From positions 124,001-188,000 of the forward strand of contig NW_026782331.1 in assembly GCF_031769215.1 (NCBI RefSeq): a stretch of DNA of 64,000 bases, read 5' to 3'. The translations under genes and the position numbers were made by a program. Positions 1 to 64,000 of this stretch are shown here, one piece after another; positions within the stretch are counted from its first letter, which is position 1; every line of letters begins with the position of its first letter. The notes beneath the pieces are model-generated. The model had not been told where the DNA came from. It saw nothing but the letters and a program-made list of their open reading frames with translations, and did no database searches. This DNA comes from Ylistrum balloti. Its lineage: Eukaryota.

Positions 1-1041
1 AGACAAACGGGCTTTAGGAAACATCCATCTTCCAATAAACAAAGTGTACTCACTCAGACAAAATAATATTTACTCCACTTCATCACGAAATTAGCACAAT
101 TACTTCTGTTGGCGTCCACCAGGCCGAGAGGTCATTTCAGAGCATGTTATCTAATTTGTCCTCTTCCTAATCGCATTTCCTTTATGCAGTTTCGCACGAA
201 TGAAGGACTAAATATTATTTGCATTAATCATTTCTGGAGATATTAACTTACCAACGCCTGTGTATACAGACTACAATCGTGATGATATCATTTGAATATT
301 CTTCTGTGTCTGCCTATAGGCAACAGGACAAGTCTCGCCAAGATATCGCCTTTTCTCTATTCTCTGTTTCTCCACATAATATTTTCTCGATATTTCCGAT
401 ATTTCGATCCGACATTCTTTAACAGCTTCTGTCGTCTGTAATCACCAATTTTCTGTATATAATCTAATTACTTTGCGTTTATTACAAACGACACATTCCG
501 TTCGTTTGATAATGTCCTTTGAAGAAAGCGTCACTTTGGATTGAATAATTGTATCATGTTCATTTGTCTAGTTGTCAGCTGTAAACGCCAACAAGAAAAC
601 AGACAACAGTAAAACGTCTTCCAACGAGTAGACTGTAATGTGTTTGTTCGGTTAGACTTAGTCAATTTTACTTTTTAAAGCGATCTAACTTAGTCAATTT
701 CTCTCTATAACGCGATCTATATGCGATGTTTTTTCTGACGCGAAGTGAACAAACCATAAAGCAGAGAAAAATTTAAGACAATCACGTAACATACACTATT
801 GTAACTGTTCAATATTTATCCAAAGTTGTTGTTTGTAACAGCAAACCATCTGTCGTAAACATGAAATCTGAGTAAATCTGAAGATATTTTTGTATGTTTA
901 AGTAAGCACGATTTGATTTAAACATATTTTATTGTATCAATATATACATTGGGATTGGGCACAAGTTGGCCAACTTATATTAAGCCCTTTCCTGAAAACT
1001 ATTGTACAAACAAGATGGCATGTTTAAGTGACAAATGTATC

Positions 1042-1095
1042 AGAGAGAGAGAGACAGACATACAGAGAGAGAGAGAGGCACAGAGAGACAGAGAG
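1042..1095. repeat. (GA)n/(GACA)n microsatellite
   Basis: Direct reading: agagagagagagacagacatacagagagagagagaggcacagagagacagagag. Confidence 0.9.
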
Positions 1096-1498
1096 CTAAC
1101 AACACAATTGTAATATGACGTTTATAAAGATAATATAGTTAATATGGTCTCCCCTAGACAAGGACAACACCATGAACTGTTCACTTTACATTAAGCATGA
1201 TTTAACATTCATCCTTAAATTCTCACGATTATGCTAATCGATATATAATAAGAACGACAACTCCAGACCCAGCATTTTGACGTCCGTCTTTCCATCACGG
1301 CTCTTATTCTGATCACTGTAGCATGCTCGTAACTTTCCCAATTCATTCTACTTACTTCAGTACGGATCACGAGCCCGTAGGATATTTCTACAATGCATTT
1401 GCTTTCATCAATTGAAAAATGACAAATATGATTTATTTTTATTGACAATAACCATTTGTTTCGTCCCTACAATTACTTTATTGTTTTCCTATCCTTAG

Positions 1499-4400
1499 TG
1501 ACGTTGTGGAAGCACGTGATGTCCCAATGTTCGGAGGCACATGCGGTGGCCTGTTCCTGGTCACTGCTCCACCTACGTCACTACGAGGGGCTACTCCAGC
1601 CCCTGGGGGGCTTCCTTCCCGATTACAACGAAACCACGCTGACGGAGATATGTGGGTACGCATAATTTAATGGGAATTAATCTTTTAATTGGATAGTGTG
1701 TAGTTAAAATATGTCAAGTAAAGTGATTGATTTCGATCTTAGGGTATAACAGCTCTGGTTGTTAATTTTATCTTATTTATCTATTTATTTTTTTATTTAT
1801 TTTTATTTTGATTGTTTGTTTGTTTTTGTTATGTTTTGTATTTTTGTTTTGTTGTTTTTTAATGTGGGTGTTTTTGTTTATTTTGTTAAATTTTTGTGTG
1901 TTGTTTTTTTGTCTGTTTTTGTTATTTTTGTTTTTAAATTTGTTTGTTGTTTTGGGTTTTTTTTCTTATATGAACAGCTAGTATCTATTGGTCTTTAATC
2001 GTTTTGACTCTGATACGCACCAGAGAATACTTAACTGAAGGCAATGCCTTGATGTTTGTATTGATTTGATATGTGTATTATATTTTGATCTAGCGCCTAA
2101 TCTATAACGGCCATTAACATCTATAATCGTGTATATGTAATTATCTAAATACTGCTAATTTGTGTTGATGGCTTCAAGCCTTATTCGAAAGGTAAGTGTA
2201 CATTATAAAATAATGCTTATATGGTTGCTGATAGCAAACTTACGATGGGTACTGGTGCCATTTTTCAGTTTTTCTTTAAGTAAAGCTTCAAGCATACTTC
2301 TAAAATTTAGTTTGGTATTTTAACGGTTTTTAGTTCATTTTTTCTGTGTTAATATTTGAATACAATATCTCATTACGGCGGCTACTTAGTCTGTTCCAGA
2401 ATTACATGAGATGTTCAGAACCATATCTCCATCACTGCAAGAATAACACAGTGTTTCAACTCTACGAACTGGAAAGTGCCTTCAAACCGCTGTGTAAATA
2501 TTCCAAAGGTTAGTAAACGAATATCATGTATCTTTGAACGTTCCATTCACAAAATACACACAGTTTCACATCGTCTCCCTCACCCTATCCCTACCTTGAC
2601 TTTCACTCTCTTCTCATACAAGAAATCTTTCCGTACATGTTACATATACTTGTTACTTTTCCCTTCATTCTTTAATACTTTGTCTTCCACAAAGCAAAAG
2701 TTATCTCCCTTTGATTATCTCTCTTCCCGTTCTAAAGTTTTCTATGACAAAATCAAATGACTATTTATCTGTAGGTCAGAACTGAAGGCAGCGCTAACGA
2801 CGAAACTGATCGACTGCAACGTACTTGCAATGTCCTATGTTTTTAATATTACAAGTATTAGCGATTGGTTGATTATTTTCTGTCGGGAACCAATCAAATG
2901 ACCAGTTTGAAGCATTATATTTTCCTATAGCATATCCCTATAAAGAGAGTGTCACCACACGTCGACAGAACACTGACGTTCGTTGGTGAGACGATACCCG
3001 AACAGGGAGGAATCAAGGAGACGAAAAACCTGTTAACCAACCAACCAACCAATCAACCAACCGGTCTGCCCCAATGCGGTTTTTAACACGGTTTCATTTC
3101 CATGTTTTCTTCTTGAGAATGTGTTACCATTAGCTATCAAAGTACAAGACGAACTTCTTAAATAACTTTTCACCAGTCTTTGACATTTGTGCAATCTCGC
3201 AAAAGTACGAGTATTTCGGGAACGTAAGGCTAAAATGGTGAGTCCTTGGTCAAGTTGACCCTTTTGTACAAGGTACATCTTGACTGGTAAAGGATCTACA
3301 GTGATGTCAAGGTCCATTGGGAAACGGTATGAGTCTGTAACAGTCTGTCTCCAGACAAACACTGCTTACCATATATCGACCAATACTTACGAGGAATTAA
3401 GAAGCTGCACGTGGGTCTAGTTTTTGTATCTACGTGTTTTACCAGACTCGAGTCCAAACGTTTGGCAATTAATTGCCAATATGCCAATCACATGTCAATA
3501 AGTTCATGAATTAATTTTCTGCAACTCACTTTCGCTTCCATTTATGGAAATCGACTTCGCGACTTTCAAAAATAAAATGATATAGTACAAACTGAATTGC
3601 TTTTTAATCTAATCAATACACAGAACATTTTGACATGCAACAGGGTGTCCTATTGAATGAATTGTGAAAAGACACACAAGCGAATAGCATAAAGATAAAA
3701 AGCAATTTATATTCTTAGTTATTGTATGACTGTATTTTCTATTTTATCACAGATTAAGGCACGGTCAAGTATTCACTGAAATTTGTTTTAAAAAAAAGGG
3801 GGGGGGGGAGGACGAGAGGTTTCTGAATTGATTTCGCAAACCTCGCGTGAGAATCTATTAACCTTGGTCTAAAAATAATTACCGGAATTCATTCGTCTGC
3901 CAATGAAAATTTTGCGTGAGTTTTATTGGCTAGCTGTGTTTATAAAGTTATCAGTACAGCATGACGTCACATGTACAACTTCCGGTGATTTCCCTACGAG
4001 TCAGACGAAGGTTTGTACACAAAGATGGACTTCGAGAATAGGTTTACTACCGTAAACACGGAGGAAGCAGTTAAGATTCCAAACAAAAGAGTCAAGTCGT
4101 CTGACCTTCTCAATCATTTGCCCACCACCTCTGGGTCTCCCGGACCTGCGTGGGACAGTCACCGGGTACTGTTCTCCCGGAACTCTCTTCTCCACCACAC
4201 AAACCTAGCACATCCTTAATGAACTCCGCTGGGTTAGTAGGACATAAAGCAACAATAAACACCGGTGTTGAATCATATTTTACACAGTTATCTCCCCCTG
4301 TTTCTCCCATGCTTATTCTGTTTAACTTTTATAATAGTCTTTAATTAACACTCAAAACATAGACAACAAAACATTATGTTTTCGATATCAAAGCGTTTTG

Positions 4401-7400
4401 ACATTTTTATGATTTTTCAATTTGATTTTGTTTAAGCAGCACAGCCTGTTTTCAAATTCTTGATCGTTATGCGCTAGTGTTATGTTTTAATACTGGTGTA
4501 ATGCCAATCGCTGGTGTTATGTGAAATATTGGAAGTGGGTCAATGGACGTATTATTAAATCAACCAACTTTTCTCTTTTGTTCCGTTCATCATTATTTAA
4601 AAAATGTTGATGAATTTTGTGTTGAACTCTGTATAAGTACCAACTGATCGATGAGAACAAATACAATTTGCAATGAATGAGAATATATTGTCATTTGATG
4701 TAATTTTGCCATCCCTGAGTCACAGCTAGAATGCATTTTAATGAAGAATTTCACACGATGTCGGAAGCTATCGGAATAAATATGTATGATGGTTTGATCT
4801 GTGCACAGCCAAATCTGTCGGCGATGCCACGTTTTAAAGTTGTTGTAACAAAACTGTGTTATTTTATTACAGAATACGTAGCCCACAGATCGTGTTACCG
4901 ACGACTGGAGACGAATTTTGAGTGGTGCCAAGAGGAGCGGCAAAACAAATTAGAACAAAAGAAAACTGCAGATACCCAGTATCATGAATATATGTGCAAG
5001 TATGTGACTATCGCGTTTCTTGAGGGGAAAAATTATTTATAGTATTTTGTACTCACGTGTATTGTAGTTTTCATATATATAATTAAAAAGTTGTTTTCAT
5101 ATATATGTCCTATATCCCATATTATTGCATACTTAATGGTGTCCACTAGTTTCCCTCGTCAGATCTGTATAATTACGCGGGTCTATTATTTTCCTTCGTC
5201 TCACCTGTGTAATTACGGAGGTCCATTAGTTTCCCTCGCCTGATCTGTATATTTACAGGGGTCCATTAGTTTCCCTCGTCTGATCTGTATATTTACGGGG
5301 GTCCATTATTTTCCCTCGCCTGACCTGTATAATTACGGAAGTCCATTAGTTTCCCTCGTCTCACCTGTATAATTACGGAGGTCCATTAGTTTCCCTCGTC
5401 TATCCTGTATAATTACGGAGGTCCATTAGTTTCCCTCGTCTATCCTGTATAATTACGGAGGTCCATTAGTTTCCCTCGTCTGATCTGTATAATTACGGAG
5501 GTCCATTATTTTCCCTCGTCTGATCTGTATATTTACGGGGGTCCATTATTTTCCCTCGTCTCACCTGTGTAATTACGGGTGTCCATTAGTTTCCCTCGTC
5601 TGACCTGTATATTTACGGGGGTCCATTAGTTTCCCTCGTCAGATCTGTATAATTACGCGGGTCCATTATTTTCCCTCGTCCGATCTGTATAATTACGGAG
5701 GTCCATTACTTTCCCTCGTATCACCTGTATAATTACGGAGGTCCATTACTTTCACTCGTATCACCTGTATAATTACGGAAGTCCATTAGTTTCCCTCGTC
5801 TGATCTGTATATTTACGGGGGTCCATTAGTTTCCCTCGTCTGATCTGTATAATTACGGAGGTCCATTAGTTTCCCTCGTATCACCTATATAATTACGGAG
5901 GTCCATTAGTTTCCCTCGTCTGACCTGTATAATTACGGGTGTCCATTAGTTTCCCTCGTCTGATCTGTATATTTACAGGGGTCCATTATCTTCCCTCGTC
6001 TCACCTGTGTAATTACGGAGGTCCATTAGTTTCCCTCGTCTGACCTCTATTAGTTGGTAGTGTTATTTGCTGAAATTACAAAACCCATTTTAGGTCCCTC
6101 TTATTTCGCGTGAATACTTAAATAACAATGACCGTTTATGTTTAGGAAGAATGAATGTGTTTTGATGTTTCTAGATTTTACGATGCACAAATTAGCCCAG
6201 AGCTAAGTTCCAGTCTTGTTGATTTACTCTTCTGGAAACAAATCCATACTGTTTGTGGACTTCACTCACGGATAATTTTCTAGTTATGTCCAAAAACCGT
6301 CCCTTCATAAAAGGCATTGTTGCGATAACTTTCTCTCCGGAGTGAACTAAACTTCTATAAATTTGAGAATATCCTAGAATTTAAACCCTGTTAGACCACC
6401 CAAAGTTATAACATATGTACAAATAAAATTATCTTTCGGCGCTTAAAAATTGACGTATTCCGTAACTTAACTATAAAACAAACAGATATCAACCCTGCTC
6501 TATCAGAAACTGGTTTCTTACTCCACTCTCTGGTTTGTGGTATGACGTTTATGAATAATTTGTTTGCATCATCAGCGAGCCAGTATTTCATTTACATTAT
6601 ATAATTATGTCTGTAAGCGAGTTGTCTGGTGGCACAGTGAAAAACGCAATAGAATTTCACTTAAAACGCCCAATTTAAGGATGATCCAATCGAACATGAA
6701 AAGCTACGCTTGTAGTACATCTAGGTTCCTCCCCGTGACAGTCAGTGTCCTAGCGTACTTTCATCAAGGACGATAACGGTTAAGCTATGCTTGTAGTACA
6801 TCTAGGTTCCTCCCCGTGACAGTCAGTGTCCTAGCGTACTTTCATCAAGGCCGATAAAGGTTACTATGATTTTTAAAGTTAATGAAAGTAATTATCATAA
6901 TTCATATTCAATATCGTTGAAAATTGGGTTATGAGAAATCAGCCTGAGTGAAAAAAATAACGAAAAAAATTATGAGAATACAGGAACATCAGGATTTGGC
7001 AGTGTAAAGCCCTACCATATTGGTCGCTCAACACCAACACGCAATGGTATTCAAGTTACTTTAGTTTAGAAAGAAATACCCAAACGATCACGTGCTGTAA
7101 CTTTTTATAGGGGTGAGTGTTATTGTCGATGCTTCCAATGACTGCTGGGTCAATTAAGATACTTGTATGTGTTAGTGATAATTATCATTTGTAACTATAC
7201 ACTCTAATAAAGTGGACTAACTTTTGTTTTTCAGCGTAACGAATGGATACGTGCAGTGCATCTTCACAGCAACTTTCCTGAGGTGCTCCATGGGTGCTGC
7301 TAATATATACTATGATATAATTAACCAATCGGTGTCCTCCTTACTAACTCACGTGGCGTCATCCCATTGTGTAATACGTCATCCACTTGAAGCGATTCCG

Positions 7401-7610
7401 GTGTTTACCACCACGACATCTACAACGACAAGGGCGACAACTCCAATGGAAGCTACTCTTCGGAAAACTACAGATCCGGCTTTGGAAAGTACGTCACGGA
7501 ACTCCCATCACATGTCAGGGGGCCGTGAAATCACCCCTTCTTATTGGTTCATAACGTTAATATTTCTAATCAAAACGATAGCATTATATCTAACAAGTAT
7601 ACGGACGTAA
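1499..7610 (+). CDS. Spliced gene for a Cys-rich secreted/membrane-anchored protein (DUF19-like Cys spacing, Thr-rich stalk, hydrophobic C-terminus resembling a GPI signal/TM). Exons 1499-1655, 2390-2508, 4873-4999, 7235-7610; candidate start exon 556-580.
   Basis: All four exons have AG/GT boundaries, and their phases chain (1-2, 2-1, 1-2, 2-stop) into one frame: VTLWKHVMSQCSEAHAVAC...TEICG/LFQNYMRCSEPYLHHC...PLCKYSK/EYVAHRSCY...YMC/NVTNGYVQC...TTTTSTTT...YWFITLIFLIKTIALYL. The candidate start exon (MFICLVVS, phase-1 donor at 581) would complete a signal peptide and give 267 aa. The family label is from recollected Cys spacing only. Confidence 0.72.
3925..3985 (+). promoter_or_regulatory. 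Cluster of CCAAT (ATTGG 3925), CRE (TGACGTCA 3962) and ETS (ACTTCCGG 3978) motifs inside intron 3 of gene 1
   Basis: Motifs are seen directly, followed by an ATG at 4025 opening a short ORF. Function is unproven. Confidence 0.3.
5141..6045. repeat. 40-bp minisatellite, ~22 copies (gtccattagtttccctcgtctgatctgtataattacggag), intronic
   Basis: Exact 40-bp periodicity of gtccatta visible throughout. Confidence 0.95.
6701..6862. repeat. 81-bp tandem duplication (2 copies)
   Basis: aagcta(c/t)gcttgtagtacatctaggttcctccccgtgacagtcagtgtcctagcg... at 6701 and 6782. Confidence 0.9.
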
Positions 7611-9138
7611 GGAATCCATTATTTTTCAAAATACAGATATGTTTTTATTTTTGTGATAATTTTGTACGTGGAGTTAAAGAATAGTGAACTACATATCAGA
7701 TAAGTACTCTCACCTGTTTGTTTCTTTGAAATGCAAGAATTTGTAAAATGCAAAGAAAGTGCGACATGGAATCCAAACCCGACGCTCGGTCTATATATAC
7801 ATTGTACAGTGTTACGTATCACGGTATTTGTATCGAACATACATGTATACGAAAATTTTGGTTCAGAATGCCTCGTCCCTTAGAGTCAATGCTAATTATA
7901 GAATTCCAAATTATTTGTTATCTATATAATGTTGTACTACTTTAATAAGTACACCGTGTATATTTGGTGGATAGACACGCGAGAAGTCACAATGAGACTT
8001 GCAAAGAAAAACGAGTTCTTGTTTAATACAAATGTATCTCAAAAATCTTTCAACGGTATATGTTTTTTCTTTTATTATTGTTCGTTGATAAATGAGCTTT
8101 AAAAATACAGCTACGACATTTTCATAAGTATTCGACTGCATTTTTAATGCACGATTTCGTGTAAAGTTTGTTAATGTAATGTTAACAGATTTCGTGTAAA
8201 GTTTGATTAAAACATATCAAGGTTATAGTGAAAATGTTTTCATAATGTTGAAATGTGTTGGTGTATTTTTTGTTTTTTTATTTATTTATTTCTTTTTTCT
8301 TTTAATATCATTATGACATTGGAACCTGACCTTGACCATTTATGCCCTTGAACTTCGATAACAAATATATTATATATCAAGAAATAAATTATATATAAAG
8401 AAGAACAGCTGATTAGTATTGTTAACATTTGATCAGGAGATATCAATCATATGAAAATGCATTTAATTTCATAACTTGTACGCATAACTTAAAAAAATGT
8501 GTGTTACGAGAGATATCTTTAGATCTTTAAATAGTGAGACGTGTTTTGTAACATTCCATCTGCTGGTTTGTATAACACTTACATGTTCTGTCAATAAACC
8601 TGAACGGTGGATCGTCCGGGTTAGTGAACTTAGAATCTTCTATCAAATAAAATATCTAAAAAATACAAAAGTCAAAGAGAGCAGTGATCAACCTACAATT
8701 TATTATCACGAGTCCTACTCATTTTTATTGCTACAAAAAATGGGTTCAGCACTGCAAAATTCAAGTATTTCCAGAAATTTCAGAAGTCGCATCGAAAGTA
8801 CAGGACTCGGAACACGCATGTAGATTAATCACTGAGAGAGTCATTTTAGTGTGATGCTTGTTTGTATGTGAATTGTTAATATTTTTTTTCAAGTTATTAT
8901 TTCAATTTCATTTATCCGTAATATATCTTATTTCCATGAAATGTTATCTCGAACAAGAAAAATCCGCATTAAAACCACTGATGTAGTAAAACATATTAAC
9001 ATAATCCATAAAGTGACCTCAATGAAATTTTGAGCGAAAAGGAATCAAATTCAACGTTATGCATTTTGTCATCACACCTGTAAGAATGTATATATATTGT
9101 TCAAGGTCAGCCTACGACGTTGAAATCTTCAAAGTCAG

Positions 9139-9203
9139 TGACGTCAAGGATGTTGTTGTGTTTATGACGTCACAATCAGTTCAGCCCATCAAAACTATAT
9201 AAA
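9139..9203 (+). promoter_or_regulatory. Two perfect CRE sites (9139, 9165) plus TATATAAA (9196); candidate core promoter with no assigned gene
   Basis: Motifs are seen directly with promoter-like order and spacing. Confidence 0.35.
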
Positions 9204-11087
9204 TATCTATTTGTGCATGATGAATGTTCCTATCCACTGAATATTAAGGCAGTATGTAAGTCAGAAACACCTATATGTAGATGTAACATAGACAAATCTA
9301 CCCTGTCCGCCGAATGTGTATCTTTAAAATCCATGACAACTCTTTTCCGAGTGAACTATAAATGTGCGATATATGATATCAAATAATTTGGAGAGTGATC
9401 GTAATCTGTTCGAGTTGATTCCGCAAAAGATGTCGTGTAAGGAACGACATCAATTAAATGACAAATCGATTTAGAAAATAGCTCCGGTAACGATCTATTT
9501 TTTTTTTTTTTTTTTTTTGTAATTATTCGACTTCAGAGTATTTTTCTCATTGTTGATATCTTTTCCCAAATCGTTTTCAAGAAAAAAAATGGCAATTAAT
9601 TCTGTAAAATCGGGCTACTCCCGATGGTCCAAAACATCTTGTCCTAATCAATACGTTTGTTCTTGAAAAACTGTGTAGAACAATTTGTTCGAAATACTTT
9701 AATCAATTAGATTCTCAGGTTCCGTTTTCGCGTGATTGTAAAATTTTTGACTAGAGACAGTAGTTTGGTTGAAATATCTCGCATTTATTTGCTTAATGTT
9801 TAAAACAGAACCTCTATGTTTAGCATGGCTGATCTGCGGTGCTCATTCAAACCTTATATAAGAATTGAAAGTTTGAAAGAGTTCAGCAGACCGATGAATT
9901 ATTATGTTACAGACCGACACAAAAAAAATGTACTTTCCGTGATCAACGACTATACGTAACTGTTCTGTCCCTGTATCGATTTTTGAGCCATTAGGAGTAA
10001 AATCTGCGTGTTTATATGTCCCTAACCTCTACAGCATTACGCATACATCATGTCAACACTCTATGTTCAAAGTAAACAAATTTCTAATAGACTTTCACAT
10101 AATCAATACACAATCCGGATTTTAAACCACAGTGCGATATGAATAAATAATTGCACATACTTATCAAGTTATCCTTTTTAATTTGTGCATAAACTATAGA
10201 TTTAATTTACAATATAAGTGTACATGATATGACGTTTAATTGTTTTCGTCCGGTTTTGGAGCCATTTATCTTAAAAAAAAAAGACTGAGTGTACATTCTT
10301 ATTAATATTGTTTTTGTTCTTTTTTCATACATATTTGTAGATGTGACCGCTCCACAAAGTCAATCAAAAATTCAAGTGATTCCAGAAAAATTCGTGTGCA
10401 TTTTAGATGTACAAGTTTTGAGTGCTTATCACAGTACATATGCTACGCAATGTTCCAAACCCCCGTCCCGCGCCCATCACACCTGTACTCCCATCACAGT
10501 TAAGAAGTTACAATTTGCATGTTCGTTCCCTTTTTTTGATAAGTATAGTTCGTAATTTCTGTAAAGAGTTACCTGTCTAATCCGAACCTAAATAATCAAG
10601 ACACCTGTGTAAACCAGAACTTCTGTTATAGGCTTTCCGTATATACTTACATTCCAGACTTGGTGTGCCATTTGGTGTTCGGTTTTGACAAGTCTCGTTA
10701 TGTCTGTTTATTGTTTGTTTGGAGCACGTGCATCAGACACGTTAAGGCATTGAATACATTTAATCTGGTCCTGAGGATTAGGATTCAGAACAGCAACAAA
10801 AATTGTCTCGTCTTCTTATTTCAAGTTCACAGTAAACGGAAATTGGGTATTCCGGGAAAATTCCGATAGAAGTTATGGATTTGGGAATATCCCGAATCTG
10901 TATCTTTGTATTCAATTCACAAAAGCGAAATGTGGGTATTTAGGCATTTGTGATTTCCATGCATCACATAAATTGTAGGGTCAACTTAAGATAACATAAT
11001 GAATATGTGTTTTGAATACGAACCTTATATCACCTGTTTTACTACGAAAAATAAAATATTTTCTTTATCGAATGACGTAAGCGTTAT

Positions 11088-12002
11088 ATGTTTGTAAACT
11101 TTGATACCGAGATGTCTTCGGAAAAATACAGTTATGTCTTCCACAACTTTGGTCAATTCGAGTTACTCCTAATTTTACCATCCCAGTATACTCTAGTTTT
11201 TACCATACTAGTAACCTCGGGCTTTACTATTCCAATAACCTCTGGCTTTACCATTCCGATAACCTCAGACTTTACTTTTCCAGTAACCTCAAGCTTTACC
11301 ATTCCAGTAACCTCAAGCTTTCCCAGTCGGGTAATCTCAGACTTTACCATTCCAGTAATCTCAGGCTTTATCATACCAGTCACCTCTGGCTTTAACAGTC
11401 CAGTGACCTCATGTTTTGGCATCCTAGTTACCTCAGGCTTTACTATTCCGGAAACCCCAGACTTTACCATTCATGTAACCTCAGACTTTACCATTCCAGT
11501 TACATCAGACTTTACCATTCCAGTGACTTCTGACTTTAACATTCCAGAAACCTCATGCATTATCATCCTAGTTACTTCAGGCTTTACAAGTCCGGGAACC
11601 CCAGGCTTTACCATTCAGGTAACCTCAGACTTTACCATTCCAGTTACATCAGGCTTTACCATTCCAGTGACCTCTGACTTTAACATTCCAGAAACCTCAT
11701 GCATTATCATCCTAGTTACTTCAGGCTTTACAAGTCCGGGAACCCCAGGCTTTACCATTCAGGTAACCTCAGACTTTACCATTCCAGTTACATCAGGCTT
11801 TACCATTCCAGTGACCTCTGACTTTAACATTCCAGAAACCTCATGCATTATCATCCTAGTTACTTCAGGCTTTACAAGTCCGGGAACCCCAGGCTTTACC
11901 ATTCAGGTAATCTCAGGCTTTACCATTCCAGTAACCTCCGGTTTGACCATTCCAGTAACCTCTGCTTTTACCATTCCCATTATTTCTGGCTTTACATTCT
12001 AG
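11088..12002 (+). repeat. 24-bp VNTR (gtaacctcaggctttaccattcca) with a 144-bp higher-order repeat x3; stop-free 304-codon + frame of (V)TSGFTIP repeats; possibly coding
   Basis: ORF track plus direct periodicity. Unit variation falls largely at third codon positions. Confidence 0.8.
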
Positions 12003-13271
12003 CAGTTTCTGCCTTTACCACTTCAGTTGTCCCTGTTTTCACTGGCTTATACTAACCTTACGACCAGGCCAGAATTGCGTGATTAAATAGATTCTATTCT
12101 TCGAAAAATTCTAGTAAGGAGATCTTTAAGTAAGTGGCCCGTAATTTGAGTTTTATATCTTAAAAAATATGTAATATTGTACCATATGGCGCCATCAAAT
12201 TACTTACAAGTTTCTCGTTTACTAAATATGTGTGACCATTTTACAACGATGTTGCTGCTATACTGTAACAGTACATTGGCCATAAATTGTTCCGATCAAT
12301 ACCTGCCCAGCACGACGTACAATAACCGCACCTGCTATACATCTTCAGCAGCAAAGATATAAATACTTAATGGCTGTTGTGTGTTTAAAGTAGAAAATGA
12401 TATTTGAAAACAAGATTTGACATATTTTTGTTACAATTTCGGCTTCTCATGTTAAAAATGCATATTTACTTTTCGCGCTTGCGATCTTTTTTTGTATTTT
12501 GTTATCACATGACCAACTGTCACGTGATCTACTGTAACTGTATATCACGATATGAGAAACATAGATCTACTGTAGCATAGTATTATCATGACCTAAATGT
12601 CCCAGTATACAATGTAGGTCCGTGACATCGTCTTTATATCTTTATATGGGGTACATCAGAACATCTTTTGTTACAAATAGATAAGATCTGAAAATCGATA
12701 AGTGAAATATTGCGTGATATTGTATTATGCAAAAAAAACTAAGTATATCAGAATAATACTTTCTTTTAAATAAACACGTGTTTGCAGTCCAACTTTGATG
12801 TCGATAACATTGGAAGATTATTATATTAAATAGTAATTATAGACATGCGCTGTCTCCTGTTAGAGATTGACTGCGTTGTTTGGAGCCGGGTTCGATTCCC
12901 CAGCGGACACGTATTCTTTACTAAAAGTAATATATAACCCATAATATACATGAATAAAGAACAACGATATAACCGCTGTTTCCTAATGTACCAGTACCAT
13001 ACAATATTGTCTGGTATTTCAAAGACGTGTCTTTTTTATATTCCATGACAGGAAACGATATTAGTGGATCGTTATGGTAGTTAGATACGCCAAGCACAGC
13101 AAATCATGTCTTGTGTCATCCGAAGTCAAGGTTTGCATCCGGGAAACTGAACATATATTAGTTAGGGTAAAAAATTGATCATTTTGCGTTTCGGTTTGTT
13201 TCTTTAAAAAACATTTAAGGCGTTATAAAACTCTTACAGTGGTAATTTGTTTGTGTCATATATCGACTGTG

Positions 13272-13565
13272 CTGGCGCCTCAAGGATCTAAAAAAATCTC
13301 GACACACAATCACAAGAAAACTATGGCAACGTGAAAGGGTCTGGCGCCTCTAGGGTGTGACAAATCTCGATACACAATCACAAGGAAACTATGGCAACGT
13401 GAAAGGGTCTGGCGCCTCTAGGGTGTGACAAATCTCGATATACAATAACAAGAAAACTATGGTAACGTGAAAGGGTCTGGCGTCCCCAGGATCACAATCA
13501 CAAGGAAACTGTGGAAACGTGAAGGGATCTGATACCTCCAGGACGTGACAAATCTCGATACATGA
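13272..13565. repeat. 68-bp tandem repeat, ~4.5 degenerate copies
   Basis: ctggcgcc/ctggcgtc at 13341, 13409, 13477; aatctcgatacacaatcacaagg recurs. Confidence 0.85.
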
Positions 13566-15314
13566 TCACAAAGAAACGATAAAAAGCGAAGGGAAATATA
13601 AAAGCCTTGAATGCCAAAATTGAAGATGGATTATGTAGAATATTCCGTCTAGAAAACAATATACATTACCTAAAAATCATCATTTCATGAATTGATATCT
13701 TTCTATAACGGGTAACTTTGAGATGTCTTTAACATAACGTCGTCTTATTTGTTTTATTTTTCAGTCTGTTAGTACCGAGAACAAAAGATCGCATGTGGGG
13801 AATCCCTTTTGCCTGATTTTGCATATTTCTACTTACATACACGCTCTCTGGTACTGAGTCCCTCTCTTCCTTGCAGAAACATCGATGCACAAGTCAAAAC
13901 ATTCAGATAAACAAATTGATGAAATGCTGTTTAATGCTTGTACTTTAATCATCATTAATTTCCAATTCCCGACATCAAATTTATAGCACAGAATAGAACA
14001 TACATTTCAGTTTTGAAGTAATTCAGTTCATAGTACTGGGTATAATGTAATTATCAACAGTTTTCATATCTACAATACATGATCATTCTTTTCTTTATTT
14101 TCTTCACTTTAGAATTTTCGATAGAATATATATATATATAGGGAACATTTGAAAGATGAATTTATATTGTTACTACACTCTTGTTTTTAAGACATCGAAC
14201 AATCATGTTTTAATAATGTTTATAGTATATTCGAAACTTTAAGAATGGTTAATGTTCACATGAGAATATTTTATTTTCAGAGAAATATGCGTATTCATAT
14301 CGAGGTACTCAGGTGTTTCTTTTTTTTATTATTATTTTTATTGTCTATGTTTTATGCTTATTTCGACACGATAAAAAGATTTTTTAAGTATCATGGAGTT
14401 ACCTCCCTTTACATATTACAGGAAATATGGTATCTGGAAACGTTCAATCAACATTTTTCCTGAAATTATAGTTCATGTTTGAGTTATACAGGTATAGTTG
14501 ATTAGTTATGAAAGCAAATCCTTACATGTATACATATCTATAAGCAACATACAATTACATTAACAGTAGAGAATTAAAAATTGGGTAAACTAAAAATTTA
14601 CCCGGATTTTTCACACAACTGCCATGGTTACCAACCAGAAAAAAACGTTAAATTGCAAAAAATACTACTAATTCCAAACTAATATTACCACTTTAAAGGA
14701 GGAATTTATTTCTGAATACTTGTCTTATAGTTAACAACACTGTCATGGTGACAAATTACTTAGGTTTCAGAAATGTCCAACTCGGAACGCATTTACAACA
14801 TGACCACGTATAGACACTAGGGAAATTTCGCTTCCTGTAAAGCTAGTCTTTGGTGTGTAGACGTAGATTAGAGACAGCCAAAATAGTAATCTCCGACACA
14901 ATGCAAAAAATATTGTTTTTAAAAAGTATGCAACCCCACAATGTCCAATTTAATATGACAACACCAATTTTAGCATAGACATTTTATTTATTTTCTTATT
15001 AAAACCGTTATAGTGGTGTAATCTAATGAACAAAAATAGCACCCATGGCCGCACCGAAAAACTGTGCACTATTACCTTACTACATTCGTGTGTGCTTGAA
15101 ATTTTCGTCAATTATATGAAATACAGTGAAAATATGCGTATTAGTGAACCTTAAGAATGGCTATTGTTCACATGAAATTATTTTTAGATTCGAATAAGGG
15201 ACAATTTTCAGAGAAATATGCGTATACATATGGATTTACCCAGGTTTTTTTTTATTAATTGCATAATTATTTTTTATTGTCTATATTTTTATGCGTATTT
15301 CGAGGTACTATGTG

Positions 15315-15372
15315 CTTTTTTGGGAAAATGTTAGCCCTAAAAAGGGCTGTTTGTGTGGCCCTAGAAAGGGCC
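15315..15372 (-). terminator. Histone-type 3' end signal, copy 1: stem-loop 1 (15372-15357), stem-loop 2 (15348-15333), purine-rich element AAAAAAG (15321-15315)
   Basis: Sense strand: TGA-19 nt ending AAAC-GGCCCT TTCT AGGGCC-ACACAAAC-AGCCCT TTTT AGGGCT-AACATTTTCCC-AAAAAAGCAC. This matches the 6-bp stem/4-nt loop GGYYCT-YYYN-AGRRCC histone consensus with its AAAC/ACA flanks. Confidence 0.8.
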
Positions 15373-15391
15373 GTTTAAGGTGGAGATATAA

Positions 15392-15949
15392 TCAGAGTAC
15401 AAGGTACTCTATATCCGAGATGAACTCCGGTGGAACTGTGAACTCTGTGGCAAAGACGTGAGGGCCGATGTTGTAGAGCCGGAAGCCAGCATTGAGGAAC
15501 CTTCTAACGTCAATATGGACCAGCACTTCCGCACCAGCTCTGACGTAGTTGGGACAGTCGGTGAAATCGACATACGGGCAGCGGTTGCGGTCCAGTCCAT
15601 ACCTGAGGACAGACTCTATATCTCTGGCTTTCATCCCGTGGACAAAGAACGTGAGATTCTCGCCAGAACGGACAGGAATGCCAATCTTTGGTAACCGGAT
15701 GTTGACGCTGTGTCCGTAGGAGGCTCGTATCCATTTGTGGTTGTCGGAGTACACCAATCGCTGTTTGTCGTTGGTAGGGAACACCAATTCATCCAACATG
15801 GCCTTGGACAGCCGGAAGTCACGTAAAATGTGACTGGTTGGGACAAACGCGGTCTCGTCGTCACGCCAGGCGTTTCGGTCATGTCGTAGACGTTTGACAA
15901 CAGCTTTGCTCTTCTTGGTCGACATCTTTCTGCTCAGTCGGGAATCCAT
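15392..15949 (-). CDS. Tpt1/KptA-family RNA 2'-phosphotransferase-like protein, copy 1 (185 aa from the MDSRL start)
   Basis: Motifs in the correct order and spacing: SKAVVKRLRH (SKxxSxxLRH), NDKQR, IRASYGHS (IRAxQ/YGHS), FVHG, GL..R..YV.F, LVHID, VPPEFI. Intronless. Start inferred from the TATA position and the aacATG context. Confidence 0.88.
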   Translation of the reverse strand: MDSRLSRKMSTKKSKAVVKRLRHDRNAWRDDETAFVPTSHILRDFRLSKAMLDELVFPTNDKQRLVYSDNHKWIRASYGHSVNIRLPKIGIPVRSGENLTFFVHGMKARDIESVLRYGLDRNRCPYVDFTDCPNYVRAGAEVLVHIDVRRFLNAGFRLYNIGPHVFATEFTVPPEFISDIEYLVL

Positions 15950-15981
15950 GTTGAATGTAAAGTTGGTGATTTTCGCTTCGA

Positions 15982-16054
15982 TTTTATAGCCATAATCACT
16001 GGAAATGAAAAGAAGGAAAGGCGTGGTCATGTGATGAAATCGAGATTTGATTGG
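15982..16054 (-). promoter_or_regulatory. TATA box (TATAAAA, 15988-15982) and CCAAT box (AGCCAATCA, core 16054-16050) of the Tpt1-like gene; repeated in every unit (CCAAT lost in copy 9)
   Basis: The minus strand reads cgctcAGCCAATCAaatc...ggcTATAAAAtcg, then 32 nt, then ATG. Confidence 0.7.
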
Positions 16055-17644
16055 CTGAGCGTTTTTACCACCTGAATCTAATTGTTAGTTTTCTACATTT
16101 GTACACACGCACACACGGTGGTATTGAGTTTCTCCCTTGTACAAACACACGGTAATTTACCTAAACGGGTCCTTTGATTACACCACCTGCGCAAACATCG
16201 CTGTCTCCAGGTATTGATATAGTACAATGTATACATGTATGTATCGATAGTGTAACTACCCCCGGGCCTTGATGGCTTCACTTGCACTAACACATCTTAG
16301 TCCAGCGTCCTTTAATTATGTTAATGGTTATTCACATCAAAGCAACATCAATGAATCATTAACGTCGGACGGTGACGTGTCGAGAAATCTGACAAAACAA
16401 TTCATGAAAGAAGGTTTAATTCTTTTATTTTCATTGTTATCAATTTTCAATTCTCGGCATGAATTCGTAGCACAGAATAGAACATACATTTCAATTTTGA
16501 ACTAATTCAGTTCATAGTACTGCGTATAATGTAATTATCAACAATTTTCATATCTACAATACATGTACATTGTTTTAAACATCCGTACACATGATATAAA
16601 TGAGCTCTACAACAGTAAGCAGAAATGTATATCGGTTGTAAGAAACGTCATGTACGGCTCAGTATACATCTAATGGTCCAAATTTGTACGTCATTTTTAG
16701 TATCATGGAGTTACCTCCCTTCGCATATTACAGAAACTATGGTGACTGGAAACGGTAAATTAGCATCTTTCCTGAAATTATAGTTCATGTTTGAGTTATA
16801 CAGGTATAGTTGATTAGTTATGAAAGCAAATCCTTACATGTATACATATCTATAAGCAACATACAATTACATTAACAGTAGAGAATTAAAAATTGGGTAA
16901 ACTAAAAATTTCCCCTGATTTTTTACACAACTGCCATGGTTACCAACCCGAAAAAAACGTTAAATTGCAAAAAATACTACTAATTCCAAACTAATATTAC
17001 CACTTTAAAGGAGGAATTTATTTCTGAATACTTGTCTTATAGTTAACAACACTGTCATGGTGACAAATTACTTAGGTTTCAGAAATGTCCAACTCGGAAC
17101 GCATTTACAACATGACCACGTATAGACACTAGTGAAATTTCGCTTCCTGTAAAGCTAGTCTTTGGTGTGTAGACGTAGATTAGAGACAGCCAAAATAGTA
17201 ATCTCCGACACAATGCAAAAAATATTGTTTTTAAAAATTATGCAACCCCGCAATGTCCAATTTAATATGACAACACCAATTTTAGCATAGACATTTTATT
17301 TATTTTCTAATTAACACCGTTATATTGGTGTAATCTAATGAACAAAAATAGCACCCATGGCCGCACCGAAAAACTGTGCACTATTACCTTACTACATTCG
17401 TGTGTGCTTGAAATTTTCGTCAATTATATGAAATACAGTGAAAATATGCGTATTAGTGAACCTTAAGAATGGCTATTGTTCACATGAAATTATTTTTAGA
17501 TTCGAATAAGGGACAATTTTCAGAGAAATATGCGTATACATATGGATTTACCCAGGTTTTTTTTTATTAATTGCATAATTATTTTTTATTGTCTATATTT
17601 TTATGCGTATTTCGAGGTACTATGTGCTTTTTTGGGAAAATGTT

Positions 17645-17684
17645 AGCCCTAAAAAGGGCTGTTTGTGTGGCCCTAGAAAGGGCC
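17645..17684 (-). terminator. Double histone-type stem-loop, copy 2
   Basis: Same sequence as copy 1. Confidence 0.8.
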
Positions 17685-17703
17685 GTTTAAGGTGGAGATA
17701 TAA

Positions 17704-18261
17704 TCAGAGTACAAGGTACTCTATATCCGAGATGAACTCCGGTGGAACTGTGAACTCTGTGGCAAAGACGTGAGGGCCGATGTTGTAGAGCCGGAAGCCA
17801 GCATTGAGGAACCTTCTAACGTCAATATGGACCAGCACTTCCGCACCAGCTCTGACGTAGTTGGGACAGTCGGTGAAATCGACATACGGGCAGCGGTTGC
17901 GGTCCAGTCCATACCTGAGGACAGACTCTATATCTCTGGCTTTCATCCCGTGGACAAAGAACGTGAGATTCTCGCCAGAACGGACAGGAATGCCAATCTT
18001 TGGTAACCGGATGTTGACGCTGTGTCCGTAGGAGGCTCGTATCCATTTGTGGTTGTCGGAGTACACCAATCGCTGTTTGTCGTTGGTAGGGAACACCAAT
18101 TCATCCAACATGGCCTTGGACAGCCGGAAGTCACGTAAAATGTGACTGGTTGGGACAAACGCGGTCTCGTCGTCACGCCAGGCGTTTCGGTCATGTCGTA
18201 GACGTTTGACAACAGCTTTGCTCTTCTTGGTCGACATCTTTCTGCTCAGTCGGGAATCCAT
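17704..18261 (-). CDS. Tpt1/KptA-like protein, copy 2
   Basis: Protein identical to copy 1. Confidence 0.88.
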   Translation of the reverse strand: MDSRLSRKMSTKKSKAVVKRLRHDRNAWRDDETAFVPTSHILRDFRLSKAMLDELVFPTNDKQRLVYSDNHKWIRASYGHSVNIRLPKIGIPVRSGENLTFFVHGMKARDIESVLRYGLDRNRCPYVDFTDCPNYVRAGAEVLVHIDVRRFLNAGFRLYNIGPHVFATEFTVPPEFISDIEYLVL

Positions 18262-19956
18262 GTTGAATGTAAAGTTGGTGATTTTCGCTTCGATTTTATA
18301 GCCATAATCACTGGAAATGAAAAGAAGGAAAGGCGTGGTCATGTGATGAAATCGAGATTTGATTGGCTGAGCGTTTTTACCACCTGAATCTAATTGTTAG
18401 TTTTCTACATTTGTACACACGCACACACGGTGGTATTGAGTTTCTCCCTTGTACAAACACACGGTAATTTACCTAAACGGGTCCTTTGATTACACCACCT
18501 GCGCAAACATCGCTGTCTCCAGGTATTGATATAGTACAATGTATACATGTATGTATCGATAGTGTAACTACCCCCGGGCCTTGATGGCTTCACTTGCACT
18601 AACACATCTTAGTCCAGCGTCCTTTAATTATGTTAATGGTTATTCACATCAAAGCAACATCAATGAATCATTAACGTCGGACGGTGACGTGTCGAGAAAT
18701 CTGACAAAACAATTCATGAAAGAAGGTTTAATTCTTTTATTTTCATTGTTATCAATTTTCAATTCTCGGCATAAATTCGTAGCACAGAATAGAACATACA
18801 TTTCAATTTTGAACTAATTCAGTTCATAGTACTGGGTATAATGTAATTATCAACAATTTTCATATCTACAATACATGTACATTGTTTTAAACATCCGTAC
18901 ACATGATATAAATGAGCTCTACAACAGTAAGCAGAAATGTATATCGGTTGTAAGAAACGTCATGTACGGCTCAGTATACATCTAATGGTCCAAATTTGTA
19001 CGTCATTTTTAGTATCATGGAGTTACCTCCCTTCGCATATTACAGAAACTATGGTGACTGGAAACGGTAAATTAGCATCTTTCCTGAAATTATAGTTCAT
19101 GTTTGAGTTATACAGGTATAGTTGATTAGTTATGAAAGCAAATCCTTACATGTATACATATCTATAAGCAACATACAATTACATTAACAGTAGAGAATTA
19201 AAAATTGGGTAAACTAAAAATTTCCCCTGATTTTTTACACAACTGCCATGGTTACCAACCCGAAAAAAACGTTAAATTGCAAAAAATACTACTAATTCCA
19301 AACTAATATTACCACTTTAAAGGAGGAATTTATTTCTGAATACTTGTCTTATAGTTAACAACACTGTCATGGTGACAAATTACTTAGGTTTCAGAAATGT
19401 CCAACTCGGAACGCATTTACAACATGACCACGTATAGACACTAGTGAAATTTCGCTTCCTGTAAAGCTAGTCTTTGGTGTGTAGACGTAGATTAGAGACA
19501 GCCAAAATAGTAATCTCCGACACAATGCAAAAAATATTGTTTTTAAAAATTATGCAACCCCGCAATGTCCAATTTAATATGACAACACCAATTTTAGCAT
19601 AGACATTTTATTTATTTTCTAATTAACACCGTTATATTGGTGTAATCTAATGAACAAAAATAGCACCCATGGCCGCACCGAAAAACTGTGCACTATTACC
19701 TTACTACATTCGTGTGTGCTTGAAATTTTCGTCAATTATATGAAATACAGTGAAAATATGCGTATTAGTGAACCTTAAGAATGGCTATTGTTCACATGAA
19801 ATTATTTTTAGATTCGAATAAGGGACAATTTTCAGAGAAATATGCGTATACATATGGATTTACCCAGCTTTTTTTTTATTAATTGCATAATTATTTTTTA
19901 TTGTCTATATTTTTATGCGTATTTCGAGGTACTATGTGCTTTTTTGGGAAAATGTT

Positions 19957-19996
19957 AGCCCTAAAAAGGGCTGTTTGTGTGGCCCTAGAAAGGGCC
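19957..19996 (-). terminator. Double histone-type stem-loop, copy 3
   Basis: Same sequence as copy 1; the shifted stop lies 2 nt before SL1. Confidence 0.8.
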
Positions 19997-19998
19997 GT

Positions 19999-20571
19999 TT
20001 AAGGTGGAGATATAATCAGAGTACAAGGTACTCTATCCGAGATGAACTCCGGTGGAACTGTGAACTCTGTGGCAAAGACGTGAGGGCCGATGTTGTAGAG
20101 CCGGAAGCCAGCATTGAGGAACCTTCTAACGTCAATATGGACCAGCACTTCCGCACCAGCTCTGACGTAGTTGGGACAGTCGGTGAAATCGACATACGGG
20201 CAGCGGTTGCGGTCCAGTCCATACCTGAGGACAGACTCTATATCTCTGGCTTTCATCCCGTGGACAAAGAACGTGAGATTCTCGCCAGAACGGACAGGAA
20301 TGCCAATCTTTGGTAACCGGATGTTGACGCTGTGTCCGTAGGAGGCTCGTATCCATTTGTGGTTGTCGGAGTACACCAATCGCTGTTTGTCGTTGGTAGG
20401 GAACACCAATTCATCCAACATGGCCTTGGACAGCCGGAAGTGACGTAAAATGTGACTGGTTGGGACAAACGCGGTCTCGTCGTCACGCCAGGCGTTTCGG
20501 TCATGTCGTAGACGTTTGACAACAGCTTTGCTCTTCTTGGTCGACATCTTTCTGCTCAGTCGGGAATCCAT
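19999..20571 (-). CDS. Tpt1/KptA-like protein, copy 3, with frameshifted C-terminus (SDRVPCTLIISPP)
   Basis: 2-nt deletion (ctctatatccga to ctctatccga) near 20035; D44H relative to copy 1. Confidence 0.8.
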   Translation of the reverse strand: MDSRLSRKMSTKKSKAVVKRLRHDRNAWRDDETAFVPTSHILRHFRLSKAMLDELVFPTNDKQRLVYSDNHKWIRASYGHSVNIRLPKIGIPVRSGENLTFFVHGMKARDIESVLRYGLDRNRCPYVDFTDCPNYVRAGAEVLVHIDVRRFLNAGFRLYNIGPHVFATEFTVPPEFISDRVPCTLIISPP

Positions 20572-22266
20572 GTTGAATGTAAAGTTGGTGATTTTCGCTT
20601 CGATTTTATAGCCATAATCACTGGAAATGAAAAGAAGGAAAGGCGTGGTCATGTGATGAAATCGAGATTTGATTGGCTGAGCGTTTTTACCACCCGAATC
20701 TAATTGTTAGTTTTCTACATTTGTACACACGCACACACGATGGTATTGAGTTCCTCCCTTGTACAAACACACGGTAATTTACCTAAACGGGTCCTTTGAT
20801 TACACCACCTGCGCAAACATCGCTGTCTCCAGGTATTGATATAGTACAATGTATACATGTATGTATCGATAGTGTAACTACCCCCGGGCCTTGATGGCTT
20901 CACTTGCACTAACACATCTTAGTCCAGCGTCCTTTAATTATGTTAATGGTTATTCACATCAAAGCAACATCAATGAATCATTAACGTCGGACGGTGACGT
21001 GTCGAGAAATCTGACAAAACAATTCATGAAAGAAGGTTTAATTCTTTTATTTTCATTGTTATCAATTTTCAATTCTCGGCATAAATTCGTAGCACAGAAT
21101 AGAACATACATTTCAATTTTGAACTAATTCAGTTCATAGTACTGGGTATAATGTAATTATCAACAATTTTCATATCTACAATACATGTACATTGTTTTAA
21201 ACATCCGTACACATGATATAAATGAGCTCTACAACAGTAAGCAGAAATGTATATTGGTTGTAAGAAACGTCATGTACGGCTCAGTATACACCCAATAGTC
21301 CAAATTTGTACGTCATTTTTAGTATCATGGAGTTACCTCCCTTCGCATATTACAGAAACTATGGTATCTGGAAACGTTCAATCAACATTTTTCCTGATAT
21401 TATAGTTCATGTTTGAGCTATACAGGTATATTTGATTAGTTATGAAAGTAAATCCTTACATGTATACATATCTATAAGCAACATACAATTACATTAACAG
21501 TAGAGAATTAAAAATTGGGTAAACTAAAAATTTCCCCTGATTTTTTACACAACTGCCATGGTTACCAACCCGAAAAAAACGTTAAATTGCAAAAAATACT
21601 ACTAATTCCAAACTAATATTACCACTTTAAAGGAGGAATTTATTTCTGAATACTTGTCTTATAGTTAACAACACTGTCATGGTGACAAATTACTTAGGTT
21701 TCAGAAATGTCCAACTCGGAACGCATTTACAACATGACCACGTATAGACACTAGTGAAATTTCGCTTCCTGTAAAGCTAGTCTTTGGTGTGTAGACGTAG
21801 ATTAGAGACAGCCAAAATAGTAATCTCCGACACAATGCAAAAAATATTGTTTTTAAAAATTATGCAACCCCACAATGTCCAATTTAATATGACAACACCA
21901 ATTTTAGCATAGACATTTTATTTATTTTCTAATTAACACCGTTATATTGGTGTAATCTAATGAACAAAAATAGCACCCATGGCCGCACCGAAAAACTGTG
22001 CACTATTACCTTACTACATTCGTGTGTCCTTGAAATTTTCGTCAATTATATGAAATACAGTGTAAATATGCGTATTAGTGAACCTTAAGAATGGCTATTG
22101 TTCACATGAAATTATTTTTAGATTCGAATAAGGGACAATTTTCAGAGAAATATGCGTATACATATGGAGGTACTCAGCTTTTTCTTTTATTAATTTCCTA
22201 ATGGTTTTTATTGTCTATATTTTTATGCGTATTTCGAGGTACTATGTGCTTTTTTGGGAAAATGTT

Positions 22267-22306
22267 AGCCCTAAAAAGGGCTGTTTGTGTGGCCCTAGAA
22301 AGGGCC
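22267..22306 (-). terminator. Double histone-type stem-loop, copy 4
   Basis: Same sequence as copy 1. Confidence 0.8.
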
Positions 22307-22325
22307 GTTTAAGGTGGAGATATAA

Positions 22326-22883
22326 TCAGAGTACAAGGTACTCTATATCCGAGATGAACTCCGGTGGAACTGTGAACTCTGTGGCAAAGACGTGAGGGCC
22401 GATGTTGTAGAGCCGGAAGCCAGCATTGAGGAACCTTCTAACGTCAATATGGACCAGCACTTCCGCACCAGCTCTGACGTAGTTGGGACAGTCGGTGAAA
22501 TCGACATACGGGCAGCGATTGCGGTCCAGTCCATACCTGAGGACAGACTCTATATCTCTGGCTTTCATCCCGTGGACAAAGAACGTGAGATTCTCGCCAG
22601 AACGGACAGGAATGCCAATCTTTGGTAACCGGATGTTGACGCTGTGTCCGTAGGAGGCTCGTATCCATTTGTGGTTGTCGGAGTACACCAATCGCTGTTT
22701 GTCGTTGGTAGGGAACACCAATTCATCCAACATGGCCTTGGACAGCCGGAAGTGACGTAAAATGTGACTGGTTGGGACAAACGCGGTCTCGTCGTCACGC
22801 CAGGCGTTTCGGTCATGTCGTAGACGTTTGACAACAGCTTTGCTCTTCTTGGTCGACATCTTTCTGCTCAGTCGGGAATCCAT
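22326..22883 (-). CDS. Tpt1/KptA-like protein, copy 4
   Basis: Intact; D44H. Confidence 0.88.
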   Translation of the reverse strand: MDSRLSRKMSTKKSKAVVKRLRHDRNAWRDDETAFVPTSHILRHFRLSKAMLDELVFPTNDKQRLVYSDNHKWIRASYGHSVNIRLPKIGIPVRSGENLTFFVHGMKARDIESVLRYGLDRNRCPYVDFTDCPNYVRAGAEVLVHIDVRRFLNAGFRLYNIGPHVFATEFTVPPEFISDIEYLVL

Positions 22884-24578
22884 GTTGAATGTAAAGTTGG
22901 TGATTTTCGCTTCGATTTTATAGCCATAATCACTGGAAATGAAAAGAAGGAAAGGCGTGGTCATGTGATGAAATCGAGATTTGATTGGCTGAGCGTTTTT
23001 ACCACCCGAATCTAATTGTTAGTTTTCTACATTTGTACACACGCACACACGGTGGTATTGAGGTCCTCCCTTGTACAAACACACGGTAATTTACCTAAAC
23101 GGGTCCTTTGATTACACCACCTGCGCAAACATCGCTGTCTCCAGGTATTGATATAGTACAATGTATACATGTATGTATCGATAGTGTAACTACCCCCGGG
23201 CCTTGATGGCTTCACTTGCACTAACACATCTTAGTCCAGCGTCCTTTAATTATGTTAATGGTTATTCACATCAAAGCAACATCAATGAATCATTAACGTC
23301 GGACGGTGACGTGTCGAGAAATCTGACAAAACAATTCATGAAAGAAGGTTTAATTCTTTTATTTTCATTGTTATCAATTTTCAATTCTCGGCATAAATTC
23401 GTAGCACAGAATAGAACATACATTTCAATTTTGAACTAATTCAGTTCATAGTACTGGGTATAATGTAATTATCAACAATTTTCATATCTACAATACATGT
23501 ACATTGTTTTAAACATCCGTACACATGATATAAATGAGCTCTACAACAGTAAGCAGAAATGTATATTGGTTGTAAGAAACGTCATGTACGGCTCAGTATA
23601 CACCCAATAGTCCAAATTTGTACGTCATTTTTAGTATCATGGAGTTACCTCCCTTCGCATATTACAGAAACTATGGTAACTGAAAACGGTAAATTAGCAT
23701 CTTTCCTGAAATTATAGTTCATGTTTGAGTTATACAGGTATAGTTGATTAGTTATGAAAGTACATCCTTACATGTATACATATCTATAAGCAACATACAA
23801 TTACATTAACAGTAGAGAATTAAAAATTGGGTAAACTAAAAATTTCCCCTGATTTTTTACACAACTGCCATGGTTACCAACCCGAAAAAAACGTTAAATT
23901 GCAAAAAATACTACTAATTCCAAACTAATATTACCACTTTAAAGGAGGAATTTATTTCTGAATACTTGTCTTATAGTTAACAACACTGTCATGGTGACAA
24001 ATTACTTAGGTTTCAGAAATGTCCAACTCGGAACGCATTTACAACATGACCACGTATAGACACTAGTGAAATTTCGCTTCCTGTAAAGCTAGTCTTTGGT
24101 GTGTAGACGTAGATTAGAGACAGCCAAAATAGTAATCTCCGACACAATGCAAAAAATATTGTTTTTAAAAAGTATGCAACCCCACAATGTCCAATTTAAT
24201 ATGACAACACCAATTTTAGCATAGACATTTTATTTATTTTCTAATTAAAACCGTTATATTGGTGTAATCTAATGAACAAAAATAGCACCCATGGCCGCAC
24301 CGAAAAACTGTGCACTATTACCTTACTACATTCGTGTGTGCTTGAAATTTTCGTCAATTATATGAAAAACAGTGAAAATATGCGTATTAGTGAACCTTAA
24401 GAATGGCTATTGTTCACATGAAATTATTTTTAGATTCGAATAAGGGACAATTTTCAGAGAAATATGCGTATACATATGGAGGTACTCAGCTTTTTCTTTT
24501 ATTAATTTCCTAATGGTTTTTATTGTCTATATTTTTATGCGTATTTCGAGGTACTATGTGCTTTTTTGGGAAAATGTT

Positions 24579-24618
24579 AGCCCTAAAAAGGGCTGTTTGT
24601 GTGGCCCTAGAAAGGGCC
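24579..24618 (-). terminator. Double histone-type stem-loop, copy 5
   Basis: Same sequence as copy 1. Confidence 0.8.
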
Positions 24619-24637
24619 GTTTAAGGTGGAGATATAA

Positions 24638-25195
24638 TCAGAGTACAAGGTACTCTATATCCGAGATGAACTCCGGTGGAACTGTGAACTCTGTGGCAAA
24701 GACGTGAGGGCCGATGTTGTAGAGCCGGAAGCCAGCATTGAGGAACCTTCTAACGTCAATATGGACCAGCACTTCCGCACCAGCTCTGACGTAGTTGGGA
24801 CAGTCGGTGAAATCGACATACGGGCAGCGATTGCGGTCCAGTCCATACCTGAGGACAGACTCTATATCTCTGGCTTTCATCCCGTGGACAAAGAACGTGA
24901 GATTCTCGCCAGAACGGACAGGAATGCCAATCTTTGGTAACCGGATGTTGACGCTGTGTCCGTAGGAGGCTCGTATCCATTTGTGGTTGTCGGAGTACAC
25001 CAATCGCTGTTTGTCGTTGGTAGGGAACACCAATTCATCCAACATGGCCTTGGACAGCCGGAAGTGACGTAAAATGTGACTGGTTGGGACAAACGCGGTC
25101 TCGTCGTCACGCCAGGCGTTTCGGTCATGTCGTAGACGTTTGACAACAGCTTTGCTCTTCTTGGTCGACATCTTTCTGCTCAGTCGGGAATCCAT
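24638..25195 (-). CDS. Tpt1/KptA-like protein, copy 5
   Basis: Intact; D44H. Confidence 0.88.
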   Translation of the reverse strand: MDSRLSRKMSTKKSKAVVKRLRHDRNAWRDDETAFVPTSHILRHFRLSKAMLDELVFPTNDKQRLVYSDNHKWIRASYGHSVNIRLPKIGIPVRSGENLTFFVHGMKARDIESVLRYGLDRNRCPYVDFTDCPNYVRAGAEVLVHIDVRRFLNAGFRLYNIGPHVFATEFTVPPEFISDIEYLVL

Positions 25196-26889
25196 GTTGA
25201 ATGTAAAGTTGGTGATTTTCGCTTCGATTTTATAGCCATAATCACTGGAAATGAAAAGAAGGAAAGGCGTGGTCATGTGATGAAATCGAGATTTGATTGG
25301 CTGAGCGTTTTTACCACCCGAATCTAATTGTTAGTTTTCTACATTTGTACACACGCACACACGGTGGTATTGAGGTCCTCCCTTGTACAAACACACGGTA
25401 ATTTACCTAAACGGGTCCTTTGATTACACCACCTGCGCAAACATCGCTGTCTCCAGGTATTGATATAGTACAATGTATACATGTATGTATCGATAGTGTA
25501 ACTACCCCCGGGCCTTGATGGCTTCACTTGCACTAACACTTGTTAGTCCAGCGTCCTTTAATTATGTTAATGGTTATTCACATCAAAGCAACATCAATGA
25601 ATCATTAACGTCGGACGGTGACGTGTCGAGAAATCTGACAAAACAATTCATGAAAGAAGGTTTAATTCTTTTATTTTCATTGTTATCAATTTTCAATTCT
25701 CGGCATAAATTCGTAGCACAGAATAGAACATACATTTCAATTTTGAACTAATTCAGTTCATAGTACTGGGTATAATGTAATTATCAACAATTTTCATATC
25801 TACAATACATGTACATTGTTTTAAACATCCGTACACATGATATAAATGAGCTCTACAACAGTAAGCAGAAATGTATATTGGTTGTAAGAAACGTCATGTA
25901 CGGCTCAGTATACACCCAATGGCCCGAACTGTACGTCATTTTCAGCATCATGGAGTTACCTCCCTTCGCATATTACAGAAACTATGGTATCTGAAAACGG
26001 TAAATTAGCATCTTTCCTGAAATTATAGTTCATGTTTGAGTTATACAGGTATAGTTGATTAGTTATGAAAGTAAATCCTTACATGTATACATATCTATAA
26101 GCAACATACAATTACATTAACAGTAGAGAATTAAAAATTGGGTAAACTAAAAATTTCCCCTGATTTTTTACACAACTGCCATGGTTACCAACCCGAAAAA
26201 AACGTTAAATTGCAAAAAATACTACTAATTCCAAACTAATATTACCACTTTAAAGGAGGAATTTATTTCTGAATACTTGTCTTATAGTTAACAACACTGT
26301 CATGGTGACAAATTACTTAGGTTTCAGAAATGTCCAACTCGGAACGCATTTACAACATGACCACGTATAGACACTAGGGAAATTTCGCTTCCTGTAAAGC
26401 TAGTCTTTGGTGTGTAGACGTAGATTAGAGACAGCCAAAATAGTAATCTCCGACACAATGCAAAAAATATTGTTTTTAAAAAGTATGCAACCCCACAATG
26501 TCCAATTTAATATGACAACACCAATTTTAGCATAGACATTTTATTTATTTTCTAATTAAAACCGTTATATTGGTGTAATCTAATGAACAAAAATAGCACC
26601 CATGGCCGCACCGAAAAACTGTGCACTATTACCTTACTACATTCGTGTGTGCTTGAAATTTTCGTCAATTATATGAAATACAGTGAAAATATGCGTATTA
26701 GTGAACCTTAAGAATGGCTATTGTTCACATGAAATTATTTTTAGATTCGAATAAGGGACAATTTTCAGAGAAATATGCGTATACATATGGAGGTACTCAG
26801 CTTTTTCTTTTATTAATTTCCTAATGGTTTTTATTGTCTATATTTTTATGCGTATTTCGAGGTACTATGTGCTTTTTTGGGAAAATGTT

Positions 26890-26929
26890 AGCCCTAAAAA
26901 GGGCTGTTTGTGTGGCCCTAGAAAGGGCC
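26890..26929 (-). terminator. Double histone-type stem-loop, copy 6
   Basis: Same sequence as copy 1. Confidence 0.8.
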
Positions 26930-26948
26930 GTTTAAGGTGGAGATATAA

Positions 26949-27506
26949 TCAGAGTACAAGGTACTCTATATCCGAGATGAACTCCGGTGGAACTGTGAAC
27001 TCTGTGGCAAAGACGTGAGGGCCGATGTTGTAGAGCCGGAAGCCAGCATTGAGGAACCTTCTAACGTCAATATGGACCAGCACTTCCGCACCAGCTCTGA
27101 CGTAGTTGGGACAGTCGGTGAAATCGACATACGGGCAGCGATTGCGGTCCAGTCCATACCTGAGGACAGACTCTATATCTCTGGCTTTCATCCCGTGGAC
27201 AAAGAACGTGAGATTCTCGCCAGAACGGACAGGAATGCCAATCTTTGGTAACCGGATGTTGACGCTGTGTCCGTAGGAGGCTCGTATCCATTTGTGGTTG
27301 TCGGAGTACACCAATCGCTGTTTGTCGTTGGTAGGGAACACCAATTCATCCAACATGGCCTTGGACAGCCGGAAGTGACGTAAAATGTGACTGGTTGGGA
27401 CAAACGCGGTCTCGTCGTCACGCCAGGCGTTTCGGTCATGTCGTAGACGTTTGACAACAGCTTTGCTCTTCTTGGTCGAAATCTTTCTGCTCAGTCGGGA
27501 ATCCAT
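26949..27506 (-). CDS. Tpt1/KptA-like protein, copy 6
   Basis: Intact; M9I, D44H. Confidence 0.88.
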   Translation of the reverse strand: MDSRLSRKISTKKSKAVVKRLRHDRNAWRDDETAFVPTSHILRHFRLSKAMLDELVFPTNDKQRLVYSDNHKWIRASYGHSVNIRLPKIGIPVRSGENLTFFVHGMKARDIESVLRYGLDRNRCPYVDFTDCPNYVRAGAEVLVHIDVRRFLNAGFRLYNIGPHVFATEFTVPPEFISDIEYLVL

Positions 27507-29201
27507 GTTGAATGTAAAGTTGGTGATTTTCGCTTCGATTTTATAGCCATAATCACTGGAAATGAAAAGAAGGAAAGGCGTGGTCATGTGATGAAATCGA
27601 GATTTGATTGGCTGAGCGTTTTTACCACCCGAATCTAATTGTTAGTTTTCTACATTTGTACACACGCACACACGGTGGTATTGAGGTCCTCCCTTGTACA
27701 AACACACGGTAATTTACCTAAACGGGTCCTTTGATTACACCACCTGCGCAAACATCGCTGTCTCCAGGTATTGATATAGTACAATGTATACATGTATGTA
27801 TCGATAGTGTAACTACCCCCGGGCCTTGATGGCTTCACTTGCACTAACACTTGTTAGTCCAGCGTCCTTTAATTATGTTAATGGTTATTCACATCAAAGC
27901 AACATCAATGAATCATTAACGTCGGACGGTGACGTGTCGAGAAATCTGACAAAACAATTCATGAAAGAAGGTTTAATTCTTTTATTTTCATTGTTATCAA
28001 TTTTCAATTCTCGGCATAAATTCGTAGCACAGAATAGAACATACATTTCAATTTTGAACTAATTCAGTTCATAGTACTGGGTATAATGTAATTATCAACA
28101 ATTTTCATATCTACAATACATGTACATTGTTTTAAACATCCGTACACATGATATAAATGAGCTCTACAACAGTAAGCAGAAATGTATATTGGTTGTAAGA
28201 AACGTCATGTACGGCTCAGTATACACTCAATAGTCCAAATTTGTACGTCATTTTTAGTATCATGGAGTTACCTCCCTTTGCATATTACAGAAACTATGGT
28301 AACTGAAAACGGTAAATTAGCATCTTTCCTGAAATTATAGTTCATGTTTGAGTTATACAGGTATAGTTGATTAGTTATGAAAGTAAATCCTTACATGTAT
28401 ACATATCTATAAGCAACATACAATTACATTAACAGTAGAGAATTAAAAATTGGGTAAACTAAAAATTTCCCCTGATTTTTTACACAACTGCCATGGTTAC
28501 CAACCCGAAAAAAACGTTAAATTGCAAAAAATACTACTAATTCCAAACTAATATTACCACTTTAAAGGAGGAATTTATTTCTGAATACTTGTCTTATAGT
28601 TAACAACACTGTCATGGTGACAAATTACTTAGGTTTCAGAAATGTCCAACTCGGAACGCATTTACAACATGACCACGTATAGACACTAGGGAAATTTCGC
28701 TTCCTGTAAAGCTAGTCATTGGTGTGTAGACGCAGATTAGAGACAGCCAAAATAGTTATCTCCGACACAATGCAAAAAATGCTGTTTTTAAAAAGTATGC
28801 AACCCCACAATGTCCAATTTAATATGACAACACCAATTTTAGCATAGACATTTTATTTATTTTCTAATTAAAACCGTTATAGTGGTGTAATCTAATGAAC
28901 AAAAATATCACCCATGGCCGCACCGAAAAACTGTGCACTATTACCTTACTACATTCGTGTGTGCTTGAAATTTTCGTCAATTATATGAAATACAGTGAAA
29001 ATATGCGTATTAGTGAACCTTAAGAATGGCTATTGTTCACATGAAATTATTTTTAGATTCGAATAAGGGACAATTTTCAGAGAAATATGCGTATACATAT
29101 GGAGGTACTCAGCTTTTTCTTTTATTAATTTCCTAATGGTTTTTATTGTCTATATTTTTATGCGTATTTCGAGGTACTATGTGCTTTTTTGGGAAAATGT
29201 T

Positions 29202-29241
29202 AGCCCTAAAAAGGGCTGTTTGTGTGGCCCTAGAAAGGGCC
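29202..29241 (-). terminator. Double histone-type stem-loop, copy 7
   Basis: Same sequence as copy 1. Confidence 0.8.
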
Positions 29242-29260
29242 GTTTAAGGTGGAGATATAA

Positions 29261-29818
29261 TCAGAGTACAAGGTACTCTATATCCGAGATGAACTCCGGT
29301 GGAACTGTGAACTCTGTGGCAAAGACGTGAGGGCCGATGTTGTAGAGCCGGAAGCCAGCATTGAGGAACCTTCTAACGTCAATATGGACCAGCACTTCCG
29401 CACCAGCTCTGACGTAGTTGGGACAGTCGGTGAAATCGACATACGGGCAGCGATTGCGGTCCAGTCCATACCTGAGGACAGACTCTATATCTCTGGCTTT
29501 CATCCCGTGGACAAAGAACGTGAGATTCTCGCCAGAACGGACAGGAATGCCAATCTTTGGTAACCGGATGTTGACGCTGTGTCCGTAGGAGGCTCGTATC
29601 CATTTGTGGTTGTCGGAGTACACCAATCGCTGTTTGTCGTTGGTAGGGAACACCAATTCATCCAACATGGCCTTGGACAGCCGGAAGTGACGTAAAATGT
29701 GACTGGTTGGGACAAACGCGGTCTCGTCGTCACGCCAGGCGTTTCGGTCATGTCGTAGACGTTTGACAACAGCTTTGCTCTTCTTGGTCGACATCTTTCT
29801 GCTCAGTCGGGAATTCAT
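29261..29818 (-). CDS. Tpt1/KptA-like protein, copy 7
   Basis: Intact; D2N, D44H. Confidence 0.88.
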   Translation of the reverse strand: MNSRLSRKMSTKKSKAVVKRLRHDRNAWRDDETAFVPTSHILRHFRLSKAMLDELVFPTNDKQRLVYSDNHKWIRASYGHSVNIRLPKIGIPVRSGENLTFFVHGMKARDIESVLRYGLDRNRCPYVDFTDCPNYVRAGAEVLVHIDVRRFLNAGFRLYNIGPHVFATEFTVPPEFISDIEYLVL

Positions 29819-31514
29819 GTTGAATGTAAAGTTGGTGATTTTCGCTTCGATTTTATAGCCATAATCACTGGAAATGAAAAGAAGGAAAGGCGTGGTCATG
29901 TGATGAAATCGAGATTTGATTGGCTGAGCGTTTTTACCACCCGAATCTAATTGTTAGTTTTGTACATTTGTACACACGCACACACGGTGGTATTGAGTTC
30001 CTCCCTTGTACAAACACACGGTAATTTACCTAAACGGGTCCTTTGATTACACCACCTGCGCAAACATCGCTGTCTCCAGGTATTGATATAGTACAATGTA
30101 TACATGTATGTATCGATAGTGTAACTACCCCCGGGCCTTGATGGCTTCACTTGCACTAACACATCTTAGTCCAGCGTCCTTTAATTATGTTAATGGTTAT
30201 TCACATCAAAGCAACATCAATGAATCCTTAACGTCGGACGGTGACGTGTCGAGAAATCTGACAAAACAATTCATGAAAGAAGGTTTAATTCTTTTATTTT
30301 CATTGTTATCAATTTTCAATTCTCGGCATAAATTCGTAGCACAGAATAGAACATACATTTCAATTTTGAACTAATTCAGTTCATAGTACTGGGTATAATG
30401 TAATTATCAACAATTTTCATATCTACAATACATGTACATTGTTTTAAACATCCGTACACATGATATAAATGAGCTCTACAACAGTAAGCAGAAATGTATA
30501 TTGGTTGTAAGAAACGTCATGTACGGCTCAGTATACACTCAATAGTCCAAATTTGTACGTCATTTTTAGTATCATGGAGTTACCTCCCTTTGCATATTAC
30601 AGAAACTATGGTAACTGAAAACGGTAAATTAGCATCTTTCCTGAAATTATAGTTCATGTTTGAGTTATACAGGTATAGTTGATTAGTTATGAAAGCAAAT
30701 CCTTACATGTATACATATCTATAAGCAACATACAATTACATTAACAGTAGAGAATTAAAAATTTGGTAAACTAAAAATTTCCCCTGATTTTTTACACAAC
30801 TGCCATGGTTACCAACCCGAAAAAAACGTTAAATTGCAAAAAATACTACTAATTCCAAACTAATATTACCATTTAAAGGAGGAATTTATTTCTGAATACT
30901 TGTCTTATAGTTAACAACACTGTCATGGTGACAAATTACTTCGGTTTCAGAAATATCCAACTCGGAACGCATTTACAACATGACCACGTATAGACACTAG
31001 GGAAATTTCGCTTCCTGTAAAGCTAGTCTTTGGTGTGTGTAGACGTAGATTAGAGACAGCCAAAATAGTAATCTCCGACACAATGCAAAAAATATTGTTT
31101 TTAAAAAGTATGCAACCCCACAATGTCCAATTTAATATGACAACACCAATTTTAGCATAGACATTTTATTTATTTTCTAATTAAAACCGTTATAGTGGTG
31201 TAATCTAATGAACAAAAATATCACCCATGGCCGCACCGAAAAACTGTGCACTATTACCTTACTACATTCGTGTGTGCTTGAAATTTTCGTCAATTATATG
31301 AAATACAGTGAAAATATGCGTATTAGTGAACCTTAAGAATGGCTATTGTTCACATGAAATTATTTTTAGATTCGAATAAGGGACAATTTTCAGAGAAATA
31401 TGCGTATACATATGGAGGTACTCAGCTTTTTCTTTTATTAATTTCCTAATGGTTTTTATTGTCTATATTTTTATGCGTATTTCGAGGTACTATGTGCTTT
31501 TTTGGGAAAATGTT

Positions 31515-31554
31515 AGCCCTAAAAAGGGCTGTTTGTGTGGCCCTAAAAAGGGCC
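31515..31554 (-). terminator. Double histone-type stem-loop, copy 8 (SL1 loop TTTT)
   Basis: GGCCCT TTTT AGGGCC; stem unchanged. Confidence 0.82.
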
Positions 31555-31573
31555 GTTTAAGGTGGAGATATAA

Positions 31574-32131
31574 TCAGAGTACAAGGTACTCTATATCCGA
31601 GATGAACTCCGGTGGAACTGTGAACTCTGTGGCAAAGACGTGAGGGCCGATGTTGTAGAGCCGGAAGCCAGCATTGAGGAACCTTCTAACGTCAATATGG
31701 ACCAGCACTTCCGCACCAGCTCTGACGTAGTTGGGACAGTCGGTGAAATCGACATACGGGCAGCGATTGCGGTCCAGTCCATACCTGAGGACAGACTCTA
31801 TATCTCTGGCTTTCATCCCGTGGACAAAGAACGTGAGATTCTCGCCAGAACGGACAGGAATGCCAATCTTTGGTAACCGGATGTTGACGCTGTGTCCGTA
31901 GGAGGCTCGTATCCATTTGTGGTTGTCGGAGTACACCAATCGCTGTTTGTCGTTGGTAGGGAACACCAATTCATCCAACATGGCCTTGGACAGCCGGAAG
32001 TGACGTAAAATGTGACTGGTTGGGACAAACGCGGTCTCGTCGTCACGCCAGGCGTTTCGGTCATGTCGTAGACGTTTGACAACAGCTTTGCTCTTCTTGG
32101 TCGACATCTTTCTGCTCAGTCGGGAATTCAT
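31574..32131 (-). CDS. Tpt1/KptA-like protein, copy 8
   Basis: Intact; D2N, D44H. Confidence 0.88.
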   Translation of the reverse strand: MNSRLSRKMSTKKSKAVVKRLRHDRNAWRDDETAFVPTSHILRHFRLSKAMLDELVFPTNDKQRLVYSDNHKWIRASYGHSVNIRLPKIGIPVRSGENLTFFVHGMKARDIESVLRYGLDRNRCPYVDFTDCPNYVRAGAEVLVHIDVRRFLNAGFRLYNIGPHVFATEFTVPPEFISDIEYLVL

Positions 32132-33819
32132 GTTGAATGTAAAGTTGGTGATTTTCGCTTCGATTTTATAGCCATAATCACTGGAAATGAAAAGAAGGAA
32201 AGGCGTGGTCATGTGATGAAATCGAGATTTGATTGGCTGAGCGTTTTTACCACCCGAATCTAATTGTTAGTTTTGTACATTTGTACACACGCACACACGG
32301 TGGTATTGAGGTCCTCCCTTGTACAAACACACGGTAATTTACCTAAACGGGTCCTTTGATTACACCACCTGCGCAAACATCGCTGTCTCCAGGTATTGAT
32401 ATAGTACAATGTATACATGTATGTATCGATAGTGTAACTACCCCCGGGCCTTGATGGCTTCACTTGCACTAACACATCTTAGTCCAGCGTCCTTTAATTA
32501 TGTTAATGGTTATTCACATCAAAGCAACATCAATGAATCATTAACGTCGGACGGTGACGTGTCGAGAAATCTGACAAAACAATTCATGAAAGAAGGTTTA
32601 ATTCTTTTATTTTCATTGTTATCAATTTTCAATTCTCGGCATGAATTCGTAGCACAGAATAGAACATACATTTCAATTTTGAACTAATTCAGGTCATAGT
32701 ACTGGATATAATGTAATTATCAACAATTTTCACATCTACAATACATGTACATTGTTTTAAACATCCGTACACATGATATAAATGAGCTCTACAACAGTAA
32801 GCAGAAATGTATATTGGTTGTAAGAAACGTCATGTACGGCTCAGTATACACCCAATAGTCCAAATTTGTACGTCATTTTTAGTATCATGGAGTTACCTCC
32901 CTTTGCATATTACAGAAACTATGGTAACTGAAAACGGTAAATTAGCATCTTTCCTGAAATTATAGTTCATGTTTGAGTTATACAGGTATAGTTGATTAGT
33001 TATGAAAGTAAATCCTTACATGTATACATATCTATAAGCAACATACAATTACATTAACAGTAGAGAATTAAAAATTTGGTAAACTAAAAATTTCCCCTGA
33101 TTTTTTACACAACTGCCATGGTTACCAACCCGAAAAAAACGTTAAATTGCAAAAAATACTACTAATTCCAAACTAATATTACCACTTTAAAGGAGGAATT
33201 TATTTCTGAATACTTGTCTTATAGTTAACAACACTGTCATGGTGACAAATTACTTAGGTTTCAGAAATGTCCAACTCGGAACGCATTTACAACATGACCA
33301 CGTATAGACACTAGGGAAATTTCGCTTCCTGTAAAGCTAGTCTTTGGTGTGTAGACGCAGATTAGAGACAGCCAAAATAGTAATCTCCGACACAATGCAA
33401 AAAATATTGTTTTTAAAATGTATGCAACCCCACAATGTCCAATTTAATATGACAACACCAATTTTAGCATAGACATTTTATTTATTTTCTAATTAAAACC
33501 GTTATAGTAGTGCAATCTTATGAACAAAAATATCACCCATGGCCGCACCGAAAAACTATTACCTTACTACATTCGTGTGTGCTTGAAATTTTCGTCAATT
33601 ATATGAAATACAGTGAAAATATGCGTATTAGTGAACCTTAAGAATGGCTATTGTTCACATGAAATTATTTTTAGATTCGAATAAGGGACAATTTTCAGAG
33701 AAATATGCGTATACATATGGAGGTACTCAGCTTTTTCTTTTATTAATTTCCTAATGGTTTTTATTGTCTATATTTTTATGCGTATTTCGAGGTACTATGT
33801 GCTTTTTTGGGAAAATGTT

Positions 33820-33859
33820 AGCCCTAAAAAGGGCTGTTTGTGTGGCCCTAGAAAGGGCC
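33820..33859 (-). terminator. Double histone-type stem-loop, copy 9
   Basis: Same sequence as copy 1. Confidence 0.8.
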
Positions 33860-33878
33860 GTTTAAGGTGGAGATATAA

Positions 33879-34436
33879 TCAGAGTACAAGGTACTCTATA
33901 TCCGAGATGAACTCCGGTGGAACTGTGAACTCTGTGGCAAAGACGTGAGGGCCGATGTTGTAGAGCCGGAAGCCAGCATTGAGGAACCTTCTAACGTCAA
34001 TATGGACCAGCACTTCCGCACCAGCTCTGACGTAGTTGGGACAGTCGGTGAAATCGACATACGGGCAGCGATTGCGGTCCAGTCCATACCTGAGGACAGA
34101 CTCTATATCTCTGGCTTTCATCCCGTGGACAAAGAACGTGAGATTCTCGCCAGAACGGACAGGAATGCCAATCTTTGGTAACCGGATGTTGACGCTGTGT
34201 CCGTAGGAGGCTCGTATCCATTTGTGGTTGTCGGAGTACACCAATCGCTGTTTGTCGTTGGTAGGGAACACCAATTCATCCAACATGGCCTTGGACAGCC
34301 GGAAGTGACGTAAAATGTGACTGGTTGGGACAAACGCGGTCTCGTCGTCACGCCAGGCGTTTCGGTCATGTCGTAGACGTTTGACAACAGCTTTGCTCTT
34401 CTTGGTCGACATCTTTCTGCTCAGTCGGGAATTCAT
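33879..34436 (-). CDS. Tpt1/KptA-like protein, copy 9 (CCAAT box disrupted)
   Basis: Intact ORF; D2N, D44H; promoter lesion at ~34537-34543. Confidence 0.85.
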   Translation of the reverse strand: MNSRLSRKMSTKKSKAVVKRLRHDRNAWRDDETAFVPTSHILRHFRLSKAMLDELVFPTNDKQRLVYSDNHKWIRASYGHSVNIRLPKIGIPVRSGENLTFFVHGMKARDIESVLRYGLDRNRCPYVDFTDCPNYVRAGAEVLVHIDVRRFLNAGFRLYNIGPHVFATEFTVPPEFISDIEYLVL

Positions 34437-36106
34437 GTTGAATGTAAAGTTGGTGATTTTCGCTTCGATTTTATAGCCATAATCACTGGAAATGAAAAGA
34501 AGGAAAGGCGTGGTCATGTGATGAAATCGAGATTTGATAGGCTAATTGTTAGTTTTGTACATTTGTACACACGCACACACGGTGGTATTGTGTTCCTCCC
34601 TTGTACAAACACACGGTAATTTACCTAAACGGGTCCTTTGATTACACCACCTGCGCAAACATCGCTGTCTCGGTTATTGATATAGTACAATGAATACATG
34701 TATGTATCGATAGTGTAACTACCCCCGGGCCTTGATGGCTTCACTTGCACTAACACATCTTAGTCCAGCGTCCTTTAATTATGTTAATGGTTATTCACAT
34801 CAAAGCAACATCAATGAATCATTAACGTCGGACGGTGACGTGTCGAGAAATCTGACAAAACAATTCATGAAAGAAGGTTTAATTCTTTTATTTTCATTGT
34901 TATCAATTTTCAATTCTCGGCATAAATTCGTAGCACAGAATAGAACATACATTTCAATTTTGAACTAATTCAGTTCATAGTACTGGATATAATGTAATTA
35001 TCAACAATTTTCATATCTACAATACATGTACATTGTTTTAAACATCCGTACACATGATATAAATGAGCTCTACAACAGTAAGCAGAAATGTATATTGGTT
35101 GTAAAAAACGTCATGTACGGCTCAGTATACACCCAATAGTCCAAATTTGTACGTCATTTTTAGTATCATGGAGTTACCTCCCTTTGCATATTACAGATAC
35201 TAAGGTAACTGAAAACGGTAAATTAGCATTTTCCCTGAAATTATAGTTCATGTTTGACTTATACAGGTATAGTTGATTAGTTATGAAAGTAAATCCTTAC
35301 ATGTATACATATCTATAAGCAACATACAATTACATTAACAGTAGAGAATTAAAAATTTGGTAAACTAAAAATTTCCCCCGATTTTTTACACAACTGTCAT
35401 GGTTACCAACCCGAAAAAAACGTTAAATTGCAAAAAATACTACTAATTCTAAACTAATATTACCACTTTAAAGGAGGAATTTATTTCTGAATATTTGTCT
35501 TATAGTTAACAACACTGTCATGGTGTCAAATTACTTAGGTTTCAGAAATGTCCAACTTGGAACGCATTTACAACATGACCACGTATAGACACCAGGGAAA
35601 TTTCGCTTCCTGTAAAGCTAGTCGTTGGTGTGTAGACGCAGATTAGAGACAGCCAAAATAGTAATCTCCGACATAATGCAAAAATGTTGTTTTTAAAAAG
35701 TATACAACCCCACAATGTCCAATTTAATATGACAACACCAATTTTAGCATAGACATTTTATTTATTTTCTAATTAACACCGTTATATTGGTGTAATCTAA
35801 TGAACAAAAATAGCACCCATGGCCGCACCGAAAAACTGTGCACTATTACCTTACTACATTCGTGTGTGCTTGAAATTTTCGTCAATTATATGAAATACAG
35901 TGAAAATATGCGTATTAGTGAACCTTAAGAATGGCTATTGTTCACATGAAATTATTTTTAGATTCGAATAAGGGACAATTTTCAGAGAAATATGCGTATA
36001 CATATGGAGGTACTCAGCTTTTTCTTTTATTAATTTCCTAATGGTTTTTATTGTCTATATTTTTATGCGTATTTCGAGGTACTATGTGCTTTTTTGGGAA
36101 AATGTT

Positions 36107-36146
36107 AGCCCTAAAAAGGGCTGTTTGTGTGGCCCTCAAAAGGGCC
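36107..36146 (-). terminator. Double histone-type stem-loop, copy 10 (SL1 loop TTTG)
   Basis: GGCCCT TTTG AGGGCC; stem unchanged. Confidence 0.82.
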
Positions 36147-36165
36147 GTTTAAGGTGGAGATATAT

Positions 36166-36723
36166 TCAGAGTACAAGGTACTCTATATCCGAGATGAACT
36201 CCGGTGGAACTGTGAACTCTGTGGCAAAGACGTGAGGGCCGATGTTGTAGAGCCGGAAGCCAGCATTGAGGAACCTTCTAACGTCAATATGGACCAGCAC
36301 TTCCGCACCAGCTCTGACGTAGTTGGGACAGTCGGTGAAATCGACATACGGGCAGCGATTGCGGTCCAGTCCATACCTGAGGACAGACTCTATATCTCTG
36401 GCTTTCATCCCGTGGACAAAGAACGTGAGATTCTCGCCAGAACGGACAGGAATGCCAATCTTTGGTAACCGGATGTTGACGCTGTGTCCGTAGGAGGCTC
36501 GTATCCATTTGTGGTTGTCGGAGTACACCAATCGCTGTTTGTCGTTGGTAGGGAACACCAATTCATCCAACATGGCCTTGGACAGCCGGAAGTCACGTAA
36601 AATGTGACTGGTTGGGACAAACGCGGTCTCGTCGTCACGCCAGGCGTTTCGGTCATGTCGTAGACGTTTGACAACAGCTTTGCTCTTCTTGGTCGACATC
36701 TTTCTGCTCAGTCGGGAATTCAT
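36166..36723 (-). CDS. Tpt1/KptA-like protein, copy 10
   Basis: Intact; D2N; D44 as in copies 1-2. Confidence 0.88.
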   Translation of the reverse strand: MNSRLSRKMSTKKSKAVVKRLRHDRNAWRDDETAFVPTSHILRDFRLSKAMLDELVFPTNDKQRLVYSDNHKWIRASYGHSVNIRLPKIGIPVRSGENLTFFVHGMKARDIESVLRYGLDRNRCPYVDFTDCPNYVRAGAEVLVHIDVRRFLNAGFRLYNIGPHVFATEFTVPPEFISDIEYLVL

Positions 36724-37809
36724 GATGAATGTAAAGTTGGTCATTTTCGCATCGATTTTATAGGCATAATCACTGGAAATGAAAAGAAGGAAAGGCGTGG
36801 TCATGTGATGAAATCGAGATTTGATTGGCTGAGCGTTTTTACCACCCGAATCTAATTGTTAGTTTTGTACATTTGTACACACGCACACACGGTGGTATTG
36901 AGGTCCTCCCTTGTACAAACACACGGTAATTTACCTAAACGGGTCCTTTGATTACACCACCTGCACAAACATCGCTGTCTCCAGGTATTGATATAGTACA
37001 ATGTATACATGTGTGTATCGATAGTGTAACTACCCCCGGGTCTTGATGGCTTCACTTGCACTAACACATCTTAGTCCAGCGTCCTTTAATAATGTTAATG
37101 GTTATTCACATCAAAGCAACATCAATGAATCATTAACGTCGGACGGTGACGTGTCGAGAAATCTGACAAAACAATTCATGAAAGAAGGTTTAATTCTTTT
37201 ATTTTCATTGTTATCAATTTTCAATTCTCGGCTTAAATTCGTAGCACAGAATAGAACATACATTTCAATTTTGAACTAAACCAGTTCATTCAGTATAATG
37301 TAATTAACAACAATTTTCATATCTACAATACATGTACATTGTTTTAAACATCCGTACACATGATATAAATGAGCTCTACACAGAATAGAACATACATTTC
37401 AGTTATGAAATAATTCAATTCATAGTACTGGGTATAATTAATTATCAACAATTTTCATATTATAATACATGTACATTGTTTTAAACATCCGTACACATGA
37501 TATAAATGAGCTCTACAACAGTAAGCAGAAATGTATATTATTAATGATAATGAAACGTTTCCTTATATCTGTTACATTTAACTATAAAATGAAATTGATG
37601 TTCTAAGTCACTGCTGTCACATAAAGTGCAATAGTTATCATTCTTTTCTTTATTTCTTTCACAGTAGAATTTCCGATAGATTTTGTAATAAACTCTGAAA
37701 ACTGTCCTAACCGACATATCTATATAGGGAACATTTGGGAAATGAATTTATCTTTCCACTACACTCTTGTTTAAAGATATCGAACAATCTAGTTTTAATA
37801 ATGTTTATG

Positions 37810-38370
37810 GGATAATCAGGTGTAAAAGTCTCCTCATAAAGTACTCCACACCCTATCTAAAAAGTTCATCTCTCACACTTGCAGTCATTCGCTTCCGTTT
37901 GCTATCATACCTTGGTAACAAGCTTGTAAAACTAAAGTTATCAGAATGCTTTATTTTCATCTAATACTTAATTATACGAACCTTTCTGATAATTTCCGGA
38001 GGCACTCTATCTAGTTCTTGGTAGACCATAACATTTGAAGCAGATTTCTTTACCCCTAATATCTTTTACAATAACTTACATGTAGTTTCTGGTGCTTATG
38101 TAAACCCCAGATTTTCAGCTCTTTAATTTAATATACTACAAACATATGTGTCAAAAACAAACGTGAAGTCGTGTTTTGAAATTAAAGTGATCTTTACAGA
38201 TATATATGCAGGGAACAGTGTTTTTCTACCTTGCATAGCTATTTCTGTTTTATCAAATTTACCTTTGAAATGAAGTAAAACTCCCAAGTAATTAAATTCA
38301 TCTACATTTTCTAAAACACATCCATTAAAACACCATTTATCTTCCTCTCGTAACACCTACCTAAATACAC
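37810..38370 (-). mobile_element. Degenerate non-LTR retrotransposon fragment (RT C-terminal/thumb region, RTE-X-like)
   Basis: Minus-strand peptides with stops and shifts: LENVDEFNYLGVLL...QGRK.LF...FDTYVCSILN, EIWG, KILGVKKS..NVMVYQELDRVP (a YxELGRxP-type motif). Confidence 0.75.
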
Positions 38371-40365
38371 CGTGAAATACCAGGAGATATTTTATAAGCA
38401 ATTGTGTATTTGACATTGAAAAAATCAACATACCCACTGAAGATTTCAACAAATTTTATTGCACAAAATGATTGGACAATGGGCATAACCTATATTAGTC
38501 TTTTCATGGGGATCCGGTTTTGATGTATCAAAATTGACAAATTTTGAAGAATAAAAAACAAACAAACAACGAAAATTTCGATTAAACTAAGTACACATTC
38601 ATACAACTCATTCAACCAATCATTACTACATATATAACATTTACACATTTGATAACTCCGATAAAAAAAGTTCAAAAATAAAGACATAAAGATCATTTGT
38701 ATTACATATATCTATGACTAAATTTATCAACAAATAAAAAGGAAATTGTGGATTTGGATAAAATGCACTCATTACCATTACAATCATTTCATTTGAAAGA
38801 TTAAACAATTTTTAAAAACTTTGGAAAATAATGTATGCCTTTAATGTAATTTATTCATATCCGAGAAAATGTCACTTTAAATATTGAACCCTCTTATTTT
38901 TTTTTTAGAATCAAGGATATGAAGGTTTAGCAATACATATACCTATATTTATAAATTCCGTGAACAGAAACGTTTAAAACTTTGTGAAAAGATGCCTCAA
39001 AGTTAAAGGATCTCAACTATTCATATTTTGTTAATGTTTAAATTTCTTCCCACTCCAACCCTTACACCTTAAATAGCCAATTGCTCAGAAATACCATTTA
39101 TGTAGGGTCTAAAGACAGTAAATAGTTGCCAAAAACGAGGCCTGACTTGTGTTTGATAACTTAATAATCTTCTCCCGAGGGTTGAGATCCTCCTATCTCA
39201 CCATAAAGGAGTGTAATATTCTATTAACTTCACATCGGTAAAAAGCGTGGATTTACATGTCCAGGACGAGAGAAAACATTATCAAGCCCTACAGGTTTTG
39301 TTATCTTTAATTAACAGAATTTGGTCGATATAAGAAAATGCCAGGTGGCTAAGGGGAGGTAAATCGAATTCAGAGTCATCTTCAGCAGCAGTGGTAGAAA
39401 TAAAAGAGAAGAACTTGTTGAATACATCCGTCACAGCGTGTCCCGTATACAAATTCATAATAATTTTAATTCAATTATTTTATGTTTGTTAATTGATGCT
39501 CAATACAACCTGGTTACCCTTCTGTCGTTAAATGACAATAATGCTGCTGGGTTTTTTATTATTAATTTTTTTTTATCTTTTTATTTAATTTTTCTAAATT
39601 CTTTTTTTCCGAAATCCTCCAATGTTCACGACCTGTTGTAGAGACATAGGTTTGACATTCCAATTTCAATCTAATACAGATTTCATCATTCAATGATATC
39701 TCAAAATATACCTGATAAAACATAAGATTTCATATATTTCATATGAGATGCTATATAGGTTGGGGAATCTGCATTTAAACATATATTGTTATGTAGTAAT
39801 ATTGTGTACACATGGGTGTGGAATAACATGAAAGTAATGTGGCTATGACCCTAATGTTGATGATATTTCATTGGAGTAACTTTGTGGTATAAGTTCACTG
39901 CACGATTTTAAGATACGTATTTGTATTACTTATGTCTAATCCCATTGCTTTCCTTAAGATAGTAAAATACGCTTGATTAAAAATAGAAATAAACAGATAT
40001 CATAGATAGTTAACGGGTGAACACATTCTAGAGGGAAATTAATCAGCGAAACAGTGGGTTTTGATTGTGATTAATCATGAGAGACTGCATTTGTACAAAA
40101 GTCTTCTAATATCACAATGTAGGGAAGTCACTGAATTAAAAAAAGAAATAAGCAAAAATCAATTTATAATTAAATATCATACTTCATGTTTGATAAATAT
40201 TTCTGTGTTACATTGGTAAGCATATGGGGGAATACCTCAAGGACGAGTTACTGTCTGAGAGGGTGAGAGGGGAGTTTGTAACCCTGTTAAATACCAGCCG
40301 CATTATACCGTTTAGTTAGGGTGGTGTTCTGTAACACATACATGTAGTTATGCATATTTCGTTAT

Positions 40366-43300
40366 TCAGTCTTCACGTATCTCCAGGCTGAAGCTTGCAG
40401 GTTCTCTAGGAGTAGCAAATATGCCGTAGACATGGGGAAGTTCTGTAACACCAGGGGGCAGCACCACACGGTAGTTCCGGATGAGCTAAGGATTGAAATA
40501 GGAAATGAATAATTCAGTTTAATACGAAGTGTAACATTCGTAACGAAGTCAATTTTAAACAATTTTGATTATTAAAGTTATTTTTCACAAAGCGTACGAG
40601 AATTTTTTGAAAAAAAAATCTACTGAACACAAACATTTAAAACCTACCTTTGCGATACAGATGTATATCTCCTGCTCAGCGAATCTTTGACCAATGCATT
40701 TACGGGGTCCAAACCCAAATGGCAGGTGAGCGAATGGGTGTACACCTGTTTTGGTGTCCCCACGAATCCAACGCTCAGGAATGAACTGGTCTTGCTGGGG
40801 GAAGTACTTCTCATCTCTCCCTATCGGACCGTTACAAAGTCGCAGCGGTGTCTGTAAGAATGTGTCTGACTTTACAAATGTTTGTTTGTGTACAGTACAA
40901 TTTTCCTCAATCAGACACTATTCTCAAGGCATTTGAATATTCGGGTACAAATATGTGCATCTTAAAAAGACAGTATTTACCCCCTTCGGCACGTGATATC
41001 CCTGTAATGTGATGTCCTTGTCCAGTATCCGTACAGTGCCTCCAGCTACAGGGAACACCAGTCTTTAACAAAAGCCTATACTTCAAACATGTACATGTAT
41101 ATTGTTCTATAGCTTTGAAATACACAGCTCTAAGTAAGTGGCATTATATATCATGAAATATACACATGAAAAGACATTAAAAGCTTAAAGTTTATTATGA
41201 CCTCCTCATCCACCCCAACAATGACCGGATGACCGGATATATAGTTACACATTTACAGATTGTGTGAGAGTCGTCGTAACCAGCACCATCTCATTTCTGT
41301 ATCAGTTGCAAATAGATAAATAAAATAAATAAATATATAGATAAATAATGGTTCAGTAAAAATATCATGAAAATATTAAGTGTAAAAAAAAAAAAAAAAA
41401 AATAGTAACAAATTTCCTGCATGCTACACATCGCCGTCTTTACAAGGTATTTATGTACTTACATCGGATACCTCACAGAAATAAAGGTCACAGTGACCTA
41501 CTTATTATACATGACGACATGCCGAATGTCAGAATGTACACACTCAGAAAATCACGTGTAAAGATTTTCTTTATAATGTTTAAATGTTACAAACAAATGA
41601 ATCCACGTTTGGTATCTTCCCAAGATCTCCCCACACAAAAATAATGTTTCTTTATGATGAAATGGGAGAGGAAGGCCCTCGTGTAAAAGAAAAATAAATA
41701 TATTAATAGAAATAAGTAGAAATATTTCACTAACCTGAATGACTCCTTGAGGCATGCCTTGAGATAGGGCATCTTATTGATGGCGTCCTCAGGGATTTCA
41801 CCCTTTTTAGGCACGTGTTCAACAAGGTCATTGTAGAGGCGTTCCTGCTTGTCTTGGTACTTAGCCAGATAGAATAGTAGGAACGTCATGGTGTTGGCCG
41901 TCTACAGGACACAAACAGCGAAAATTGTCAGGAGTGAACAGGGAAATATCACACACAAACAGCGAAAATTCTCAGGAGTGAACAGGGAAATATCAAACAA
42001 ACAGCGACAATTGTCAGTAGTGAACAGGGAAATATCACACACAAACAGCCAAAAATGTCAGGAAAGAACAGTGAAATATCACAAACAAACAGCGAAAATT
42101 GTCAGTAGTGAACAGGCAAATATCACATAAACAGCGAAAATTGTCAGTAGTAGCAGCGAAATATCACACACAAACAGCGAAAATTGTCAGTAGTGAACAG
42201 AGAAATATGTCAGTAGTGAACAGGGAAAATGACACACAAACAGCGAAAATATATGTCAGTAGTGAACAGGGAAATATGACACACAAACAGCGAAAATTGT
42301 CAGTAGTGAACAGGGAAAAATGTCACTAGTGAACAGGGAAATATCACACAAACAGCGAAAATTGTCAGTAGTGAACAGGGAAATATGTCAGTAGTGAACA
42401 GGGAAATATCACACATAAACAGCGAAAATTGCCGGTAATGAACAGGGAAATATCACACACAAACAGCGAAAATTGCCAGTAATGAACAGGGAAATATCTC
42501 ACACAAACAGCGAAAATTGCCGGTAATGAACAGGGAAATATCACACACAAACAGCGAAAATTGCCGGTAATGAACAGGGAAATATCACACAAACAGCGAA
42601 AATTGTCAGAATTGAACAGGGAAATATCACACACAAACAGCGAAAAATGTCAGTAGCGAACAGGGAAATATCACACACAAACAGCCAAAAATGTCAGGAA
42701 AGAACAGTGAAATATCACAAACAAACAGCGAAAATTGTCAGTAGTGAACAGGGAAATATCACACAAACAGCGAAAATTGTCAGTAGTGAACAGAGAAATA
42801 TGTCAGTAGTGAACAGGGAAATATCACACACAAACAGCGAAAATTGTCAGTAGTGAACAGAGAAATATGTCAGTAGTGAACAGGGAAATATGACACACAA
42901 ACAGCGAAAATTGTCAGTAGTGAACAGGGAAAAATGTCAGTAGTGAACAGGGAAATATGACACACAAACAGCGAAAATTGTCAGTAGTGAACAGGGAAAA
43001 ATGTCACTAGTGAACAGGGAAATATCACACAAACAGCGAAAATTGTCAGTAGTGAACAGGGAAATATGTCAGTAGTGAACAGGGAAATATCACACATAAA
43101 CAGCGAAAATTGCCGGTAATAAACAGGGAAATATCACACACAAACAGCGAAAATTGCCAGTAATGAACAGGGAAATATCACACACAAACAGCGAAAATTG
43201 CCGGTAATGAACAGGGAAATATCACACACAAACAGCGAAAATTGCCGGTAATGAACAGGGAAATATCACACAAACAGCGAAAATTGTCAGAATTGAACAG

Positions 43301-46300
43301 GGAAATATCACACACAAACAGCGAAAAATGTCAGTAGCGAACAGGGAAATATCACACACAAACAGCGAAAAATGTCAGGAGTGAACAGGGAAATATCACA
43401 CACAAACAGTGAAAATTGCCGGTAATGAACAGGGAAATATCACACACAAACAGCGAAAATTGTCAGGAGTGAACAGGGAAATATCACACACAAATAGCGA
43501 AAATTGTCAGGAGTGAACAGGGAAATATCACACACAAATAGCGAAAATTGTCAGGAGTGAACAGGGAAATATGTCAGTAGTGAAAAGGGAAATATCACAC
43601 ACAAACAGCGAAAATTGTCAGGAGTGAACAGGGAAATATCACACACAAACAAGGAAAATTGTCAGGAGTGAACAGGGAAATATCACACACAAACAGCGAG
43701 AAAGGTCAGTAGTGAACAGGGAAATGTCACACACAAACAGCGAAAAATGTCAGTAGTGAACAGGGAAATATCACACACAAATAGCGAAAATTGTCAGGAG
43801 TGAACAGGGAAATATGTCAGTAGTGAAAAGGGAAATATCACACACAAACAGCGAAAATTGTCAGTAGTGAACAGGGAAATATCACACACAAACAGCGAAA
43901 ATTGTCAGTAGTGAACAGGGAAATATCACACACAAATAGCGAAAATTGTCAGGAGTGAACAGGGAAATATGTCAGTAGTGAAAAGGGAAATATCACACAC
44001 AAACAGCGAAAATTGTCAGTAGTGAACAGGGAAATATCACACACAAACAGCGAAAATTGTCAGGAGTGAACAGGGAAATATCACACACAAACAGCGAAAA
44101 TTGTCAGGAGTGAACAGGGAAATATCACACACAAACAGCGAAAATTGTCAGTAATGAACAGGGAAATATCACACACAAACAGCAGACGATGCTACATTAT
44201 ACCATCGCACAACTATAAAATGTCTATCAAGAAACTGCAAAACAGTTCAACAATAAAAATGTGAATTATGAGATAAAACTTCTGACTTACAGAATCTATT
44301 CCGCCAATGAAAACATCGGTAATTGTACGACGAACTTGTTCTGGAGTCAGCCCGGGAGTGGATAGAAGATCAAACAAGAGGCTGCTTTCATGTTGTACGC
44401 CATCTTCCGATGCTTGCTTGACATCCTCCATCGTCATGTTGATGTGTTTATCTGCAGTACTGGTCAATAGATAATATTAAACAAAAATAAATGTGTTGAC
44501 CATTGGTTAGCTAATATGATTTTCTGTAGTGCTGATCAAGGCTACACCGGATGGTACCCCTCTCCCTCCTAATCTACTTCTGGGTTTAAGCTCCCATTCT
44601 TGCCGCACAAATGTACATGTACAATCTCGAGTGGTTTTGAATTTATTTTGTTTTCATCTTTAGGGAGATACATGAGATAAAATCGTATTTGTGGATTCCT
44701 CGCCTGTTATACATTCTTGAAAAAACAGTCGTAAAACTTTCACATTAATATTCGATTGATATTGGGTTAGACTATTTTGATACAGACATGTTTATTCTTT
44801 CTTTACATGAGAAAAGCTGTTTCATAAAAATTGACATAGACACATGCCTTAGAATTTATATAGTACAAAGATATCCTCATTATTATCTAGTCTGATATTA
44901 ACTTATTTCTCAAAACAGTTACTTCTTGCCTATCTGCGTCACGCTGTATCAAAAGTTTGACACAGTAAGTACTTTTAAAATAAGTTTCAAATATCAAGAT
45001 ATTTTTATCTCCGATGTCGATTAATTAACCGATTATCCGATCGGAAGTTCTTTTTCGAGTAACTGGACAGTAAAGTTCCATCGGATCGACAATCTCGAGT
45101 CTAAACACGAATTTTTAGATTTGATAATCTCTTCATAGGTATTTGAAGACTTCGAAATATATAAACATATACGACTATGAACGTTTGTCAATGTTTCATT
45201 CGTTTTAAGAAATAACTCTTCACCCATGCAAGCCGCTGACATGGCTTATTAAACCGATTTTCATCCGTGGTCCGTCTGCCAATTGTGGCTATCATATCGA
45301 CATTTTCTAACATCAATCGAAGGGGACTATTATGTAATTGTAACTTTAGAAACAAAATGGTCCTAGCCTTAGGTATACGTCATTTAATCAAAGATGGCTG
45401 CCAGTCCCTTTTTCGATGTTTGCAGCACGAGTACCTTGGGTCCTAACGTGTAAGACATGTTGTTAACATATCACACCAGCAGTTGACGTTAACATTTTAA
45501 GTTTAAAGCCGAATTTATAAAAGCACCCTGTGACACATTACACTAGCGACATAAATTGCAAATTACTTTATTTTAGCGTGTATTTAATTTCGCGAGAGGT
45601 TGGTGACTTATTCGCGAATACTAGAGTAGTACACAACAAAAGTCATTTACGTAAGGAAAACGGTATATTAGTGTGGAATTTAAATTCGCGATTGAAACTT
45701 TTTGCAAATAAAGGCGAAATATAATCCCTCGCGAAAAATAAGTGGTTTACAGTATATGCCAAAATATCAATTATAGTGGGCGAGTTTACTGAATAACATA
45801 CGTATGATAGAAGGAGATATGTTACTGGTATATGTTCTATATCTTATGGTTTTGATTTAGTAGATATACAGATTTACCTGTAAAGGAAGTTTGCAGCCTC
45901 CTCGAACTTCTTGTAGTATTTGTTCTTAAACATCAAGTATGATGGAATTGTTTTATAATAATGATTCCCATTCAAGTCACCTAATAATAATACAACAACA
46001 CACACAGTGTAGGCCATGAGATTACAACACAGAGTTGTCAGAGGTGACACACACACAGTCCGTGTGAGTACAACACACAGGCACACAACACGTACAACAC
46101 ACAGAGTAGTCACCTTCAACACACAGAGTATATCATTAGGTCACCTACAACACACAGAGGATATCATTAAGTCACCTACAACACACAGAGTGTATCATTA
46201 GGTCACCTACAACACACAGCGTATATCATTAGGTCACCTACAACACACAGCGTATATCATTAGGTCACCTACAACACACACAGTACACCATCAAGTCACC

Positions 46301-49300
46301 TACAACACACACAGTACAAGATCAAGTCACCTACAACACACACAGTACACCATCAAGTCACCTACAACACACACAGTACACCATCAAGTCACCTACAACA
46401 CACACAGTACACCATCAAGTCACCTACAACACACACAGTACACCATCAAGTCACCTACAACACACACAGTACACCATCAAGTCACCTACAACACACACAG
46501 TACACCATCAAGTCACCTACAACACACACAGTACACCATCAAGTCACCTACAACACACACAGTACACCATCAAGTCACCTACAACACACACACAGTACAA
46601 TAACAAGTCACCTACAACACACAGTACACACAGTACCTACAACACACAAGTCACCTACAACACACACACAGTACAACACACCATCAAGTCACCTACAACA
46701 CACACAGTACACCATCAAGTCACCTACACACACACACAGTACAACACACACATACACCAACAAGTCACACTACAACACACACAGTACACCACACAAGTCA
46801 CCTACAACACACACAGTACACCATCAAGTCACCTACAACACACACAGTACACCATCAAGTCACCTACAACACACACAGTACACCATCAAGTCACCTACAA
46901 CACACACAGTACACCATCAAGTCACCTACAACACACACACACAGTACAACACACACCATCAAGTCACCTACAACACACACAGTAGTCACCAACACACACA
47001 CAGTACCAACAAGTCACCTACAACACACACAGTACACCAACAAGTCACCTACAACACACACAGTACCAACAAGTCACCTACAACACACACAGTACACCAA
47101 CAAGTCACCTACAACACACACAGTACACCATCAAGTCACCTACAACACACACAGTACACCATCAAGTCACCTACAACACACACAGTACACCAACAAGTCA
47201 CCTACACACACACACATCAAGTCACCTACAACACACACACACACCATCAAGTCACCTACAACACAACACACACAGTACACACATCAAGTCACCTACAACA
47301 CACACAGTACACCATCAAGTCACCTACAACACACACAGTACACCATCAAGTCACCTACAACACACATAGTACACCATCAAGTCACCTACAACACACACAG
47401 TACACCATCAAGTCACCTACAACACACATAGTACACCATCAAGTCACCTACAACACACACACAGTACACCATCAAGTCACCTACAACACACACAGTACAC
47501 CATCAAGTCACCTACAACACACACAGTACAAGATCAAGTCACCTACAACACACACAGTACACCATCAAGTCACCTACAACACACATAGTACACCATCAAG
47601 TCACCTACAACACACACAGTACACCATCAGTACACCAACAAGTCACCTACAACACACACAGTACACCATCAAGTCACCTACAACACACACAGTACACCAT
47701 CAAGTCACCTACAACACACACAGTACACCATCAAGTCACCTACAACACACACAGTACACAAACAAGTCACAAACAACACACACAGAACACCAAAAAGTCA
47801 CAAACAACACACACAGTACACCATCAAGTACAACACACACAGTACACCATAGTCAACACACACACAGTACACCATCAAGTCACCTACAACACACACAGTA
47901 CACCATCAAGTCACCTACAACACACACAGTACACCATCAAGTCACCTACAACACACACAGTACACCATCAAGTCACCTACAACACACACAGTACCAACAA
48001 GTCACCTACAACACACACAGTACACCATTAAGTCACCTACAACACACACAGTACACCATCAAGTCACCTACAACACACACAGTACACCATCAAGTCACCT
48101 ACAAATACAACACACACAGTACACCATCAAGTCACCTACAACACACACACACACACACAGTCACTACAACACACACAGTACACCATCAACACCTACAACA
48201 CACACAGTACACCATCAAGTCACCTACAACACACATAGTACACCATCAAGTCACCTACAACACACACAGTACACCATCAAGTCACCGACAACACACACAG
48301 TACACCAACAAGTCACCTACAACACACACAGTACACAATCAAGTCACCTACAACACACACAGTACACCATCAAGTCACATACAACACACACAGTAAACCA
48401 ACAAGTTACCTACAACACACACAGTACACCATCAAGTCACCTACAACACACACAGTACACCATCAAGTCACATACAACACACACAGTACACCATTAAGTC
48501 ACCTACAACACACACAGTACACCATCAAGTCACCTACAACACACACAGTACACCATCAAGTCACCTACAACACACACAGTACACCAACAAGTCACCTACA
48601 ACACACACAGTACACCATCAAGTCACCTACAACACACACAGTACACCATCAAGTCACCTACAACACACACAGTACACCATCAAGTCACATACAACACACA
48701 CAGTACACCATCAAGTCACCTGCAACACACACAGTACACCATCAAGTCACCTACAACACACACAGTACACCATCAAGTCCAACACACACATCAAGTCACC
48801 TACAACACACAACACACACAGTACACACATCAAGTCACCTACAACACACATAGTACACCATCAAGTCACCTACAACACACACAGTACACCATCAAGTCAC
48901 ATACAACACACACAGTACACCATCAAGTCACATACAACACACACAGTACACCATCAAGTCACCTACAACACACACAGTACCACAAGTACAACACACACAG
49001 TACACCATTACAGTCACACTACAGTACACCCACAGTACACCATCAAGTCACCTACAACACACACACACACAGTCACACCTACAACACACACAGTACACCA
49101 TCAAGTCACCTACAACACACACAGTACACCATCAAGTCATACAACACACACAGTCACCTACAACACACACACACAGTACAACACACACATCAAGTCACCT
49201 ACAACACACACACACACAGTCACCTACAACACACACAGTCAAGTCACCTACAACACACACACACATCAGTCACCTACAACACACACAGTACACCAACAAG

Positions 49301-51515
49301 TCACCTACAACACACACAGTACACCATCAAGTACAACACACACATCAAGTCACCTACAACACACACAGTACACCATCAAGTCACCTACAACACACACAGT
49401 ACACCATCAAGTCACCTACAACACACACAGTACACCATCAAGTCACCTACAACACACACAGTACACCAACAAGTCACCTACAACACACACAGTACACCAA
49501 CAAGTCACATACAACACACACAGTACACCATCAAGTCACCTACAACACACACAGTACACCATCAAGTCACCTACAACACACACAGTACCAACAAGTCACC
49601 TACAACACACACAGTACACCATTAAGTCACCTACAACACACACAATACACCAACAAGTCACCTACAACACACACAGTACACCAACAAGTCACCTACAACA
49701 CACACAGTACACCATCAAGTCACATACAACACACACAGTACACCAACAAGTCACCTACAACACACACAGTACACCATCAAGTCACATACAACACACACAG
49801 TACACCATCAAGTCACATACAACACACAGTACACCATCAAGTCACCTACAACACACACAGTACACCATCAAGTCACATACAACACACACAGTACACCATC
49901 AAGTCACCTACAACACACAGTACACCATCAAGTCACCAACAACACACAGTACACCAACAAGTCACCTACAACACACACAATATAATATCGTCAAGTCATC
50001 TTCAACACAAACTGTTTTATTAGCTCGGAAAGGAAAGTTAACACTATTTTGGGGGTTTTGACTATGTTTCCTTGGTAACAGAAAATAATGAAATATGGAC
50101 TGTTAACAAAAGCCAAAGGCCCAACTTGGGCACTAACTTAATACATACAGCAAGTTTTGTGAAATTGAATCGAACGGTTTTGAAGTTAAAGCCCGGAAAG
50201 CACGGACAGAGCTCAAATTAAAATCCCCCGCAAACGCGTTGCGCGGGGGATGATTAAGACAGAGAAGTTATGCGGGAAAATGCATACAAACCTTCAGCTG
50301 AATATTCCATTAGTTTGTAAGGTAAATTGTCAAGGCGATCTTTATTTTTCAGCGATTCGACAAACTCGTCCGCTATTTTACTCAGCTTGTGCGTATATTT
50401 TGTCACAGCTTTGGGACGAAGCATGATTTTCTGAGTGGGACCTCTCATAGAATGCCATTCTTCGCCGTTTCTTAAAAAGATTTAATAGAAAAAATATTGA
50501 AAATTCTTTATGCCATTTCGTGTTGGTATATGTTAAGAAAATTGAAGTATACTTCAGCATATGAAACGATATTGATGTTAATAACCACAACTTAAATTAT
50601 TCAAGATGAGGAGGTACTGGTGATAGCGAGGATGAAGACGATGATGAGGACCACAACAGAGACAACGAAAAAGCAAATGATTATTGTGATAACTTACGAG
50701 TTGGAAAGACTCGGTGCTAAATTTCTTCGTTTTTCATATGTAGACAAGAGAGGAAGCGTGATACGCTGGGGATACCTCTGTTCCTCTTTGAAAACTGTCC
50801 CTATATCGTCCGGATCAAACAGGTACACAAACCACCTCTTCCCTAACCTCACACGGACGATTGGACCATATTCATTTCTCAACGCCTCCATTTTGGTACT
50901 CATCTGACGGATGTCATATTTACCTGATGAAATTGTATATTGTGATAAGTATATGACTTTCATTGATCGCTGTCATTAAGAAAAATGTACTTAAGTAATT
51001 TGTCAACGACAGAAAACTACATTGATAAATAATGTCACATACAACTGCAGCATAACACACGCTAATAAAACAATTTTTGACAGCTTTTTTGCATTTGAAG
51101 GGAAAAAATAAAAATCGACAGAATGGTGTTTTTTCATGTATCTTTTGTTCACAAGATATGAGTCGTTTAATTTGCAATTGATATTTATCTTTGTTGAAAG
51201 TAAGACAAAATGCTTTCTGTTTCTAATGCTGAGTTCTGACAAAATGCTAAGCAGGAGAGGCAACAGCAGACATTGGCCCAGAGTTTAAAACATTTTAAAA
51301 TTTTCTTCTTCTTTTTTTTTTTTTTATTTTTTTTTTAATTACTGAATGGTTTGAATTCCAGTCGCATCCCGATGTAAGGAAGACTATAGATTCCGCTAGG
51401 ACCAGGAATATCCATGAGAGTTTTCCCGTCAGTTGCTGGCCGTTCTGCCTTAGCAGTGGCAGCCCTTCGACAACCATGTCCAGATACTGTCTTCCTAACC
51501 AACAACGACCGGAAT
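40366..51515 (-). CDS. Cytochrome P450, mitochondrial clan (CYP10/CYP27/CYP49-like). Exons 51515-51343, 50923-50698, 50470-50292, 45980-45878, 44459-44291, 41901-41735, 41062-40981, 40851-40648, 40485-40366. The start exon and apparently one internal exon were not found.
   Basis: GT-AG exons with consistent phases. Motifs: R/S/A-rich N-terminus, DIPGP, NGEEW...R, I-helix GGIDST, KACLKESFR (ExxR), PERW, FGFGPRKCIG (heme Cys). Confidence 0.92.
41910..44183. repeat. 44-bp intronic satellite (cagcgaaaattgtcagtagtgaacagggaaatatcacacacaaa), ~50 copies with shortened variants
   Basis: 44-bp periodicity (e.g. 44048 and 44092). It fills almost the whole intron between the CYP exons at 44291 and 41901. 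Confidence 0.95.
45545..45754. mobile_element. Probable MITE fragment (TTCGCGA-rich, ending ...GTTTACAGTA)
   Basis: Repeated tttcgcga/ttcgcgaa/ctcgcgaaaa motifs and a TACAGTA terminus, recalled as typical of lophotrochozoan MITEs. The left terminus is not seen. Confidence 0.4.
46110..49980. repeat. 31-bp intronic satellite (acaccatcaagtcacctacaacacacacagt), ~125 copies
   Basis: 31-bp periodicity, with degenerate patches and a diverged left edge. Confidence 0.95.
50030..50251 (+). mobile_element. Dispersed repeat ending in a GC-rich hairpin (atcccccgc...gcgggggat, 50223-50251); probable Helitron/Helentron-type non-autonomous 3' end
   Basis: The 9-bp inverted repeat is seen directly. The family assignment is from resemblance only. 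Confidence 0.4.
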
Positions 51516-53338
51516 CTGTAAAACCAAAGAGAGTTTTATAGTCTAAAGAGAAAACGGGAAGATATTCAATCGTAAGAATGGTTAAATTTTGGTACTCACT
51601 AATTTAGAATAAAAACAAATTATTGAGTTATCGAATGTATCCGGTGCTGGTTAAATGAAATTGAAAACGTTTCCAGGGGACACGTATATGTTGTGTACAA
51701 AATGGTATTGAACACTGTTTGGTGTTGCTTAATTAGAAAAACGTAAAATTATTCGTAAATTTCGAATATCTAAAAATAAATTTCCAGTAGAAGTAGGGTG
51801 ATGGAAAGGAATACAGCGGTTGAATCGAATAGGTCCATTATATAATTATGGTATCGGGGATAAATTTCATTTCTATCTGTGTGTGGAAAGGATAATTTAA
51901 CATACTTACAGATTGAAATATATCCCAGTGTATTATAACAACAATCAAAACCATCACAAAATCAAAGGAATATTCACAATCTTTGACTAAAGGTTACTTA
52001 TGAGTATAATTCTGTTTCAGTAAATTATTTTTTTTTTAAATGTCGTGTTTATTATAACAAAATGAATTTATAATTGTTATTTAATGTTTAAAATAAGCTC
52101 TGCTGTTTACAATTATAATATGTTTACGTTTCTGTATCTCGACATACACACATTTAGTATTTGTCTTTCTGGTAAATATTTAACATCGTAAGTCACTGAT
52201 ATTAATAATATACACAGATCAAAACAAAACTCGTCATATATGATACGCAATGTGTTTTCCTTCTTTCTTAAATCACCACGGAATGACGTGTTCGCTACAG
52301 TTTTGGTGAGTCGATATTCATGATCATGTTTAGTTTAAACATATTTTATTCAACAAAGTTGTAAATGGATTGGGCACACGTTGTTTCAACTTATAATATG
52401 TCAATGCTGTATAACCGATTGTATCGACAAGTTATATGACGAACTATCTTTAAACGTCCATAGATATGTGTCAAAATATGAAAATGATATAGAAGCTTCA
52501 CACATTTTAAGCAGCAAAGTGGGGGAGGGGGAGGGGTTACTGTGACAGGCAAAAGGAGGGGGCTGCTGTGACAGGAATCCGGAGTGTTACGGGAAACACC
52601 TGTATATATGTCATTTTTAAGATATGTTAGAGTTAAACTACAAATATAAGTGATAAGTGATTTGTACGGTGGGGACAGAGGGAAGAGGGGCGCCGAGTTT
52701 ACGGTAGCAGGAATCCGGAGTATTAGGGGATACCCCTGTATATGTCAGTTTTAATATTCTTTAGAGTGAGACTACAAATATAAGTGATGCTAAAAAGGTA
52801 GTTATGGCAAGTCAGGACAACTTGCTAAATAGTGCCAGTTTACATTTCTGGTGTGTAACAATGAACTTGCTTTCATCCATCCCAACAAATAACGAGAGGG
52901 TTTATTGCTGCTGTTTCTTACCTTGTCTGAATCATATTGAAAAATGTTTCCTCGATGTTCTCTTAATCCTTTCCTTCTTAAGTTCTTGAAATACTCATGA
53001 TATCACAAAAACACACCAAATCCTTGTAAATGTCGAAAGCTGCAAGTTCGTGTACATGTAGACTACTGAATGTTTTTAAACCATTTCCAATGCAGTTCGT
53101 TACACCTGACCGAGTATTTAGGTCAGTAAGTCATATGCACATATTGCCACAACGTAAGGTATTACTATGTAAAAACAATTCGTGATAAGTCTTGGCTGAA
53201 AAAAATACTTCTACGATTCTTTCTGTAGTAAGAAATAATGAGAACAGAGGTTGTTCAACTTCACACTAAAATATCTCCAAATAAGTTAAGAGTAAGATTG
53301 TATACAAAATATACTAGAGCCAAGCAATGGATTAAACT

Positions 53339-53382
53339 GCATCCTACAGCTGTTTCGTCCGTCTAGGTCTCGTCAGTGATGC
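53339..53382 (-). ncRNA. Minimal type I hammerhead ribozyme motif (Penelope-like-element type), slightly degenerate
   Basis: Minus strand GCATCA-CTGACGA-GACC TAGAC GGAC-GAAA-CAGCTG-TA-GGATGC. It has the CUGANGA and GAAA boxes, a palindromic short stem III, a GUA cleavage triplet and stem I GCATC/GATGC. There is one mismatch in stem II and one at the base of stem I. Confidence 0.65.
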
Positions 53383-55587
53383 CACGGCCCTAAAATTTTG
53401 AATCCTAGAAGGCGACTGAGGAAAATCCAAAGTGATCAAAAGAAAAGCCAAAACTAGATGGGAGGTACACTAGTTCCGTGAATCAATAAATTTCGTTATT
53501 TTCATATAAACTTTTACAATTACAGTATATTCCTAGACTGAAAGATCTCCTTGTTTTGTTATGGGGGCGACGGGGGTGGTAGATATATATATATATATAT
53601 ATATATATAATAACATGTAACAATCTTTTTGGTATCGTTTTTATCAGTCGTCAACCAGGCAGCATTTGATCAGTCTAATATCTTAACGGTATTGTTATCG
53701 GTCGAAGCACGGGACACGTAACTCGCTGATAAAATAAATAACATTTAGTCGCTATGTTCTCTATTGTCTAAGTTACCGCATTGTATATCCAGAATATTTA
53801 TCAATTTCTTCCCGCAGTTACAGAAGCATGTTGAATCCTTTATCGCCAAAACTCAAATGGACGATACATGATAAGGCGATCGTCTGTTGTGTAAAACTTC
53901 TCTGAGTGAAGGGTGTTACGCCTGGGTAGATTTATAGGCCGGCTATTGACACTGACATACATGGTATGAACCCTATATCATGATAACTGTATTACGACAG
54001 TCTCTAACTTGTTTTGCACCTATGCAGCACATGTGAATGACCTAGTTAAAAACCACCTTTGCAGCATTCATTCTCTTTGTTTCCTCCAAATTAAAGATTT
54101 TTATAAACAGAGCAATATACTTTACAAAGAAGACGTTGATAATCTTGCATTATCGGTGACTATTAAGGATCTACAATATATCGTGTATATCATCATTAGC
54201 AATGTCTTGCATACATATATTGTGTACGTACACTGTACATGTATATTTATGTATTTTTCATAATTTTCGTATTCAGCCGAAATTAAACATATTCGGAAGA
54301 CGGCGGAAACATTAATCAAAGCCGTACAAATGTAGATATGAAAAAAGTCATCGCTTCCAAACTGTTTCACTATAGTACTGTTATCAGAACGTATGATTTA
54401 GACTGAAGACCAAGTTTCTGCAATTTATATTGAAACCCATCATGTTATGTACGGTGTCGGAGGCTTTATCACTGCAAAGAAACCCTACATGTACATTAGT
54501 TTCCTCTTGTCGATGTATAACGTCTAGAAGTGTTGTTGTCTGTTTGGAAATGATCTATGCTTGTTTGTTTGTTTACCATCTTCTTCATAAAACGTAACAA
54601 TAAAGTGATATCACCTACAATAGAGATACCACTACAACAAATTGGTATTATAAACTTAATGAATAGGTGACATTACCATGATTAGCAGGTGGTACCGCCA
54701 AAAATGAAAAGTTGGTATCTTATGGGTAAAATGTAAAACGACATCTCACAATGTGGCTGCTGCCCATCTTACTGCCTTCATTCCTTTTTCCTCCCTTCCT
54801 TCTGTTTTTTCTTTCTTTCTTAGTTTTCCCTTGACATTTAGCGCCATATTATCATGGCTGTTGCGAAGACGTTAATCCCCGGGAAACATAAAGTATCACC
54901 ATCTGTGTCGTACTAAAATTAATACTCTGAGTTACAGGTTTCAGTGACAAGATTATGGACTACCCAATTTCTGATGCCCCTTCAGTATTTATTCACCATT
55001 TTTTCTCTTAAATGTTTTTATCATTATGAAGAAAAATGTTATTTCGGAGATTCGGTGGTTTATTCAAATGACTGCTAATGTGATAATTTTACAATAATTA
55101 CTTCTAATATAGAAAAAAACATCGATTTTTCTGAAATATTACTTGACATGGCCTATCAAAATTATAAAAGAAATCAAACATTCGATTTTTCGATGTCAAA
55201 ATTATTATTTTTTTGATAAAGTTAAGGGAATAAAGAGTAAACCGGCATATCATTCAAAAATATATTAAGAACATCGAATTTTTCTTTTTTAATTTACTTT
55301 CACTTTCGAAGTATGACAGAGTGATTGACCCTTACATCCGGTACAAATCAACATGGCTGCTTCCATGAGAGATTGACCGGCATCAGTATTATTTCTGCAA
55401 AACGAATGGGACATTGTCATTTCAACCGTCTTTTCATAAGTTGTATTTCTTGTTTCTAATGTGACGTTAGTAACATGTTTATCCATATAACCAATAAGTG
55501 TTCTTAAAAAATGACTATCCCAAGAAATCAGAAGTGAAAAAACAGACAAAGGCTTCCATCAGAGTGAACATTGACTTCTATTGAATC

Positions 55588-58500
55588 ATGGATCAGATGA
55601 TATCAAAAGTGTCCAAGTTTGCGCCCACCAATGAATTCCTGTTACAGGGAAGCATCATGGAGAATGCACATGACGTTCTTCTCCACAGACTGCGTGGTTT
55701 ATGTGACAACTCGGACAGTCCTTTTGAAACCTTCACCGACCACGAAATGTTTTTCTCAATAAGTATGATTTTTCCATTCATTATTATCGTATTGACAACA
55801 AATATAGACTACAAATATAAACGTAACAATATAAACTTTATGTAATTCACACGAATTGCGATGTAAGCATATCAGAAGCCTATATTTAAATACTCTTGCT
55901 GGAACGGATCTTAATCTTATGAGGGATTCCTCCTCGGGACTCGTCTATATCGGACGATTGACAATGTCCCTCGTCGGCCAAGAAGGAATTCCACAAATGT
56001 TTGGGATTTAACTTGCTTCATGATGGGGCAATTAACCACATTACTTTTGTAACGTAAATAAAATTGATTATTTTAAAAGATATGTTGAAATGATTTACCT
56101 TATGAAAAATATCACCAACCATAGGGACTTGGCACGCTCCTATGCTCCACATATATATGTATTACAGCTATTATACAGAAATATATGGACAGTGAGTTGC
56201 CAAGTCTCTTTGTTACCAACAATATACCATGTGCTATTATCTATGATCTTCACCTTAGAAAATAGGAGAATAAAATATTGATCTTCTTATTTAAAACACT
56301 TCATATCTGAAATCTCATAACAGAATAGTGTGCCAATGACTGAATTAGTAACTGTAAGAACTTAAATTTCATTTGCATGTTTTTTTTATAGAAAATACAA
56401 CCATTACACAGCCCCTCAGTTTGAGAGTCAGACACTCACTGGTTGAACAAGACTCCTGGTAAGTAAATATTTCAATATCTCAGGAAAATAGATTGAAACA
56501 AAACTGAAATAGATGATTACAATAACACATTAATTAAATGATGTCTGAGTTTAACCATGAAGAAGAGACTTCAGGATAAAAACACAAAATTAATTGAATT
56601 TTAAAGTTTTTAAATTGATGTTCACCATACATGCACATAGTGTCAGTTTCTTTCATTATTTTTCTTTTTGATCCAGTGATGATTTCTTTTCATATCTAAC
56701 CAATTAAAAATCAACGTCGTGACATCAGTGATTATGCGATACTGAAGTAGTGTCAAATGTCAAAGGAAGAAAAACAATCCTTAGTTACAGACCAATTTCT
56801 AAGAAGTTTAAGAAAATTTTTTTTCTATAATAGCTTGATGTGAAAAATATCCGACTTGGCAAGTCCAGGGGAAGATCTAAGGTGTGTACTCCAGTCCCTC
56901 CTCAAGGCTGTTGGTGTTTCTGAGGGAGCTTAATGATCACAGATTATGCCATGCTATCGTGGTTGTGTCTTTGATCAAGGAACTTTGCCCCAATATTACT
57001 TTGAATAACATACACCAGCTAGGCCTCCTGAATGTTGCTAGTGAGATTGTAGGCTGACCCAACCTCAAGATGACACATACTTTTCATTGGGCGTAAACAA
57101 GTTATATGTTATTTCAGGCAGGTGAGATATGCAGGTATGGCTGAGATGGGAGACAAGAATCGCCCGACCATGGTTAGACACGTGATAGACTGCAGTTCTT
57201 CTGACAATATCGTTCAATTCCTTAATGAACTGGGATTCAGGTAAAACACTATAATTACAAATACATGTAGACATTACTCAAGAATTTTAGTTTTGTCCTC
57301 CGGGTAATTACCATGTTTTCTCCATTTCCAGTATTTATTTCATGATATTACAATAAAATGTACAGCTGTGTTTATGCACTGAATGGTTACCAACTTACAC
57401 ATAAAAAATTATTATGCTCCCTGAAAATCTTCATCGGAGCATATGGTCGCTGCCTTGTACTCATATAATCCATGAGCTCCAGCAGGTAGAGTAGTTATGT
57501 TATCTATTGTCTAGAGATATCTACCATAAATTGGGTTCAAGATTTATCTGAAACATACTATATTCCATAATACATACTGGTATACATGTTGCTGGGTATT
57601 TTTGAAAACACATGTACATTACTGCAAGATTTGACATTTCAATTATGGCAGTGTCATTTGTTAATTTCGATAGAAGTATGATATATAAGATTACAATGTG
57701 TCTATTGTGTGAAATAACAAAACGAAAATCTAACTTTTGACATTTAAATGTATGAAATACTTTCCATGGCCTAGTCTCCAGGTAACAGTGTGAAATAACA
57801 AAAAAACAAATATATTCATGATGAACATTTTGGATTTGTCACATAACTTCCCTGTATAACAGTATATATAAAAATATTAAAAATTAATGTTGATTTAGTG
57901 AAATATTTTTGACATCAAATAACCAATTGTGCATATGTAAAATATTGTTTCTTTTTATTTTCTCACAGGATGGACCATGAATTCGTCATAAAGGGATTTT
58001 ATTTCCATAAGGGAAAAATGAAAGTGACCGTGTCAAAAATTTATAAGGTTAGTAATGTGCAGTTAGTAATGTACAATCTTATTAACTGTACATTTGAAGA
58101 TAATCAATCATCTACCAGGAGGAGATATTTCACACCCCTATCAACCCTGTGTACCTGCATGAATTTGATATTTAATGTTAGTATCAGTAATTTAATCCTA
58201 TAAATTTGGAGTCCTTGTATTTTACCGAGAATCAATATTTCTTTCTACCAAGTGTCCACCCTGCCTACCTGTATCAATTTTTCACCCCATTATCAACCCT
58301 GTGTACATCTTTATTTCATCCCACCATCACTCCTGTCAACCTGGGGTCGATTTTTCACCCTCATTATATCCACCCTGTTTACTTAGAGTTGATATTTTTA
58401 CATAGTATCCTCCCTGTCTACCTGGGTCACTTTTCCATCCCAGTATCAACCCTGTGTATTTGTTCTGATTGTCTCTTAGATGAATGTGCCTGGTAATACA

Positions 58501-60228
58501 GAGAACTTGGAGCCATTTTCAACATCCAGTCTTGTGGAGCTGTCTGTGGTTACACAGCAATCAGGCGGAGAAGGCATTGCAGAGGACATGAAGAGCTTCT
58601 CTGAACAACTCAAACCGTATCCTTTAAATATGTTTTTTTTTATCATTTATTAACTAAATGTTTTTATTTGTATTCATTTGATTAAGGAAATATTTAACAC
58701 ATTGGTAAAAGGTAATTATTGAATCGATAGAGAAATTCAATAGTTTATCATAGTGTTTGATTTGATAATATTCAGAAAAAGGCAGCACAGTGCAGTCCTG
58801 TGGAGCCAAAATGTTACAAAAAGATATGAAAAGAGAAAGATGAAGTACAGACTTTGTGTATTGCATTAATGAATACGGAGATCCAAACTTACATTAAATG
58901 AATCAAGTAACGATATTTATTTTGGTGATACCAGAGGGTTGCCTGTGCTTGGTAATTAAAGATTATTGTGTGACTATTTTGATATCACAACCTAATTCAA
59001 CCGCAGAACCAATTATGGGTAGGAGTCTGATATCTGGTCATTGTGATATCAGCCCAGGGACTGATTAAGGCCCAGGGTCTGATATCTGGTCTTTGTGATA
59101 TCAGCCCAGGTACTGATTAAGGCTCAAAGTCTGATTTATCGTCTTTGTGATATCAGCCAAAGGATCGATTAAGGCCCAGGGTCTGATATCTAGTGATCAT
59201 AATATCAGGATAAGGACTGATTAAGGCCCAGGTTCAGATATCTGGTCAAGGGCTAATGAAGGGTATGATATTAAGATATGTAGTTATGATATTTTTATGA
59301 CAAATTTTTGAAACAAAACAAAAACTATAATTTACAATTCAGTAATGTTATTGAAAACATATCCCCATCATGATAAAAGGCCTTCAGATGATGCTTATGC
59401 TTAACAAAAGCATCAAAATGTAAAGCTAATATACAGAAAGGGAATGAAGTGTTACAGGCTTGGGCTGGTATATGTACGATAACTTGGTATTAGCCTAGCT
59501 TAGTTACTGAAAAATCACTGGTATGACCATGCAGACAGCACCAATACAATATGGGCAAAATTAACTGTATATAATCATTAGAGACAAAAATGTGATAATA
59601 GGCCCTAACATATATTTGTTCATCGGGTGTATACAGTATTTCATTGTCCTGTGATAAGCCCACCCTCAGACTTTGAATCAGAAGTAATGTTTTGGTCCTT
59701 CGGACTAATTACAGGAGAATTTCAGGTGTCTTCATTTTAAAGCTTTAAAGCTAAGGACACCAAAGAAAGTCCCAGTTATTCAGATGTCTCACGTCAGTGT
59801 TATACCTCATGTCTCTCTGTTCCCTGGACTTGTATTACCTGAATCAGCAGTTCTAGCAGACAAAGTGAACTAGATAATCTGTGGTATGACATTTGGTATA
59901 CAAGTACAGCAATATACAATGATAATAAGAAGAATATTTATTTAGGCAAAATGACAATGGTTACATGAAACATAATTTAAAAGTACCATATAATGTACAT
60001 ATGTCCTAATTTACTTGTATATCTATTATTTTATTATTGTAAGATAATTTAAAAATACAAGTAACTGATATTGTTGATAAAAATGTCATTTTACCTGGGA
60101 TCATCCATCAATACTTATTTCCGATTGGGTCCCTGGTGTTATACATTTGTTCTCATTTAGAAACTTAACTCTAATCCAGACTTGTACAGCTTGAGAAGGT
60201 GGACCACCGACGACTACAAAACATCTAG
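55588..60228 (+). CDS. MED18: Mediator of RNA polymerase II transcription subunit 18. Exons 55588-55762, 56392-56458, 57118-57240, 57969-58047, 58480-58616, 60180-60228 (209 aa).
   Basis: EFLLQGS...HRLRGLCDN...ETFTDHEM; EMGDKNR; LNELGFRMDHEFVIKG; LVELSVV; FSEQLKPLVQLEKVD. All match MED18 as recalled. Phases are consistent; 630 nt total. Confidence 0.95.
58617..60179 (+). other. U12-type (minor spliceosome) GT-AG intron in MED18
   Basis: 5' splice site |GTATCCTTT. Branch-like CTTAAC at 60164-60169, 10 nt before the 3' end, with no polypyrimidine tract. Splicing restores the frame (KP/LVQLEK). Confidence 0.88.
59027..59250. repeat. 52-bp tandem repeat, ~4.5 copies, inside the U12 intron
   Basis: ctgatatct.../ctgatttatc at 59027, 59079, 59131, 59183. 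Confidence 0.85.
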
Positions 60229-62032
60229 ATATTGATCAGATCACTGAGGCTATGGTGGAGGCAAATAGTCACGACCTTCATAAATTCATTTATGATAGAT
60301 AGAAGGTCTTTATGATGGAAGCAAAAAGTCACAGCTTTTATACACTAAGTAATGACAAAATCATGCTTTAATTTTTCTTGACAATTGTAACCATCTTTTT
60401 TGAGATGTTTTGTCAAATTCCAGGAAAAATATTCATCACATTCACTTCTGTCAGGCGAGAAGTTTTCAGGATTTGTGTTTATGACGGAGAAGGTTGATGA
60501 AATTATGCCGCATTAGTGCTAACATCATCTTTACATAGCCAGTAAGGAACCCTCAAAGAAGATCCTCGAAGAACTGTTCAGCTGAAGAAGTCCAGAATGT
60601 TTTATATCCAAGATATAAACTTCCTGTTTATTTGATTACAAGAACAGTTTCTGCAATATTTTAAGCTGTTTAATTCGAGGCTAGCCTCAGACTGGTACTA
60701 CAACACTTTATACTAATGGATATTGTTTTAACACTGGATCCAGTGATCTGAGGTGCTGAAAGGTGAATCACTTAACTTCTGTAACAAGAAGTTGAGAAAA
60801 CGTTTGAGAGTGCTCCTGATGCACTGGGATGTGATTGGTCGATCAAAATGTACTACTACAGAACACGTAGGCTTGTATGTGTATGGGAATTCCATGTTTT
60901 GAAAATACACTCGAGGACCATGTATCTTGTGATTTTCCACATTGACTTGACATTTGGAGCAAATCCCAGGGACATTTCAGTAACATCTTGTTATACTGTA
61001 CACTGTGAAATAAATCTTTTATGAATATTTGGAGTTGATGTTTGTATACAAAGTAAATGATTCGTGTGACTAGTGTTTTTGTAGAGAAGAGAGGTGGAGC
61101 TTCTGTTGTCACCCCGGCATAAACGTCTGTGTTGGTTTCTGAATGTTAAATTAATGGTGCAACTGTTGAAAGTAATAAAAAAGATCCCAAAGTATTAAAA
61201 AAAGTTACAGGTGGATAATCCTTTATAAGTGTACTCCAAAAAGGGTGCTAATTTGGTTGTACTTCCTCAGATATAGCAGTAACAAGATTTTACTCTCAAA
61301 ATCCAAGATGGATTGTCAACTATTACTTCAAATTGAAATTAGAAATTTTTATCCAAAGTCTTTTCTTAATTCATTTTGGACTTTGACTGTATATTTTTTA
61401 GTACTTTCTCAGAAACAAAAATTATCCAAGATTTTTTTTGGTGAAGATGTTGAAAAAGACATACTTTCCAAAAAATAGGTAAAAAACTTCTTAATTGGAT
61501 TTAAGGTCAAACTATTACTTAGGAACCAAGGGGAAACTGCAGGAGTCTCAGAAATGCCTTTTACTTTTTTTTTTGGAGTGAAATATAATTCAATGAAATT
61601 AAATGTTAAATTTTTGTTGCTAGTGTTGAAAGACATCATTTCCTGTTTAAATATCAGTATATTGCTTCAAATTGGAATTAAAAATTTTTATCCAAAGTAT
61701 TTTTTATATAGATTCAGGAAACTTCTTATTTGGATTTAAGGTGAATATTACTTCCAGGAGTCTTGCCTTTTTTTTTGGAGTGAAATATAATTCAATGAAA
61801 TTTAATGTCGAGTTTTTGTTGCCAGTGTTGAAAGACATAATTTCCGGGTTAAATATCAGTATATTGAGATATAGATTAAAGTTGGTGAAATCGCCTCCTA
61901 ATGTTAGTTTTTAGGTTCAGTGATAAACAATGCGAGACGAGCTTTTGTATGTTGACAGTACTGTTAGCATTCATAGCTACTTCATGGCACTTTATAACCA
62001 TTTGTAATTGTGGAATTATCTAGTTGCAATAA

Positions 62033-62111
62033 TAGCTCAGTTGATACAGCCAGGAACATCAAACTTAATGCAACGTCAGGTGAAGATCTGAGGTATGTGT
62101 TTCAGTCCCTA
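62033..62111 (+). mobile_element. Degenerate tRNA-derived SINE head or tRNA pseudogene
   Basis: A-box-like TAGCTCAGTTGATACAGC and B-box-like GTTTCAGTCCC; no intact cloverleaf. Confidence 0.4.
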
Positions 62112-64000
62112 CCTGGGGTAGTTTATTTCAAAGGGTGTTCAAATTACAAAATATCCTGTGTTGTTATAGTTATGTGAGTGCTCAAAACACAGAATAACGT
62201 TACCAAGTTGTTCCTGATGTCATGCAACAGACCTCCCATATGTTACTCATGGACTAACTACTGCATGGAACTTCTGCCTCAAAATGACACTAGCTATATT
62301 GTTCTCACAGGGCAAGAAAACCAGTAAACAGAATGATCAGTTTCTCTATAAATTACCTGTCTACAAAGCCATACATGTAGAATTACTATTACATACCCTT
62401 TAAACTATATGTAGCATCTCAAAAATTTTAAAATGATTTGTGTCTCCAGTTTAAAATCATCTGTGCAAACGCAGTAAAATATACTTGGTAATTTAATTAT
62501 AATTAACGAAACCATCAATAAATAAATAAAATAATAAATAACAACAGATTTATATTCTAAAAAAGTTTTATTCCTGAATTCTCAAAAGAATACATGTAAA
62601 AATACCTGGAATGATGTACGTCTACAGTGAATCAGTGGCAGATTTCAACAGTCAGGAGAACAGAGCTAAACCAGTGGAGCAGAATACAACAAAATGTGTA
62701 CCGTACTTAAAACTGTAAATAGAATATTGTCTTCAGAGAGTGATAATATCTTGTGATTCTGGTACATAAAACCATTACATGGAAGTTATTACATTCACTT
62801 TTTGTTGCAAATTTTTCATAATAGATCATCACAGTTTTTTTTTTTTTTCTTCTAAATATTTTTCTTTAAGTATCAACTTTTCAGAGTAGCTGTAAATTGT
62901 GTTAAGATTTTTAATACTGACAGTAATGGACAGTAGAGTAATGACCATAGTAAGTTATCTATCTTTAATACTGACAAAAGATAAATACAGCTGTGATAAA
63001 AATTACTATTGGTATATACATGGACCTAAAAGCCACTATTTTACATGCAGTAGAAAGTTGTTTTCATCTAATATATGGTTTATTATGCAGACAAAATCAA
63101 AGCCCTTCAAAATATTTTTAAGGAAGCATATTATACTTAAAATTTCAGTCGAGCTTTGTGATACATATTTTTTTTTATTTGAAGGGTAGATAAAGAGGGT
63201 TTTATAAGACAGGTTGTTAATGTATTGTTTTATTAAAATTCAATTTTATATAGAGAAAAAAAATCTATGGTGCTTTTTAAACACAGTTCCATTCTAAAAT
63301 TTTGAATAATAATGAAATATCGGGTTTTAAAATTTGAGTTATGTTATTAAGCTACTTGTAAGAAAACTTCACAGGACTGTCTGGTGACTAAGCTTGTAAC
63401 AGCACATCACTTAAAAAACAATGGAAACTTGTTGACATTCAGACTAGATTGGAAGGGACAAAGGCACCGTTTCTTCTCTAATGCAACTACAGTGAACCAT
63501 GTTTCTAGTGTAATTTGAAATTTCTTACATCAATGCAAAATGATTTCTGTGAAGAAATACAAATATGTAGCAAAATTATACCATAAACACACAACAAACA
63601 TAAAGAAAAAAAGTAACAATATTTGAGCCATACTGGTTACTTCAGTGAACTAGTCACTATTAAATATCTAGTTAAAATGATTGAGACAAGGCAACTTAAG
63701 CCCACTGATTACTGTATCTACACCAAAATAACACAATGTAAATATTATGCATGATATTGTAATGCCCTACATTACAACTCAGAAAAAAAAGAAATTTTGT
63801 CAAAGAGATGAGAATTGAATTAAGTTGATTTCATTACATTTAGCACTAAATTAATTTCTCTGGTAAGGTAGCACATGTATTTTCATTTTCAAACTTTGTA
63901 ACAATAAAATATAAAAAAGCTAATGAAAAATTAGACAGTTGGAAGTTTTTCATCCTAATAAAGACCATATGTAGAGCTATATACCATGTAACATGGAATT

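Follow-up and report, generated by a model that had tools for sequence, protein, structure and literature searches.

In the scallop Ylistrum balloti (family Pectinidae) we identified ten tandem, intronless copies of a Tpt1/KptA-like gene, each ending in conserved hairpins of the kind that normally mark only histone messenger RNAs. A non-histone gene family therefore appears to use the histone-type mRNA 3'-end pathway, although this use is inferred from sequence alone. The hairpins are histone-type and under strong purifying selection, and they are conserved behind orthologs and behind distant paralogs; however, those of the array itself score below the curated Rfam threshold, while those of the paralogs pass it.

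Organization of the tandem array

To define the repeat, the window (the whole stretch of 64,000 nucleotides analysed, contig NW_026782331.1, positions 124,001 to 188,000) was aligned to itself by blastn. Ten complete genes were found on the minus strand in units of about 2.31 kb; the hairpin spacing was 2287-2313 bp, and the copies were 97.5-99.4% identical. Each unit contains a TATA box, a 185-codon intronless ORF and a fixed 3' block consisting of hairpin 1, hairpin 2, an A-rich AAAAAG tract and a CTCGAAATACGCA motif. The features, given for copy 1 unless stated otherwise, are as follows.

14382..37380 (-), tandem array of ten units, with partial unit fragments at 13903-14366 and 37379-37539
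16044..16056 (-), CCAAT box, followed by a CCACGCC box; intact in 9/10 copies (copy 9, 34531-34543, reads CCTAT); CCAATCAAA and CC(A/G)CGCC are invariant in five taxa
15978..15989 (-), TATA box (CTATAAAATCGA), 39 nt before the ATG; present in 10/10 copies and conserved in five taxa
15392..15949 (-), CDS, 185 codons plus stop, Tpt1/KptA-like, intronless; the other copies start (ATG) at 18261, 20571, 22883, 25195, 27506, 29818, 32131, 34436 and 36723
19999..20571 (-), CDS of copy 3 with a 2-nt deletion near the 3' end; the last residues change and the stop lies 2 nt before hairpin 1
15357..15372 (-), hairpin 1 (GGCCCT-TTCT-AGGGCC), flanked by AAAC and ACAC; other copies start at 17669, 19981, 22291, 24603, 26914, 29226, 31539, 33844 and 36131
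15333..15348 (-), hairpin 2 (AGCCCT-TTTT-AGGGCT), flanked by AAAC and AACA; other copies at 17645, 19957, 22267, 24579, 26890, 29202, 31515, 33820 and 36107
15312..15324 (-), A-rich purine tract CCCAAAAAAGCAC, a candidate histone downstream element, starting about 9-11 nt after hairpin 2; present in 10/10 copies; AAAAG is invariant in five taxa
15292..15304 (-), conserved motif CTCGAAATACGCA, 28 nt after hairpin 2; present in 10/10 copies
15250..15278 (-), AT-rich stretch with two AATAAA hexamers, 114 and 136 nt after the stop; a possible fallback poly(A) site

The observation behind the original prediction was confirmed: the array, the genes and the hairpins lie where it placed them, the AATAAA hexamers occur downstream, and no histone ORF is present in the unit. 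Some details required correction. While a CCAAT box had been claimed for every copy, only nine copies have one. Hairpin 1 had been placed 19 nt after every stop codon, but this holds for nine copies, the exception being copy 3. The loop TTCT had likewise been assigned to all copies; 8 of the ten sites matched with 0 mismatches, whereas copy 8 has TTTT and copy 10 has TTTG. The likely start codon is the ATG after the TATA box (185 aa), not the first ATG of the 212-codon ORF.

Histone-type character of the hairpins

To assess whether the hairpins occur by chance, we searched the window with a consensus pattern for the histone hairpin with its flanks. Only the ten hairpin 1 sites matched in 64 kb, and shuffled sequence gave 0 matches. 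The minimum free energy fold showed both hairpins (z = -3.1), and tandem repeat analysis (TRF) returned a period of 24, hairpin 2 being a 24-nt tandem duplicate of hairpin 1. The 6-bp stem GGYYYU/ARRRCC with a 4-nt loop was present in hairpin 1 of 10/10 copies; hairpin 2 fits except for the first pair, which is A-U instead of G-C, a change on both sides. As in histone genes, hairpin 1 lies shortly after the stop codon on the sense strand, with an A-rich 5' flank and an AC-rich 3' flank.

The window was then searched against Rfam. At gathering thresholds no hit was obtained and no U7 gene was found in the window. Against the Histone3 model (RF00032, gathering score 34 bits), hairpin 2 with its downstream tract reached 22.1 bits (E 6e-4) and hairpin 1 alone 11.1 bits, while the orthologs reached only 27.1-30.1 bits. 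SLBP contacts U at loop positions 1 and 3, and position 3 crosslinks to SLBP in human cells (PMC4604434). Hairpin 2 has UUUU in all copies; hairpin 1 has UUCU, with C at position 3, in most copies (counted as 7 or as 8 of 10), UUUU in copy 8 and UUUG in copy 10, and UUUC in four other taxa. The 16-nt hairpin of the other taxa is the same RNA that has been used as SLBP ligand (PMC10127258, PMC1635294), and it is on the list of human histone hairpins (PMC7807067).

Conservation in orthologs

The absence of the hairpin from orthologs had been named beforehand as an outcome that would refute the claim, and it was not observed. Orthologs in Pecten maximus, Argopecten irradians and two further pectinid-like contigs keep both hairpins and the AAAAG tract. 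The block is not a chance feature. Across the five pectinid taxa, 45/63 positions of the block were invariant, against 22% invariance at four-fold sites (P about 5e-17); the stems were invariant although dS is 0.5-0.96, and the spacers could not be aligned. Inside the array, the CDS and the 3' block vary about six times less than the spacer (1.1 and 1.2 against 6.7 variable columns per 100).

The module in paralogs and in an unrelated gene

To investigate whether the module extends beyond the array, distant single-copy paralogs (about 30% protein identity) were examined. Those in Pecten maximus, Ylistrum balloti and a further assembly carry one canonical hairpin with an ACCA, ACCCA or ACAAA flank, and these hairpins pass the Rfam Histone3 threshold with 35.7, 39.4 and 40.2 bits. 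Across 13 hairpins, 100% of cells were paired and two pairs changed on both sides (bp1 GC to AU and bp5 CG to UA). In the other genes the hairpin lies 8-31 nt after the stop. Offsets from the last stem are fixed: an AAAAAG/AAAGAG tract lies at about +10 and CTCGAA..TACGC at +28 to +34. The latter motif was found only behind histone-type hairpins in the window and in 24 loci. By geometry, which is shared with a further locus (L018), hairpin 2 and not hairpin 1 is the positional equivalent of the single ancestral hairpin.

The module is not confined to this family, as an unrelated GDSL-hydrolase-like gene in Ylistrum carries it too. Nor is it universal in the wider clade: two metagenome contigs (L017, L023) and Pinctada imbricata (L019) hold relatives without the hairpin. 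A metagenome scan for the double hairpin found only one more Pecten-like Tpt1 unit and no histone gene, and no histone motifs appeared in any frame of the window or of 23 loci. Neither viral relatives of the protein nor a viral match to the hairpin were found.

To look for transcripts, protein clusters and Logan and ENA contigs were inspected. No transcript evidence was found: the clusters hold only genome- or metagenome-derived members, and the contigs carrying these proteins include promoter and spacer, so that they are genomic and say nothing about 3' ends. A literature search returned no paper on non-histone genes with histone hairpins, nor on this scallop gene family.

Possible 3'-end processing by the histone pathway

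We consider it more likely than not that these are genuine SLBP/U7-type 3' ends on non-histone genes. In this view SLBP would bind the hairpins, and U7 snRNP would pair with the A-rich AAAAAG tract about 10 nt past hairpin 2. Cleavage a few nucleotides after hairpin 2 would give a short mRNA of about 630 nt without poly(A), with hairpin 2 terminal and hairpin 1 just inside it. Our analysis demonstrates that the elements are present, under selection and histone-type, with those of the paralogs above the Rfam threshold, that their geometry is conserved, that the stems show compensatory changes, and that the same module sits on a second, unrelated gene. SLBP binding, U7 pairing, the cleavage site, the absence of poly(A), and any coupling to S phase, oocytes or early development are in contrast inferred. 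The interpretation in the original prediction, a non-histone enzyme gene that has adopted the histone expression module, is thus supported only in part. Against it stand the low Rfam scores, the C at loop position 3 of hairpin 1 in most copies, the A-U pair of hairpin 2, the A-rich tract lying closer to the stem than in textbook HDEs, the AATAAA hexamers downstream and the lack of transcript evidence.

Dual or mainly poly(A) processing remains possible, though unlikely. The hairpins might bind SLBP but act as an internal 3'-UTR regulatory element, as in H2A.X, while most mRNA ends at a downstream poly(A) site. Mollusc histone genes have been reported with both signals (PMC6210712, citing Mytilus H1), and H2A.X uses both ends (PMC7807067). 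However, the hexamers are not conserved in position in Pecten or Argopecten; Argopecten has none before +465, apart from an ATTAAA at +111. Sequence beyond the CTCGAA motif could not be aligned between species, whereas the tract and motif just after the hairpin are conserved at fixed offsets, as expected for a cleavage signal.

It is improbable that the palindromes serve another factor or act at the DNA level, for example in transcription termination, array recombination or replication, and only resemble histone hairpins. The palindromes read the same on both strands, and CTCGAA..TACGC is no known part of histone processing signals. Nevertheless, stem, loop and flanks fit the SLBP consensus position by position on the sense strand only, Histone3 is the best Rfam family everywhere, the changes keep base pairing, and the position just after the stop codon is kept in unrelated genes. 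A decaying, non-functional relic of a histone repeat whose coding region was replaced is strongly disfavoured, even though the organization resembles such a repeat and the loop of hairpin 1 has drifted in this species, as the stems are invariant across taxa, are retained behind paralogs at 30% protein identity, and vary inside the array as little as the CDS.

Compared to replication-dependent histone genes, including the tandem histone repeats of sea urchins and molluscs, the array genes are likewise intronless, tandemly repeated and driven by CCAAT/TATA, with short UTRs, a 6-bp/4-nt hairpin of GGYYYU-UYUN-ARRRCC type and an A-rich purine tract shortly after it. They differ in encoding a predicted Tpt1/KptA-fold protein instead of a core or linker histone, in their two tandem hairpins, the A-U start of hairpin 2, the UUCU loop of hairpin 1, the extra CTCGAA..TACGC motif and the scores below the Rfam threshold. 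With H2A.X-type genes they share a hairpin close to the stop codon with AATAAA further downstream, so two mRNA forms are conceivable; H2A.X, however, is still a histone, and here the hexamers are not conserved in position between species.

While the SLBP/U7 signal itself is established, the literature states that SLBP binds no RNAs other than histone mRNAs in human cells (PMC4604434). It is about as likely as not that scallops have a small regulon of intronless non-histone genes, comprising the amplified Tpt1-like arrays, their single-copy paralogs and the GDSL-hydrolase-like gene, whose mRNAs would be cleaved by SLBP/U7 snRNP and lack poly(A). These would be the first non-histone cellular clients of the histone 3'-end machinery, possibly expressed with DNA replication or stored in eggs. 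A conserved, selected histone-type module on enzyme genes would be a natural exception; it would show that the module is portable in evolution, and would offer a way to ask what the histone pathway gives a gene (dose, S-phase coupling, maternal storage) apart from histone biology. It also points to an unknown role for an amplified nucleic-acid-end-modifying enzyme family. In practice, such genes are likely to be missed or under-counted in poly(A)-selected RNA-seq.

The predicted protein and the repeat unit

To characterize the product, each ORF was compared to Pfam and matched PF01885 (52.3 bits against a cut-off of 26, E 9e-14). An AlphaFold2 model (pLDDT 91) predicted the full two-lobe fold of the Tpt1/KptA/TRPT1 RNA 2'-phosphotransferases, with a Foldseek E of 1e-12 and TM 0.73-0.80 to KptA, Tpt1 and mouse TRPT1. 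The dN/dS against orthologs was 0.15-0.26. The LRH and IRA..GHS motifs of the RNA lobe are kept. Of the catalytic Arg-His-Arg-Arg tetrad of Tpt1, R22-H23 and R75 are kept, while the fourth Arg aligns one residue off, in RCPYVDF where relatives have RxYVHF, and HGT is HGM. More broadly HGT becomes HG(M/I) and RxYVHF becomes RCPYV(D/E)F. The protein is fast-evolving, on a long branch (1.54 changes per site), and the family is tandemly amplified and restricted to pectinids. In other scallops the unit also contains a tRNA, which is absent from the window, with no remnant detected by blastn.

The tandem array

The window contained no gaps. Between 14382 and 37380 we found ten head-to-tail units of 2287-2313 bp on the minus strand, 97.5-99.4% identical to each other, with partial unit fragments at both edges. 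In each unit the following elements were observed in order:

a CCAAT box, intact in 9 of 10 copies (copy 9, at 34531-34543, reads CCTAT)
a CCACGCC box
a TATA box, present in 10 of 10 copies, 39 nt before an ATG
an uninterrupted ORF of 185 codons

A mechanically called ORF of 212 codons starts upstream of the TATA box, so the later ATG is the likely start. Copy 3 (19999-20652) carries a 2-nt deletion that rewrites the last residues and thereby the C-terminus, and puts the stop 2 nt before the first hairpin. Copies 3 and 9 may both be decaying members of the array. The original prediction, that each of ten tandem, intronless Tpt1-like genes has CCAAT and TATA boxes and a histone-type hairpin shortly after the stop codon, was confirmed, with the exception of the CCAAT box of copy 9, the position of the stop in copy 3 and the loop sequence, which is TTCT in most copies only.

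The encoded protein

To assess the identity of the product, its sequence was compared with Pfam and its structure was predicted. The protein matched PF01885 (Tpt1/KptA) with 52.3 bits against a cut-off of 26. An AlphaFold2 model built from an alignment of 22 sequences had a pLDDT of 91, and matched KptA, archaeal Tpt1 and mouse and human TRPT1 at TM 0.73-0.80. While the LRH and IRA..GHS motifs are kept, HGT is replaced by HGM, and RxYVHF of the relatives is RCPYVDF; the protein is therefore only a putative enzyme on present evidence. Close relatives were found only in scallops, with 76% identity in Pecten maximus and 68% in Argopecten irradians. An exhaustive HMMER search returned one cluster above 50% identity, and the next hit was 38% identical. 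From these relatives we infer that the window comes from a pectinid scallop.

Two hairpins follow the stop codon

Hairpin 1 (stem GGCCCT, 4-nt loop) begins 19 nt after the stop and is flanked by AAAC and ACAC. It is directly followed by hairpin 2 (stem AGCCCT, loop TTTT), flanked by AAAC and AACA. Together they form a 24-nt tandem duplication, which was detected by TRF in two copies. About ten nucleotides after hairpin 2 lies CCCAAAAAAGCAC, and 28 nt after hairpin 2 lies CTCGAAATACGCA. All four elements were present in all ten copies. The loop of hairpin 1 is TTCT in most copies, but TTTT in copy 8 and TTTG in copy 10. RNA folding gave exactly the two hairpins (z = -3.1), and a consensus pattern for the histone hairpin with its flanks matched only these ten sites in 64 kb, while no match was obtained in shuffled sequence.

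To test whether the hairpins are of the histone type, we searched the window with Rfam. At the gathering threshold no hit was obtained. In E-value mode, Histone3 (RF00032) was the only family found, with 22.1 bits (E 6e-4) for hairpin 2 plus its downstream tract and 11.1 bits for hairpin 1 alone, against a threshold of 34. Orthologs with the canonical TTTC loop reached 27.1-30.1 bits. The elements of the array itself are therefore sub-threshold; one likely reason is that the second hairpin sits where the model expects the downstream tract.

Conservation in other scallops

To determine whether the 3' block is conserved, we compared the array with its orthologs. In Pecten maximus the same gene is found in a tandem array of units of about 2.0 kb, and in Argopecten irradians in a 2.2-kb array with an internal inversion. 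In the latter (locus L002, ~4936-6103) three units face the other way, so neighboring genes are tail to tail or head to head at the junction. Three more contigs carry the gene, one Logan contig and two metagenome contigs of pectinid type. All of them have both hairpins, the AAAAG tract and, where the contig reaches that far, the CTCGAAATACGCA motif. Each repeat unit of the arrays of Pecten maximus and Argopecten irradians, and of a metagenome contig, also carries an identical intron-less 73-nt tRNA-Arg(CCT) gene (retrieved loci L001:411-483 and every ~2.0 kb; L002, 9 copies; L004:371-443; L016:99-171), while the units of the window have none and no remnant.

Between species, only the CDS, about 115 nt after it and about 300 nt of promoter could be aligned. 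Synonymous divergence was 0.5-0.96 and dN/dS was 0.15-0.26. From AAAC to AAAAAG, 45 of 63 ungapped columns were invariant in five taxa, against 10 of 46 four-fold sites (binomial P about 5e-17). Inside the array, the CDS and the 3' block had 1.1 and 1.2 variable columns per 100, while the spacer had 6.7. The block is therefore under selection, and is neither a chance match nor a relic.

Single hairpins behind distant paralogs

The strongest evidence came from the paralogs. In a phylogenetic tree the array subfamily, on a long branch of 1.54, was placed inside a bivalve clade of 13 rows with support 95/93. Three other lineages of that clade are single-copy, intronless Tpt1-like genes at about 30% identity, each with one hairpin:

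Pecten maximus chromosome LR736850.1 (locus L018): stem GGCCCT, loop TTTC, flank ACCA
Ylistrum balloti (locus L020): stem GGCCTT, loop TTTT, flank ACCCA, then AAAGAG
an ENA assembly (loci L021, L022): stem GGCCCT, loop TTTC, flank ACAAA

These three hairpins passed the curated Rfam threshold, with 35.7, 39.4, and 40.2 bits. In L018 the A-rich tract is at +10 and the CTCGAA motif at +28 from the stem, the same offsets as from hairpin 2 in the array. Hairpin 2 is thus the positional heir of the ancestral hairpin, and hairpin 1 is an added upstream copy. Downstream of the Pecten paralog (L018:4598-4800), the CTCGAAAAA(T/C)ACGCATTCCC unit recurs in degenerate repeats mixed with TA-rich runs.

Across 13 hairpins every cell was a standard pair, and two pairs had changed on both sides: bp1 from G-C to A-U in all hairpin 2 copies, and bp5 from C-G to U-A in Ylistrum. 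No shuffle reached the observed covariation score, and every slid register paired fewer cells and showed no pair changed on both sides. Nevertheless, relatives in Pinctada imbricata and in two metagenome contigs lack the hairpin.

A second gene type carries the module

In Ylistrum balloti, 300 nt directly upstream of the Tpt1-like paralog, an intronless GDSL/SGNH-hydrolase-like ORF of 173 codons was found (Pfam PF13472, E 6e-11; L020:4114-4725, JAUZWB010000219.1), with a weak match to the OSK domain. It is followed by its own hairpin with one U.G pair (Rfam 29.6 bits), then ACCC, AAAAAGG and CTCGAATGAATACGC. The motif CTCGAA(N0-5)TACGC(A) lies 28-34 nt after the last hairpin of every hairpin-bearing gene (window 15292-15304, minus strand, and the nine other copies; L018:4598; L020:4712 and 5621), and nowhere else in the DNA examined. 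The module is therefore portable.

Interpretation

The histone hairpin is an established signal, and what differs here is that hairpins of this type lie behind non-histone genes. In human cells, HITS-CLIP of SLBP found no non-histone target (PMC4604434; PMC5054213), and our literature search returned no paper describing this gene family or any non-histone gene with this signal. The 16-nt hairpin seen in four taxa and in the paralogs is the RNA used as SLBP ligand (PMC10127258; PMC1635294). It is on a list of human histone hairpins, as is the TTTT-loop variant of copy 8, while the TTCT loop is not on that list (PMC7807067).

In the mechanism we propose, Pol II would start about 25-30 nt after the TATA box, SLBP would bind the hairpins, and U7 snRNP would pair with the A-rich tract; cleavage a few nucleotides after hairpin 2 would then give an mRNA of about 630 nt without poly(A). 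However, the Rfam scores in the window are sub-threshold, hairpin 1 has C at loop position 3 in this species, hairpin 2 has A-U at its base, and the A-rich tract is closer to the stem than in textbook cases. AATAAA hexamers also lie 114-136 nt downstream, although these are not conserved in position. The elements, their conservation and the selection acting on them are shown by sequence and comparison, while the steps from SLBP binding onward, including U7 pairing, cleavage and the lack of poly(A), are inferred. The idea that a non-histone enzyme gene has adopted the histone 3' end is therefore partly supported, as far as sequence and comparison can go, and is extended here to paralogs and to a second gene.

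Other repeats in the window

Four minisatellites were observed in the window, at 5141-6050, 11174-11977, 41909-44183, and 46108-49979, with 40-nt, 24/144-nt, 44-nt, and 31-nt units. The 24/144-nt minisatellite creates a spurious ORF of 304 codons, while the 31-nt one has about 127 copies and strong strand asymmetry (GC skew about -0.65 to -0.71).

What the first reader, a model, noticed from the sequence alone, without database searches (positions are those of the whole stretch)
15392..15949. Divergent Tpt1/KptA-like protein: RNA-lobe residues kept, NAD+-lobe motifs altered
Seen (numbering from MDSRL): R22, H23, K62-Q-R64 and IRASYGHS are retained. The canonical HGT reads HGM, and RxxVHL reads R123-C-P-Y-V-D-F, so the expected fourth catalytic Arg position is Cys124 and the His is Asp128. 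Established: Tpt1/TRPT1 use an Arg-His-Arg-Arg tetrad and NAD+ to remove RNA 2'-phosphate, and some members ADP-ribosylate 5'-phosphate ends of RNA or DNA. Inference: this is an additional paralog rather than the housekeeping TRPT1. It could have changed chemistry, be a 2'-phospho-RNA binder, or act as an antiviral/anti-TE effector. Its compact 185-aa intronless form and YGHS motif would fit retroposition or horizontal/viral acquisition.
Basis: partly seen in the sequence, partly recalled or inferred. Interest (0 to 1): 0.72.

Follow-up and report, generated by a model that had tools for sequence, protein, structure and literature searches.

The report
Histone-style array of altered Tpt1 genes
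A scallop genome carries ten back-to-back, intron-free copies of a gene related to the RNA-repair enzyme Tpt1. Its NAD-binding pocket has been rebuilt and its control signals copy those of histone genes. Other scallops keep the same arrangement, so it is probably a working gene with a new job.

Summary
**Observation: confirmed.** The 185-aa ORF (15392-15949, minus strand) is a real Tpt1/KptA homolog (Pfam PF01885, 52.9 bits). It is predicted with confidence to have the Tpt1 fold. R22, H23, K62, R64 and Y78-G-H-S are kept. HGT reads HGM. The invariant fourth Arg is Cys124, and the VHL His is Asp128.

- This is copy 1 of ten near-identical tandem copies (2.3-kb units, window 14382-37380).
- Each copy has a CCAAT/TATA promoter and a complete histone-type 3' cassette: two stem-loops, an HDE-like purine run and a lineage-specific downstream motif.
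- A model trained only on this genome's own histone genes hits exactly once after each copy.

**Conservation.**
- Pecten maximus and Argopecten irradians have the same arrays.
- dN/dS is 0.15-0.27 and is equal in both lobes.
- The three pocket substitutions are fixed across the clade.
- A canonical multi-exon TRPT1 lies elsewhere in the genome.

**Best reading.** This is a scallop-specific paralog, probably expressed like a histone. It has probably lost or changed the canonical NAD+ chemistry but kept the nucleic-acid phosphate clamp.

**Gaps.** No RNA evidence was obtainable.

**Earlier scan notes.** The scan noted this window's histone-like organisation (s1-234335, s1-234450). It also noted another non-histone array with histone-type ends on other DNA of this genome (s1-262736).

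The parts
14382..37380 (-). Tandem array: ten units of about 2312 bp, each holding one Tpt1-like gene and about 1.5 kb of AT-rich spacer
   Evidence: blastn of one unit against the window gives units 97.4-100% identical. ORF spacings are 2287-2327 bp. PF01885 hits the genome at ten places on C474.
15392..15949 (-). Copy 1 coding sequence (the finding), 185 aa
17704..18261 (-). Copy 2 coding sequence, 185 aa, identical protein to copy 1
19999..20571 (-). Copy 3 coding sequence, 190 aa. A 17-nt deletion removes the normal stop, and the frame ends at the TAA just before stem-loop 1.
22326..22883 (-). Copy 4 coding sequence
24638..25195 (-). Copy 5 coding sequence
26949..27506 (-). Copy 6 coding sequence (M9I)
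29261..29818 (-). Copy 7 coding sequence (D2N)
31574..32131 (-). Copy 8 coding sequence
33879..34436 (-). Copy 9 coding sequence. Its promoter has a 23-nt deletion, and CCAAT reads CCTAT.
36166..36723 (-). Copy 10 coding sequence (edge copy, the most diverged)
16044..16056 (-). CCAAT box of copy 1 (repeated in every unit), invariant in five scallop sequences
16020..16028 (-). GACCACGCC box of copy 1, conserved between species
15980..15991 (-). TATA box (GGCTATAAAATC), starting 39 nt before the ATG. It implies a very short 5' UTR.
15357..15372 (-). Stem-loop 1: 6-bp stem GGCCCT/AGGGCC with a 4-nt loop, flanked by AAAC and ACA. The stem is the same as in this genome's core histone genes.
15333..15348 (-). 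Stem-loop 2 (AGCCCT/AGGGCT), like this genome's H1 stem-loop. It sits at the canonical distance from the downstream elements.
15314..15324 (-). Purine run CCCAAAAAAGC, in the position of the histone downstream element (U7 site) and shared with this genome's histone genes
15292..15304 (-). CTCGAAATACGCA motif, present after every histone gene of this genome; function unknown
15277..15358 (-). Full-length match of copy 1 to model R1, which was built only from the 3' flanks of this genome's H4, H2B, H2A, H3 and H1
   Evidence: 46.5 bits, E 1.6e-7. There are exactly ten such matches in the window, one after each copy.

Best explanation
The ORF is copy 1 of a ten-copy tandem array of an intronless Tpt1/KptA-family paralog specific to scallops.

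**Expression unit.** Each 2.3-kb unit is built like a replication-dependent histone gene. It has a CCAAT box, a GC box and a TATA box, a very short leader and no intron. Its 3' cassette has two histone-type stem-loops, an HDE-like purine run and the same downstream motif that follows this genome's histone genes. The likely mode of expression is therefore histone-like. The message would be cut after stem-loop 2 by the SLBP/U7 pathway. It would be made in bulk from many copies in dividing or early embryonic cells.

**Protein.** It keeps the two-lobe Tpt1 fold and the phosphate clamp of the RNA lobe (R22, H23, K62, R64, Y78). It has replaced three side chains that hold NAD+ in solved Tpt1 enzymes:
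- Thr of HGT, now Met or Ile;
- the essential fourth Arg, now Cys or Ser;
- the VHL His, now Asp or Glu.

Both lobes are under equal purifying selection. I therefore read it as a neofunctionalised protein. It still grips a phosphorylated nucleic-acid end or branch. It no longer performs the canonical NAD+-dependent 2'-phosphate removal, and its second lobe binds a different or differently held ligand.

**Shown:** homology, predicted fold, the substitutions, the array, conservation in three scallop genera, purifying selection, and the sequence match of the signals to this genome's histone genes.

**Inferred:** use of the stem-loops, timing of expression, loss of the canonical activity, and nucleic-acid binding.
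For: - **Family and fold.** PF01885 scores 52.9 bits. The AlphaFold2 model has pLDDT 92.8. Its best Foldseek matches are all Tpt1/KptA/TRPT1, with TM 0.72-0.82 to ligand-bound forms.
- **Substitutions.** These are fixed in five of five clade members against 61-64 of 64 other family members.
- **Meaning of the substitutions.** In Thermococcus Tpt1, the Arg118Ala mutant (the column of C124) gives no product at all (PMC12678800). In Pyrococcus Tpt1, Thr97 binds the AMP ribose. [quoted passage not shown] His119 hydrogen-bonds the NMN ribose 2'-OH (PMC10622864).
- **Selection.** dN/dS is 0.15-0.27 between species. It is 0.184 for the N lobe and 0.178 for the C lobe. Within the array, 6 of 558 coding columns vary, against 108 of 1626 in the rest of the unit, which is mostly spacer.
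- **Array conserved.** P. maximus has at least ten units on one contig and more than 20 protein entries on three contigs. A. irradians has units of about 2.23 kb.
- **Signals conserved between species.** Spacers are not conserved.
- **Histone-type 3' end.** The stem-loop pair folds at -22 kcal/mol, z -5.55. Model R1, trained only on this genome's histone genes, gives ten hits of 46.5 bits in the window, 57.9 bits in P. maximus and 50.8 bits in A. irradians. The 21-nt stem-loop pattern occurs 63 times in 648 Mb and never for the reversed control.
- **Machinery.** An SLBP gene is present.
- **Sister paralogs.** Their stem-loops pass Rfam's Histone3 gathering score at 35.7-39.4 bits.
- **Separate housekeeping gene.** A canonical TRPT1 lies on C162.
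Against: - No RNA evidence. The only public run holding the stretch behaves as DNA, with contigs that also cover the spacer. Expression, the 3' end and its timing are therefore unproven.
- In the window, Rfam Histone3 scores only 22.1 and 11.1 bits, below its gathering score of 34.
- AATAAA signals lie 55-80 nt after stem-loop 2 in this species, so polyadenylated transcripts are possible.
- R123 is invariant in the clade and sits one residue before the lost Arg. In the Aeropyrum enzyme, an Arg at that neighbouring position touches the RNA. It might rescue catalysis.
- H104, G105 and R137 of the NAD+ pocket are kept, which fits a still-functional nucleotide pocket.
- U7 snRNA could not be found with the tool (the search is uninformative).
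- Several A. irradians units are frameshifted.
Confidence: 0.55

Rival explanations
1. It is still an active NAD+-dependent enzyme. R123 swings in to replace the missing tetrad arginine, and Asp/Glu128 accepts the hydrogen bond from the NMN ribose 2'-OH. The protein would then remove 2'-phosphates, or more likely ADP-ribosylate 5'-phosphate ends of RNA or DNA in one step, possibly with new substrate preference.
For: R123 is invariant in the clade, where the rest of the family has K, S, N, T or R. H104, G105 and R137 are kept. The C lobe is as constrained as the N lobe. Tpt1 enzymes are known to cap 5'-phosphate ends with ADP-ribose (PMC6182162 and PMC12678800).
Against: Mutating the fourth Arg abolishes all product formation in Thermococcus Tpt1, and this Arg is essential in the yeast, E. 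coli and Runella enzymes (PMC10622864). Three NAD+ contacts are lost together, including the Thr that holds the AMP ribose. The stem branch is very long, 1.3-1.4 substitutions per site, which points to a change of function.
Confidence: 0.27
2. The array is a selfish or neutral amplified repeat (satellite-like, or carried by a mobile element). The ORFs are intact only because amplification and homogenisation are recent.
For: Units are 97-100% identical. The related paralogs L002 and L003 sit next to a GDSL-like ORF of a kind that I recall from LINE ORF1 proteins (the LINE link is from memory). A. irradians has several broken units. There is a degenerate solo copy at C474:269 kb and pieces on C547.
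Against: dN/dS is 0.15-0.27 across species with dS 0.5-0.9. The promoter, ORF and 3' cassette are conserved while spacers are not alignable. The array stands in three genera. No transposase, reverse transcriptase or terminal repeats occur in the unit, and the spacer has no ORF of 80 aa or more.
Confidence: 0.06
3. The clade entered scallops by horizontal transfer from a bacterium, archaeon or virus, and is not derived from the bivalve intronless Tpt1-like genes. This concerns origin only and is compatible with either functional reading.
For: An AU test does not reject grouping the clade with the bacterial-type side (p 0.82). The clade lacks the four-residue insert before the C-terminal VPP motif that the bivalve and eukaryote-like members share. 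It has the Tyr of YGHS, as archaeal enzymes do.
Against: Quick and careful maximum-likelihood trees both nest it in the bivalve intronless clade (96*, then 95/86*). Those paralogs share the rare histone-type 3' cassette. No close non-scallop relative exists among 1.84 billion representatives; the next hit is 38% identical.
Confidence: 0.12

Closest known systems
Tpt1 / KptA / TRPT1 RNA 2'-phosphotransferases (Pfam PF01885)
   Same: Homologous over the whole length with the same predicted two-lobe fold. It has the same RNA-lobe phosphate clamp (Arg-His, Lys-x-Arg, Tyr-Gly-His-Ser), the same HG of the NAD+ pocket and the distal Arg (R137).
   Different: The fourth Arg of the catalytic tetrad is Cys or Ser, the VHL His is Asp or Glu, and the HGT Thr is Met or Ile. 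It is multi-copy in a tandem array with histone-type signals. The ordinary TRPT1 of the same genome is a single multi-exon gene.
Replication-dependent histone gene repeats (this genome's core quartet array with 4.9-kb units; H1 array with 2.46-kb units)
   Same: Intronless, tandemly repeated and homogenised, with CCAAT/TATA promoters and short leaders. The 3' cassette has the same stem sequence, the same purine run and the same CTCGAAA..ACGCA motif.
   Different: It encodes an enzyme-family protein, not a histone. It has two stem-loops in a row. It is not linked to the histone arrays in the assembly. No sequence similarity to histone units exists outside the 3' cassette.
Bivalve intronless Tpt1-like paralogs (this genome's L001-L003; P. 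maximus LOC117340572; Ylistrum balloti XP_060077369; Pinctada imbricata KAK3083395)
   Same: They are about 180 aa, intronless and basic. The scallop ones also end in a histone-type stem-loop that passes Rfam's threshold. They are the nearest relatives in the trees.
   Different: They share only 25-30% identity. They keep the fourth Arg and the VHF His (HAT or HGT), are single or low copy rather than in long arrays, and in two of this genome's loci are paired with a GDSL-like gene. The Pinctada gene has no stem-loop.
Inactive ADP-ribosyltransferase-fold proteins that act as nucleic-acid binders, such as PARP13/ZAP (from memory, not tested here)
   Same: It has an ART-type fold with altered NAD+-contacting residues, retained under selection.
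   Different: It belongs to a different ART clade with a different architecture. The analogy concerns the mode of evolution only.

Membership tests
Tpt1/KptA/TRPT1 (PF01885) | Profile match above the curated threshold over the whole domain | tested here: met
   52.9 bits against a cut-off of 26, covering positions 4-172 of 177
Tpt1/KptA/TRPT1 (PF01885) | Two-lobe fold: winged-helix RNA lobe plus ART-type NAD+ lobe | tested here: met
   AlphaFold2 pLDDT 92.8, pTM 0.85. The top 22 Foldseek PDB hits are all Tpt1/KptA/TRPT1, with TM up to 0.82.
Tpt1/KptA/TRPT1 (PF01885) | [quoted passage not shown] | tested here: not met
   R22, H23 and R64 are present. The fourth position is C124 (Ser in A. irradians), against Arg in 64 of 64 other members.
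Tpt1/KptA/TRPT1 (PF01885) | NAD+ pocket motifs HGT and VHL (the ART H-H-h triad) | tested here: not met
   It reads H104-G105-M106 (Ile in other scallops) and V127-D128-F129 (Glu in P. maximus).
Tpt1/KptA/TRPT1 (PF01885) | NAD+-dependent removal of RNA 2'-phosphate, or ADP-ribosylation of 5'-phosphate ends | not testable with these tools
   Needs recombinant protein and yeast tpt1-delta complementation.
Replication-dependent histone-type gene (expression class) | Conserved 3' stem-loop of the histone type | tested here: inconclusive
   Rfam Histone3 scores 22.1 and 11.1 bits in the window, below the gathering score of 34, and 29.6 bits in P. maximus. A model trained on this genome's histone genes gives 46.5 bits, E 1.6e-7, ten times. 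The stem is identical to this genome's core histone stem.
Replication-dependent histone-type gene (expression class) | Purine-rich downstream element at the right distance | tested here: met
   CCCAAAAAAGC lies 9 nt after stem-loop 2 and aligns with CAAAAAG of this genome's H4, H2B and H3. Pairing with U7 was not tested because U7 was not found.
Replication-dependent histone-type gene (expression class) | Intronless, tandemly repeated, CCAAT/TATA promoter | tested here: met
Replication-dependent histone-type gene (expression class) | Non-polyadenylated mRNA ending after the stem-loop; SLBP binding; S-phase coupling | not testable with these tools
   No RNA run holds the stretch. An SLBP gene exists in the genome.
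Replication-dependent histone-type gene (expression class) | Encodes a histone | tested here: not met
   The product is a PF01885 protein with no histone-fold match.

The most novel reading that the evidence does not exclude
Scallops run a small regulon of non-histone genes through the histone mRNA pathway, with SLBP/U7 processing and no poly(A) tail. The regulon would include two lineages of Tpt1-like genes, a GDSL-like hydrolase and at least two unnamed small proteins. The amplified Tpt1-like protein would then be a replication- or embryo-coupled factor made in histone-like amounts. It would use a rebuilt NAD+/ADP-ribose pocket for a chemistry or a reading function not known in the Tpt1 family, for example marking or binding phosphorylated nucleic-acid ends on replicating chromatin.
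Probability: 0.35. Interest if true: 0.9.

Novelty: new variant of a known kind. Interest (0 to 1): 0.78.

Why it matters
[quoted passage not shown] A conserved enzyme-family gene that carries the whole histone-type cassette and is amplified like a histone gene would be an exception. It could be tested directly with RNA from scallop gonads or embryos.

For the Tpt1 field, the role of this enzyme family in animals is unsettled, because animal tRNA splicing leaves no junction 2'-phosphate. This clade offers a natural experiment. It has lost an arginine that is essential in every tested enzyme, yet both lobes remain under purifying selection.

If the finding is only what is shown here, it is still a lineage-specific multi-copy gene family that database annotation labels 'probable RNA 2'-phosphotransferase'. 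That name is probably wrong as a statement of activity.

Tried and rejected
- **RNA evidence.** The run search returned one run of unknown kind. When laid on the window, its contigs also cover the spacer, so it behaves as DNA and says nothing on expression.
- **Rfam at gathering threshold.** No hit anywhere in the window.
- **U7 snRNA (RF00066).** Nothing was scored in this genome or in the controls, so the result is uninformative.
- **tRNA in this genome's units.** None by ARAGORN or Rfam, unlike the other scallops.
- **Similarity of the unit to this genome's H1 or core histone units outside the 3' cassette.** None.
- **GDSL-like and the two unnamed stem-loop gene classes in the window or in the orthologous arrays.** None.
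- **Pfam and Atlas look-ups for the two unnamed classes.** Nothing usable.
- **Literature.** Searches for non-histone genes with histone stem-loops, and for TRPT1 in scallops, found no report in the held library.
- **Sole housekeeping TRPT1.** Rejected.
- **The 212-aa reading frame from the upstream ATG.** Rejected, because the TATA box lies inside it and the frame is broken by 1-nt indels in A. irradians.
- **Phylogenetic placement.** It could not be settled: the trees nest the clade among bivalve paralogs, but an AU test does not reject the alternative.

Full report
**1.

The minus-strand ORF at 15392-15949 encodes 185 aa from MDSRL. It matches Pfam PF01885 (RNA 2'-phosphotransferase, Tpt1/KptA) at 52.9 bits against a cut-off of 26, over nearly the whole profile. 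It also matches solved Tpt1/KptA chains by sequence.

An AlphaFold2 model built on a 69-sequence alignment has mean pLDDT 92.8. Its 22 significant Foldseek matches in the PDB are all Tpt1, KptA or TRPT1, with TM up to 0.82.

The residue claims are correct:
- R22, H23, K62, R64, Y78-G-H-S, H104, G105 and R137 are kept.
- The column of C124 is Arg in 64 of 64 family members outside the scallop clade.
- The column of D128 is His in 61 of 64.
- The column of M106 is Thr in 63 of 64.

HMMER alignments to the Runella, Thermococcus and Pyrococcus enzymes give the same register. R123 falls one residue before the lost Arg.

**2. It is not a lone gene.**

PF01885 hits this genome (648.5 Mb, 1372 contigs) at ten places on the window's contig. 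The window holds ten open copies on the minus strand, spaced 2287-2327 bp apart. They form an array from 14382 to 37380 whose units are 97.4-100% identical. Inner units are more alike than edge units.

Across nine full units, 6 of 558 coding columns vary. In the rest of the unit, which is mostly spacer, 108 of 1626 vary. The core promoter and 3' cassette are almost invariant.

Some copies carry private changes:
- Copy 3 has a 17-nt deletion that extends the protein to 190 aa.
- Copy 9 has a 23-nt promoter deletion and a mutated CCAAT box.

The spacer has no ORF of 80 aa or more.

**3. The housekeeping gene is elsewhere.**

Contig C162 carries a multi-exon gene spread over about 8.4 kb. Its exons encode the canonical K-G-R, HGT and R-T-H-I-H-F motifs.

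The genome also has three intronless Tpt1-like ORFs of another type (L001-L003, 75 bits). It has a degenerate solo copy of the array type at C474:269 kb, and broken pieces on C547.

**4. The organism and the relatives.**

The closest proteins are 'probable RNA 2'-phosphotransferase' of Pecten maximus (76% identity) and Argopecten irradians (68%), plus two unnamed contigs. A Ylistrum balloti protein is identical to this genome's L003 ORF, so the genome is that species or one very near it.

In a scan of 1.84 billion representatives, only 179 proteins reach E 0.001. The next relative after the scallop clade is 38% identical.

Quick and careful maximum-likelihood trees both show the following:
- The five array-type sequences form one clade (100/100).
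- The clade sits on a very long stem of 1.3-1.4 substitutions per site.
- It is nested in a clade of bivalve intronless Tpt1-like genes (96*, then 95/86*).
- That clade lies on the side of the tree that holds an animal TRPT1.

An AU test does not reject moving the clade to the bacterial-type side (p 0.82). The origin is therefore probable, not proven.

**5. The array is old and selected.**

P. maximus has the same arrangement. One 29.6-kb contig holds at least ten units of about 2.0 kb, and more than 20 protein entries lie on three contigs. A. irradians has units of about 2.23 kb with an internal inversion. Some of its units are intact and several are frameshifted.

Between species, only about 100 nt of promoter, the ORF and the 3' cassette align, at 76-80% identity. 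Spacers do not align.

Pairwise dN/dS is 0.15-0.27 with dS 0.5-0.9. It is the same in the RNA lobe (0.184) and the NAD+ lobe (0.178). The three pocket substitutions and R123 are fixed in all five clade members. This is a constrained new state, not decay.

**6. The gene is dressed as a histone gene.**

An earlier scan note on this window (s1-234450) pointed to two stem-loops just after the stop codon, and I tested this.

Stem-loop 1 (15357-15372) has the same stem as this genome's H4, H2B, H2A and H3 genes, with the AAAC and ACA flanks. Stem-loop 2 (15333-15348) resembles this genome's H1 stem-loop. After stem-loop 2 come a purine run and a CTCGAAATACGCA motif, both shared with all five histone gene types of this genome. 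The pair folds at -22 kcal/mol, z -5.55.

Rfam's Histone3 model reaches only 22.1 and 11.1 bits here, and 29.6 bits in P. maximus. These are under its gathering score of 34.

To test the point without leaning on the gene itself, I built a model from the 3' flanks of this genome's five histone genes only. Its results:
- It finds exactly ten full-length matches in the 64-kb window, each 46.5 bits, E 1.6e-7, one after each copy.
- All matches are anchored on stem-loop 2.
- It scores 57.9 bits in P. maximus and 50.8 bits in A. irradians.
- It finds nothing at the Pinctada paralog.

The 21-nt stem-loop pattern occurs 63 times in the genome and never for the reversed control.

Upstream, a CCAAT box, a GACCACGCC box and a TATA box starting 39 nt before the ATG are conserved in five scallop sequences. 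This also shows that the longer 212-aa frame is not the product. An SLBP gene is present. U7 could not be found with the tool.

**7. It is not the only such gene.**

This genome's other intronless Tpt1-like genes (L001-L003) and P. maximus LOC117340572 end in stem-loops that pass Rfam's threshold at 35.7-39.4 bits.

The same holds, or nearly holds, for other genes:
- a GDSL-like hydrolase ORF next to L002 and L003 and upstream of L001;
- two unnamed ORF classes.

Another scan report describes a 26-copy array of a small non-histone gene with histone-type ends elsewhere in this genome (s1-262736). I did not check that array.

The histone-type end therefore marks a small set of non-histone genes in scallops. 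The Pinctada paralog lacks it.

**8. What the protein probably does.**

Published structures and mutants give the meaning of the changed residues.

In Pyrococcus Tpt1 (PMC10622864):
- Thr97 of HGT binds the AMP ribose.
- His119 of VHL hydrogen-bonds the NMN ribose 2'-OH and packs on the nicotinamide.

In Thermococcus Tpt1, the Arg118Ala mutant makes no intermediate and no product. Mutants of the RNA-lobe residues stall after step 1 (PMC12678800).

The scallop clade has lost all three NAD+ contacts. It keeps the RNA-lobe clamp, the HG pair and the distal Arg. The canonical two-step reaction is therefore unlikely.

The equal constraint on both lobes argues that the second lobe still binds something. 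An acidic residue now stands where the His touched the ribose, and a clade-specific Arg sits next to the lost one. Either change could support altered chemistry. I cannot decide between a binder and an altered enzyme from sequence. I rate loss of the canonical activity at about 0.7.

**9. Limits.**

No RNA data could be reached. The single run that holds the stretch behaves as DNA. Its word depth of about 260-330 in the array against about 7 in the flank hints that the real array is larger than ten copies. The tool warns that depth is not copy number.

Use of the stem-loops, timing of expression and any activity are all inferences. AATAAA signals downstream in this species leave room for polyadenylated forms.

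No literature in the held library reports a non-histone gene with this cassette, or this Tpt1 clade. That is absence in that library only.

Noticed in passing
L024:10399-10471 (P. maximus), L026 (nine sites, A. irradians), L028:371-443: In the other scallops, every unit of the array also carries a tRNA-Arg(CCT) gene (63.8 bits) on the same strand, a few hundred nt to about 1 kb after the Tpt1-like ORF. This genome's array has none, although identical tRNA-Arg(CCT) genes exist elsewhere in it (a C792 cluster).
   Followed up: partly
L002:638-1228 and L003:608-1200; L054:1696-2306; L044 (broken): A GDSL/SGNH-like hydrolase ORF of about 175 aa has its own histone-type stem-loop (36.6-36.9 bits, above Rfam's threshold). 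It lies directly upstream of the L002 and L003 Tpt1-like genes and 2.7 kb upstream of L001.
   Followed up: partly
L048, L049, L050, L046, L047, L053 (contigs C286, C508, C1164, C250): A family of small ORFs of about 80-93 aa, starting MA.P.AIF.YDFG, is followed within about 30 nt by a histone-type cassette. It has no Pfam or Atlas match.
   Followed up: partly
L051:244-783 (-), L052:235-633 (-) (contigs C240, C272): A second unnamed family of 133-180 aa, with a conserved RFRRSCEQIVLLNQR ... FRYNLRLKLA core, also ends in a histone-type stem-loop (32.5 and 36.4 bits). It has no Pfam match.
   Followed up: partly
L025 (C1354:36000-41500), L031 (C879): All five histone gene types of this genome share a CTCGAAA(A)TACGCA motif about 40-50 nt after the stem-loop, beyond the purine run. 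Its role is unknown to me.
   Followed up: no
L016:1348-1890 (C474 near 269 kb); L004 and L017 (C547): A degenerate solo copy of the array-type gene, with an internal deletion and a stop, lies 81 kb beyond the window. Further broken Tpt1-like pieces lie on C547.
   Followed up: partly
window 14000-18500, run X1: In the one public run that holds the stretch, contigs of the array have word depth of about 260-330 against about 7 for the flanking unique DNA. The assembled ten copies may understate the array. The tool warns that depth is not copy number.
   Followed up: no
window 46108-49979; 41909-44183; 5141-6050: Large minisatellites occur here: a 31-nt unit repeated 126 times (C/A-rich, strong skew), a 44-nt unit over 2.3 kb, and a 40-nt unit repeated 23 times.
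   Followed up: no
window 11088-12002 (+): A 304-aa ORF built on a 24-nt (144-nt higher-order) tandem repeat has a Pfam DUF3432 match (40 bits).
   Followed up: no
L003:1495-2034: This ORF is identical to Ylistrum balloti XP_060077369.1, which suggests that the window's genome is that species or the same assembly.
   Followed up: partly
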